64,000 nucleotides of DNA from the NCBI RefSeq assembly GCF_018977255.1, contig NW_024704742.1:8682001-8746000 (forward strand), given 5' to 3'. Position 1 is the stretch's first letter. Every line of letters starts with the position of its first letter. The notes beneath the pieces are model-generated. The model saw only the letters and a list, made by a program, of their open reading frames with translations. It had not been told where the DNA came from and searched no databases. Source of the DNA: Callorhinchus milii. Taxonomy: Eukaryota. The position numbers were made by a program, and so were the translations under genes. Below are positions 1-64,000 of the stretch, one piece after another.

Positions 1-754
1 AACAATATCTATAGTAGCTTAACACTGTAGGCTAAATATCACCATTAAGATAGAACAGTACCAAACATGATACAAAATATTAATCTATACTTTTCAGCAG
101 GAGTTATATTGTCACTGCAGTAAAGATGGGACCTCACAGTGTAAATAATACTCTCTGATTAGAAAGTAAACTGGAACATTACTTTCAGGTATCTCAAAGC
201 AACAGGGCAAGATGATAGGACAGTGTCATGGTGTGAAGGGCATGTTCCAACAGGTATCCAGACACCAACAAGTATCTTCAAGGAGGAGAAATAATGACTA
301 GAATCAATTATCAGGAAGGTGATTGAGGCCAGGAAATGGATTCATTTAAGAAATAGCTTGTTGCGGTGATGGGAAATGTTTGGGTAGGTTTTCAGGAAAG
401 ATGAGATCAACCGTGTCAATCTCCTGGGCAGCTTCCCTCCTCTGTGTAAATCACTGAAGCTCACACTCTCAATCACTGGAGTACTGATGTCCAGTAATAC
501 AGCTCCAAACTACTTCCCTATTGGTCACATCCTGGATCCTATGCCCACCTGCATTCCCTGCCCCGTCCCCCCCATGCCCCACAGTTCCCTGCCTTGTGCC
601 ACTACATTCCCCACCCAGTACCTTTCTCCTTTCCTTACTGTGTGCCACTCCACATGACACCTGCCACTCTGCATTGCACTCACAATGAGGATCAGTTCAT
701 GTTTCAGGCCAATGATGTGTGAACGCTCCTGAGATATAATTGTATTTATAACAG

Positions 755-1508
755 GGACTCATATGAATTGGATAATAAAGCCGAGGACTTACAAAGTTTT
801 CCAAAGAAGTTCCCTGACTGGAAAGCAAGGATGAATCAACATGTGATATTACTCCAAGAGATCGCAAATAATATTGACGAGTGTCACAAAGGTGCCACCA
901 TTGCCAATATTACAGGGTCTTCTGTAGGTGTTGTTGGAGGGGCTCTAACTATTGGAGGTCTAATTGCTGCCCCTTTCACATTGGGTACATCATTGATACT
1001 CACGGGTGTGGGAGTTGGGGTGGGTGTAGCTGGTGGTCTCACTAACATCACAGCTAGTGCAGTGGATTCTGCTTCACAATCCAATAAACAAAAAAGAGTT
1101 AATGAAATCATGGAAAAGTATAAAAAGGACAGTGAGGAAATGGCAGATTGCTTCAATAAATTCCGCAATGCAGTTGATTTCTATGAGAATTGCAGTGACA
1201 AATTGGAAAAAGAAGCTTTCATTGGTGTGGCTGAGGTCTTTGCAAAAAGCTTGGGTGTTTTTCCTGCAGTTGCTTCAGCCGTGACCAAACAGTCCTTAAG
1301 AACATTCAAGGCGGTTTCTGGCGTTCTGTCAGGACTCTTTGTTGCGTGGGATATCTACTCTATCACAGTGGATTCCATTGACCTCAGCAAAGGAGCCGAG
1401 ACAGAAATGGCTAAACAGATACGAGATGTGGCTCGAAAGATAAAGGATGAGGTAATGAAGTATGAAGAGGTTTATGAAGCTTTAAGTCAAACTGTAAAGC
1501 AAATCTAG
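755..1508 (+). CDS. APOL: Apolipoprotein L-like protein, copy 1, terminal coding exon (upstream exons lie outside the window)
   Basis: Open frame with APOL hallmarks: LQEIANNIDECHKGATIANITGSSVGVVGGALTIGGLIAAPFTLGTSL, then LFVAWDIYSI...DLSKGAETEMAKQIR. The acceptor ttgtatttataacag|G at 754/755 is phase 2, so the ORF-track TTG start is not the real start. Family-level call only. Confidence 0.9.
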
Positions 1509-1972
1509 CCCAATGTGCAGGACTCGTGGCTAACTTTGACTTCAGTGCCTGTCACAAACCCCATTTGGGCAGATTGTTAGTGGATTGTATTCTTGTTGTT
1601 TATGAACCTGCCCATCTTTAAACAATATATTAAATTGGTTACTCTTTCTGTGATCTATTTCATGTATTTATTTCCAATTCTATTGACTGTTCAGTCTAAC
1701 CTGATTGGATTGCCTATGTCTTGCATGTAATGCATGTCAGCTTGGCTCAGTTGGTAAAACTATCTGAGTCTGAAGGCTTGTAGGCACCGTTGAAGAGGAA
1801 GATCTTCAGGCGCGCTCTGAAGATGAGGAAGAAAGGGGCAAAGGGGAGGGATAGACGAGTGTGTTCCAGAGCTTCACAGCCCAGTGTCTGAAAGCACAGC
1901 TGGAACAGAGCACAAGTGGGACAGGCAGGAGGCTGGAGCGAGTCAAGCAGAGGCAGTGGGTAGTGGATTGGC

Positions 1973-2092
1973 GAGTAGGCAGCTCGGAGAGTAGGCAGCT
2001 CGGAGAGTAGGCAGCTCGGAGAGTAGGCAGCTCGGAGAGTAGGCAGCTCGGAGAGTAGGCAGCTCGGAGAGTGAGTAAGCAGCTCGGAGAGT
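1973..2092. repeat. 16-bp minisatellite (GAGTAGGCAGCTCGGA) x7
   Basis: Six perfect copies and one variant copy are directly visible. Confidence 0.95.
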
Positions 2093-2789
2093 AAGGAGGC
2101 CAGAGAGGTTGGAAGGTTGGCAGTATATATTCATGCTGTAGTCTACCCTGCACTCCAATATAAAGACTGATGATTCTGAGCGACAGCTGCCTCTCCTGTA
2201 CTAGCGGATTCTGTGCTGCTCTGATTCCCCAGATGGTGCCATGGTGACAGCTCTCACCTCAACCTGTTGCACTTCTCTATTCTGAGGGGCATCTCCACAG
2301 GCATCTCCTACACCTGGGCCTGAGCTCCCATTCATGTGTGATCCAGAGAGTGAGGGGCAGGAGATGCCATGACCCTGGGGGTGGGGGTGGGTGGGGCATT
2401 GAACAGCTCAATCCAATCCTCACCTAAAGTTCACACACACTCTCACAGCTTCCAGAGTGGGTGTCAGGATTATATGTCAGCCTGGCTTACAGTAGCAATC
2501 TTGCCTACGAGTCACAAGGTTATGGGTTCAATCCATAGGTCAGGAATTTAGAAATCACACAGTCTAGACCGTGGGGTCCAAACGTTTGCCGAGGGTCAGA
2601 TGCTCTATTTGAGAAATGACCATGGACCACACAAGCAACATTTTTGAGCTTCCCTCCTGAAACATAACAACATTTACACAGCACCTTTTTCACATCAGGA
2701 ATACATCTCAAATGGCTTGACGCTGTTATGTTCTCACCACTCAGTGTGTAGAAACCCTTTATTTTCAGCTCAATGTTTTTAACAAATAT

Positions 2790-4500
2790 ATATTTATTTG
2801 GTATGTAAAAAATATATTAAGTTTTCCTCATCATAATAATAAAAACACACCCATGATAGAACAAAGAAAACATTCGCAAACCAAAAACATTTGAAACCCG
2901 TGACAAAGTGCAAACGGTCCCTTCCTTTTGCTCCCCAAGCAATTACACACACAATACATTCCTTTGCCTCGTGTAAAAAAAAATCCATAATCGGAAAAAA
3001 CACATCTACGCCAAAATCAATATAGTGCCCCTTGTGTCAGCCAGTACTGTCTCCCACTCTCCTCAAGCGGAGGGACCAGGGTCTCCTCACTCCTCTATTC
3101 TGCCGCCTTTACTTACAGGGAGCAGTTAGACTTTGGGCTATTCCCAGCTCTGCCTTCCTTCACTGAACAAAGGCAGTTCAAAATTCCCAATCCACTGCTC
3201 CCCCCTTTATGGGGAAGGATCCCATCACATCTTGGAACACTCTCTGGTTACAGGTTGAGTGTCTTTCTCTACAATCCTTCCCTGAGCACAGGTTCCCTGT
3301 CCTGTGGGTAGTTGGCACTGATGCGCACACCCATCATGGAGCTGCCCAAGCCTCGGTCAGTCCCCATCTGGCCTTAACCTCTGCCAAACCCAGCTTCAGC
3401 GCATCCCTCGTGACATACTCCCTGACTCTCACCTGCACAAGGTCTGTAGCAGGTGTTGAAGAATACAGACATGTGATGCATTGAGATATATGTAACGGAT
3501 TGGATAATCAATGCCAACTAACTATGCAAAGAAGGGATTGAAAAGAGAATAAGGCGATTGGTCAGTGAATGTGATTGGATAAGTTAATGATGGAGTGAAA
3601 TGTACGAGCTTGGGCACATGCGCAAGCTGTGAAAGAAATAAAGAAGTGAGTCGGAATGCTGGCTATAAAAGAAGGAAAAGAAGAGTAGGGTGCAGTCCAA
3701 AATGGAGCAAGGAGAATCAGCAGAAGACAGAGGAAAACACATGAAAAGCTGATGAAAGCACAAATAACAAGGAACCTTGATGGAAGATTGAAAGTATGAT
3801 TAACTAAAGGAATTGTGTACCATTTTCTGGACTCATGGTGATATTGTTTATTGCTGTTGATAATATTCCACTTAACATAAACACACATCAATTGAATTGT
3901 TGTTGAATAAACTTGGTTTAACAGACTTTACCTAAAAGGAATGCTGAGTGTATTTATTTATATCTAACACAGGCCTTGACCAACACCTCTCCATGCCTGA
4001 AGACCATCCGGTTTTGGCAGTCCCAAAGGGCTTCCTTCACCGAGTTGATGACCCTCCAGGCACATTCGATATCGGTCTCTCTGTGTGTTGCTGGGAAGAG
4101 GCCGCACAGCACAAGGTGCTGTGACAGCAGAATTCCTGGGACGAAACACACATCTCCATGAGGGCAGACAGAAAATCCCTCGAGGCTGTGCTGTTGATAG
4201 TACAGGTCAGCATTAAAGGACCTTGTGATCCTCTGCAGCCGTCCTGTTCTGCACACTCCGAGCCGTTCCTGTTCTTCAATTCAGAGATCACAGAGTTGCC
4301 TCTGTTCACTTTCTGGAAAAGAAACTCAAACACTTCTCGTCCTCCTCTATTGTGCGAATTCTGGAGCAAAAAATCACCTTGGAGACCTCAGAGCCCAGGA
4401 ACGAGGCTTGCAGGCCTCTCACCTCCTCGAGTTCTTCCCTAACCTCTTCAACTTGCTGTTGCTGGACTGGGCTGGAGTCTGGAGTCCGGCCTTGTGAAGT
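2790..4500 (-). mobile_element. Tx1/L1-clade LINE 3' fragment, internally deleted and interrupted by a solo LTR
   Basis: Minus-strand peptide LCGLFPATHRETDIECAWRVINSVKEALWDCQNRMVF...RDALKLG...KARWG matches a Tx1-type ORF2 C-terminus. It is similar to 23020-23260 and 25050-25390. Confidence 0.8.
3454..3969 (+). mobile_element. Solo LTR (516 bp)
   Basis: TGTT...AACA termini, a perfect 4-bp target-site duplication CAGG (3450-3453 and 3970-3973), TATAAAA at ~3665 and AATAAA at ~3906. The flanking LINE sequence is contiguous once the insert is removed. Confidence 0.85.
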
Positions 4501-4539
4501 GACCCCACTGCTGCTTGTGAGCGTGTCCGTGTCGGTCGC

Positions 4540-5120
4540 TCTCTCCTCTGTCTGTATGTGTATGTTTCTGTTTGTTAATTTGTGTGTGTTTGTTTGTCTA
4601 TTTCTCTCTGTCTATCAGTATCTGTGTGTGTGTTGGTCTTTGTTTCTAGGTGTGTGTCTCTGTGTGTGTATCTCTCTCTGGGTATGTGTGTTTCTTTCTA
4701 GTTGTGTGTGTCTCTGTGTGTGTGTATCTTTCTCTTTCTAATTGTGTGTGTGTGTGTCATTCTCTCTCTCTGGATGTGTGTCTCTCAAGGTGTGTGTATC
4801 TCTCTCTCTCTGGGTTTGTGTGTCTCTCTCTGGATGTGTGTGTCTGTATCTGCGTGTGTGTCTCTCTAGCTGCATGTGTCTTTTTCGGGTTTGAGTTTCT
4901 CTCTGGGTGTGTGCGTCTCTGGGTGTGTGTGTGTCTCTCTCTGGGTGTGGTGTCTGTATCTGTGTGTGTCTCTCCCTTTCTGTGTGTCTCTGTGTGTGGC
5001 TACATCTATGTTTGTGTATGTGTCTGTATGTGTGTAAATCTGTGTTTGTGTGTCTCTCATGTTGTCTGCGTCTTTCTCGGAGGGGGATCAGGGAGGTATC
5101 TCTCTCTGTCTGTGGGTGTT
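4540..5120. repeat. Degenerate compound (GT)n/(CT)n microsatellite
   Basis: Directly visible low-complexity tract. Confidence 0.9.
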
Positions 5121-5339
5121 GAAGACTTATTGCCCATGAAAAGTAGGAATAACAACAACAATTTACATTTGAATAGCGCCCTTCATGTCAGAAAGATGAG
5201 CCAGGGTGCTGGTCCGTCAGGGGTTTTCGACCCACTCTGAGAGTTGGGGTTAAAAATGAAGGAGAGGAGGGTAGGCGTGGTTCTAGTTGGAGCTGAATTA
5301 ACTCCAAGGTGACATATTTGGCAACGTACTCCTCATCTC

Positions 5340-5745
5340 TAGTCTAGTTCCTGAGCCAGCTAGGTCCAGAGCACTGTTGATGAAAGCAGAGCCCATCCCA
5401 GCCTGGCTCATCAGCATCACTTGGAAGGCCAGACCAGTCACTATGGCAGGGATTCTTCCCATTAAGCTCCTGTGAACCCTGCAAGACAAACCCCAATGAG
5501 TAGGCTAGTTCTAGCTGGACAAGCAGCGGAAAAGTTTATCATACAATGGCAAACTGCAGTTTTATCTAGTTAGACTGCAGCAGTTATACAAATGCACATT
5601 CTAGTGTCTCAAAGCCTGGGCATCCCCTCAACAGTATGCATTCATCCAAGGACAGAGTGTACATTCTATCCTAATAATCAACTTTGTGATTTCAATGCGT
5701 AGGTGGGATGAAAGGAATTCTCAGTTTGGTTTGGATACTCTAAAT
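5340..5745 (+). mobile_element. 3' fragment of the unclassified non-LTR retrotransposon family also seen at 37850-39400 and 46710-47640
   Basis: Shared blocks ccagagcactg..gatga, gcctggctcatc, ctggacaagcagc..aaag and ctcagtttggttt. Confidence 0.65.
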
Positions 5746-7682
5746 AATAATAACCCTTGCATTTGATATTCAATACAATACAAAATTACGTTCGTATAGT
5801 GCCTTTCACGTCAGGAGGATGTACCAAGGTGCTGGACAGTCAGTGATTTGGACCCGAGCAGGGATTCGGGATCGGGGAAGGTGGAGGGCAAGGAAGGTAG
5901 TAGACTGAAGCTACGGTCTAAGAGGAAGATCATCAGATGTGCCTTGAAGGAGGCAAGGGAGGAAGCGAGGTGAAGGGAATGTGGAATAGAATTCTAAAGG
6001 ATGGGGACAGAAAGGCTGAAGGCATGACCGCCGATGGTGGAGGGGGTCTGGCGGGGCACGTTGAGCAGGCCACAGCCTGCTGAGTGGATGGAGCGGACAG
6101 GTATGGGGTCAGAAGATCACTGAGGTAGGAAGGAGCAAGAGCTCTGAAGGTGAGGATGAGGATTTTGAACTCTGTGATATGGGCTTAGAAAAATGGCAAA
6201 AAAATCTTTAGGAGGGTAAAGAGAGAACATGAAAAATGACAATTGAACAATATTAAATGATACATTTTTAAAGATGCTTATTAATGTACTAGAAGTAAAA
6301 GGAAACCTCAGGAGGGGGCTGGCCACCCAGGGACAGAAGTGGTAAATAGGTTGTGGATAAGGTGAAGATGGCGGAGCTGTCTCAGTGTTTGTGTCTCAGT
6401 TTTCACTGAGGAGAGGGGTATTCCCAAAATAGAGCACAGAGGGGAATGAGGAACAGCCACTTGTGATAAATATTAAAGAAAACTTTATTTAAAAAAAAGT
6501 TAGGGAATTAAAAATTGATGAATCACAGGATTCATCCCGGTTTGTAGAGCGAAACCAGAGAGGAGATTGTGCAGACTTTTGGTAATTTTTAAGCATTTTC
6601 AGTCTGGTCGGTTGGAGGGTGAGAGACGATTGCAGGGTGGCAGAGGATTAGAGAGTGGTAGAGGTGGCGCCTCCGGATAAGAAGGGGCCAGGGATAAGCC
6701 AGGGCTCTACAGGCCAGTGATCCTGATGTCAGTTTTGGGTAAATGTTTTGAGGTGGTAACAACATTAACAACAAAATTACATTTGTAAAGCACCTTCCAT
6801 ATCGGGAGGATGTCCCAAGGTGTTAAACAGTTAAGGAACAGGACCAAAGCGTGGGGGGAACAGGGTTGGGGTGAGGGAGGGCAGAGAGGTAGGAGGATGG
6901 CTGAAGGTACCATTGAAAAGGACGATCTTGAGCTGTGCCTTGAAGGAGGCAAGGGAGGGAGCGAGGCAAAGGGTTTGTGGGATGGAATTCCAAAGGCAGG
7001 GGCAGAGAGGCTGAAAGCCCGGCTGCCAAGAGTAGGGCAGGTCGGGCGGGGGACATGGAACAGGCCGGAGCCGCTAAACGGAAGGAGCGGACAAGTTGAC
7101 AGCAAGTTAGCAGATCAGAGAGGTAAGAGGGGGCAAGTCATTGGATTGCCTTGAAAGGGAGGATGAGGAATAAGGGAATAGATTAGCGATTACTTAGATA
7201 GACATGAGTTAACTTGAGACAGTCAGCATAGATTTGTGAATGGCAGATTGCATTTGACCAATTTCTAGAATACTTTGATGTAATGAGTGCAAACGTAGAT
7301 AAATGCATTGTCTTGAGATGTCCTACCAAGTGAAAGGCGCTATACAAATGTGATTTGTTGTTGTTGTGTATTTGGATTGTCAAAAGGCATTTGATAAGGT
7401 CCTATATGGGAGATGGGTGGAAAGCTCAGGGCGCACAAATAGAGGGAATTGTGTGGTTTGGAATAGAAAGGTGGTTAAAAGACAGCAAGCAGAGAGAGTG
7501 AGAATAAAAGGATGTTTCCTGGTTGGTGGCAGGTAATTAATGGGGCGCCAATTTCTTTCACTTTTACGTTAACTGCACAATCAGCCTTGGGTCTCAGGAA
7601 TACAAAAATAAAGCAGGTGGAACAGGAAAAAGGTGGGGCAATAAATGAAGGTGTGACCACTGATATTCTCATAAATGTTTGA

Positions 7683-8000
7683 CTAAGCAATAATTTGAGA
7701 TGTTATTGGTGATTTAGAATCGGGGTTAGTGCAGCCTTGATTACTGTGACACCATTTATGTTGCTTTTTCTTATTACCATGGCCAGCTACCTGGTACATT
7801 GATGAGCAGGCTTTATCAATTATGAGATACGGTCCAATATATCGAGCGGAGATTGGTCCCTTTGGATTGTATAACTGGATCATAACTGATTGACCCGTCC
7901 CACTCAACTGGTGAGGCATTTCTATTAAAATGCATGGCACTGACTTGTTTAGGTTGAATGATATTAGCTGTTGTGAACAAATTAACCTCTTATTGTTCAT
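7683..8000 (-). mobile_element. LTR-retroelement integrase C-terminal (GPY/F) fragment, copy 1
   Basis: VMIQLYNPKGPISARYIGPYLIIDKACSSMYQV...KWCHSN. Confidence 0.65.
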
Positions 8001-8607
8001 GAGTCAAAGTATTAATTTCTGGATCCGACATATGTGTAATAATAATAATAATCTTTGCATTTGATATAGTGCTTTTCACATCTTCTAGACGTCTCAAAGG
8101 CTTCACAGAATAGACTGCAAAGTGAATTGACTGTATATATTTGTGGCAGCCAACTGCACACAGCAGTGTCCCACAGACAGTCGTGGATTGAAAATGACCG
8201 ATTTATTATTGTTTCTTTTTTCTTGATGATTATTATCAGGCGTGAACCACAACAACAACTTGCATTTATATAGTGCCCTTCAATGCGGGGCAGTGCCCTA
8301 GAGCACTCGCAAGTGAGTGACCTGGGTTCAATTCCTGGCAGGCCGAAACCTTGGGCAAATTTCTTTACACTGCACGCCTGATAATTAAAAATTCCTGAAG
8401 AAACGAAAACAAAAGAAAACTATAATAAATTGGCCACTTCAATCCACGACTGTTTGTGGAACACTGCTGTGTGCAATTGGCTGTCATGTTTTACCAACGA
8501 ATATACAGTCAATTCACTGTACAGTATATTCGGTGAGAACTTTGAGATGTCTAGAAAACATGATAAGGCGCTATATCGAATGTAAGGATTATTGTTATTA
8601 TTATTAA

Positions 8608-10070
8608 ATCAGTGTCCTCAGGTTACCGACCCGCCAGACAGTGGAAATAGTTTCTCCCTGTTCACCCTATCAAATCCCTCATAATTTTGAAAACCTCTAT
8701 TAAGTCTCCTCTTAATCTTCTCTGCTCCAAGCAGAATAGTAATAATAATAAAAAGAACAAAAAGCCTAGCTTCCCTAGCTTTTCCTCATAACTGAAGTCC
8801 CTCATTCCTGGTACAATCCTGGAACCATCCCAATGCCTTGACATCCTTCCTGAAGAGTACGACCCAGAACTGAACACAGTCTCTAACTGAGGCCTAACCA
8901 ATGTTTTATAAAGGTTCATCATAACTTCCTGACTGTTGTATTCTGTGCCCCTATTTATAAGCCTAATATTCCGTATGCTTTTTTACCAGCTTTATCGACC
9001 TGTCCTGCCACCTTCAAAGATTTAATCATATGAAGCTCCAGATCTCTCTGTTTCTACACTCCCTTTAAGATTGTACCATCAGCTTATATGGCCTCTCCTC
9101 ATTCTTCCTCCCAAAATACATCACTTTGCATTTCTCCACATCATACTTCATCTGCCACATGTCTGCCTATTTTACCAGTCTGTCTATGTCCTCTTGCAGT
9201 CTGATACTATCCTCCTCACCATTTACGATTTTTGCTCGCTTAGCATCATCTGCAAACTTGGAAATTGTACTCCTTATACCCAAGTCCAGTCATTTGTATA
9301 GATCAAAAAGCACAGTGGTCCCAATAGTGACCCCTGGGGGACACCACTGCACACTTCCCTCCGGACAGAAAAGTAATCGTTCGCCAAATCTCTGCTTTCT
9401 GTCTCCCAGCCTGTCCTGTATCCATGCTGACACTGTCCCTTTAATACTGTGGGCTTCTATTTTACTTACAAGTCTCGGCAGCACTTAATCAAATGCCTTT
9501 GAAAATCCATATAAACTACATCGACCACACTACCTTCATCCACAATTTGCCTTTAACAAATCCATGTTGGCTGTCCTTTATTAATCCATATTTTTCTAAG
9601 TGAAAATTTATTTTGCCCCAGATTATAGGCTCTAGAAGTTTCCCCACCACTGACGTTAGGCTGACTGGCCTTTTGTTCCTGGGTTTATCCTTCTGGCCCG
9701 TTTTATACAGGGGAGCAACATTTGCAACCCTCCAGTTCCCTGGTACCACCCCGGTGTCCAAGTAGGAGTCAAAGATTGTGGCAGAGCCTCTGCTATTTCC
9801 ACCCTTACTTCCCTCAGTAACCTAGGATGCATCCCGTCTGGACCAGGTGAGCACCGTAAACCTTTTTAGTACCTCCTCTCGGTTTATTCTTATCTAATTT
9901 CTCTATCCTCTCCTCTGATACTGTGGCATTGGCTGCACACTCTTCTTTTGTGAAGACAGATGCAAAGTACTCATTCAGTACATGAGCCATGCCCTCTACA
10001 AGATTTCCTCTTTGTTCCCTATTTGGACCCATCCCACCTTTGACTAACTTTTTAATCTTTATATGCTTAT
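8608..10070 (-). mobile_element. CR1 LINE ORF2 (reverse transcriptase) fragment, decayed
   Basis: WRVANVAPLYK...RPVSLTSVVGKLLE...SQHGFVKG and LYKTLVRPQLE...LEQRRLRGDLIEVFKIM, with frameshifts. Confidence 0.9.
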
Positions 10071-11307
10071 AAAACAACAAAATTACATTTGTAAAGCACC
10101 TTCTGTGTTGGGAGGATGTCTCAAGGTGCTGAACAGTTAGGGATCAGAACCCGAGCATGGGTGTAGCAGGTTAGAGTGAGGAAGGGCAGAGAGGTAGGAG
10201 AGCAGCTGAAGGCACCGTTGAAAAGGAGTATCTTGAGCCATGCCTTGAAGTAGGCAAGAGAGGGAGAAAGCCAAACGGATTGTGGGGTGGATTTCCAAAG
10301 GGTGGGCAGAGAGGCTGAAAGCCCGTCTGCCAATAGTCGGGCAGGTCGGGCGGGAGAGATGGAACAGGCCGGAGCCCGCTCAATGGAGGGAGTGGACAAG
10401 TTGATAGCGAGTTAGCAGATCAGAGAGGTAGAAGGGAGAAAGTGAGGATAAGGAATAAGTGACCATGTTAGTGAATACTTAGATAGACATGAGTTAATTA
10501 GGGACTGTCAGCATGGATTTGTGCAAGGTAGATTGTGTTTGACAAATTTCTGAAATTCTTTGACGCAATCACTGCAAATGAAGATAAAGTCAGTGCGTTG
10601 AGAAGTCCTACCCAGTGAGAGGCGCCATACAAATGTAATTTGTTGTTCTTATTGTGCATTTGGATTGCCAAAATGCATTTGTTAAGGTCCCACATGGGAG
10701 ACTGGTGGGGAAACTCAGGGCTCACATATAGAGGGAAATGTGGTGGTTTGGGATAGAAAGGTGGTTAAAAGACAGCAAGCAGAGAGTGAGAATGAAAGGA
10801 TATTTCCTGGTTGGTGGCAGGTAATTAATGGGGCACGACAGGGGTCTGTACTGAACACTCTCCTTTGTTCCCTATATATTAATGACCTTGACTTAGATAA
10901 AGAGGAATCAAACTTGAGGGGAGAGGTGGAGGCAGAGGCAGGTAATGTTTCAGAGGTGAGTGAAACCTAAATGGATCAGAACACGGAAATGGGTTTTAAC
11001 AGACAGTAGGAGACAAACAAGACACTGAGGTTCTGCACTGGCTCCGCAAAGTGGAGTGTGCATCAATGTAGATTGATGTTTCAGTCCTTTAAGTGTAAAG
11101 ATGCTGATAAGCGGGAGAGTCTCTGTCTTCCTAACATTTAGCTCAAGAATATTAGAGCTCAATAGTCCAACAATTTCTTTCACTTTCACATTTACTGCAC
11201 ACAATCAGCCTTGGGTCTCAGGAATACAAAACCAAAAGCAGGTGGAACAGGAAAACAATGGGGCAATAAATGAAGGTGTGATCACTGATATTCTGGTAAA
11301 TGTTTGA

Positions 11308-11637
11308 CTAAGCAATAATTTGAGAGGTTGTTGGTTTAGAATTGGGGTCAATGCGGCCTTTAACAAGTTTCAGTTTATTACTGTGACACCATTTATGTTG
11401 CTTTTTCTTATTACCATGGCCAGCTACCTGGTACATTGATGAGCAGGTTTTATCAATTATGAGATACGGTCCAATATATCGGGTGGAGATTGGTCCCTTT
11501 GGATCGTATACCTTGATCATAACTGATTGACCCGTCCCACTCAACTGGTGAGGCATTTCTATTAAAATGCATGGCACTGACTTGTTTAGGTTGAATGATA
11601 TTAGCTGCTGTGAACAAATGAACCTCTTATTGTTCAT
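11308..11637 (-). mobile_element. LTR-retroelement integrase C-terminal fragment, copy 2
   Basis: RYIGPYLIIDK...KWCHSNKLK. Confidence 0.65.
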
Positions 11638-12248
11638 GAGTCAAAGTATTCATTTCTGGATCCGACATATGTGTAATAATAATAATAATAATCTTTGCAT
11701 TTGATATAGTGCTTTTCACATCTTCTAGACGTCTCAAAGGCTTCACAGAATAGACTGCAAAGTGAATTGACTGTATATATTTGTGGCAGCCAACTGCACA
11801 CAGCAGTGTCCCACAGACAGTCGTGGATTGAAAATGACCGATTTATTATTGTTTCTTTTTTCTTGATGATTATTATCAGGCGTGAACCACAACAACAACT
11901 TGCATTTATATAGTGCCCTTCAATGCGGGGCAGTGCCCTAGAGCACTCGCAAGCGAGTGACCTGGGTTCAATTCCTGGCAGGGCGAAACCTTGGGCAAAT
12001 TTCTTTACACTGCACGCCTGATAATTAAAAATTCCTGAAGAAACGAAAACTAAAAAAAACAATAATAAATTGGTCACTTCAATCCACGACTGTTTGTGGA
12101 ACACTGCTGTGTGCAATTGGCTGTCAATTTTTACCAACGAATATACAGTCAATTCACTGTACAGTATATTCGGTGAGAACTTTGAGATGTCTAGAAGACA
12201 TGATAAGGCGCTATATCGAATGTAAGGATTATTGTTATTAATATTAAA

Positions 12249-13730
12249 TCAGTGTCCTCGGGTTACCGACCCGCCAGACAGTGGAAATAGTTTCTCCCTG
12301 TTCACCCTATCAAATCCCCTCATAATTTTGAAAACCTCTATTAAGTCTCCTCTTAATCTTCTCTGCTCCAAGCAGAATAGTAATAATAATAAAAAGAACA
12401 AAAAGCCTAGCTTCCCTAGCTTTTCCTCATAACTGAAGTCCCTCATTCCTGGTACAATCCTGGAACCATCCCAATGCCTTGACATCCTTCCTGAAGAGTA
12501 CGACCCAGAACTGAACACAGTCTCTAACTGAGGGCTAACCAATGTTTTATAAAGGTTCATCATAACTTCCTGACTTTTGTATTCTGTGCCCCTATTTGTA
12601 AGCCTATTATCCCGTATGCTTTTTTAACAGCTTTATCGACCTGTCCTGCCACCTTCAAAGATTTAATCATATGAAGCTCCAGATCTCTCTGTTTCTACAC
12701 CCCCTTTAAGATTGTACCATCAGCTTATATGGCCTCTCCTTATTCTTCCTCCCAAAATACATCACTTTGCATTTCTCCACATCATACTTCATCTGCCACA
12801 TGTCTGCCTATTTTACCAGTCTGTCTATGTCCTCTTGCAGTCTGATACTATCCTCCTCACCATTTACGATTTTTGCTCGCTTAGCATCATCTGCAAACTT
12901 GGAAATTGTACTCCTTATACCCAAGTCCAGTCATTTGTGTAGATCAAAAAGCACAGTGGTCCCAATAGTGACCCCTGGGGGACACCACTGCACACTTCCC
13001 TCCGGACAGAAAAGTAATCGTTCGCCAAATCTCTGCTTTCTGTCTCCCAGCCTGTCCTGTATCCATGCTGACACTGTCCCTTTAATACTGTGGGCTTCTA
13101 TTTTACTTACAAGTCTCTGCAGCACTTAATCAAATGCCTTTGAAAATCCATATAAAAACTACATCGACCACACTACCTTCATCCACAATTTGCCTTTAAC
13201 CAATCCATGTTGGCTGTCCTTTATTAATCCATATTTTTCTAAGTGAAAATTTATTTTGCCCCAGATTATAGGCTCTAGAAGTTTCCCCACCACTGACGTT
13301 AGGCTGACTGGCCTTTTGTTCCTGGGTTTATCCTTCTGGCCCGTTTTATACAGGGGAGCAACATTTGCAACCCTCCAGTTCCCTGGTACCACCCCGGTGT
13401 CCAAGTAGGAGTCAAAGATTGTGGCAGAGCCTCTGCTATTTCCACCCTTACTTCCCTCAGTAACCTAGGATGCATCCCGTCTGGACCAGGTGATTTATCT
13501 ACCTTGAGCACCGTAAACCTTTTTAGTACCTCCTCTCGGTTTATTCTTATCTAATTTCTCTATCCTCTCCTCTGATACTGTGGCATTGGCTGCACACTCT
13601 TCTTTTGTGAAGACAGATGCAAAGTACTCATTCAGTACATGAGCCATGCCCTCTACAAGATTTCCTCTTTGTTCCCTATTTGGACCCATCCCACCTTTGA
13701 CTAACTTTTTAATCTTTATATGCTTATAAA
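12249..13730 (-). mobile_element. CR1 LINE ORF2 fragment (duplicate of 8608-10070)
   Basis: Same motifs plus KSPGPDGMHPRLLREV. Confidence 0.9.
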
Positions 13731-14965
13731 ACAACAAAATTACATTTGTAAAGCATCTTCTGTGTTGGGAGGATGTCTCAAGGTGCTGAACAGTTAGGGA
13801 TCAGAACCCGAGCATGGGTGTAGCAGGTTAGAGTGAGGAAGGGCAGAGAGGTATGAGAGCAGCTGAAGACACCGTTGAAAAGGAGTATCTTGAGCCATGC
13901 CTTGAAGTAGGCAAGAGAGGGAGCAAGCCAAACGGATTGTGGGGTGGATTTCCAAAGGGTGGGCAGAGAGGCTGAAAGCCCGTCTGCCAATAGTCGGGCA
14001 GGTCGGGCGGGAGAGATGGAACAGGCCGGAGCCCGCTCAATGGAGGGAGTGGACAAGTTAATAGCGAGTTAGCAGATCAGAGAGGCAGGAGGGAGCAAGA
14101 GAGGATAAGGAATAAGTGACCATGTTAGCGAATACTTAGACATGAGTTAATTAGGGACTGTCAGCATGGATTTGTGCAAGGTAGATTGTGTTTGACAAAT
14201 TTCTGAAATTTTTTGACGCAATCACTGCAAATGAAGATAAAGTCAGTGCATTGAGAAGTCCTACCCAGTGAGAGGCGCCATACAAATGTAATTTGTTGTT
14301 CTTATTGTGCATTTGGATTGCCAAAATGCATTTGATAAGGTCCCACATGGGAGACTGGTGGGGAAACTCAGGGCTCACATATAGAGGGAAATGTGGTGGT
14401 TTGGGATAGAAAGGTGGTTAAAAGACAGCAAGCAGAGAGTGAGAATGAAAGGATATTTCCTGGTTGGTGGCAGGTAATTAATGGGGCACCACAGGGGTCT
14501 GTACTGGACACTCTCCTTTGTTCCCTATATATTAATGACCTTGACTTAGATAAAGAGGAATGGTATCAAACTTGAGGGGAGAGGTGGAGGCAGAGGCAAG
14601 TAATGTTTCAGAGGTGAGTGAAACCTAAATGGATCAGAACACGTAAATGGGTTTTAACGGACAGTAGGAGACAAACAAGACACTAAGGTTCTGCACTGGC
14701 TCCGCAAAGTGGAGTGTGCATCAGTGTAGATTGATGTTTCAGTCCTTTAAGTGTAAAGATACTGACAAGCGGGAGAGTCTCTGTCTTCCTAACATTTAGC
14801 TCAAGAATATTAGAACTCAATAGTCCAACAATTTCTTTCACTTTCACATTTACTGCACACAATCAGCCTTGGGTCTCAGGAATACAAAACCAAAAGCAGG
14901 TGGAACAGGAAAACAATGGGGCAATAAATGAAGGTGTGATCACTGATATTCTGGTAAATGTTTGA

Positions 14966-15330
14966 CTAAGCAATAATTTGAGAGGTTGTTGGTTTAGAAT
15001 TGAGGTCAGTGCGTCCTTTAACAAGTTTCAGTTTATTACTGTGATACCGTTTATGTTGCTGTTTGTTATTACCATGGCCGGCTACCTGATACATTGATGA
15101 GCAGGCTTTATCAATTATGGGATACGGTCCAATATATCGAGCGGAGATTGGTCCCTTTGGATTGTATAACTGGATCATAACAGTTTGACTCGTCCCACTC
15201 AACTGGTGAGGCATTTCTATCAAAATGCATGGCATATACTTTTTTAGATTGAATGATATTCGCTGCAGCGAATAAATGAACCTCTTCATGTGCCAATTTA
15301 ACTTGTATATATTGTCCATGAGTCAAAGCA
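14966..15330 (-). mobile_element. LTR-retroelement integrase C-terminal fragment, copy 3
   Basis: RYIGPYPIIDK...RYHSNKLK. Confidence 0.65.
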
Positions 15331-16689
15331 TTAATTTCTGGATCCAACATATGTGTGAACCTCAACAACAACTTGCATTTATATAGTGCCCTTCATGCGG
15401 GGCAGTGTCCCAGAACATTCGCAAGTGAGAGACCTGGGTTCAATTCCTGGCAGGGCGAAACCTTGAGCAAATTTCTTTACCCTACACGCCTGATAATTAA
15501 AAATCCCTCAAGAAAAAAACAAAAATAAAGTAAAAAATTGGTCACTTCAATCACGACCGTTTGTGGGACACTGCTGTGCGCAATTGGCTGTCGTGTTTCA
15601 TCCACGAATACGCAGTCAATTCATTTCACAGTATCCTGTGTGAAGCACTTTGAGATGCCTAGAAGAAATGATACTGAATGCCTGACCCATAGGGCGGGTC
15701 GGGTGTGAGACACGGAGTAGGCCAGAGCCTACTGAACAGAGTGAGTGGACAAGTTAATAGGGGATTAACAGGTCAGAGAAGTAGGAGGGGGCAAGGCCGT
15801 GGAGGGCCTTGAAAGTGAAGACGAGAATTTTGCATTCTATCCTCTGGGGTTGTGGAGACAGTGGAGCAGGGCAAGAGTGGGGATGATGTGGTCACGGAGC
15901 CTGATGGGGGTCTAGACATGGATATGGGGGAGAAAGGACATTTTTACTTGTCTTATTCTACGAATGCCTTGGTCCATTGGCCTGCTTTAGTGCTCTCGAG
16001 CCCCACACGTTTGGGCAGCAAGTGAAATGGTTCTACAACCCTATATGTACACCCAACAATATGGCTCAATCCCCTGCACTGAGTGTTCAATCCTCACTAA
16101 TGAATGCAAGTTTCTATAACTAGGGGTAACTTGACTGGTGGGTTCTTCCACGATGACAGGTACTACCAATTGCTACTGAAATTAAAATGAATTGGGAAGC
16201 TTTTGTCCTCAGTTTTTAATTCGAAACAGACTCTGACATAGGCTTAACCTGTTTGTGTATTCCCTGCTTCTTTCATTTACACAGAAAGCTCGAGAAAGCA
16301 TGGTCAAGTAAACTCAACAGAATTTTATTGTTATTTCAATGAAATTCACAACCTTCTCCATTATGTCTTAAACAACACAATAAATATCAACAGACACAAC
16401 TATGAAACAACAAATACTAATTACACTTAAACTAAACACGAATAAAGCCACGTGTAATGAAGTTAATGTAAAGTCCACAAAAAGAATCCCTAACTCATCA
16501 GTAGTCAGGGCACATACATTTTTTGTCATCAGGTAGAAAATGGTGACCTCAAACACATGGCAATCATTTGTTTATGGGCATACTTGATGTAATTGGTGCC
16601 TTTTTTATGGTCCAATCAAAATCATCCCTAAGTGACCCAACAAGGAAACAGTGCACCGTCCTATCCACTTCTGCAAATTACAGTTGATA

Positions 16690-16935
16690 GTGCTGTAGCT
16701 CAGTGGTTAGAGTACTCTCCTCGCAAGCGAGAGACCTGGGTTCAATTCCCGGCAGAGCAAAATGTTGGGCAAGATTCCTTACTCTGTTTACCTAGCAGTA
16801 AGTAGGAAACCAGTTGTTAGTTAATTGGTGGATCGCTTTTCCAGGGGTAATAATTCCTTCAAAAAAAATAATAAATTGGTCACTTCAATCCATGACTGTT
16901 TGTGGGGCACTGCTGTGTGTACAATTGGTTGCCTC
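16690..16935 (+). mobile_element. tRNA-headed SINE, 3' truncated
   Basis: tgtagctcagtggttagag A box and gggttcaattccc B box. Confidence 0.8.
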
Positions 16936-16939
16936 ATTC

Positions 16940-18497
16940 TCCGGAGTGCTCAGTGGGGTGAGGGGTGAGGACCAAATGGGAAAAAGTCACTTCAGGGAAT
17001 TAGGAGGGAAACCTACCATGAGCGCTCAGCAGATTCTTAACTTGGATCTGTAATTTAAGTACTGGGTCCGAGAAGAAAATAGCTGTAGATCAAATACCCC
17101 ACATGAGAACAGACACAGTTCTGTATTGAAACAGCCGAGCCATCGTTCTCCAGGAAAGTAAAACCAGAGCAGCAATCACTGTTCTCACAGCGGGAATGCT
17201 AACAGGATTGCAGTCAGCTAAAAAATATAAAGATTGCACTAAAAACCTCGTTAGAAAATCGGAGCTTAAAAATTCTAACTTCTTGTGAAAATGTTGTGAA
17301 AATCAATTGCTGATTGAAGAAACTCAGGTTGAGGTGGGGAGATTGCAGCAGCAACTCTCTGAAACCGAGTTTTGAATTGAAACATTATATAATCCTTGCA
17401 TTTGATACAGCGCTTTTCACGTCTACTGGACATTCAAAGCGCTTCACAGAATATACTGTAAAATTAATTGACTATATTTATGAGCGAAATGTGGCAGCTA
17501 ATTGCACACAGCAGTGTCCCACAAACAGTGATGAATTGAGTGACCCAATTATTATTGGGTTTTTTCTTGAGGGATTATTATCAGGTGTTTGGAGTAAGGA
17601 AACTTACCCAAGATTTCACCCCTGGAGGGAATCGAACCCAGGTCTCTTGCTTGCAAGGCGATGTTTCTCATGACTATGTCTCCGGAGCGGAGGGAATTTA
17701 TACTGTCCACTGATCTAGACCCTTTGAAGATAGAGCAATGGAACGTTTGTCAAATGCGCAGAGAAACATTATCGATATTATATTGATGATTTGTTTATAG
17801 ACCAAGAGAAACGGTCTCAAAATTAATATCAACCAAATAATAATTATAAACGTTTAGCAGAATGGAGCTTCCACCCTTGGGTGTGCAAAATGTGAAAGTA
17901 AAAGATAATGGTGTGGGGCCACAGCCAGGTGGCTATCCTGCCGAGGACAATCATCCATTTAAGGATTCCCCAGCAGAGGGATCTGTAAAAATTAAAAAAT
18001 AAATCCCCAGCACTTCCCAAAGTGACACAAGTAAGCGTTAGGACATGGCCAACCTCCCCCTGAAAGTAAACTTCGCTAGCCCATTTTTAAGTAAAAACGC
18101 AGTGGGGGAGGAGTCTTCAGTGCAGGGAAAAAAGCAAATAGAATTCTTAACTAAATTGTTTGCTATCGGAAAGTAAGTCCCCAGTGTAGGTTGAGGCCAC
18201 TAGGAACTGGTTGAGGGGCTGATTGTAAATTATGGTGAGGGGTCTGCCCAATTAATAGATCTCAAGAGACAAGCAGGAATTGAGATTGCAGTGGGAAGGT
18301 GGACGGCAGCACGGTGGGAAGAACCAGGTAACCGTGCAATTCCCTGCAACAGTAAATCAGCACAAGCAGCTGAGGCCGACACCCTGCTGGAGACATTAAA
18401 ACCTCTCCCACTGGATACCAAAGGAGTAATTGATTCTGCTGATGTATACAAAGCGTTTTCTAAGACTTATAAGCGAAACAGAAGCCCAGATTATTAA
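16940..18497 (+). mobile_element. Decayed retrovirus-like (gag)-pol relic with RT and RNase H remnants; SINE inserted at ~17386-17665
   Basis: YYIDDLFI at 17776-17799, followed after a frameshift by NGLKINI. RNase H-like frame at ~18200-18497: YGEGSAQ...AGIEIAVG...AIPCNSKSAQAAEADTLLETLK...IDSADVYK. The gag assignment (coiled-coil-like stretch ~17300-17370) is weak. Confidence 0.7.
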
Positions 18498-19110
18498 AGG
18501 GACAGTGGCAGCATGGATACAGAACTGGCCGGAAGAAAACAAAAAGTGATGGTGAACGGTTGTTTTTCTGACTGGAGGGAAGTGAGCAGTGGTGTCCCCC
18601 AGGGGTCAGTATTGGGACCACTGCTCTTTTTGATCGATATAAATGGCCTGGACTTGGTTATAGGGAATACAATTTCCAAGTTTGCAGATGATACTAAGAT
18701 AGGAAAACTAGTAAATGGTTAGGAGGATAGTAGCAGACTGCAAGAGGACATAGGTAGTATGGTAAAATGATCAGACAACAACAACAACAAGATTGCATTT
18801 ATGGAGCGCCTTTCACGTCGGGAGGACGTCTCAAGGCGCTGGACAGTTGGGTCGGGATCCGAGCATTGGGGGGAAATGGTCAGGGTGAGGGGAGGGAAGG
18901 GAGGGAGCGAGGAGGGGGTAGAGAGTCGAGAGACACGTGGCAGATGAAGTTTAATGTGGAGAAATGAGTTTGGGAGGAAGAATGAGGAGAGGCAATATAA
19001 GCTGATGGTACGATCTTAAAGAAGATGAAGGAACAGAGAGACCTGGTGATTCATATAATAAATCTTGAAAGTGGCAAGACAGGTAAATAAGATTGTTAGA
19101 AAAACTTACG
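18497..19110 (+). mobile_element. CR1 LINE RT fragment
   Basis: SGVPQGSVLGPLLFLI...ISKFADDTKIG...WQMKFNVEK. Confidence 0.9.
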
Positions 19111-19339
19111 GTGCAGTGACTACCCATAGCAGCACTTCAGGAGCCACTGAAATCAATGAGATCCCTCTGTAGTTCTCGGTCTCACTAGGTTCACTGTTCT
19201 TGTGGATAGACACCACAATTGGTACACTGATGGAGTGTGTGCCTCAGAGAGAATCATGTAGGTCAGGATTGGGAGGGCAGCTTCAAGGCTAGTTGAGGTC
19301 GTAGGTCGTTTTCAAATACCTTTCCTATTCCCTTTTGAA

Positions 19340-20295
19340 AGCTACAATGTACTCCTGCAGTCTGCAACTATCCTCTTCGCTATTTACTATGTGTCCAAGT
19401 TTTGTGTCATTTCCCTTAATCCCATGGGCTACAATTTTGCTAACATGTCCATTATGTGGCACTTTATCAAACACCTTTTGAAAGTCCATATACACAACAT
19501 CAACTGCACAACCTTTGTCAACCCTCTCAGTTACTTCATTGAAGAACTCAATCAAGTTAGTTAGACATATTTTGCCTTTAACAATTTTGTGTTGTCTGTC
19601 CTTTATTAACCTATGTTTTTATAAGAGAAAATTTATATTCTCCCAGATCATGGTCCCTAGAAGATTCCCCACTATTGACGCAAGGCTGGCTAGTTAGCAG
19701 TTACCAGGTTTATCCATCTCCCCCTTTTTGAACAGGGGTGTAACATTTGCAAGTCTCCAGTCCTTAGGTACCACTCCCATATCCAAGGAGGATTGAACGA
19801 TTGTGGCCAGAGCCTCCGCTATTTCCACCCTAACTTCCCAGGATATATCCTATCAACCCTAACTACCCTCAGCAATATAGGATGCATCCGGGTGACTTTT
19901 CTACTTTGAGCACTGCCAAACTATTAAGTACCTCCTCTCTATCTATTTTTATCCTATCCAATTACTCTACCTTTACTGTGACATTGGCAGCATCCTCTTC
20001 TTTTGTGAAGACAGAAGCAAAGTACACACTTTGTACCTCAGCCATGACACATTTTGTACCTCCACAAGAAGATTTCCTTTTTGGTCCCAAATCAGCCATA
20101 CCCTCGCTGTGACCATCCTTTTATTCTGTATGTGTTGATAGAAGTCTATAGTGTTCCCTTTTATGTTACCCGCTAATCTTTTATCACATGCTCCCTTTGC
20201 CCTCTTATTTCCTTTTTCAGTTTTCCTCTGCACTTTCTGCATTCTGCTTGGTTCACTGGTTTATTTTGAACTTGATATTTATCATAAGCCTCCTT
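19340..20295 (-). mobile_element. CR1 LINE RT fragment
   Basis: IEFFNEVTERVDKGCAVDVVYMDFQKVFDKVPH. Confidence 0.9.
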
Positions 20296-21309
20296 TCTGT
20301 GTTAATAATAATTATAATAATCCTTGCATTTGATATAGCGCCTTATCATGTTTTGGAGACTTCTCAGAGTGCTTCACAGAATATACAGTAAAGTGACTTG
20401 ACTGTATATTTGTGGGCTAAACATGGCAGCCAATTGCACACAGCAGTGTCCCATAAACAGTCGTGGATTGAGTGACCAAATTATTATTTTCTTTCAAGGA
20501 ATTATTAACCCCAGAAAAGCAATCCTCTAATTGACTATCAACCAGGTTCCTACTTACTGCTCAGTAAACAGAGGCATGTGGAGTGAGGAAACTTGCCCAA
20601 CGTTTTGCTCTGTTCAAGTACAAAGTTTACTGTTGATCTTAGTCAAAGGATTATTATTTGCACAGTCCAACATTGGTTCTGAGGAATATGACTTCATTCT
20701 AAACTCCCTCAGCTGATGACAGACCAGAAGGGCAGACTCGTCACTGGGAGTCTTTCAAATCAACTCCACATAAGCCAAAGTTCTAACGGGTAGGGTGGTC
20801 CTAACTGGATAGGTTGCTGGAAAGCTTGCCAGACAGTGTTCGCAATGACAACCTGTGTGGTTTTAGTTGGTTAGACTCCAGCAGTTACCCACAATTCACC
20901 CTCTAGGTTTCCCAAGCTTTCGCTCTTGCCAACCTGCGCCTAACACTTTCCAGATTTAGATAAGCGGGCTGCGTCCCTCCAGGGAGAGGGTGAGCATCCT
21001 ATTCTAGAATTCTATTCTATCCAGTCAAGCGCTCTGAGACGCTGTCCGGCGTGGAGGGCGCGATATAAATCCAAGTTGTTGTTATTGTATTTAATTAACC
21101 ATATGTCAGACACCCAGTTGACCAAAAAGAAATGTGCATGCCTATCACCATACTTAAAAGTCTTTAAACCTACACATGGAAATTCCATAGATGTTTATTG
21201 GAATGGAATGCAACATCTTGGAATAAAGATGTTTATCTGTCCCTGGACGCACACCCTTCCCGTTGATCACTGATAAATTGTTTTACACATTAAATTCAAA
21301 CTTAAAAAT

Positions 21310-22200
21310 ACAATACAACACAAATTCACATTTGTAAACTGCCTTTCACATCTGGAGGACGTTCCAAAGTGTTGAACAGTCAGGGATTAGAACCTGAGCG
21401 CGGGGTTTGGAATCAGAGATGTTGGAGGGCAGGAAGGGTAGGAGAGTGGCTGAAGCCATGGTCAAAGAGGAGGGTCTTAAGGTTTGCCTTCAAGGAGGCA
21501 ATGGAGGGAGTGAGGTGAAGGGAATGTGGGATGGAGTTCCAGAGGGTGGTGGCAGAGAAGCTGATGGCCCAACCTCTGATGGTGGGGCAGGACTGGCCAG
21601 GGACATGAGGCAGGCCAGAGCCTGCTAAGCGGAGGGAATGACAGGTTGATAAGGGCCGGAGAGGTAGGAGGGCGGGCAATTCTATTGAAGGGCTTAAAGG
21701 TGAGGATGAGAATTTTGAATTTGATCTTCTGAGGTATGGGGAGCTAGAGGAGCCAGGCGAGGGTGGGTGCGATGGGGTCGTGGAGCCTGGTGCGGGAGAG
21801 GACACAAGCTGCAAAGTTCTGGATGATCTGGAGCTTGTGGAGGTAATAGTTGGAAAGGCTGACAAGCAGGGATTTGGCATAATCAAGCCTGGTTGTAATG
21901 AAGGCATATATGAGGGTTTCGGCGGCCTGAGGGTTGACGCAGTGGTGGAGTCACGCAATGCTGCAGAGGGAGGAAGGCAGAGTGAGTCAAGACATGGATG
22001 TGGGGGAGCAAGGGCACTTGAAGTTCGAACAACACATCCATGTTCCTGACAGGCTTGGCGAGGTGGAGTGGGCATCCTTGGATGCTGATGGTGCCAGTGC
22101 CTGAGGTGTGGAGGCACTGGTGTGAGCCAATCAGGAGAGCCTCAGTCTTGCTGGCATTCAACTGTAGAAAGTTGGCTCCTATCCAGGACTTGATGTCTGA
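21310..22200 (-). mobile_element. L2-clade LINE 3' fragment
   Basis: LNASKTEALLIGS...AISFSATTLWNSIP...LKANLKTLLF, ending in the gaaaggcagtttacaaatgtgaatttgtgttg tail. Confidence 0.85.
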
Positions 22201-22211
22201 TGTACTTATAG

Positions 22212-22697
22212 GATGTGATTGACATAATGATCAGAATGACTGGTTATTGTCACTGAGCGAGAGATTGGATTCGCATTATTTTTCTTCATTTCCAAAAGTT
22301 TTTTCAAAACATCATCGACGACAGGGATAGTTTATGCAATGGCAGTGAGCTCAACCAGGTAATTTATCTATTGGAATTAATGAAAATAGAGGAGTGGTGT
22401 AGCGTTGTGGTTAGAGCAGGCGATGGTCTAAGTGTGTGTATGTTGGGGATGGTATGTGTGTGTACGTGTTGGGGACGGAGTCTGTGTGTCTGTGTTGGGG
22501 ATGGTGTCTGTGTGTTGCTGGCAGTTTTTGCTGTGTCTCTGAGTCTCTGTTATGTTGAGTTTTACCCAATCGCGGCTCCTGTGTGACCCACTGTGTTTGC
22601 CAGGAAAGAACCCAAACCTTGACAGCAGTACAGCTGCCACATTGATGCTCTGTTCCTGTCGCTGCCGAGGGGAGAACGCTTTGTTTACCTGCGAGTG
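22212..22697 (+). pseudogene. Orphan APOL-locus upstream exons A' (22212-22358) and B' (22604-22697), both with in-frame stops
   Basis: Paralogous, including splice sites and adjacent intron, to 37167-37012 (-) and 46000-45907 (-). No APOL body exon is visible downstream. Confidence 0.7.
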
Positions 22698-22929
22698 GTG
22701 AGGACGTTCCCTCCTCTGTGGTCACTGGATCAGCCAGGATTGTGTCTGTTCACTCTATTAGTACGAGATGATAACCAATTATTTTTTTTACTACTTATTT
22801 CCCAGATGCAGATCTTGATGGAATGTCTGTGGACCCACAGTTGTTAAGCTGTGAGTCAATAACTATATGGGTGTGGGTGTGTGCTGCTCCAACAAAGCCA
22901 TCTACTTTATCCTCTACTCTTTCACCTTA

Positions 22930-25900
22930 TCCTCTCATATCTTCCCTTCATATAGTCTTATTAAATTCTCTTTCAAATTCTGCTTCAACAGACACTCCTG
23001 GAAATTCGCTTACCAGATGGAAGGTCAAAATTCCCAATCCACTGCTCCCCACTTCACGGGGAGAGACTTATCAACCCGCACACACACACACATCACATCT
23101 TGGGACACTCTCTGGTTACAGGTTGAATGCCTCTCTCTGCAAATCTTCCCTGAGCAGAGGTTCCCTGTCGTGCGGGGAGGTGGCACTGATGCGTGCACCC
23201 ATCATGGAGCTGCCCAAGCCGCGGTCAATCCCCATCTGGCCTTAGCCTCAGCCAAACCCAGGCCACGTCCTGGTATTTGTTGGACAGGGCCGGTGACAAG
23301 ATGTTCTCCCATATCTGGCTGACAGTTGCGGAAGGCTACACGACTATTCCTCACCGCCCTCTCTCGGGCAATGCCTATCAACTGCCAGTCTGCCAGCCCC
23401 ATCCTTCTTAATATCGGGTACAGATACAAGCACAGCATATATACACAGCATGTAGTACAGCGAGCCCACATAGCAGGGCTCCAGGCATATTCTCACGCAG
23501 CAGCTCATAAACGTGGTCATGAGAATCCAGGCTACATCTGGGATGCCTTTATCTCCCTCATCAGGAGTCTTATGCTTCGTGGCTTTGCAGACAGGATCCA
23601 TCCCAGATCTCCAAATCAAGTGAATAATGGTGACTGCACAGGCTCTGTATTTGATCAAAGGCCAGAGATCACCTCGTGTTGGATCACCAGATGTTTCCCA
23701 GTGATTGACAGTGAGCACTGTTGCCTCCTCCCTGGTTTCTTCTTCACTCTCAATATCCGCTCGTCCCAGTCTTTTTTCACACCCCAACAGCTCCGAACCA
23801 GATGCCAGGATTTTGATGTAATCTGACCTGACCACAAATGGTCTATATTTGTGCTCTCGCCATTTGCCGAAATACATCACCTCACTTTTCTGTTGATTTA
23901 CGCTGGTGCTCGAAGCCCATTCAAAATGGTCGCAGAACAGGATCACAATCGATCTTTGATATGAGAAAAGGTCTGTGATATCATCCATACACAGGGACCC
24001 CTTGGCTTGTGAGCCATGGCTGCCCGGGATAGTGACACCTCTGGTGCTCTTGTCCCACCTGATGGCCTGCGCAAAGGGTACGATGCAGCAGACAAACAGG
24101 ATTGGTAAAAAGGGGACACCCCTGCCTCACTCCAGATCTGATGGGAAGAGACTGAGTTTGATGTCAATTTATCATGACTACACTAAAGACGTCTCTGGAG
24201 AGCAGCCGGACCTAATTTAGAATTCCCTCCCCAAAACCCATTTTGGAGAGGACATCAAACATGTGGTCATGAGATACTCTGTCAAACGCTTTCTCCTGAT
24301 CCAGACTGATTAGGGAAGTCTCCACTCTCCTATCCGGCGCATAGGCGATGGTATTCCTAAACAACACAAGGTTGTCAGAGATCCTCTGGCCAGAACCGAG
24401 CAAGTTTGGTCAAGGTGGCGTCCTGTAGCTCAGTGGTTAGAGCACTCGCTTTGCAAGCGAGAGACCTGAGTTCAATTCCAGGCAGAGGGCGAAACCTTGG
24501 GCAAATTTCCTTACTCCACACACCTAATAATAATCCCTCCAAAACCAAAAACAATAATAAATTGGTCATTTTCAATCTACGACTGTTTGTGGGACATTGC
24601 TGTGCGCAATTGGCTGCCGCGTTCGCCCACAAATATACAGTTAATTCACTTTACAGTGTGTTCTGTGAAGCACTTTGGGACGTCCTACCGACGTGAAAAG
24701 CACTATATCAAATGCAAGGATTATTATTATTATTATTAGGTGTATCACCTGCTCCAGCACAGTCTCGATCCTCTCAGAGATCACCTTGGCCAGGATCTTA
24801 TAATCTACATTTAGCAGCAAAATCAACCTCTAGTTTTACATCTCTTCCCTCTCCCGTTTATATATAAATATCAGGGTGATGTTTCGGTTCCTCATGGAGT
24901 TCCCCATGATGCTCTCAGACGCATAATGTTGTACACCTGTAGAACTCGACCAGGAGACCATCACCCCCAGTGATCCTACCGTTCTGAATGGACTTGACAG
25001 TCCTAGTCAATCCATCCATAAAGAGCGGGGGATCTAAATGTTTCCGGCTCCCCTCATCTAGCACCTCCATGAGGCCAGACAGGAAATCCCTGGAGTTCTG
25101 TGCTCTCCATGGGATCTCACAGTACAGGTCGGCAAAAAGGACCTTACGATCCTCTGCACACCCCGAGCTGTTCTCGTCCTTCAATCCAGAGATCACAGAG
25201 CTGTCTGTTCATTTTCTGGAAGAAGAAACTCAAACACTTCTCATTCTGCTCAATCGTGCGGATTCTGCAGCAAAAAATCACCTTGGAGGTCCTGGAGTCA
25301 AGGAACCGGGTTTGCTGGCCTCTCACCTCCTCGAGTTCCTCCCTAACCTCTTCAACTTGCTGTTGCAGGACTGCTCTGGAATCTGGAGTCTGGCCATTTT
25401 CCTATGTTTATCTCTAGCTAACCTCACCCCTTTCCGGACAAAGAATTTCTTAATTCTTATCTTGACCATTTCCCACTATTCAGCTGAGGAGTCGCAGAAA
25501 TCCCTCAAGGATTTCCATTCTCAATATTCTTTGCGCAACTCAACATTTTTTTCCAGGATCATTAATTTCACGTTCAACTTCCACATCCCCCTTACCCATC
25601 CTACAGCTTTCTCAAACTTGCAGGTTAGCCAGCAGGATGTGGTGGTCTATAAAGAACAGCAGTTGGACATCTGCACTCTCTACTTCGCGATCTCTCGAAG
25701 GGAACAGGAAATCGATACGCAAAAAACCGACCCATGTGGCCTGGAAGAAGTCAAAGCTTTTGGTGCGCTGTGTGTGGGGGCCTTAAAGCTGTCACATAAC
25801 TGCACATCCCCCACCAGCTTTAGAAGCTTGGACATGACGCCCAGTTTCCTGTCAGTACAGATGGTTCTTCCATCTGCATCTAAGATGCAATTGAAGTCAC

Positions 25901-28900
25901 CACCTAGAATGACTGATCTGGATGTGACCAACAGCAGAGAAAACATCTGGAGCAGGCCAGACCCTCTTTCCTCTCAGTTGGGTGCACACATTAATTAATC
26001 TGATCGGAGCGACTCTCTACAGCACATCCACCATAAGGAGTCTCCCCCCCACCACCTCGTTACGGGCAGTGATAGTGAGGTTCTTCACCCGCTGCAGGTC
26101 CATCACTCCAGAGCTGCGGCTGCCATTACCCCCAGACGCCACAGAGGGTCCATAGGGAAACCACCACTTAGCCCAGGCTCTGCAGCTGTCGGTGTGCAGT
26201 ATCCTGCCCTCCTGCTGGACCAGAACATTGGGCTTTACCCTGGACAGGTTCTGGAGTCTCACAGCACAACACTTGCTGCTACACACACTGTGCACATTCA
26301 GGGTACCTATCCTCAGTGACATCTTACTGTTACTTACCACCTTTTTCCTGTTCCCTCCTTTTCCAGTTCCCTGCATGATTTTGATCCCAATGGGATTGGG
26401 GGAGCTGGCGGGATCCCCCATCAACAGTCCAACCTGCTCTAGGGTTTCCCATTTGCTTGTGGTCCCCCTATCTCCAGTCCATCCCCAGTTTTAGACCCGA
26501 TGATGTTGGAGGATCTGGCATAATCCTCAACCCTTTGTCTAGATAGTTTTTTTTTACTTTTTCTTGGTTCCCCCATCTCCAGGCTCCTGGATGCTTTTAA
26601 TCCCACTGGTGTTGTGGACCTGGCAGAAACCTCGACAAAATTGTCCTTGTTTTTTTGCTTTTTCCATCTTTCCTTCAAACTTCCACTATCCCTAGTCTCG
26701 GACTCTCTTTCCTTTTTGGGGGATTTCTCCCTCTTCTTTACCCTTCTTCTTTTCCTTGTTTTCCCAGTGCCCCCAGTGCTTCTTTTCCAGACTCCTCTTT
26801 TCCACATCGTTCTTTCTTTGAGGTTGATACGAAGTGACCTCCATCTCTTTCTCGTTGTGTTCCTTCTCGCTTGAGTCAGGATCTTCCCGGAAGATGGTTT
26901 TGCCCAGTGACGACTTCACGTTCCCCGCCCAGGTATCAGTACAACCTCCACCAGCACCACCTGGTGCTGTTGCTTCTTCCCCTCCTGTTGCTGCCCTCGC
27001 TGTGTGACTGCCTGTTTTACCCCCATCACCTGCTGCCTCCCCTGAGATCCGGGTTGACGACTCAGAGGTTGACGACTCAACAGTTTCTATCCACTCCTCC
27101 TTGGGCAAATACAGTGGGCTGTTTCCCTGCACAATTCGCATCTTTTAGCCATAGGACAGTCTTTTGCCAAGTAGCCAAAACATTTGCAGTTCCAACACAC
27201 CGTTTGTGCGCAGGCTGCAAAGTAATGTCCCACCCGTCCGTACCTCAGACACATTCGGGGCTGCCCGAGATATTACAAGGTTCCCTGAAGCTCCCAGTGT
27301 TAAATCGGTGGGTGCGTGTGGGGGGGGGGGGGGGGAGTGGGATGTGAGCAACAGTCCTCTCACCTTTCCAGTGTAGCTTCAGCCACACCTAGTGAGGTGG
27401 TGAAGGAGGGCAGAGTGGCAGGAAAGAGAAGCATTGAAGGAGGGCAGGGAGGACGTGAAGGAGGGCAGAGAGACCATAGTGGTGGGCAGCGATGCCACGA
27501 AAGAGGGCAGAGGCCATGAAGAAGGGCAGAGATGCACGTTTCCGGTGTAATAATAATTATCCTTGAATTTGATATAACGCTTTTCATGTCTTCGAGACGT
27601 TTCAAAGCGCTTCACAGAATATACTGAAAAGTGAATTGACGGTATATTTTTTGTGGGCGAAACGTGGCAGCCAATTGCACTGAGCAGTATCCCACAAACC
27701 TTCGTGGAATGAGTGAACCAATTTTATTATTTTTTTCTTGAAGGATTATTATCAGGCGTGTGGAGTAAGGAAACCACAGGACTCCACATATGGTGTAGCT
27801 TCAGACACACCTCCCAATCAGATGTCCAGACCCCAATCTCATTTATCTCCCTCATGTTGAGCACTGCCTCACAGTGCCTCTCAAAAACAATGAGGTTGTC
27901 GGATTCTGGTACTTGGGGGTCACTCATTCTTAGAAGAACTTTTCTCTCCTCCATTAATCTCTCCTGGAAGAGGGTCCTAATCTCATATGGACGCAGGGTC
28001 TCCTCCCCTTGTTTCCAGAGGGCAATCCATCAAAAAGGAGATTTGTACAAGACACAAGACACACGTTACCTCGTACTTATTCTTTTCTTTATCGGCACAG
28101 ATGTACCTTAACCTTGCCTTAGTTACGCCAGTTTCACATCAGAGCCTTCTTTAACAAGGCCATCCTGTCCACGTATGGCAGCCCCCACCCCTCGACCTTG
28201 ATCAGTATGGAGTCTTTCACGTAAAACTCCTCCTTTCTGTATTTTTCACTGTTTTCTTGTCTCAACCCCAAGACGGGTATGATATGGGGTTGGGGAAGGT
28301 GGATGTGGGCTCCCCTGGCTGGAGGGAGCTGCAGGTTCTTGAGCTTTATCTGCTCCCAGTCCTGCCCCCTCACACCCATCATTTAGCACTTCCTGTCCGG
28401 CCCCCCATGTCCATCCATTCTGTGATAAAGCACCACACTACAACACACCTTTGTCCAACTCCCAGTGTCCTTTTATACTTCCTCTCATTGTTCATTTCAT
28501 TTCCGGGAGGTTGGGCTTGTCAAAATGTTTATTTCCTCAATGTTCCTGTTGGTCGCAGGGATTCTCTCCCATCCACTCTCTCTGGTTTTAGGGATTCAAT
28601 CCCTGGGCTCTCCACTCCACATCCTCGCCCTCACCATCATTGCTCTCCATTCCTGCCCCCGGCTTCCCGCCCTGGCCTCTGTGCCTTCCTTCCCGGTCTC
28701 TCTGCCTTCCTTCCCGGACTCTCTGCCCTCCTTCCCAGCCTCTCAAACCTCCTCCGCCTCCTTGTTGCCCTCCTCCGCCGCCTCTCAACCTCCCGCTGCC
28801 TCTTCTCCTTCTGCAGTTATGTCCACCCTCATGGCCTTCTCAACCTCTGCCATCACTTTTTCACTCCCCACTCTATCCTCTCTGCTGCTTTCCCACTTTC

Positions 28901-29150
28901 CTTCACCGCATCTTTCTCACTTGCCTCTACTATTTTGTTCCTTCTCTCCATCGCTTTCTCTGCCCACTTCTCTCTCCTTATCCCCTTCTCCCGACACCTT
29001 CTGCTTTCACTTCTCTTCACTTACTTCCTCTCATTGGTCAATTTTCCAATTCATCTTAATAGATTACTCAATAGTAACTATTCTATTAGCCAAAGTCTGG
29101 AGTCAGGAACTGAAGTCATTGGCTTTACAGCTCATTAATTCTGAGGCAAA
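22930..29150 (-). mobile_element. Near full-length decayed Tx1/L1-clade non-LTR retrotransposon (ORF1 with zinc knuckles; ORF2 APE endonuclease-RT)
   Basis: ORF1 knuckle CWNCKCFGYLAKDC at ~27150-27200. ORF2 start MSLRIGTLNV at ~26322, then VILGGDFNCILD, LLNVDYKILAKVI, LISLDQEKAFDRVSH and MDDIT. Many frameshifts. SINEs inserted at 24418 and ~27550. Confidence 0.9.
24418..24738 (+). mobile_element. Full-length tRNA-headed SINE with L2-like tail
   Basis: A and B boxes, central gctgtgcgcaattggctgccgcg block, (ATT)n tail. An AGGTG target duplication splits the Tx1 peptide VIHL|DQT. Confidence 0.9.
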
Positions 29151-29656
29151 GTCTTTTGCATGAATCCATCAGTGGGGTGCAATAGCAGTATTATGCTCAT
29201 GTACAGTAAGTCACCGCAGTGACAATATCAAAGTTCATGGGCATCCAACTTGTTGTGGAAACGCCGATAATGCAGAGTGTTCAATCTTTTGCAACTTGTG
29301 TTCTCATGTCGTCGACGTTTGTTCTTCTTTCCTCTTCTGATGTTACCTGAATCTCGGAAACCTGGGCTGGGAGTTCTCCCTCCTGGCTGAGTGAATGGTA
29401 CACACTCGCACACTGAAGTGTAGCTCATCTATACACTTGCTCATATCCTGGTTATCTATCCCAGATATCAGCTTGTTTCACCCACCTAGTTATTTTAATC
29501 ACATCAGCCTTAGCTGATTAAACTCCAATGTACATAACAGTAATTAACAGCAGGCGACAGCTCCAGTACAAAATTCACCTCTTCTTTCTTAATTAACACT
29601 TCATAATCCATTACTCCACATATTGGCATCTTCTCATATCATTGTATGTAGATTTA

Positions 29657-29986
29657 TAATAATAATAATAATAATAATCCTTACATTTGATATAGCGGTT
29701 TTCACGTCGGGAGGACGTCCCAAAGCGCTTCACAGAACACACTGTAAAGTGAATTGACTGTATATTTGTGGGCGAACGCGGCAGCCAATTGCGCACAGCA
29801 ATGTCCCACAAACAGTCGTAGATTGAAAATGACCAATTTATTATTGTTTTTTTGGGGGATTTTGGAGGGATTATTATCAGGCGTGTGGAGTAAGGAAACT
29901 TGCCCAAGGTTTCGCCCTCTGCCTGGAATTGAACTCAGGTCTCTCGCTTGCAAAGCGAGTGCTCTAACCACTGAGCTGTAGGACAC
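29657..29986 (-). mobile_element. Full-length SINE (same family)
   Basis: Near-identical to 24418-24738. Confidence 0.9.
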
Positions 29987-30432
29987 CATTTATATCAGTT
30001 ATCCTGTGACACCTGTTACACTTATGAATGAGGGGGAGGAAAGGGGTGTTTGCCTTTTGGAGGCAGTTGGTGCAGAGAAAGTGAGCGATGGGACAGTTGG
30101 AGTGGCTGCTCTGGGACAACCAACTCTGGGAGCCACGATGGGCCTGGCGGAGGATGTCCAAGCTGCAGCAGAGGGAGGTAAAATGGCGGGGTCCAGGAGA
30201 CATAGTAAGCGGGGAGGGAGGTGGGAGAGAAGGACAGAGTGGGAGTAGCGGAGTGTGGCGGGTAAGAGCAAGAACATTTTCAGAGGGAGCGGCTCGTGTC
30301 AGGGCAGCAGCCAAAACATACACACAGTGACTGGGACCAAGCGATCAGTGGGACAGCATTTAAACACACTTAAATATTTAAACACACTGAAATAAAACAA
30401 CATTTTTATAATTTATTTTAATTCCCAACACA

Positions 30433-30554
30433 GGGTACAGTATAACATTGATCAGCATGAGGCTCAATCACACTGACAGTGAGCTGGGTACAGTATAACA
30501 TTGATCAGCATGAGGATCACACTGACAGTGACCTGGGTACAGTATAACATTGAT
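30433..30554. repeat. ~50-bp tandem repeat x2.4 (gggtacagtataacattgatcagcatgagg...)
   Basis: Directly visible, in the putative 3' UTR of APOL copy 2. Confidence 0.8.
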
Positions 30555-30927
30555 GTCTGTAAGGATTACATTAGCATTAAACTGGGCACAATCTAGATAT
30601 GATCTTGGAAGGATTACACTGGCATAGCCTGAAACTGTTTTTCAGTGATTAATAATAATAATCATATTTGATATAGCGCCCTATAGCTCAGACAAGTTTT
30701 CACACACGACATGCAGGACATAAGCAAAACAATCAGGTTAGACTGAACAGTCAATAGAATCGGAAATAAATACATGAAATTGATCAGAGAAACTGTAGCC
30801 AACTTAATATATTGTTGAAAAATGGCAGGTTCATAAACAACAAGAATACAATCTGCTAACAATCTGCCCAAATGGGGTTTGTGACAGGCACTGAAGTCAA
30901 AGTTAGCCACGAGTGCTGCACATCGGG

Positions 30928-31681
30928 CTAGATTTGCTCTAGAGTTTGACGTAATTTTTCATAAACCTCTTCATACATCATTACCTCATTCTGTATCTTT
31001 TGAGCCACATTTCGTATCTGTTTAGCAATTTCTGTCTCGGCTCCTTTGCTAAGGTCAATGGAATTCACTGTAATAGTGTAGATATCCCACACAACAAAGA
31101 GTCCTGACAGAACGCCAGAAACCGCCTTGAATGATTGTAATGAGGTTTTGGTTACGGCTGAAACCACTGTAGCAATAACACCTGTGCTTTTTGAAAAGAC
31201 CTCAGTCACACCAATGAAAGTATCCTTTACTAATTTGTCACTGTGATTTTCATAGAAATCAACTGCATTGCGGAATTTATTGAAGCAATCTGCCATTTCC
31301 TCACTGTCCTTTTTATACTCTTCCATGATTTCATTAACTCTTTTTTGTTTATTGGATTGTGAAGCAGAATCCACTGCACTAGCTGTGATGTTAGTGACAC
31401 CACCAGCTACACCCACCCCAACTCCCACACCCGTGAGTATCAATGATGTACCCAAAGTGAAAGGGGCAGCAATTAGTCCCGCAATAGTTAGAGCTCCTCC
31501 AATAACACCTACAGAAGACCCTGTAATATTGGCAATGGAGGCACCTTTGTGACAGTGGTCAATGTTATTTGCGATCTCTTGGAGTAATGTCACGTATCGA
31601 TTCATCCTTGCTTTCCAGTCAGGGAACTTCTTTGGAAAACATTGTAAGTCCTCGGCTATATTGTCCAATTCGTATGAGTCC
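30928..31681 (-). CDS. APOL: Apolipoprotein L-like protein, copy 2, terminal coding exon
   Basis: Intact frame, about 38 differences in 246 aa versus copy 1 (hand count). Same acceptor ttgtatttataacag|G, phase 2. Confidence 0.9.
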
Positions 31682-33881
31682 CTGTTATAAATACAATTTT
31701 ATCTCAGGAGCGTTCACACATCATTGGCCTGAAACATTGCCTAATCCTCATTGTGAGTATAATGCGCATCTTATGTCAATCACAATTCAAACAATTCAAC
31801 CTTCAATTCAAACATAACTCCCTGAGAATTCAAGACAAGTAGCCCAGGTGGCAAACAGAGTGACACCCAGTGAGGAAAAGAGAGTGTCAAAGTGCGGGGT
31901 TAATGTAGGGGGCCCAGGGCGGGGAATGGAGGGGCACAGTTGGGGGGATGGATGTGGCACAGAGTGTCCAACGGATAGGGCACTGGGTGGGGAATGGATA
32001 GGCCACAGGGCATGGAATGGAAGAGGGCATGAAGGGGATGGAATGGAGGAGCACATGGCCAGGAATGGAGGTGGCACTGGGCAGGAAATGGAGGGTGACA
32101 CAGCGCAGGGAATGGAGGGGGGCACAGGGCAGGGAATGGAGGGGGACATAGGGTAGAGATGGCGGGGGGCACAGGGTAGGGAAGGGAGGGGGGCACATGG
32201 CAGGGAATAGAGTGGGGGCACGGGGCAAGCAATGGAAGGGGCACAGGTTGGGGAAAGGAAAGCGGCATAGGGCAAGGAATCGAAGAGGGCACAGGAGTGG
32301 TGGTGGTGGGGTGCACAGGGCTAAGAAGTTGAATAGTATTTTGGAATTGCAGATCAGTCACTGGGTACAGGGAATCGTCGCGCTCAGCCATTTAAGTGAA
32401 AGGCCTAACAGGTAGAGTGATCTTTGCTGGGCAAGCAGCAAGAAAGCTTGCCAGACAGTACTGTACTTGTTAAACTCCAGCACACTTTAGGGTCCCCAAG
32501 TCTCTTGCCAACTAGCACCTAATACTTCCCAGAATTAGGCAAACAGGATGCATCCCTCCAAGAAGAGATTGTGCATTTCCATTCCAACAACCTTTCTCTG
32601 GCATTTCCATATGTAGGTGGCTGCATGGAAATCTCAACTTGGTTTTGTTGCTCTTAAGCATGGTGATGGGTATCTCCATGTGTCACACATGTGACTAAAC
32701 CAAAAACAAAGTGGCTGAGGAGATGGAAGCAAGTGTGGCTTCCTGAACTCTGAATGTTACGAGATCACAAGGTGGGTTTGGAAGAAGAAAGCACTTTGGT
32801 GCATCTGATTTCATTCCTCCAGAACACCTACCCTATCCCTCCATTACAGCATCAAGCTGCTTTTTAAATTAGTCCATTATCCGGGCATCAACCACCCTTT
32901 CTGGCCATTCTATTTCAGTCATTAATTACCCTCTGGGTAAAGAAAAATTCCTGGTGTCTATCCTGAAATTGCCCTTTACACCTGTGTCCTCTTGTTCTTC
33001 TGTATTGGTAATCTGGGTTTTCTGTTTTAATTCTATTTAAAATGTTAGACTCCTCTTTGTCTTTTTCAAGACTGAAGAACTCGAGCTTGTCTAATCGTTG
33101 CTCATGGCTCTTTTCTCTAACACTAGGGATCAGCCTCATTGCTCTCTACACTGTGTCTCGGGTCTGGGGAGCCCCTTATGTCACAGTGACTAGAACTGTC
33201 TGTAAATTCAAAGTGGAGATGATTGGAAAAATTTAAGAATGAAACAAAGTAAGTTCAGAATCATGAAGATAGAGAAGAATAGAGAGAATAAGTGGTGGAG
33301 AAGAATAGAATAGTCAATAGTGTCAAAGGTGTCAGAGAAATCAAGAAGGATGAGAAGGCAAAGAGAGCCCTGGTCACAGATGGATACAATGTCAATTGTA
33401 ACATTGATCAGGCAGTCTTGGTACCATGATAGTGCCTTGGGACATCCTCCCGATGTGAAAGACGCAAGTGTAATTTTGGTTGTTGAGCAGCACAGAAACC
33501 AGATTAGTGGGGTTCGTGCAGGGAGTGCCATGAGAGGAAAGAGCAAAGCTGGGAAGCAGTGACTCATTCTAGGCCCTTGCAAAGGAAATGGAGATTGGAA
33601 ACGGGATGGTAGTAGGGAACAGAGATGGGTCAAGTGACGTTTTTTCGCGATGGGGGTAATGATGGCTGTTTTTAAGGGGTTGGGAATTGTGCCGGGAGAC
33701 AGAAAGAGGTTGACAATCTGCTAGTCAGAAGATAAGCCAGAAAAGGCAGCAGTAGAAAGGGCGGAGGCAGCCAAGTAGATTCCCTCAATTTTGGACTTGA
33801 GTAAGTCTCTCATCTCCTAACATTTGAAGAAGGAGGAGAGGAATGGATGAGGATTGGGAAGGTGGGCAGAAAAGCTAGTTT

Positions 33882-34201
33882 ATAATAATAATAATCCTTG
33901 CATTTGATATAGCGCTTTTCACGTCAGGAGGACGTCCCAAAGCGCTTCACAGAACACACTGTAAAGTGAATTGACTGTATATTTGTGGGCGAACGCGGCA
34001 GCCACTTGCGCACAGCAATGTCCCACAAACAGTCGTAGATTGAAAATGACCAATTTATTATTGTTTTTGGTTTTGGAGGGATTAATATTAGGCTCTGTGT
34101 GGAGTAAGGAAACTTGCCCAAGTTTTCGCCCTCTGCCTGGAATTGAACTCAGGTCTCTCACTTGCAAAGTGAGTGCTCTAACCACTGAGCTACAGGACTC
34201 C
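33882..34201 (-). mobile_element. Full-length SINE (same family)
   Basis: Near-identical to 24418-24738. Confidence 0.9.
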
Positions 34202-35523
34202 ACACTGAGCTACAGGACTCCACGTTTGTGGGGAAGAAGGAGTCCAGGGGTTGCCTTTGGCCTCCTGGATGATTCATGGAGTAGGTGGACAATTTGGCTG
34301 ACAAAAGGCAGAGCAATAGGTTTAATGCAAGTTGTAGAGGACAGAGGTAACTTCAGGACAGCCACCAGGAAGTTATTCTTGATGCAGAGGGGAATGAATG
34401 ACAGGAACAGGTTACCAGAAATGGAGTTTGTGGCCAGGGCCCTGGACCCATTTAAAAAGCAGCTCAATTCTATAACGATGGATGTTTTTGCGAGACGAGA
34501 TCGGATGGACCAAAAGATATTCTTCAGCCAGACAAAATTTTGTGAACTTGTGATAGTGGGTTGGTCTGTGAATGCACACAGCCCTGACCGACTCTTCCTC
34601 TTTCCCGCACTGAAACAAAGCCGACTTACAATCATAGAATTATACAGCACACAAGGAGGCTATCAGGCCCATCATGTTCATGCCGGCTCTTTGGAAGACC
34701 TGACCAAATTAATCCCACTCCCCCCACGCTCCCAATAACCCTGCAAATTGTCCTCCCCAAATATCTATCTACTTCTCTCTGGAAAGTTGTTATCAAATTG
34801 ATTTCCACCACCCTTACAGGCAGTGCATTCCAGGTCCAAACAACTTGCTGTGTTCTTTTGGCAACTATTTTAGATCAGTGTCTTCTGGTCACCAACACAC
34901 CCACCAATGCGAAACAGTATCTCCCTGTTCACTCTATCGCATTTCCTCATAAATTTGAACACCTCTAATTAATGTGGGGTAGAAAGGACAGTTAAGAGTC
35001 AAACAAGATGTCAAGGTTCCAAACTGGATCAGTAAGGTGGATGGTACATGTTTGGATGGTGAACAAGCATGGGTCCAGGGAAGGTGTTTTTGAGAATAGG
35101 GGTGATGATGGCTGTTTTCCAGAGAGTGGGAACAGTGCCAGTGGACAGAGAGAGGTTGATGATATTTATGAATAGAGGGGCAAGGAGGTGGAACTCGGAC
35201 ATAAAGAGAGGGGCAGGGATGGGGTTGAGGGACAGGTGGTGGACTTCATTTTAGTCATGATGGAGCTGAGAAAAAAGGGGCTACCAGGGTTGATAGTGTG
35301 GCAAGAAGGATGGGTAGGGGCCAAAGTGTGAGGAGGAGGTGGAGGGACGGTGGCAGTAGAGAGGGAAGAGGCAGCCGAGTGGATCCCAAAGGTGGTTTGG
35401 GACGCAAGGCTTTTGCATCTTCTCACATTTGGAGTTGGAATAATGAACTAATCAGATTGAGCCAGACAATTCATTCACAATATCAGACAGTTTATTCAGC
35501 TGTTGTCTCACATCTGTACATAC

Positions 35524-35548
35524 CTGTCCATGACATCGCTGACTGTAC
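35524..35548 (-). CDS. APOL: APOL copy 2 micro-exon C (25 nt); ATG at 35531 gives MDR|DSYELDN when spliced to 31681
   Basis: tttaacag|GTACAGTCAGCGATGTCATGGACAG|gtatgt. The phase-2 end matches the terminal exon. Paralog at 45791-45768. Confidence 0.7.
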
Positions 35549-37011
35549 CTGTTAAACCAGGGAGAAACAGGAGGCATTATTAGTATCTGGTACTACCTGA
35601 ATGAACAGACACAATCTTGGCTGATACAATGACCACACAGGAAGGAATGTCTTAACAAATTACATTTACACAGCGCCTTTCATGTCGGAAGGACGTCCCA
35701 AGGAGCTGGACAGTCAGGGATATGGACCCAAGCTGGGGAGGGTGGGATAGGAGGGTGACTGAAGATTCAGTTGAAGCAGAGGGTGGAGACATGCCAGTTG
35801 CGAGTCAGTGAACGGTTGGGCCTCCGGAAATTGGGAGACGATAAACCTGAGCGGGAGTCGATCGCAAGGGTGGCAGGCGGGCGAGCGGATCAGCAGAGAA
35901 ACGAACCAGGAAGCAGGCCAGCATTAAGAGCAGGATCTGAGCAGGAGAACTGAGGTTGAAAATCACCTGGCAGGTGAGATAATCTACCCAGTGAATCCCA
36001 GTGCGAGAGTCGAGATCGGTGGGTGAACGGAACCAGCGCAAGACTCAAGTCTGTTGGCTGGACTGCTGTCTAACCAACAAATAACGTTACAAGAGTCACC
36101 CACTCTCTATTCCCTCTGTGCTGTCTCTAGCCAGTGGAGGGCAGGGAGGTTTGGGGTAGGAGTGTGACCAAAGACATTGTCGAAGAGGAGAGTCTTGAGA
36201 TATACCTTGAGGGAGACAAGGGAGGGGGCAAGGCTAAGGACTGTCAGATGAAGTTCCAGAGGGTGGGGGCAGAGAGGCTGAAAGCCTGACCGCCGATGGT
36301 GGGGTGGGCCATGGGAGAACATGTAGCAGGTCGGAGCCTGCTGAGCAGAGGAAGCGGACAGGTCTATTTGGATTCATCAGATCACAGTGGTAGGGAGGAG
36401 CGAGGCCATGGAGGGCTTTGAAGGTGAGGATGAGAATTTAGAGCCCTCCTCTGGCGATTGGGAGCTAGTGGTGCCAAGTGAGGAAGAGGCGATAGGGTCA
36501 CAGAGCCTGGTGCAGGAGAAGACATGAGCTGCAGAATTTTGATTGATCTGCTGGATAGTGGAGGGAAGAGTTGGAAAGCCGGCAAGACAGGCATATAAAA
36601 AAAAGAGGCTTGAGATTTGGGGATAAGGCAGGACAGTGGGATTGATTGAATAGCTTGCTCTGAGAGCCAGTATATGGCCTCCTTCTGTGCTGTAAATTCT
36701 ATGATTCTGTGATTCCTAAACACACTGACTGTATATAAATGTAAGTAGTTGTTCTCTCTGGGATGGAGGAACTGAAGGGAGAGTTTGAGAGTGTTAATGA
36801 AAGTTACAATGAAGAGACAGGATTTTAAGCGAGTGTGAAGGTGGGGAAAGAAGCTCAAGGTGATGGGTTTCAGACAGTGGGGTTGTGTTTGACAGCTCCA
36901 GGCTGTCCCTGATTCAGAGGGATTGCGGGAGGTTGTTATCTTACTTGGTGCAGTAAGAACAGAATTGGAATAGAAAGTTAATATTTCCATCAATTCTAAT
37001 AGATAAATTAC

Positions 37012-37167
37012 CTGGTTTGTAAATCCCTGCCATTGTGTGACCTCTTTCCTGTTGTCAATGATGTTTCTGAACAATCTTTGGAAATGAAGAAACCAATGTG
37101 AATCCAATCTCACCTGATCATCAGTGACACTAACCACAGTCATTCTGATCATGATATCATTCACATC
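37012..37167 (-). other. Putative upstream exon A of APOL copy 2 (156 nt, open frame, phase 0/0)
   Basis: tag|GATGTG...AACCAG|gtaatt encodes DVNDIMIRMTVVSVTDDQVRLDSHWFLHFQRLFRNIIDNRKEVTQWQGFTNQ. Paralog at 22212-22358. Confidence 0.55.
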
Positions 37168-37315
37168 CTATACTTAGTTTTTAAAACAATTTGTAATGTT
37201 TAATGTGTATGTATCTGAGCTGTGTTGCCTACCAAGAAGTTTGCAAGACGTTCCTGGTTCCTATCACCCACTCAAAGAGCTCAAACCCACATTTGTCAAA
37301 AATTAAAATTAAATG

Positions 37316-37600
37316 GAGTCCTGTAGCTCAGTGGTTAGAGCACTCGCTTTGCAAGCGAGAGACCTGAGTTCAATTCCAGGCGAAACTTTGGGCAAGTTTC
37401 CTTACTCCACACAGAGCCTAATAATAATCCCTCCAAAACCAAAAACAATAATAAATTGGTCATTTTCAATCTATGACTGTTTGTGGGACATTGCTGTGCG
37501 CAATTGGCTGCCACGTTCGCCCACAAATATACAGTCAATTCACTTTACAGTGTGTTCTGTGAAGTGCTTTGGGACGTCCTCCCGACGTGAAAAGCGCTGG
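37316..37600 (+). mobile_element. SINE (same family)
   Basis: Head and body near-identical; tail truncated. Confidence 0.9.
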
Positions 37601-37849
37601 ACCACTGCTGTCAAATGAAATGATTATTATTATTATAAAATGATTAAATGTTAAATGTTACACTATCTACACTATCAAAAACCCCTTATAAATTTGAACA
37701 CTACTATTAAATCTCCTCTTATTATTCTCTGCTCTAAGGAGAACAATCCCAGCTTCGCTTGTCTCTCCACATAATTAAAGTCCCTCATCCCTGGTACCAT
37801 TCTGGTAAATCTCCCCTGTACCCCTTCCAAGGCCCTGATATCCTAATGC

Positions 37850-39400
37850 CAAATCTTCTACTTTATCCAGAATGTCTATTCCAGCTCCAACATTCAAGTC
37901 AGGTTTGACAGTGGACTTGCAGAACCCATCCCTCTGGAAAGGGTTTAAGGCAAGGCTGCCCATTGTCACCCATCCTGTTCGATGTTGTTCATCAACGATG
38001 TGTTGGATGGCATCGAGGAGGAAGGATTTGATGTATCTGCTCCAGGCCTCTCTGACAGGATTTTGGGCTTCTGTTTGCGATGATATTGTGCTGCTGTCGG
38101 ACTCACCTGGGGACATTTTGTGCTGCACCTGCATGACCAATCTTGCAGCAAATAAGATCTGTGTGTGAACAATTCCTCTTTATATATCTGAGCTCCTGCG
38201 GATACAGTGGAGATGTTTCCTCTGGTCCAATTGTGAAGTCCAGGTCAAGCAGTGAGGTGGATTTGTGCAAACATGAAATTTGTGGCAAACATTGTGGTCG
38301 ACACTGACCTGTCACTAATCAGCCTGGAGGTGGAGGCAGCTTTACAACAAGGCATGTCTATTTGCCAAGGCCCCTCAACTGAGGAACTGGATTAAGCATC
38401 TAGTGTTTGGACATCTAATACATAGCATTGGACTTGGATCTCGAGAACATGAAGGTGGCTAGCAATTCAACCAGTTGTCCTGTAAAGGTTCTCCCACCAC
38501 ACTGAAGGCAGATGCCTGCCAGATAGCTGATGAGGAAACTGTGAGGCTTGGAGTGACAGCTGCTGAAAGGCGTTATCTGGAATCCAATTTCCTGACATAC
38601 ACGTTTGTAAATCCAGTACCTGGAATCCATTTTGACTGGCCTGCAGAGAGGTAAACAGCTGCTGCTTAAACTCCACAACTCCAACTGGTGGAACTATCAC
38701 TCAATGGGAAGGGACGTGGCCTGAACTGTGGGCAGGAAGATGGTGGCAATGCTCTCACACATTTCATGCTGAGCTATGTTGCCCTCCAGGAAGCTTGCAG
38801 GGAGATCCTGGTACCTGCCACCCCCCTAGTGAGGCTCAAACCCATGCTTGTCGGGTGTCAAAAGGCCAACTATCCTCGTGGAAGGATGACTATCCTCTTG
38901 GAGGAGTAGGTGGGTGGCCTTGGTCTACTTGAATCTGAACGGTCTCCGAGGTTAGATGTTTGGTAACAGAATGCAGAATCGAGTCAGTGTAACGGTCTCT
39001 GGTCCAGTTCCTGAGCGAGGCAGGTCTGCAGTTCTCCAGAGCACTGGTGATGACAGCACAGCACAGCCTGGCTCATCGGCAGGACCTGGAATGGCCGATT
39101 AGACACTGGGGGCAGGTAGTCATTCCACTCAACACCTGTTATCCTTGCAAGCCAAAGCCTGAATGGGTAAGGAGGTCCTAGATGGACAAGCAGAAGGAAA
39201 GCTTACCAGGCAGTGCTGTCAATGGCTCCAGCAACTACTCCACTCTGGAGTCCCCAAGCCTACGCCTTGCTCCCTGTCCCTAATACTTTCCAGAATTAAA
39301 TAAGCAGAATATGTCCCTCCAGGGACAGAGTACGTATTCCATTCCAATTCATGGGAATTTTCAAGTGTAGGTGGTATGCATGGAACTCTCAGTTGGTTTG
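37850..39400 (+). mobile_element. Unclassified non-LTR retrotransposon, RT to 3' region, decayed
   Basis: KGLRQGCPLSPILF at ~37939-37980 and DDIVLLSDSP at ~38079-38108. The downstream part is shared with 46710-47640 and five shorter copies. Confidence 0.8.
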
Positions 39401-39839
39401 AGGGTACATGTATTCAAGTATCCAAGAGAATCCAAGAGTATTGGATTCTTCTAATGCTCTTTTTGCTGGTCTTCATCACTCCAATACCCATAACTTTCAA
39501 TTCATCCAAAACTGTACTCGTTGTCTGGTCCGGGTTTTCTATCGTCTGGGTGGAGCAGTCTGGTTGACCACCACAGGAAGTCAGCACATCCTGCACAGCT
39601 GAAGAGCAGTCATTTTAGAGACAGCTGGAGGGAGTTCTTTGTTTAAAATGTAAAATGGTTTCTGAGAGACTTTGATAATCTGTAACCAAACCCTAAATCC
39701 ATGACAGTAACAAAACACAAGCCTCAACCCCACAACACATTTGTCGCTGTGCACTGACCAGCAATAATCTGCCACTGTTTAACCTCACAACCTGTTTCAG
39801 AATGTTAAATCCTCTATTTTATCTCTTCTCTTTCAGCAA

Positions 39840-42545
39840 AATCAAACCCGATTTGTTGAGCGTCTCTTGAAACCACGGCTCCTCATAGAATTACATAGAG
39901 TATTGCAGCACAGACACTGGCCATTCAGCCCATAGTCTGGTGTTTATACTCCACACAAGCCTCCACTCCACTGGTATTCATTCCAGTTGAGAATCAATGT
40001 CGTCCATAGCCTCTCTGGATATGATCTAACGACAGCTTAACTAAAGTTAGCACTTCCTACTTTATAGTCAGAAAACGTTACTCCTGGTTACAGCACCAGT
40101 TGCCAGGGACAGTACAAATTGTTAACATTGATAGTTGCAACAAACAACCCATTTACCTATTAGACTGGGTGACCTGTGTGACTGATCGCCTGAATACATT
40201 GGAGGAATTCTTCATGAGCTGCAATAAGTTCTGGGCAAATTTACAACACAACTTTCTTTTACTTTGAGTGTTTTGTAACCAATTAGCATATGAAATGATC
40301 TCATTTTAATCTAACAATACCGCTCAGGTGTTGATTAAGGAACAGACTAATTCATGGCCTCTATAACCATTCCCTCTCACCGAGGCAACACCAACATTCC
40401 CACCCCACCCACATCCCCCCATCCCCAACCAGCAGTGATGGTCGCATGGGACTTGTATCCACATCCCAAATTAATCCATCCCTTAATTATCTTTTTGCTT
40501 TGTAACATGCTTCTAATCTCTCTCCCAAAATCCTTATTATTATCCACTGCTCTACCCCCCCACCACTCAGCTCAGCACATTTCCCCTGGATGTTTCCCCT
40601 CCCCTCCCATCATCTGCTGCTCAGAATGCCTCTGTATGTCAGCTACGCCCTCGCTTCATACTCTAGCACCTCCCGACCTCTTTGACCTGCTCACCCCCAT
40701 TCTCCAATCCAGTTTCTGAGACTGCCCTGGTAAAGGTTAACAACAACATTCTCTCCATTTGCAACCAGAGATGTCTTTGCCTCCTTGTTTTCCTTGTCCT
40801 CTCTGCCGCCTTAACACTCATGTTCTCCTTCATCATGTCCAGGCTGATTATTCCATTGCCATGCTTGTTAGACTCCCCATCTTTCCTACCTACAGTATAG
40901 GTACCAGTCTCCAAGATCCTTGTTCTTATTTTTCAATCCCTTTACGGTCTCACACCAGCTACCTTGAAGGCTTCCTTCAAGCCTCCTGACCCAGCTGCTC
41001 CCTTCGCTCAGCGGGTACTGGCCTCAAGGTCAACACAACCCAAAAGTACTTTTCTCCACGACCCACTCCCTCCTCCACATTCCTCTGAAGCTACTCCAAT
41101 CCTTACCTCAGATGCCAAGTGCAAAGAGGTCCTGGACATTTTTGTTCACCAAAACTTGCAACATCCAACTGGTTGCCTTCTCCTCCTCACCACCCTCTCC
41201 TCCTACCATGGCACACACACTACTCTCATTTACCTCATCTCTCCTGCCTCCCTTTCCCCTACCATCATCAAAATGAAACCCACCACCTGCTGCCTTGACC
41301 TTCCACGCCCAGCTTCTGATCAAACAATATCCCCTCCTCTGCCCCACTGCTGGCTGACACAATCAACCAGTCCTCTCCTTAGGCTCTGTCTCACTGCCCC
41401 TCAAAACTGCTGGGGTTACTCCTCACCCTCGATCCTTCCAACCTCAGACCCGTCTCAAACCTGCCCTTCCTGGCCAATTTTTGGAGTGCATGGTTGCCAA
41501 TCAACTCCAATCACACATCTCCCTCCACTCCCTACTCGAAACCCTCCAGTCTGGTTTTCGCCCAGCCCACAGCACAGAGAAAAAATAACCCCAATTTGTT
41601 GAGCCTCTCCTGAAAGCACGGCTCCTCATAGAATTACATGGGGGTGTTACAGCACAGGCACTGGCCATTCAGCCCATAGCCTCGTGTTTATACTCCACAC
41701 AAGGCTCCACTCTAATATTCATTTCCTTTGAGAATCGATGCCGTCCAAAGCCTCTCTGTGGCTGTGATAAAACACACACTATTCTAACTGATATCAATAT
41801 CCATAGTTATAAACCTCAGAACTTCATTTGTTTTTTTATTCTCTTTTAGAACTTTAATCTACATATCTATTCCTTACGATCTCTCTGTTCCTCAACATCA
41901 GTAACCGTTACTCCTGGTTACAGCATTAGGTGCCTGAGACAGTACAAATTGTTAACATTGATAGTTAAGCAAAACCCATTTACCTGGTAGCCTGGGTGAC
42001 CTGTGTAGCTGACCAGCTGAATACACTGGAGGAATTCAACCTAAGCTGCAATACGTTATAGGCAAATTTGCAACGCAACTTTCTTTCAATTTCACTTTTG
42101 AGTATTTTTGCAACCATTTCCTCTCATCGAGGCTACACCAACATTTCCTCCCACTGCCCCATCCCGACCAGCAGTGATGGTCATGTAGGACTTGTGTCCA
42201 CGTCCCAAATAAGTCCATCCCTTAATTTTCTTTCTGCCGTGAGCACCTCACTTTCTAACATCCTTCCAATCTCTCTCTCAAAACCCTTATTATTATTCAC
42301 TGACTTTCAGCTCTCCAAGGTGTTGGATTGAATTGTTCCCTCACAGCTTCACTCCTTCCTTTCCAATCCCTCCTTCCTTCAGCCCCTCCAATCCAGATGG
42401 GTCTGCCCTGGTTAAGGTTACCAACAACATTCTCTCCATTTGCAACCAGATATGTCTTTCCTTGTCCTTTCTACCGCTTTGACACTGTCATGTCCTCCTT
42501 CATCATGTCCAGGCTGATTATTCTATTGCCGTGCTGGATAGACTC
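39840..42545. repeat. Old diverged tandem duplication (~39840-40880 vs ~41585-42545)
   Basis: Collinear blocks cacggctcctcatagaattacat, cgttactcctggttacagca, gacagtacaaattgttaacattgatagtt and tccttcatcatgtccaggctgattatt. Confidence 0.85.
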
Positions 42546-42599
42546 CCCACCTCAAATCCGCTGGCATTACTGCTCTCCCTCGATCCCTCCAACCTCAGA

Positions 42600-44490
42600 C
42601 CCATCTCAAACCTGGCATGAGTCCTCTCCTTAAAAAAACCCTTCCTTGATCCCTCCAACCTGACAAATTTCAGACCTGTCTCAAACCTGCCCTTGCTGGC
42701 CAAAATTTTGGAACACGCGGTTAGCAATCAACTTCACTCACACCTCTCCCTCCACTCCCTACTTGAACCCCTCCAGTCCAGTTTTCACTCAGCCCACAGC
42801 TCATCTCTGCCGCAATCGCCACATTCGACCACACCATCCTCCTCCCATCAGCTCTCCTCCCTCATCTACCTTAGTGGGACCACACTCGCATGGTTCGAGT
42901 CCTATTTAACTAACTGCCTACATTTCATCTCAGCAAATGTTTCCTCCTCGTGCCACCACCAGTCACCTGTGGGGTACCCCAGGGCTCCATCGTTGTCCCT
43001 TTTCTTTTCCTTATCTATATGCTTCCTCTGGGCGATGTCATCCATAGACACGGGGTAAACTTCCACCTGTATGCGGATGACACACAAATCTACTTTGCCT
43101 CCTCCAGTACCAACTCCAGGTCCACTGATGTTCTATCAGCTTGTCTGGCAGACATCAAGGCCTAGATAAGTGCAAACTTCCTGCAGCTGACAAGACAGAA
43201 GTCATACTTCTTGGACAAGACAGACGTCATACTCCTTGGCTTCCATCAACGTCTTCATTCCTGTGGGTCTAAACTCCTCAAACTCCCTGGGATCTCCCTC
43301 AGATTCACCGAAACAGTACATAATTTAGGGATCGTCCAGTTCAATCCCCAGCTGCCTTTCCATCCCGAAATCCGGTCCCTGACCAGGACCGCCTTCTTCC
43401 ACCTCTGCCACATTGCCCTCCTCTGACCATACCTTACACCAAATGCATCCGAAACCCTTGTGCAAGCGTTTGTCACCTCCCACTTGGATTACTCAAAACA
43501 ATCACATACTGACCCGGACCAAACTCCGTACCCACATCTCACCATTTCTGGCCCAGGCTCCACTGGCTCCTCATCACCGAATGGATCGACTTCAAGATCT
43601 TCCCTCTCGTGTTCAAATCCCTTCATTCCCTGGCACTTTCCTCCCTCTCCAACCTTCTCACTGCCCAATCCATCACCATCAGAGGTCATGCTTTCAGCCA
43701 TTTTGCCCTAAAACTCTGGAACACACTCTCTCGATCCGTCCACCTTGCCCCATCTCCCCTCTTTCAAGTCCTGCCTGGAATCTTTCCTTTTAAACCATGC
43801 TTACGGTCACCTCCCCTCTCAGGGCTCTGAGACGCTCCCTGCGTGGAGGGCGCTATACACGCAAGTTGTTGTTGTTGCTGGCCAAAATTTTGGAACGTGT
43901 GGTTGCCAATTAACTTTGCTCACACCTCTCCCTCCATTCCCTTCTCCAACGGCTCCAGTCCAGTTTTCACCCAACCCAAAGCACAGAGTCAGCGCTTGTC
44001 AAAGTGAAAAATGACATCCTCTCTCTCTGTGACAAGGGCTCCCTCTGCCGCCTTATTCTCCTTGAACTTTTCGCCCCGTTTGACACAGACGATCATGCTA
44101 TCCTCTTCCACCTCCACTCCTCCCTCATCCACCTTGGTGGGACCACACTAGCATGGCACTTGACTAACCGCCAACAATTTATCTCAGGAAATGGGTTTTC
44201 CTGCCCCCGCTCGATCACCTGTTGGTACCCCAAGGCTCCATCCTTGGCCCCCTTCTTTTCATTATTTACATGCTCCCTCTCAGCAATGTCAGCTGCAGAC
44301 ATGGGGTCAACTTCCACGTGTATCCAAACCTACTTCCCCTCCAGCTGCGTCTCCCAGTCTGCTGGTGTCCTGTCAGCTTGACTGAGGGACATCTAGGCCT
44401 GGATGAGCGCAAATTTCCTGCAGCTGAACATCAGCAAGACTGAAGCCATACCAGTTGGCTCCCATCAACATCTTTGCTGCGGTTCAGAAC
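42600..44490 (+). mobile_element. Two tandem L2 LINE RT fragments (42600-43875, 43880-44490)
   Basis: GVPQGSIVVPFLFLIYMLPLGDVI...FHLYADDTQIY and [19 protein letters not shown]. Confidence 0.9.
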
Positions 44491-44495
44491 TCAGA

Positions 44496-44775
44496 TAATA
44501 ATAATAATAATAATCCTTGCATTTGATATAGCGCTTTTCACGTCAGGAGGACGTCCCAAAGCGCTTCACAGAACACACTGTAAAGTGAATTGACTGTATA
44601 TTTGTGGGCGAACGCGGCAGCCAATTGCACACAGCAATGTCCCACAAACAGTCGTAGATTGAAAATGACCAATTTTATTATTGTTTTTGGTTTTGGAGGG
44701 ATTATTATCAGACGTGTGGAGTAAGGAAACTTGCCCAAGGTTTTGCCCTCTGCCTGGAATTGAGCTCAGGTCTCA
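44496..44775 (-). mobile_element. SINE (same family), 5' truncated
   Basis: Near-identical to 24418-24738. Confidence 0.9.
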
Positions 44776-45060
44776 GATAAGAGCGTTAGAACATCCTCCC
44801 ATAGTGAAAGATGCTGTATAAATGTAAAATGATATTGTATTGCACTTGTGACAGTGAGTGTCAGCCTAACCCTGTTATTATTATATTATTATTGTATTTA
44901 TATTATATTGTTATCAGTAATGTCAGCTTTCTGCAGCAGGAAGCCTGGCTGGTTTAATCTCCTTGTCCCACAGACACTCATGCAAATTAGTAGCCAGACT
45001 GCTGCACATTGATTGATTTATTGAAATCATTCATATCAAATCAAGGATTATTATATTGAT

Positions 45061-46000
45061 TTATTTTTTCTTTTGAAAACATTTATAAACCTCTTCACAT
45101 GCTCGTATCTCATCCTCCATCGTATCAGCTGTTTCTCATATCTGCTTAGCAATTCCTGACTTGTTAAGGCAGTTAAAGGGCGGGAAATTGTCTGCTCCAG
45201 AATAGACATTACAGAGTCTTGACAGGACTCGATAAACCTTCTCTTAATATTTCATCATTAAAGAACAGGTTCACACTGTGGAGCTTCATCAATAGACCTG
45301 ACATTTCTCTGCTGACCTTTTTATATCGTTCTATGATTCTATGAACTCTTTTCAGTTTGTCTGTCTGTGTAACACCCACGTGTCTAGTCACACCATCCCC
45401 AGCTACACCCTTCCTGCCTCCCAGGGCCACAAGCACCAACCTCGTGCTCAGTGAGAAAGGGGCAATGATTATTGCTGTAATGGAGAGTTGCACTCTACCA
45501 CACACAGTAATATTCACTGTGGGGTCTTGTTTAGGATAATTGACGATGTCATCTGCGATCTCTCGCAATCCTCTCACGTGTCCTCTCATCCATTCTCTCC
45601 AGACCGGGAAATAGTTTTCAAAAGTTTCAATTATCTTTTCCAGAACAACTTTGTTCCCTTTCCTGTTAATGAGATAAAAAGCCAATCAGACAGAGCCATG
45701 TGACAACAAGTGATTCATTCACAATATCCGGCAGTGTATTCAGCAGCTGCCTCACATCTGTACGTACCTGTCCCGGTGTCACTGACTGTGTCTGTTGAAT
45801 AAGGGAGAAACAGGAGCCATTATCACTGGTTATTATCTGGTACCAACAGAGTGAACAGACACAATCCTGACTGATACAGTGACCACACAGGAGGGAATGT
45901 CCTCACCACTCGCGGGAAAACAAAGCGTTCTCCCCTCAGCAGCAACAGGAGCAGAGCAGCAATGTGACAGCTCCACCGCTGTCAAGGTTTGGGTTCTTTC
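45061..46000 (-). pseudogene. APOL: APOL-like pseudogene, copy 3: exon B 46000-45907, exon C 45791-45768, terminal exon 45662-45061
   Basis: FPVWREWMRGHVRGLREIADDI...IIAPFSLST...KRVHRIIERYKKVSREM aligns to copies 1/2. A frameshift near 45220 is followed by IAKQI*ETADTMEDEIRACEEVYK (CGA>TGA). Exon C is 24 nt rather than 25 and lacks the ATG. Confidence 0.85.
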
Positions 46001-46709
46001 CTGACAAACACAGTGGGTCACACAGGAGCCGCGAGTGGGGAACACTCAGCATTGATGATATTGTGCAGGAGTTTCACCCGAATTTGCTTTACAAGTTTCC
46101 TTATTCCGCACACCTATGTTTACCCATCATTAATTAGGATCCCGGTTGTAATGTGATTGGCAGATCACTTTCCGGGGGTAATAATCCCTCTCCCCAAAAA
46201 ATAATTTGGTCACTCAATCCACAACTGTTTGTGGGACACTGCTGTGCACAATTGACTGCTGTTTTTCGCCCACAAATACACAGTCAATCCACTTTATATA
46301 TCCTGTGATACACTTTGAGATGTCTCAAAAATGTGATAAGGCGCTATTTCAAATGCAAGGATTATTATTATTCTTTCAGAGTGCAGAATTTGGCAAATTA
46401 TTCAATTTAGTTGCAACTTTGAAGCCCGTTTTCTTTCGTTTTTAAAATAACTTATAGCAACAACAAGAACAAATTACATTTGTCAAGTGCCTTTCACGTC
46501 AGGAGGATGTCCCAAACCGCTGGAAACCCAGCTTCAAAATTAAAGCCCGGGATTGAGAATTTGACAAATTGTGAGCACTCAGAATTTCTGTGTTACAAGA
46601 GCAAATTTAGCCCCAAGGCAGGAATTTCTACCCAATCACTTCTCTCCTCTTAATGTTAGTGTTACACATCTCTCCCCACACACACACACACATACACTTC
46701 TCCTCCACA

Positions 46710-47640
46710 CAGCATTGGACTTGGACCTTGAGAACATGAAGGTGGCTGGCGCTTCACAAACTGTCCTGTAAAGGTCCTCCGACCACAGACAGCTGAGGAG
46801 GAAACTCTGAGGCTTGGGGCGACAGCTGCTGGAAGGTGTTACCTGGATCCCAGTTTGTGAGACACATTCATATGCCCAGCGCCTGGAACCCACCTGATTG
46901 GCTGCAGAGAGACCGGCAGCTGCTGCTAAACTCCTCATCTCCAACTGGTGGGACCATCTCTCAATGGGAAGGGACATGGCCCGAGCTGAGGGCAGGAAGA
47001 TGGTGGCGATGCTCTCACATATTTCATGCCAAGCTGTGTTGCCCTGGGAAGCTCACAGGGCATTCCTGGTACCTACTGTCTACCTCGTGAAGCTGAAAAC
47101 CACCCTTGTCAGATGACGAACGAGTACCCTCCTTCGGGTAAACTGAACTGGCTCCAAAGTGACATGCCTGGCAATGGAATGTCGGAATCGAGCCAGGCCT
47201 CTGAGGTGGTATCTAGTCCAGTTCCTGAGGCCAGGCGGATCCTCAGTATTCCAGGGCATTGCTGATGGCAGCACAGCTGGCTCATCAGCAGGTCCTGGAA
47301 TGGCAAACCAGTCACTGGGGACAGGGAGTCATCCCACTCAGTTCCCAGTAACCCTGCGTGCCAAAGCTCTAATGAGTATAGTCCGAGCTGGACAAGCAGC
47401 AAGAAAGCTTGCTGGACAGCAATATCAATGTGCAGTTTTAGCTGTTAGACTTCCAGCTAATATTTTCCAGAATTAGGTAAGCAGGATGTGTCCCTCCAGG
47501 GAGAGAGTGTTCACTCTATTCCAACCATCTAGCTCTGGGATTTCCATGTGTAGATGGGATGCATGGAAATCTCAGTTTGGTTTCTTAAACCTGGTGATGG
47601 GTTTCCGCATGTGTCAGATACCCGGCTGAGGAAAAAAAAG
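46710..47640 (+). mobile_element. Unclassified non-LTR retrotransposon 3' part (family of 37850-39400)
   Basis: Collinear with 38425-39400; ends tgtcagatacccggctgagg followed by poly-A. Confidence 0.75.
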
Positions 47641-48472
47641 GTTGAGTCTTCCTCTTCAGCAGGAGCTGCAGATTTCTGGTGCTAATTCTGGGCTTCCTGT
47701 TCTTCAAGACAAACCAGATACAAACCAGACCCTGTTCTTCAAGACAAACCAATGACAGTGGGGCAATAATAATCTTTGAATCTGATATAGCACCTGAAAT
47801 TGAAAGATTTCGAAGAGTTGAATGACCAATTTTACTGGATATTCGATGGCCAGGATACCAGAAGATGCACTTTACTCTGTCCATACAGTGGCTTCGATTC
47901 TCAACATCTACCTGATCAGGTAGCAAGTCCAAATCTCTATAATTTCTGATTTCAACAGCAAACAACTTGTATTTATGTAGCACCCTTCACTTAGGATAAG
48001 GTCTCAAGAATACTGTACAGAGATGGGGAGTGGACGAGGGACAAGGGGAAGTGATTGTTGGCGTGGTCGGAGTGAGGCTTTCAGGTGTGATTTAAAAATG
48101 AATTAAAAACGGGGGTGAGTAAGAGGGATTAAGGATATGAGTTCCAAAGATTAGAGCCATAATTAGATGAAGGCTCGGCTATCAATGCTGTGAAGGGATC
48201 AAGGGACTGTGTTACCTGAACAATGGGAGTACTTCTTTAAATTAAGCAAAATTCATTAAAAAAAACAAGACCAGTATTACAGTTACAATTTATATGGGTA
48301 TAATTGTTCCCTGTTTCACCCAAATCAATGCAGAAATGTTTGAAGCAATAAAAATTCAATCAATGGAAGATTCCTACTGTATTATTTACTGCATTGGAAG
48401 TATGTGATCAATCCGTTAGGAAGACAAATTGAATCAGGAGAGGTTTACAATAACTATCAAAAACTGCTATAG

Positions 48473-48490
48473 TTTATTACAGTGTTTATT
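48473..48490 (-). promoter_or_regulatory. Candidate ARL9 polyadenylation signals (two AATAAA)
   Basis: tttatt at 48473-48478 and 48485-48490, ~290 nt after the stop codon. Confidence 0.45.
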
Positions 48491-48770
48491 ACAACAACTT
48501 TGGACAGCTTTCTCAACAATCCGATGATGTGCAATAAAGTGCAAAACATACCTCCACTATGCAAAAACATTCCTGGCTATATATTAAGCCCAGATGTGTT
48601 TTTACAACTCGTTCCTTAAATGGGAGGGGGAAAAAATCAGTTTCTCCATCGCACAAAAAAGAACAGAGATTTGCAATGAGCTTTGCTTTTTAAAAAATGT
48701 TGCTTATGAAAACATGACCAACAGGTAATTAGTAAAAGCAGAATCAGAACAGGGGTTACAAGCTCAATCA

Positions 48771-48944
48771 TCAGTTTAGCACCAGCTGGGCGATGAGTTC
48801 CTTAGCATCTTGGACACTCGTTGGTATTGGTGACCCATCCTCGGCCACGTGGGTTCCAATGAGGAAAAGCTTCCTCTCATCACCGAGCTCAGACAAGGAA
48901 AGCTGCTCATGGATTTCTAAAATGCTGTACGCCCCTTCGAGGTC
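48771..48944 (-). CDS. ARL9: ADP-ribosylation factor-like 9, exon 4
   Basis: tttcag|DLEGAYSILEIHEQLSLSELGDERKLFLIGTHVAEDGSPIPTSVQDAKELIAQLVLN*. This C-terminus resembles ARL9 rather than ARL10. Confidence 0.92.
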   Translation of the reverse strand, partial: DLEGAYSILEIHEQLSLSELGDERKLFLIGTHVAEDGSPIPTSVQDAKELIAQLVLN

Positions 48945-49134
48945 CTGAAAGATAGTACAATAACCAATGTTAGCAACTTAAAGATAAGCAATTTATCCTT
49001 TCAGGTTGGTCCGACGGGTGCCCCTGGGGCCAATTTCATCCGCCCCCCCACCCACCTCACTCTATTTCATCTGGCCCACCCGCTCCATCCATAACCCCTC
49101 AATGCTATGTTCCTGAAAGGGAAACACAGAAAAA

Positions 49135-49540
49135 TTGCTGGTGAGGGAACGGATGTGGGGTAGAGAGGAAAGCTGGGGATCGAACCTGACGCTTAAGTTG
49201 CGCACGGGTTCAGAGAGTCTGAGGTAGAACCCAGGGAGGTTGAGGAGTTCAGACCTGCAGGAGAGAAGATGTTGATCGGAGCCAAAGAGTATGGCTTCCG
49301 TCTTGCCGACATTCAGCTGCAGGAAATTTGCGCTCATCCAGGCCTTGATGGCCGTCAAACAAGCTGACAAGACATCAGCGGATTGTGAGTCGCAACTGGA
49401 GGAGGAGAAATAGACTTGGGAGGCATCTGGATACATGTGTAAGTTGACCCCATGTCTGCCGATAACATCGCCGAGAGGGAGCATGTAAATAAGGAAAAGA
49501 AGGGGGTGAGGGTGGAGTCTTGGGGTGCACCGCAAGTGAC
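49135..49540 (-). mobile_element. L2 LINE RT fragment
   Basis: LLFLIYMLPLGDVIG...[23 protein letters not shown]. Confidence 0.88.
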
Positions 49541-52500
49541 CGGGGGGGGGGGGTGGAAAAATTGTTACACAATATAAGCATGGCATACTAGCTCATTTAT
49601 CAGTTTAATCCCACTGTTTTTTTTGCTGGTGATGTGAAAGAGTTCTTGTTTTATTAATTCTCTCCCTTCATGAAGGCACTGACCTTTTGGACCATTGTGT
49701 TCCATGGGCAACAACAACAACAACTTGCACCCCTCATGCAGGGTAGCACATCCAAATGTAATTTTGTTGTAATTCAATATTCTCTTTAATAACGAACACA
49801 GTTTCCTGCCAGTATCACTGGATAGTCATCAGTTGAGGGGACTCCTCCTCTATCCCCCAAACCACCCCCACACCTCAGGGCAACATTCCAAAATACCCTA
49901 TGAGGTAACTCTCAGCTCATATAACAACAAGCACATCAGCCCATTGATGTGCACATTTACACCAGATATATTCTCAGGCAGTAAGCAACCATGCAGCAGT
50001 TAATACAACACTGATGAGTTTGGTTTACTAAGCACTCAGTAATAATTTCATCCATTTCCACTGCAGGATCACGATATAACAGTGGAATTAAAATATCAGC
50101 TAAGATCAGGTTTATCAAACTGACCACTGAGAGCATTAATCATACAATCCTCAAACCCTTCAGTTTTTATCAAACTCAAGGGTTCAAAACTGCAGTATGT
50201 GATACAGACATCACCGACAGGTGGTTAGAACATCAGTGGGTAGAAACAGCAATAGATTTGAGTGTCATTTGTATACATGTGGGAATCATGGGGAGCGTGT
50301 AGAGGATTGTAAAGGAGGGGACTGAGGATAGAGCCCTGAGATACATCACAGGTGACTGTTCGAATGTGAGAGTCCAGTGAAAAAACAAAGTAGAGGTGAT
50401 GGGACCAAGTAGGATTGGAATGTGATGGGGAATGTCCCATGGTGGTGGATGAGAAGAGGAGAACAGAGTGATTCCAGTGTTGATTAAGGAGACAGAGGCT
50501 GCTCTTGCTACATAATGCGAGTATGTTATTTTTAACTTGAACAAAGGTTGGATTCTTGCTATAATCCTTGCATTTGATATAGCGCTTGTCACGTCTTCTT
50601 GACGTCTCAAAGCGCTTCACAGAATATACTGTAAAGTGAATTGACTGTATATTTGTGGGCAAAAATGGACAGAACAACAACAACAAAATTATACTTATAG
50701 AGCATCTTTCACATCGGGAAGACGTCCCAAAGCGCTGAACAGTCAGGTGTCGGGGCCCGAGCATGGGGGAGGGGTGGGGTGAGGGAAGGCAGAGGGGTGG
50801 GAGAGAGACCAAAGGCACGGTTGAAGAGAAGGGTTTTGAGACCGGCCTTGAAGGAGGCAAGGGAGGAAGCGAGGCGAAGGGACCATTGGATGGAGTTCCA
50901 GAGTGTGGGGGCAGAGAGGCTGAATGCCCGGACACCGATGGTAGGACGGGTCGGGCGGGAGACATGGAGCAGACCGGAGCCCGCTGAACGGAACAAGAAA
51001 CAAACTGGAGGGGCTCAATATGGAGTGAAATCCAGGGCAAGGTTAAGCAGCGATAATAATATTGATCCAGTGCCCCTCATTTCAGGACTTTGCACAGGAA
51101 TGGTAGGATGGAGGTGAGACAGATGCTGGAGAGTGTTGAAGGGAAGAGATTTTTTTTGAGAGGGACTGATAACGGTAGTTCAGGGAAGGTTGACTGTGTC
51201 CACAAGTAAGGCAGCGTAATTGGATAGTCAGCAGCTGGATGCAAAAGGAGGGGAGGTCATGGGAGTAGGTGGTGGGTTTCATATGGGAGATTAATGTGGA
51301 CAGCGATTAACAGAAAATGAGGTGGAAGTCCCAGTCAATATTTATCACTGACCTCGGTGAAGGGTGATTCATTGACTGCTGTTGACCACAGTTTTGGTCA
51401 ATGTGATAATTATCACTGGTGATATCACTTGCTGCAGTTTTGACACCTAATTGTTGACAAAACAACAATTATGTATCCGAATTTAAAACATTAGGATTTT
51501 TTTCTTAAAAAAGTCAATTTAAAGAAATGGATAGGAGAAAGTATAAGTGCAATGAATACCTGATGGCTGAAATCACTGTCCAGTGTACAACAACTACAAT
51601 AACTTGCAGTTATATAGCATCCTTCAGGCGGGGTAGGGTCCCAGAGCACTTCACAGTGGTGGAGTCTGACAACGAGCCAGGGGGAGAGGGAGGGGGTAGG
51701 TAACCTCAATGTAAAGCTGAAATGTCAGAGCCACCAGTAACACCCTGATACAATCCAATTTGTGCTGATTTAGTTGATCTCATCCAGTTGTGATGCTACA
51801 TTTGTGATCAGCATTCCTGGCCTATTGAGAGGACGAAAAATATACCGGCCATAGAAACTCAAACTGACATCCTTTCGTGGAGTGATGGGGTGTCTCCCTG
51901 GAGCTGAGCTGGGACATGAAAGGCACTTTATAAATGTAAATTTATAATGTAAAGGTGACATGCTTGGCAACGGACAGTGAGAATCAAGTCAGAAGTCTGC
52001 CAGACACAGCTCTCAATAATAACTTATTTGTTGTTTTAGCTGGTTAAATTCCAGCAATACCCCAATACACACTCTGTGATCCTCAAACTTTGGCTCTCAC
52101 CAACCTGCGGTTAATAATATAATACTAATTTTGCATTTGATATTGCACCTTATCACATCTTCTAGAAGTCTCAAAGCGCTTCACAGAATATGCTGTAAAG
52201 TGAATTGACTGTATATTTTGTGAGCCTCAAACAGTCGTGGAATGAGTGACCAACTTTTTTTTGATGGAATTATTACCCCCAGAAAAACAATCCGCCAATC
52301 GACTAATGACCAGATTCTTACTTATTGCTTGGTAGACAGAGGCGTGTGGAGTAAGGAAACTTGCTCAACATTTCACCCTGCCGAGAATCAAACCCAGGTC
52401 TCTTGCTTGCCAGGCGAGTGCTCTAACCACTGAGCTACAGGACTCCAAAATATGCTCCAGAATTAGGTAAATAGGGTACATCCCTCTGCGAAGCGAATAT

Positions 52501-52982
52501 CCATTCCATTCCACAAACAGGGAAATTTCCATATGTGAGTGGCATACATATTTGTATGCCTCTCACATATTTGTATGCCTGATTTGGAAAAAAAACAATA
52601 AATTGGTCATTTTCAATCTTCGACTGTTTGTGGGACACTGCTGTGCACAATTGGCTGCCGAGTTCGCCCACAAATATACAGTCAATTCACTTTACAGTAT
52701 ATTCTGTGAAGCGCTTTGGGTTGGCGAGAAGACGTGAAAAGCGCTATATCAATGCAAGGATTATTATTATTTTTAAGCATGATGCTAGTTTCTACTTGTG
52801 TCAGACACCCAGCTAACCAAAAAAAACAGAATCAATAGCACTCTGGGATGTTCTTCTGATGTGAAAGGCACAATATAAGGATATATTGTACTGTAATATA
52901 ATTGCAAGTGTATCCCACAAACCACAGCAAGTGATTCTGGAATTTAGCTCATAAATGATATAAATACTACCAAAGTGTTTAC

Positions 52983-53158
52983 CTGCTTATTGGCCAAAAC
53001 AACAACAGGAAGTGTAGCGTCTGCTTGGATCAGTTGGTGAAGCTCCTGTTTAGCGAGAGGCATGCGTTCGTGGTCGGCTGAATCCACAACATAAATCAAT
53101 GCCTGTGAATCTGACAGATAGCTGTGCCAACTCTTGCGCAAAGGCTCACCACCACCAA
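52983..53158 (-). CDS. ARL9: ARL9 exon 3
   Basis: ttgaag|(I)GGGEPLRKSWHSYL...LIYVVDSADHER...VVVLANKQ|gtaaac; phase 1 to 0; G4 motif NKQD spans the junction. Confidence 0.95.
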
Positions 53159-54994
53159 CTTCAAGACAAAAACAGAGACATCAAGTGTGGTATGTGCAAA
53201 ACAAACTCCCAATTCCAAACTCTAGCTACTCATCTGTGTAAGCAACGTCCTGTAAATCACAATGAGATCCCAAACAAGAGGACATAAATATTAAATAGTA
53301 GATCTAATATGGAGTTTAGGAGGAACTCTTTCACCCAGAGGGTGGTGAGAATGTGGAACTCACTGCTGGAAGCTATGGGTGGAGCAATGTATTTAAGAGG
53401 AAACTTGAAGAATACATGAGAGAATAGAAAATAGGGGGGGGGGTTACAAGAGATAGGGGCTCATGTGGTGTATAAAGGACAGCAAAGACTGGATAGGCCA
53501 AATGGCATGTTTCGCAGTATCATTCTATGTCATTTTGTATTCTATATTACAGTTCTATAGCTCCCAATTAATTTGAATTTTTAATTAGTTTTGGATGAGG
53601 AAGAAATATAAACCAGGATAACCTCTATTTTGAGCACTGATCCAAAGTGCATCAGTCAATAAAGGGAAAATGATCTGGAAATAATTAATTATCATCAAAT
53701 GTATTTAACAAAGAAAATCTTAAATGTGTTTAATGTATGAATTTTGTCATGTGAGCAAAGGCAACCATCAATCTGTGAACAGTGAAGTCCCACAGACAGC
53801 AAGAGAAGCAATCAGATTAATAGGATACCATTACAGATATTGCATTAAATTGCTAATGATAAAAAATCGTTGCATTTGGTATACCTCCTGTAACATCTCC
53901 AAGCGCTTCACAACATTTCTATAAAGTGTGGCGACGGTATTCACAGGCCACCCAATATTCTACCAACTTTGAAATAAAGCTGCACACAGCATTGTATCAC
54001 AAAGAACTATATGAAGAAATGATCAATTGTATTTGGGGGATTGTTGGCCAGGACTCCAGGAGAAATTCACTTCTCTTTCCAAATAGTTCCATGACATCTT
54101 TAACATCAACCTGGACAGGAAGACAGGACCTCGGTTTAATATCTGATCTGAAGGTTAGCTCCTCTAGCAATTCAGCGCTCCCTCAATCCTGTCTTGGGAG
54201 TGTCAGCCTAGACAATTAGTCCTGACCTGCTGCTTGAACTCACAATCCTCCTAACCAGAAGTGCGAGTGCTATCAACTGAGCCAGGCTGACATCTTATAT
54301 AATTGTCTAATCAATTATACATCATGTTGTTTAAAATATGGTAAACCCACACTTCATTTTGCACATAGGTTTGTTTACTTGTCAGCCTGGCTCAGCTGGT
54401 AGCACTCTCACCTCTGCGTCTGGAGGTTGTCAGGACATTGAACCCCTTGTCTTGGCTGCCACTCCAACACAGTGTTTGGGTAGCGCTGCATTATCAGAGG
54501 TGCCGTCCTTCAGATGAAATGCGAAACTGCCTGTCCGGGTGGATGTTAAAGATCCCATGGCATAACACAAAAGAAAAGGAAGTTTCTCCCATTGTCCTGG
54601 CCAACAATCCCCGAGATAAAATTATTCATTAATTTCACGACTGTTTTTGAGACATTGCTGTGTGTAAATTAGATATTGTGCTTGCCTACAAACATACAGT
54701 CACTGCACTTCAAAGTAAAAGCGTGTAAAGGATTTTGAGGCATCTCAACAATGCGATAAGCGGTCATATCAAATGCAAGGATTATTATTATTGTTATAAT
54801 AGCCCCTAGCAAAAGTCAAATGCACATCACAAATAAGAGTGGTATTGACTCAATAAGTTATATTCATTGAATACTACTCCACTCACAAGAGGACCCTGGT
54901 AACTGACTGGTTACCTCTTTATGTGCCACACTATCTTCTTCAGTTAATCCTCATGTTACTGAGTATTTATAAAGGCAGTAACTTGCTGACTTAC

Positions 54995-55181
54995 TCTCTA
55001 GGAATTCTATTTCAGCTTCTTCAATCTTAACACAGACACTGTTAAACTTTTTAGTGGGTCCATCACTCCTTTTGGCTGTGTTATTGGATAAACTGTGCAA
55101 TACGCTGGTCTTCCCTGAGCCATCCAGCCCCAGAACCAGAATCTGTTTAACATTGTCCTTGGGATCGGGATCCGGATCCTC
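54995..55181 (-). CDS. ARL9: ARL9 exon 2
   Basis: cttaaaag|EDPDPDPKDNVKQILVLGLDGSGKTSVLHSL...PTKKFNSVCV...IEFLE|gtaagt; P-loop GLDGSGKT; phase 0 to 1. Confidence 0.95.
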
Positions 55182-57627
55182 CTTTTAAGAGAAAGGAAAA
55201 TGTAAATCATTTGAGATCAACAAAAAAAACTAATTTGATACTTTGTAAAATATTTCGAGAATCATAGCAGAATTAAGAATCTGTTTTACAACCACAACAA
55301 CTAATTACATTTACACAGCGCCTTTCACGTGGGGAGGATGTCCAGGACTCCAGCAGATTGACTTCAAGATCCTTATCCTGACCTTCACGGACTCACACCT
55401 CTCTGGCTCCCTATCCAATCTTTTCCAGTTCTGTTCTCTTGCTCACAGCCTCCAGGCTACTGATTCTGCTCCAGGCTTCTGATGCTACTCATTCCCACTG
55501 ACTCTTTGGATGTCTGAGTATTGGGTCTCACCCAATGTCCACCTTGGGTGGCTAAGCCTTCAGCCACTATGGTCCTGTCTTCTGAAACATTCTCCTAAAA
55601 TCTCTTAGCCTTCTGCCTCCCTATCTTCAAAGTCTTATAAATGTATCTCTTCTGGTCAATAGCCTTAATGTTCTCTTCTTTCTCCCTGCTTGAAGCACCC
55701 TACCTTGTCTGTTAAGCAATTTCATCCTATGAGAAAAGCCTAGGATGAAAGTGAATATAATATAATGGATAAAACAGATATGAACAGGCTGTTGTTGACA
55801 TTTTTGCCTAAAACCTGCGAGCTGCACATTGGCCCCTATTCTCAGTCAGAAAATAAACTACATTCCTCATACTATGGACCAACATAGAACTTGTGGAGAC
55901 AGCATGTGCAATGTTCCTCAGCAGGTAGATCAAATAGAAATCCTAATTCCTAACCAAACTCCGCAGGCAGAAACCTGCACTGCAGTCTGCAATCTGTTCA
56001 GAGGTGAAAACGTTTTTTAAAAAAAGTTGCAGAATCGTGTGCTCATCAAAAACAGGAGCTTTATCAAGAGCTTTAATGAACTGTAGTTGCACACACTTTG
56101 TCAGTCCTTCTCTCTCTTTTATTCCCAGGTCTCCTGACACAATGAAGAGATAGCAAAAGCATGAGGGAGAGAGAGAGAGAGAGAGTGTAAGGGGGGAGGA
56201 CGAGGAGTCCTATGGAGTATACTGTATAGAGGGGAGACGGGGAGTGTAAGCAATGGAAAACAAGAGAAAAAGTGTGAAAAATTCTTTAGAGGCGAGATTT
56301 TAGTTTAAAGTTGCAGAGTACAATGTTTGGCGATAACCAGACATTGTTATATGTTTGCATGTAGTAATAGAATGAGTAAGATAGTTTCAGTCCAGTAGTA
56401 TTCCTTAGGATTCCTCTTTCTCCCCTCTCTCTCTCTCTCTCTCTCTCTGTTTTGCTATCTCTTCCCCTCAGACTCTCCCATTCTGATTTGTTCTCTCACA
56501 AGATCAAGAGAGGTGAGGATGTAAAAGGCCTTCAGCCTATATGATCTCATTGGTTTTACACTTCCATCTTCTTATTGCACATTAAACTTTGTTTTGGTAT
56601 GAGATCATCATCCTAGTCTCAACCACTCTTGGTAACGAGTTCCAGTCATTAATTACCCTCATACAAGACATACAAAGAGATTCCTGGTATTTAATCTAAG
56701 AGCACCCTTCACAACACTCAACAGGTGATTTCTTCTGCTGCATTGGAATATTTGCAAGTATTGTTCTGGGTTTATTTTTCAATTTGATTTAGAAAACCGA
56801 TCTCTTCACAGACCATTCCTCTAATACTGGGGCTCTTGCATGCAGCCCGTTTGGCTTTTGCACTTTGGGAATAATCCCCATTATTACAATAGGACTCAAT
56901 TGATAGAGTAACATAGACCAGCATTCTCTTTGTCTTGTTCCATGAGGCTTCCCCTGTTTGAACATGCTGAGGGATGTGTCACTCAACTTCACGAGGTCTC
57001 TTCCAGCTTTCTACTCGGTAGGTTCATCTGACTCTCTCTTTCTCTCTATAACTGTGTGTTTGTTCATGTCTCTCTCTATTTATGTACTTACTGCATCATT
57101 GCCTATTAATGTACTGACCTAATAGAAAGCTTAAGTTATTAATAATCCTTGCATCTGATATAGCAACTTTTATGTTGGGTGGATGTCTCAAAGCTCTTCA
57201 CAGGATTTATTGTAAAGTTCAGTGACTGTGCATCCGGTAGGCAATTGCGGCAGCCAGTTTGCAATGCAGCAATGTCCCACAAATAGCCATGAAGTGACTG
57301 ACCAATTTTATCTGGGAAATTGTGACCATGACACCAGGACACCTTCTCTTTTCATATAGTACTATGGGATCTGTAACGTCCACCCGAACAAGAGATGGGA
57401 CCTTGTTTTAACAAGTCACCCAAAGGACAACACCTCTTGACAATGAGCGGCTCCTCCAGTACTATATTGGAATGTCAGCTTAGACTACAATGAGTTTCAA
57501 GTCCAGATGTGGGCCTTGAACCCACAACCGTGACTCAAGATGTGAGAGTGCTACTAAATTAGCCCGGCTCATAGTATAAACTTTTTTTCCAAATAAAAAG
57601 ATCAGCTTCTGACAAAACTAATAGTAA

Positions 57628-57902
57628 TATTAATAATCCTTGCATTTTGATATAGCGCTTTTCACGTCTTCTAGATGTCTCAAAACGCTTCAGAGAATAG
57701 ACTGTAAAATGAATTGACTGTATATTTGTGGGCGAAATGCGGCAGATCGAAATGACCAATTAATTATTGTTTTTTTTCTTGAAGGATTATTATCAGTCGT
57801 GTGGAGTAAGGAAACTTGCCCAAGGTTTCACCCTGTGCTGGGAATTGAACCCAGGTCTCTCGCTTGCAAAGCGAGTGCTCTAACCACTGAGCTACAGGAC
57901 TC
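57628..57902 (-). mobile_element. SINE (same family); further copies at ~52120-52446, 52590-52770, 58575-58868 and 62537-62800
   Basis: tRNA-like head and (ATT)n tail. Confidence 0.85.
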
Positions 57903-59560
57903 GCACAGCAGTGAGCAAATCTTTCAACATTTTTGTCTCTGTTCAAAACAAGTTAACTAACCCATAAGGGATGAAACGGGGTGCAATGCATGAAGTTAGG
58001 GGGAAAAATGATAGCAATTATAAATGGACAACTTCACAAGTATAGCATGAGTGGTGTCTCTGATTCCCCTGACGATGCCACAGAGTTCTGGAAGTGAGCA
58101 CAATAATCTCTCTGTAGAGAAAGCTGGTAAATTAGTTTGCCTGGGCACGAAAAAAAATCCACACAACAGCGATTTCCTGATTTTCTTTGGGCTGCAAACA
58201 ACTGTGCGAAACGTGCAGACCCTCAGCCTAACTGAAGATGAACAGTGCCCCCAGGGTATTGTGAGAAATGGTATGTGGGTGTGGTGCTCGTGTCAGGTCT
58301 GGCTGTTTTGTCTTATCCAAATCACAAGATTGCTTCGGGTGAAGGAAGCTTTTTGGCCCATTTGATCCCATCTTCAGTCCATCCTGCTGTTCTCCCAGCG
58401 CAGCATCAGGCAGTTTTTTTAAAATTATTCTCGTATCCTGCCTTCAACTGCCTTTCTTGGCAATTTCGGGACAGGTTAATTAACAGGGTCAATGGTTAAG
58501 TACCTTGTAAATTAATCTGTCCTGAAATTGCCCTTTGCTACCCTAAATCTAGGTCCTCTTGTTCCACTGTCTTATAATAATAATAATAATCCTTGCATTT
58601 GATATCGCGCCTTATCATGTTGAGACGTCTCAAAGCGCTTCGCAGAATACACTGTAAAGTGGATTGACGGTGTATTTTGTGGGCGAAACACGGCAGCCAA
58701 TTGTGTACAGCAGTGTCACACACATTCAATTTTTTTTGAAGGGGTTATTACCCGCTGCAAAAAGCGAGGCGTGTGGAATAAGGAAACTTCCCCAACGTTT
58801 CGCCCTGCCCGGGAATCAAACCCAAGTCTCTCTCTTGTGAGACGAGCGCACTAACTCTGCTACGGGTCTTGGTGCGTCCGAAAGTATTGTTCTGTGTTTA
58901 CTTTCCCAATCCTATTTAAAATCATACACTGCGATAAGAGCCCTCTGAGATGTTTCCTTTCAAGAGCCCTAACTTGTCTCATCGTTCCTCGAGGCTCATT
59001 CCTCTAACACTGGGGATCAGCGTGAGACGGATTCAGAGTTTTAAAGCATTGAACTTTGTTCGCACATTGCTGAAAGCTACACAGAGAAATAACCAGATGG
59101 TCCTTTACACACATGTACAGATAATAGAAGAGACTATGTGAAGTCTATAAAAACTCTTCTTTCTGCAGACTACTACTCTATGTACAATCGGCCCTGTTAC
59201 AGAAACCACCTGTTTACTTAATATCCCCAAAATGTTCCCCTGAACATATTCCTAATGGGATATTTGAGAACACAAAGCAACACAAAGCATACAAGCGGTG
59301 CCGGGAGGAAACACAGGTTAAAGTAGATTCTGACGGCTCCTACAAAGATGATAATTTAGCATTTATGGAAACATGAAATTCTTAGGAAATAGCATTTTTA
59401 AGTGTTTCTTCAACACTCACAGAGAGCTCCTGCACAGCAGTGAGAAGATTTGAATATTTTAAAAAATCACTTGACATATATATATATTTAAAGTTAAACT
59501 GGTGGAAATTTTAAGTTGATTTTCAATGTCAGTGTCATGAGAAACTTGCATTTTCCATAG

Positions 59561-60345
59561 AGTGAGTGGCACTAGCAGGGCAGGGAGTGAGTGGCACTAG
59601 CTGGGCAGGGAGTGAGTGGCACTAGCTGGGCAGGGAGTGAGTGGCACTAGCTGGGCAGGGAGTGAGTGGCACTAGCTGGGCAGGGAGTGAGTGGCACTAG
59701 CAGGGCAGGGAGTGAGTGTCACTAGCTGGGCAGGGAGTGAGTGGCACTAGCTGGGCAGGGAGTGAGTGGCACTAGCTGGGCAGGGAGTGAGTGGCACTAG
59801 CTGGGCAGGGAGTGAGTGGCACTAGCTGGGCAGGGAGTGAGTGGCACTAGCTGGGCAGGGAGTGAGTGGCACTAGCTGGGCAGGGAGTGAGTGGCACTAG
59901 CTGGGCAGGGAGTGAGTGGCACTAGCTGGGCAGGGAGTGAGTGGCACTAGCTGGGCAGGGAGTGAGTGGCACTAGCTGGGCAGGGAGTGAGTGGCACTAG
60001 CTGGGCAGGGAGTGAGTGGCACTAGCTGGGCAGGGAGTGAGTGGCACTAGCTGGGCAGGGAGTGAGTGGCACTAGCTGGGCAGGGAGTGAGTGGCACTAG
60101 CTGGGCAGGGAGTGAGTGGCACTAGCTGGGCAGGGAGTGAGTGGCACTAGCTGGGCAGGGAGTGAGTGGCACTAGCTGGGCAGGGAGTGAGTGGCACTAG
60201 CTGGGCAGGGAGTGAGTGGCACTTAGCTGGGGCAGGGAGTGAGTGGCAACTAGCAGGGCAGGGAGTGAGTGGCACTAGCTGGGCAGGGAGTGAGTGGCAC
60301 TAGCTGGGCAGGGAGTGAGTGGCACTAGCAGGGCAGGGAGTGAGT
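59561..60345. repeat. 25-bp minisatellite (CAGGGAGTGAGTGGCACTAGCTGGG) x~31
   Basis: Mostly perfect copies, directly visible. Confidence 0.97.
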
Positions 60346-60910
60346 GGCAGTGGCTGTGAGTGGCAGTGAGTGGCAGTGGCTGTGAGTGGCAGTGGCAGTG
60401 AGTGGCAGTGAGGGGCAGTGACAGGGAGTGAGGGGCAGTGAGGGGCAGTGAGTGGCAGTGACTGTGAGTGGCAGTGGCAGTGAGGGGCAGTGAGGGGCAG
60501 TGAGTGGCAGGGAGTGAGGGGCAGTGAGGGCAGTGACAGGGAGTGAGGGGCAGTGAGTGGCAGTGAGGGGCAGTGAGGGCAGTGACAGGGAGTGAGTGGC
60601 AGTGAGGGCAGTGAGGGGCAGTGAGTGGCAGTGGCTGTGAGTGGCAGTGGCAGTGAGGGGCAGTGAGTGGCAGTGAGGGCAGTGAGGGGCAGTGAGTGGC
60701 AGTGGCTGTGAGTGGCAGTGGCAGTGAGTGGCAGTGAGGGGCAGTGACAGGGAGTGAGGGGCAGTGAGGGGCAGTGAGTGGCAGTGGCTGTGAGTGGCAG
60801 TGGCAGTGAGGGGCAGTGAGTGGCAGTGAGTGGCAGGGAGTGAGGGGCAGTGAGTGGCAGTGAGGGGCAGTGAGTGGCAGTGAGGGGCAGTGAGTGGCAG
60901 TGAGGGCAGT
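60346..60910. repeat. Scrambled satellite of short GTGAGTGGCA / GTGAGGGGCA / GTGGCT units
   Basis: Directly visible; abuts the ARL9 exon 1 donor. Confidence 0.93.
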
Positions 60911-60912
60911 AC

Positions 60913-61056
60913 CTGCTGCCCGATGGCCCGCGGCTCCTCCACACACTCTCCGCCTCTGCACAGTGCGGTCCACGCGGTGTAGATCAGACCCCCGACCACC
61001 GCCGCCGACACCCCGAGCAGCGCGGCCCGAGTCACGGCCCGAGACACGGCCTCCAT
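60913..61056 (-). CDS. ARL9: ARL9 exon 1 (N-terminal hydrophobic segment)
   Basis: gggATGG start; MEAVSRAVTRAALLGVSAAVVGGLIYTAWTALCRGGECVEEPRAIGQQ|gtactg; phase 0 matches exon 2; lies in a CpG-rich region. Confidence 0.8.
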
Positions 61057-61850
61057 CCCCGGCCCCGCGGGCCCCGCCCGCCCCGCCCGGCCCCGCCCGC
61101 TACTGCCGCTCAGCGCCGCCCATGTGCCCCCACACCCCCACACACCCCACACCACACCCCCACACACCTACACCCCCCACTACCCCCCACACACCCCCCA
61201 ACACCACACCCCACACCCCCCCGCACTACCCCCCCACTACCCCCCACAACACACACACACACACACACCCAATACCCCCCACACCCCCACCCCCGAGCAC
61301 CGCTCTCACTCTCTCTCTGTGTCTGTGACTCACTCACAGCCTCAGTTCAGTCACTGTGAGAGCAGCGCTATTGTGATGAGCAAAGCCGTCACACAGAGCC
61401 CCTCCTCCCTCCCCCCTCACTCACTCCCGTACGGACTCCCCCTCACTCCTCCTCACTCACTCACTCCCGCACTCCCCCCCCCCCTCCCTCACTCCCTCTC
61501 CTCTCCTCTCCTCTCCCTCTCCTCTCCACTCCCTCCCTCCCTCACTCACTCCGTCTCCCGCTCGCTCCGTCCCTCCCTCCCTCCGTTACTCCCCCTCTCC
61601 CTCCCTCAATGCGCCAAGCCTCGGCTCTGGCCAAACTGCGTCTAATATTTTCTGGAATTGGATAATCGGGACGTGTTATAATCGGGACCGTCGATAACCG
61701 GGAGAGAGCGCGGTTCCCCTCCGGCAATCTATCCCTGGGAGTTCCGTGTGTGGGTGGGACGCACGGAAATCTCAGCTCGGTTTGGATACTCTGAAGCCCG
61801 GTGAGGGGTTCCTGCGTGTGTCAGATGCCCGGTTGACCAAAACAAGTTGT
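60915..61850. promoter_or_regulatory. CpG-island-like ARL9 promoter/first-exon region with GC boxes
   Basis: Dense CpG at 60920-61120 and 61550-61850; CCCCGCCC motifs at ~61070-61100. Confidence 0.65.
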
Positions 61851-61919
61851 ATGCGTGACCCTCTGCCTTGATGTCGCTCGCCTTCACTGGTGAGAGGGTG
61901 AATCGGAAATCCTGACTCA

Positions 61920-62370
61920 TAGAGTAAACTCTGTCCCGGCATCACACCAGTCCTCGCCAGGACCCACTGGCTCCGGATCACTGAATGGATGGATTTCAAG
62001 ACCCTCTCGCTCCTCCACAAACCTCTTCATGCCTTGGCACCTCCCTACCTCTCCGACCTGCTTACACCCCAACCCACTACCCGCTGCCTCCACTTGGCTG
62101 ACCGGCCTCCTGCTCGTCCCTCACTCCCTCACTTCCCTTTCATCGGCGGCTGTGCTTTCAGTCACTACCTCTCGAAGCTTATGAACTCTCTCGCCCAATG
62201 CATCCACCTCGCCCCCTCCTTCCCCCTTTTTAGATCATGACTGAAGACCTCCCCTTTTGACCATGTTACCGTCACTTCCCGCTGGCTCAGCACTAGGCTC
62301 CGGCACTATTACGTGCTCTGAGAAGCTACCCAACATGTAGGGCGGTGTGTAAATGCAAGTTGTTGTTTTT
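61920..62370 (+). mobile_element. L2 LINE 3' end
   Basis: MDFKTLSLLHKPLHALAPPYLSDLL..., ending aaatgcaagttgttg. Confidence 0.8.
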
Positions 62371-64000
62371 AATTATTAATGATGTTCTTTTTAAGAAATT
62401 TATACATAGTGCAGAGCTATTACAGATGTCTTTCATCACATTCGTGAAAGTTTTTGTCACCAAGTTGATACACGTAGATGTCTACATGGCAATGCAGCTT
62501 GAACACCTCATATTGACCTGAGTAAGGCCTCTCGATTAATAATAATAATCCTTGCATTTGATATACTGCTTTTCATGTCTTCGAGACGTCTCAAAGCACT
62601 TCACAGAATATATTGTAAAATGAATTGACTGTATATTTGTGGGCAAAACACGGCAGCCAATTGCGCCCCAATTTTTTTTTGAGGGAATTATCAGGCATTT
62701 GGAGTAAAGAAACTTGCCCAAGGTTTTTCCCTGCCAAGGATTGAAACCCAAGTCTCTCGCTTGCGAGGTGAGTGTTCTAACCACTGAGCTACAGGACTCC
62801 CATATCTATTCTGTATATATTTGTTCCCCTCAAAATATACAACAATAAATTTTATTTGCATACTGGGAGGACGTCCAAAGGCACTGGACAATGAATGGTT
62901 TGTACACGAGTTACGGATTGGGATCAGAGAGGGTTGGGAGGCAAGGGGGATAGAGAAGGAAAGATGACCAAAGTCACAGTCGAAAAGGATTGTCTTGAGG
63001 CTGGTCTCAAAGCATTTAATAGCTTAGTGGTTAGAGCAACCACCTCGCAAGCAAGTGGACCTGGGTTCAATTCCTAGCAGTTTGAAGCACTTTGAAACGT
63101 CTCAGATACGTGATAAAGCGCTATATCAATGCAAGGATTATTATTATACTGTAAAACTTTACCCTGTGAAGTGTTTCTAGATATCTCAATGTTATAAGGC
63201 GCTATACCGAATGCAAGGATGTTATTATATTTTGAGAATAGTAATGCATCGTTCAGCCTGGCTCAGTTAGTAGCACTCTAACCTCTGAGGCAAAGATTTG
63301 GTGGCTTCACAGTATATTTTGTGAAGCGCTTTGAGACTTATCAACAACATAATAATGTGAAATGTGAAATGTGAAATGCAATTTTTTTTAAATGCGATAG
63401 AACGGTCTAATAAATGAGAATTCATTGTAAAGCCAATGTACCTTGCAAACTAAAACTAGTTCTGATAAACTATGCAATTTCGAGGATTCTACATAAGAAC
63501 ATAAGAAAGGCTAGACAGAAAAAGAACATCTGGTTCACCTTCCATCATCCTGGCGGTCACATGTACATATGTCCCAAACTACCCATGTACTATATCCCAT
63601 AATGTTATTTCCTAAAAGAAATCTATTCTGTGTTTGAAGGAATCAATAGTTCCTGTTTCAACCGTCTTGTCGCAACTTCCCCATAGATTCCTATCGGAAC
63701 AAAGTACAAAATACCAGCATTAAACCACAAACTAATTTATGTCACTGCACAGTATTGCACAAGTCATGAGGTTACATATTTACCGCAGCTCTCACTAACT
63801 AACCATGTAAAAGATGGCCTCATGGGTCCTCTGAACTCAGGTAAGATTCTCAGGATGAACCTCTAGATCAGTCCTGGCAGGGGCTCCGACACTGTTGGGG
63901 AAGCTCGTACTAGTGACAAAGATGAAACCCTATCAAAGCTGTGTTTTGCCCCTCCCCACAAAGCAATACGAAGAGAGACTCTAGCCCGGGCTCCCCTAGT

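What the first reader, a model, noticed from the sequence alone, without database searches (positions are those of the whole stretch)
755..46000. Birth-and-death APOL cluster beside ARL9: two intact genes, one pseudogene and one orphan 5' relic in mixed orientation
Seen: four paralogous units (+, +, -, -) within 46 kb, directly downstream of ARL9. Known: APOLs are membrane-disrupting innate-immune proteins, and the mammalian cluster lies by MYH9, not ARL9. Inference: this is an independently expanded, lineage-specific APOL array evolving by duplication, inversion and decay.
Basis: partly seen in the sequence, partly recalled or inferred. Interest (0 to 1): 0.7.

Follow-up and report, generated by a model that had tools for sequence, protein, structure and literature searches.

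The report
Elephant shark APOL immune gene cluster
This is the end of a cluster of apolipoprotein L immune genes in the elephant shark: two working copies already in public databases, one dead copy and one leftover front piece, showing the ordinary duplication, piece-swapping and decay typical of this family.

Summary
The window is elephant shark (Callorhinchus milii) DNA. It carries two intact APOL genes (A +, B -; Pfam ApoL about 1e-40; both already RefSeq 'apolipoprotein L3-like'), a true pseudogene (C -), and a 5' relic (D +). The units start 2.7 kb past the ARL9 stop. A, B and a third copy form a recent elephant-shark clade (99/97), so birth and death is real. But older paralogues exist and other sharks and rays also hold several APOLs. 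APOL shares a contig with ARL9 in 3 of 9 species checked, differs in 4, and 2 are uninformative. The scan already noted two-domain APOL genes 156 and 257 kb upstream in this genome (unchecked), so this is one end of a larger cluster. New here: the units are mosaic. Micro-exon 2 pairs A with D and B with C, while the main exon pairs A with B (92% against 66% for C), which needs at least one exon exchange. The proteins keep an uncharged hairpin and the pore aspartate, so they probably act as cytosolic membrane-permeabilising effectors. Immune induction was not shown. A known family behaving as known.

The parts
755..1508 (+). Gene A, terminal (main) coding exon of an intact APOL; its two 5' exons lie left of the window
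   Evidence: Pfam ApoL 1.5e-41; equals the tail of XP_007905741.1, one residue from NP_001279577.1; AG acceptor at 753-754
671..1728 (+). Block shared in inverted orientation with 31765-30709 (end of intron 2, main exon, 3' UTR)
   Evidence: blastn 91.7% over 1058 nt; flanks 77 of 84 and 202 of 219
22207..22358 (+). Relic D, exon 1 homologue; ATG at 22339, 20 coding nt instead of 22, GT donor kept
   Evidence: 150 of 181 nt identical to B exon 1 region; frame test
22552..22777 (+). Relic D, intron 1 block shared with C (and its last 67 nt with B); low-copy, not a genome-wide repeat
   Evidence: 203 of 226 nt like 46052-45827; X7 depth about 60 in this bin against thousands to a million in repeat bins
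22806..22850 (+). Relic D, micro-exon 2 of the A type, out of frame
   Evidence: encodes A residues 7-14 exactly in its own frame; stop at codon 11 with 6 of 6 donors
23019..28100 (-). Decayed LINE-like element beginning about 170 nt after D's micro-exon (Tx1-like by recalled features; right end approximate)
   Evidence: broken ORFs; ZCCHC3 RNA-binding domain hit E 1.7e-4, below Pfam's cut-off, at 27730-28029; 79-80% matches to 3172-3393 and 4151-4491
30928..31681 (-). Gene B, main coding exon (A type)
   Evidence: Pfam ApoL 8.7e-40; 691 of 754 nt like A; contigs with B's own letters
35524..35548 (-). Gene B, 25-nt micro-exon 2 (C type)
   Evidence: AG/GT ends, part of XP_007905740.2; region 35469-35651 is 155 of 182 nt like C
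37012..37172 (-). Gene B, exon 1; ATG at 37033, 22 coding nt; 5' end inferred from homology with D
45063..45662 (-). Pseudogene C, main exon: 150 open codons, then stop, frameshift and a second stop; six charged residues in the hairpin region
   Evidence: 389 of 591 nt like B; dS 0.68, dN 0.46 against B
45768..45791 (-). Pseudogene C, micro-exon 2, 24 nt (one short)
45827..46052 (-). Pseudogene C, intron 1 block; no exon 1 homologue upstream
   Evidence: local-alignment scan found exon 1 only at B and D
48771..61056 (-). ARL9, four coding exons (61056-60913, 55181-54995, 53158-52983, 48944-48771)
   Evidence: 100% to XP_042198454.1; Pfam Arf 7.6e-38

Best explanation
This is the ARL9-proximal end of a larger apolipoprotein L cluster of the elephant shark, evolving by duplication, inversion, exchange of exon modules and decay. 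Shown: A and B are intact three-exon genes about 8% apart in DNA; C is a dead copy whose main exon is far older than the A-B split; D is a dead 5' half followed by a LINE-like element; micro-exon and main exon give conflicting groupings, so at least one piece was exchanged between paralogues. Inferred history: C lived as a divergent gene for most of its history and died late; B combines an A-type main exon with a C-type micro-exon. Inferred function: A and B are 266-residue cytosolic proteins without a signal peptide. A basic amphipathic helix meets a membrane, an uncharged hairpin (residues 62-118) inserts at neutral pH as in human APOL3-5, the helix with Asp215 lines a pH-sensitive cation pore or disrupts the bilayer, and the C-terminal heptad helix oligomerises. 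The likely job is cell-autonomous defence against intracellular microbes (about 65% for this functional part; none of it assayed).
For: Pfam ApoL for A and B. Exact match of spliced B to RefSeq. A/B/P0006 clade 99/97. Lesions in C and D. Mosaic: B-C micro-exon region 155 of 182 against main exon 389 of 591, Fisher p 2.5e-7; A against B 6 of 7 residues in exon 1, 2 of 9 in the micro-exon, 212 of 250 in the main exon. C against B has dN/dS 0.68, and 150 stop-free codons occurred in 1-3% of neutral simulations at 0.3-0.4 changes per site. Hairpin has 0 charged residues of 57 in A and in B; Asp215 is kept in 169 of 179 aligned homologue rows. PMC8358165 (passages seen) links an uncharged hairpin to neutral-pH insertion and D348 to pH gating. 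Contigs of runs guessed to be RNA carry B's letters (0-1 differences where A would give 8-42) and A's letters (31 of 31 listed); one stops at B's acceptor with 57 letters left over. A zebrafish-human study lists APOL1 among ancient interferon-stimulated genes (10.1101/693333, sections 24 and 31 seen).
Against: No function or induction was tested. No ISRE-type match lies near exon 1 of B or D, and the GAS matches fall inside a SINE. The runs laid are only guessed to be RNA. The structure model is poor (pLDDT 56.5, under 50 across the hairpin) and found no fold match. The tree cannot place C: holding it with A, B and P0006 is not rejected (AU p 0.33). The 85% segment was delimited by a local alignment, which inflates the contrast. 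A's 5' DNA is outside the window. The mapping of Asp215 to APOL1 D348 is by motif and spacing, without the human sequence in hand.
Confidence: 0.8

Rival explanations
1. One inversion made both oddities: D was a complete A-type gene, its main exon was flipped and captured by the 5' exons of a C-type gene, creating chimeric B and orphaning D.
For: D has the A-type micro-exon but no main exon, and B has an A-type main exon facing D. A-B non-coding flanks differ at 24 of 303 nt (8%), less than B-C (27 of 182) and B-D exon 1 (31 of 181), so the main-exon block looks younger than B's 5' half.
Against: No reciprocal C-type main exon remains on + after D. A and B agree at 6 of 7 exon 1 residues, as a whole-gene duplicate would. 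Gene conversion gives the same pattern.
Confidence: 0.3
2. B is a whole inverted duplicate of A whose micro-exon region alone was overwritten from the neighbouring C lineage (or main exons were homogenised by conversion); D is an incomplete duplicate or lost its main exon by deletion beside the LINE.
For: Exon 1 and main exon of B are both A-like, only the micro-exon is not. B and C lie 10 kb apart in the same orientation. LINE-like fragments follow both A and D.
Against: B-C micro-exon divergence (15%) exceeds A-B flank divergence (8%), the wrong order for a transfer after the A-B split. No unusually long identical run between A and B (longest 77 nt, p 0.09). The two LINE matches do not extend into shared flanks.
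Confidence: 0.45
3. The APOL cluster beside ARL9 is the ancestral arrangement of cartilaginous fishes, so only the latest copies are lineage-specific.
For: APOL and ARL9 records share a contig length in Mustelus, Narcine and Rhinoraja. Several APOL lineages span sharks, rays and the elephant shark.
Against: Different contigs in Hemitrygon, Hypanus, Mobula hypostoma and Chiloscyllium plagiosum, which argues against tight linkage. A shared contig of 140-375 Mb is not adjacency.
Confidence: 0.35
4. C is not dead but makes a truncated protein from an internal methionine.
For: 150 open codons with in-frame deletions only, dN/dS 0.59-0.68; splice sites intact.
Against: No exon 1, micro-exon one base short, six charged residues across the hairpin region, loss of the pore-lining and zipper half; ApoL score under the cut-off.
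Confidence: 0.08
5. The pattern is an assembly artefact (collapsed or duplicated haplotypes).
For: A 3.7-kb tandem duplication at 96.8% lies at 7549-14958, and the region is repeat-rich.
Against: A and B differ by 8%, both letter sets occur in contigs of public runs, and X7 carries D's junction. An older annotation numbers ARL9, B and A consecutively (XP_007905739-741).
Confidence: 0.03

Closest known systems
RefSeq/UniProt C. milii apolipoprotein L3-like (NP_001279577.1 / XP_007905741.1 and XP_007905740.2)
   Same: These are genes A and B themselves.
   Different: No protein record for C or D came up in my searches, and I found no paper on the locus.
Human APOL1-6 and mouse Apol6-11 clusters (Pfam PF05461)
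   Same: ApoL domain, tandem cluster, independent expansion per lineage (PMC8557400 and PMC12248542, passages seen), uncharged hairpin as in APOL3-6 and a pore aspartate (PMC8358165, passages seen).
   Different: Neighbour is ARL9, not MYH9 (human gene order recalled). No signal peptide. The shark profile matches only the last helix of the solved APOL1/2 N-terminal domain, whereas a mammalian-type homologue matches about 110 residues of it, so the helical bundle appears absent, as I recall for APOL6.
APOL genes of sharks and rays (P0008, P0042, P0010-P0020, P0043, P0044, P0184, P0189, P0230)
   Same: 40-54% identity for those listed, same hairpin and C-terminal motifs, several genes per genome.
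   Different: Most ray proteins carry a long central insert that A and B lack; A, B and P0006 have no one-to-one orthologue.
APOLD1 (Verge)
   Same: Shares the ApoL-type central region (PMC8557400, passages seen).
   Different: Described as single-copy and highly conserved; the shark genes are multi-copy and fast-evolving. No named APOLD1 was in my tree, so this was not tested directly.

Membership tests
Apolipoprotein L (PF05461) | ApoL domain above Pfam's gathering score | tested here: met
   A 142 bits, B 138 bits against cut-off 25.9. C scores 15.3, under the cut-off.
Apolipoprotein L (PF05461) | Hydrophobic two-helix membrane-insertion hairpin | tested here: met
   Hydropathy peaks over residues 65-119; 0 charged of 57 residues in A and B. 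Degraded in C.
Apolipoprotein L (PF05461) | Pore-lining aspartate (APOL1 D348) followed by a heptad helix | tested here: met
   Asp215 in A and B, kept in 169 of 179 rows; the acid seven residues on is Asp in A and Asn in B; hydrophobic residues at 234, 238, 241, 245, 252. Equivalence to D348/E355 is inferred from motif and spacing.
Apolipoprotein L (PF05461) | Homology to solved APOL1/APOL2 structure | tested here: inconclusive
   Family profile hits APOL2 7lf8 (E 2e-4) and APOL1 7l6k (7e-3) over one helix only; A alone hits neither at E up to 1; Foldseek has no match at E up to 0.001.
Apolipoprotein L (PF05461) | Induction by interferon or inflammation | not testable with these tools
   No stimulated RNA data; motif scan found no ISRE-type site near exon 1 of B or D.
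Apolipoprotein L (PF05461) | Membrane permeabilisation or cation conductance | not testable with these tools
   Needs bilayer or killing assays.
Secreted APOL1 type | Signal peptide and acidic residues in the hairpin (E201, E209) | tested here: not met
   No N-terminal hydrophobic segment in A or B; no acidic residue in the hairpin.
APOLD1 | Groups with the conserved single-copy APOLD1 clade | not tested
   No named APOLD1 sequence came up; all named hits are APOL-like or uncharacterised.
Birth-and-death multigene cluster | Recent lineage-restricted duplicates beside pseudogenes | tested here: met
   A/B/P0006 clade 99/97; C and D disabled.
Birth-and-death multigene cluster | Locus position unique to the lineage | tested here: inconclusive
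   Same contig as ARL9 in 3 of 9 species, different in 4, uninformative in 2; adjacency untestable.
ARL9 | Arf domain and best hits to ARL9 | tested here: met
   Pfam Arf 7.6e-38; the named records among the 120 listed hits are ARL9 where a gene name is given.

The most novel reading that the evidence does not exclude
Gene B is a living chimaeric APOL born by an inversion that handed relic D's main exon to the 5' exons of the older C lineage, and the two surviving copies are now diversifying in the membrane-addressing and pore half (dN/dS 1.0-1.55 over the last 100 codons against 0.26-0.41 before; non-synonymous excess p 5e-5 with equal synonymous rates). That would show exon-module shuffling plus host-pathogen selection on APOL in a holocephalan, in a family that two papers trace only to an amniote APOLD1-like ancestor about 300 million years old.
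Probability: 0.25. Interest if true: 0.5.

Novelty: new member of a known kind. Interest (0 to 1): 0.3.

Why it matters
Modestly. APOL evolution is told almost wholly from mammals. PMC8557400 and PMC12248542 (passages seen) derive the family from an APOLD1-like amniote gene, while a typical clustered APOL with the pore aspartate in a chimaera points to an origin at least at the base of jawed vertebrates; the zebrafish study already implies bony-fish age. A and B are compact natural versions without the N-terminal bundle or signal peptide, and they differ at the predicted second gating acid (Asp against Asn at 222), which makes them a simple pair for testing the minimal pore. Duplication, conversion and decay are what this family is already known to do.

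Tried and rejected
No whole genome is held for this window, so A's 5' exons and the rest of the cluster could not be read. No RNA holder is listed: none of the 13 runs is on record as RNA. In one search the bin over D's micro-exon had next to no cover in the three runs guessed to be RNA (0, 0.53, 0.01); this is not evidence of silence. C was outside the stretch laid. The joints table was swamped by repeats (15 of 4239 rows shown, none at an APOL splice site), and 32 of about 149,000 pieces were shown. Accession numbers as a proxy for adjacency were rejected: ARL9 and B are neighbours here yet about 3,900 numbers apart in the newer annotation. Near locus tags in Chiloscyllium punctatum (chiPu_0020686 APOL, chiPu_0020689 ARL9) were rejected, since they sit on different scaffolds of 99,087 and 98,928 bp and probably reflect sorting by size. 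FastTree placed C with the long ray-type APOLs at 0.96, but IQ-TREE did not hold this (bootstrap 31-53; open, AU p 0.33). AlphaFold gave pLDDT 56.5 and Foldseek nothing. Weak PDB hits to bacterial pore-forming proteins, haemagglutinin and fusion proteins are taken as likeness of hydrophobic hairpins and coiled coils, not kinship. A test for a recent conversion tract between A and B was not significant (p 0.09). Promoter motif scan: no ISRE-type site. Of 11 repeat-derived ORFs scanned, 1 had a Pfam hit. Eight paper searches listed nothing on this locus; 'Callorhinchus' with 'apolipoprotein L' gave 0 papers; subscription journals and bioRxiv supplements were not searchable, and the gene tables of 10.1101/693333 could bear on fish APOL.
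Full report
Source. The main exon at 755-1508 matches Callorhinchus milii 'apolipoprotein L3-like' at 100%. No whole genome is held, so work outside the window rests on protein databases, public runs and papers.

Observation. Gene A (+) has only its last exon in the window. It equals the last 250 residues of XP_007905741.1, which differs at one residue from NP_001279577.1. Gene B (-) has exons of 22, 25 and 754 coding bases with GT/AG ends and gives exactly XP_007905740.2. Both pass Pfam ApoL at about 1e-40. Unit C (-) is homologous (tblastn 6e-18) but disabled: no exon 1 found, micro-exon 24 instead of 25 bases, stop after 150 codons, a frameshift, a second stop and six charged residues in the hairpin region. 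Unit D (+) has exon 1, an intron block and a micro-exon, is out of frame with 6 of 6 possible donors, and is followed by a decayed LINE-like element. A contig of run X7 spans D's junction with 2 differences in 920 bases.

Expression. None of the 13 listed runs is on record as RNA. I laid 4 of them (X1-X3, guessed RNA, and X7) on 22000-37400. Five contigs from X1, X2 and X3 carry B's own letters in the main exon or 3' UTR, with 0 or 1 difference; for the four I counted, A would give 8 to 42. One X1 contig fits 31579-31680 exactly and has 57 further letters that do not lie there, which is what splicing at B's acceptor would give. An X3 contig has 36 differences, equal to the A/B count for that stretch, and 31 of 31 listed letters are A's. 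Both genes are therefore probably transcribed, with the reservation that the run type is a guess.

Mosaic structure. This was not in the finding. The main exons of A and B are 691 of 754 identical, with flanks at 92%; C's main exon is 389 of 591 identical to B's, with dS 0.68. Yet the micro-exon region of B is 155 of 182 identical to C's, and D's intron block is 203 of 226 identical to C's. D's micro-exon encodes A's residues 7-14 exactly, while A and B share only 2 of 9 residues there. So the micro-exon pairs A with D and B with C, and the main exon pairs A with B. One tree cannot give both (Fisher p 2.5e-7 for the B-C contrast, inflated because a local alignment set the segment's ends). At least one exchange occurred. 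Local conversion and an inversion that gave D's main exon to B both fit, and A's missing 5' DNA is what would separate them. C's dN/dS of 0.59-0.68 and its 150 stop-free codons (1-3% of neutral simulations at 0.3-0.4 changes per site) suggest that it lived long and died late. This is inference.

Selection. Between A and B, dS is 0.115 and dN 0.082. Non-synonymous changes are about 14 of 349 sites in the first 150 codons and 31 of 229 in the last 100 (p 5e-5), with equal synonymous rates (p 0.8). dN/dS of 1.0-1.55 in the C-terminal half fits relaxed or diversifying selection; two sequences cannot tell which.

Lineage specificity. In a 33-row IQ-TREE (chosen from 192 domain rows; isoforms and most distant rows left out), A, B and P0006 form a clade at 99/97 with no shark or ray member. 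P0012, P0197 and C are 35-50% identical to these and to each other and stand apart. C's place is unresolved (AU p 0.33). Hemitrygon, Narcine, Mustelus, Pristiophorus and Leucoraja each have two or more APOL records. Using contig length as a label, APOL and ARL9 share a contig in Mustelus, Narcine and Rhinoraja, differ in Hemitrygon, Hypanus, Mobula hypostoma and Chiloscyllium plagiosum, and cannot be judged in Heptranchias and C. punctatum: 3, 4 and 2 of 9. The word-limited search may have missed copies near ARL9. The best reading is an old linkage group, with tight adjacency unproven outside the elephant shark. P0006 and P0012 lie on the same 139-Mb contig as A, B and ARL9, and earlier scan notes put two-domain APOL genes 156 and 257 kb upstream (not checked). 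Another note puts SRP72 just beyond ARL9, the order I recall for human 4q12, so ARL9 seems to be in its usual place.

Mechanism. A and B have no N-terminal hydrophobic segment. Residues 62-118 hold no charged residue. PMC8358165 (passages seen) reports that APOL3-5, lacking acids in this hairpin, insert at neutral pH, and that D348 governs pH gating and cation selectivity in APOL1-4. The shark Asp215 is kept in 169 of 179 homologue rows; seven residues on, A has Asp and B has Asn, matching the D348-E355 spacing. That mapping is inferred, since the human C-terminal sequence was not in hand. A heptad helix follows (predicted helix 233-265). The family profile matches only the last helix of the solved APOL1/2 N-terminal domain, while a mammalian-type homologue matches the whole domain. 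I infer a compact cytosolic membrane-permeabilising effector of cell-autonomous immunity. A zebrafish study lists APOL1 among ancestral interferon-stimulated genes (10.1101/693333, passages and sections 24 and 31). Induction in the shark is not shown, and no ISRE-type site was found. The AlphaFold model is weak and Foldseek found nothing.

Comparison with print. PMC8557400 and PMC12248542 (passages) describe independent APOL expansions in primates and rodents and trace the family to an APOLD1-like amniote gene. PMC11726835 (passages) describes the helix layout. Eight searches listed no paper on chondrichthyan APOL clusters or an ARL9-APOL link; the library lacks most subscription journals. Smith and Malik 2009 is known to me only as cited in those papers and from recall. 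The MYH9 neighbourhood of the human cluster is recalled.

Verdict. Real, correctly described, and a further example of a known kind of cluster whose intact genes are already annotated. The mosaic history and the fast C-terminal half are the only undescribed points I found. Interest 0.3.

Noticed in passing
window 7549-11170 and 11171-14958: Direct tandem duplication of about 3.7 kb at 96.8% identity made only of repeats, with an older partial unit at 6767-7546; recent duplication or assembly artefact.
   Followed up: partly
window 59560-60910: ARL9 intron 1 begins with a 25-mer minisatellite (32.8 copies, 97% matches) abutting a 10-mer array that starts at the exon 1 donor.
   Followed up: no
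window 61056-60913: ARL9 exon 1 encodes an N-terminal hydrophobic segment, also present in the Mustelus protein; resembles the membrane anchor I recall for ARL10.
   Followed up: no
window 538-652 and 31902-32295: The same 23-24-mer minisatellite sits in intron 2 just before the main exon of both A and B, extending their shared block.
   Followed up: partly
window 24415-24738, 29660-29988, 33882-34203, 37314-37636, 44496-44774: Five young copies (88-96% alike) of one 320-bp SINE-like repeat inside the cluster, in both orientations; possible substrates for the inversion.
   Followed up: no
P0012 (XP_042194187.1), same contig, outside the window: An elephant shark APOL with an N-terminal hydrophobic segment and a lysine/alanine-rich tandem-repeat insert in the middle.
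   Followed up: no
window 35524-35548: B's micro-exon contains an in-frame ATG in good context two codons before the main exon, a possible shorter start.
   Followed up: no
one search hits: The family profile finds 3313 representatives, many of 500-1700 residues with the ApoL region at the C-terminus or repeated; unnamed and not examined.
   Followed up: no
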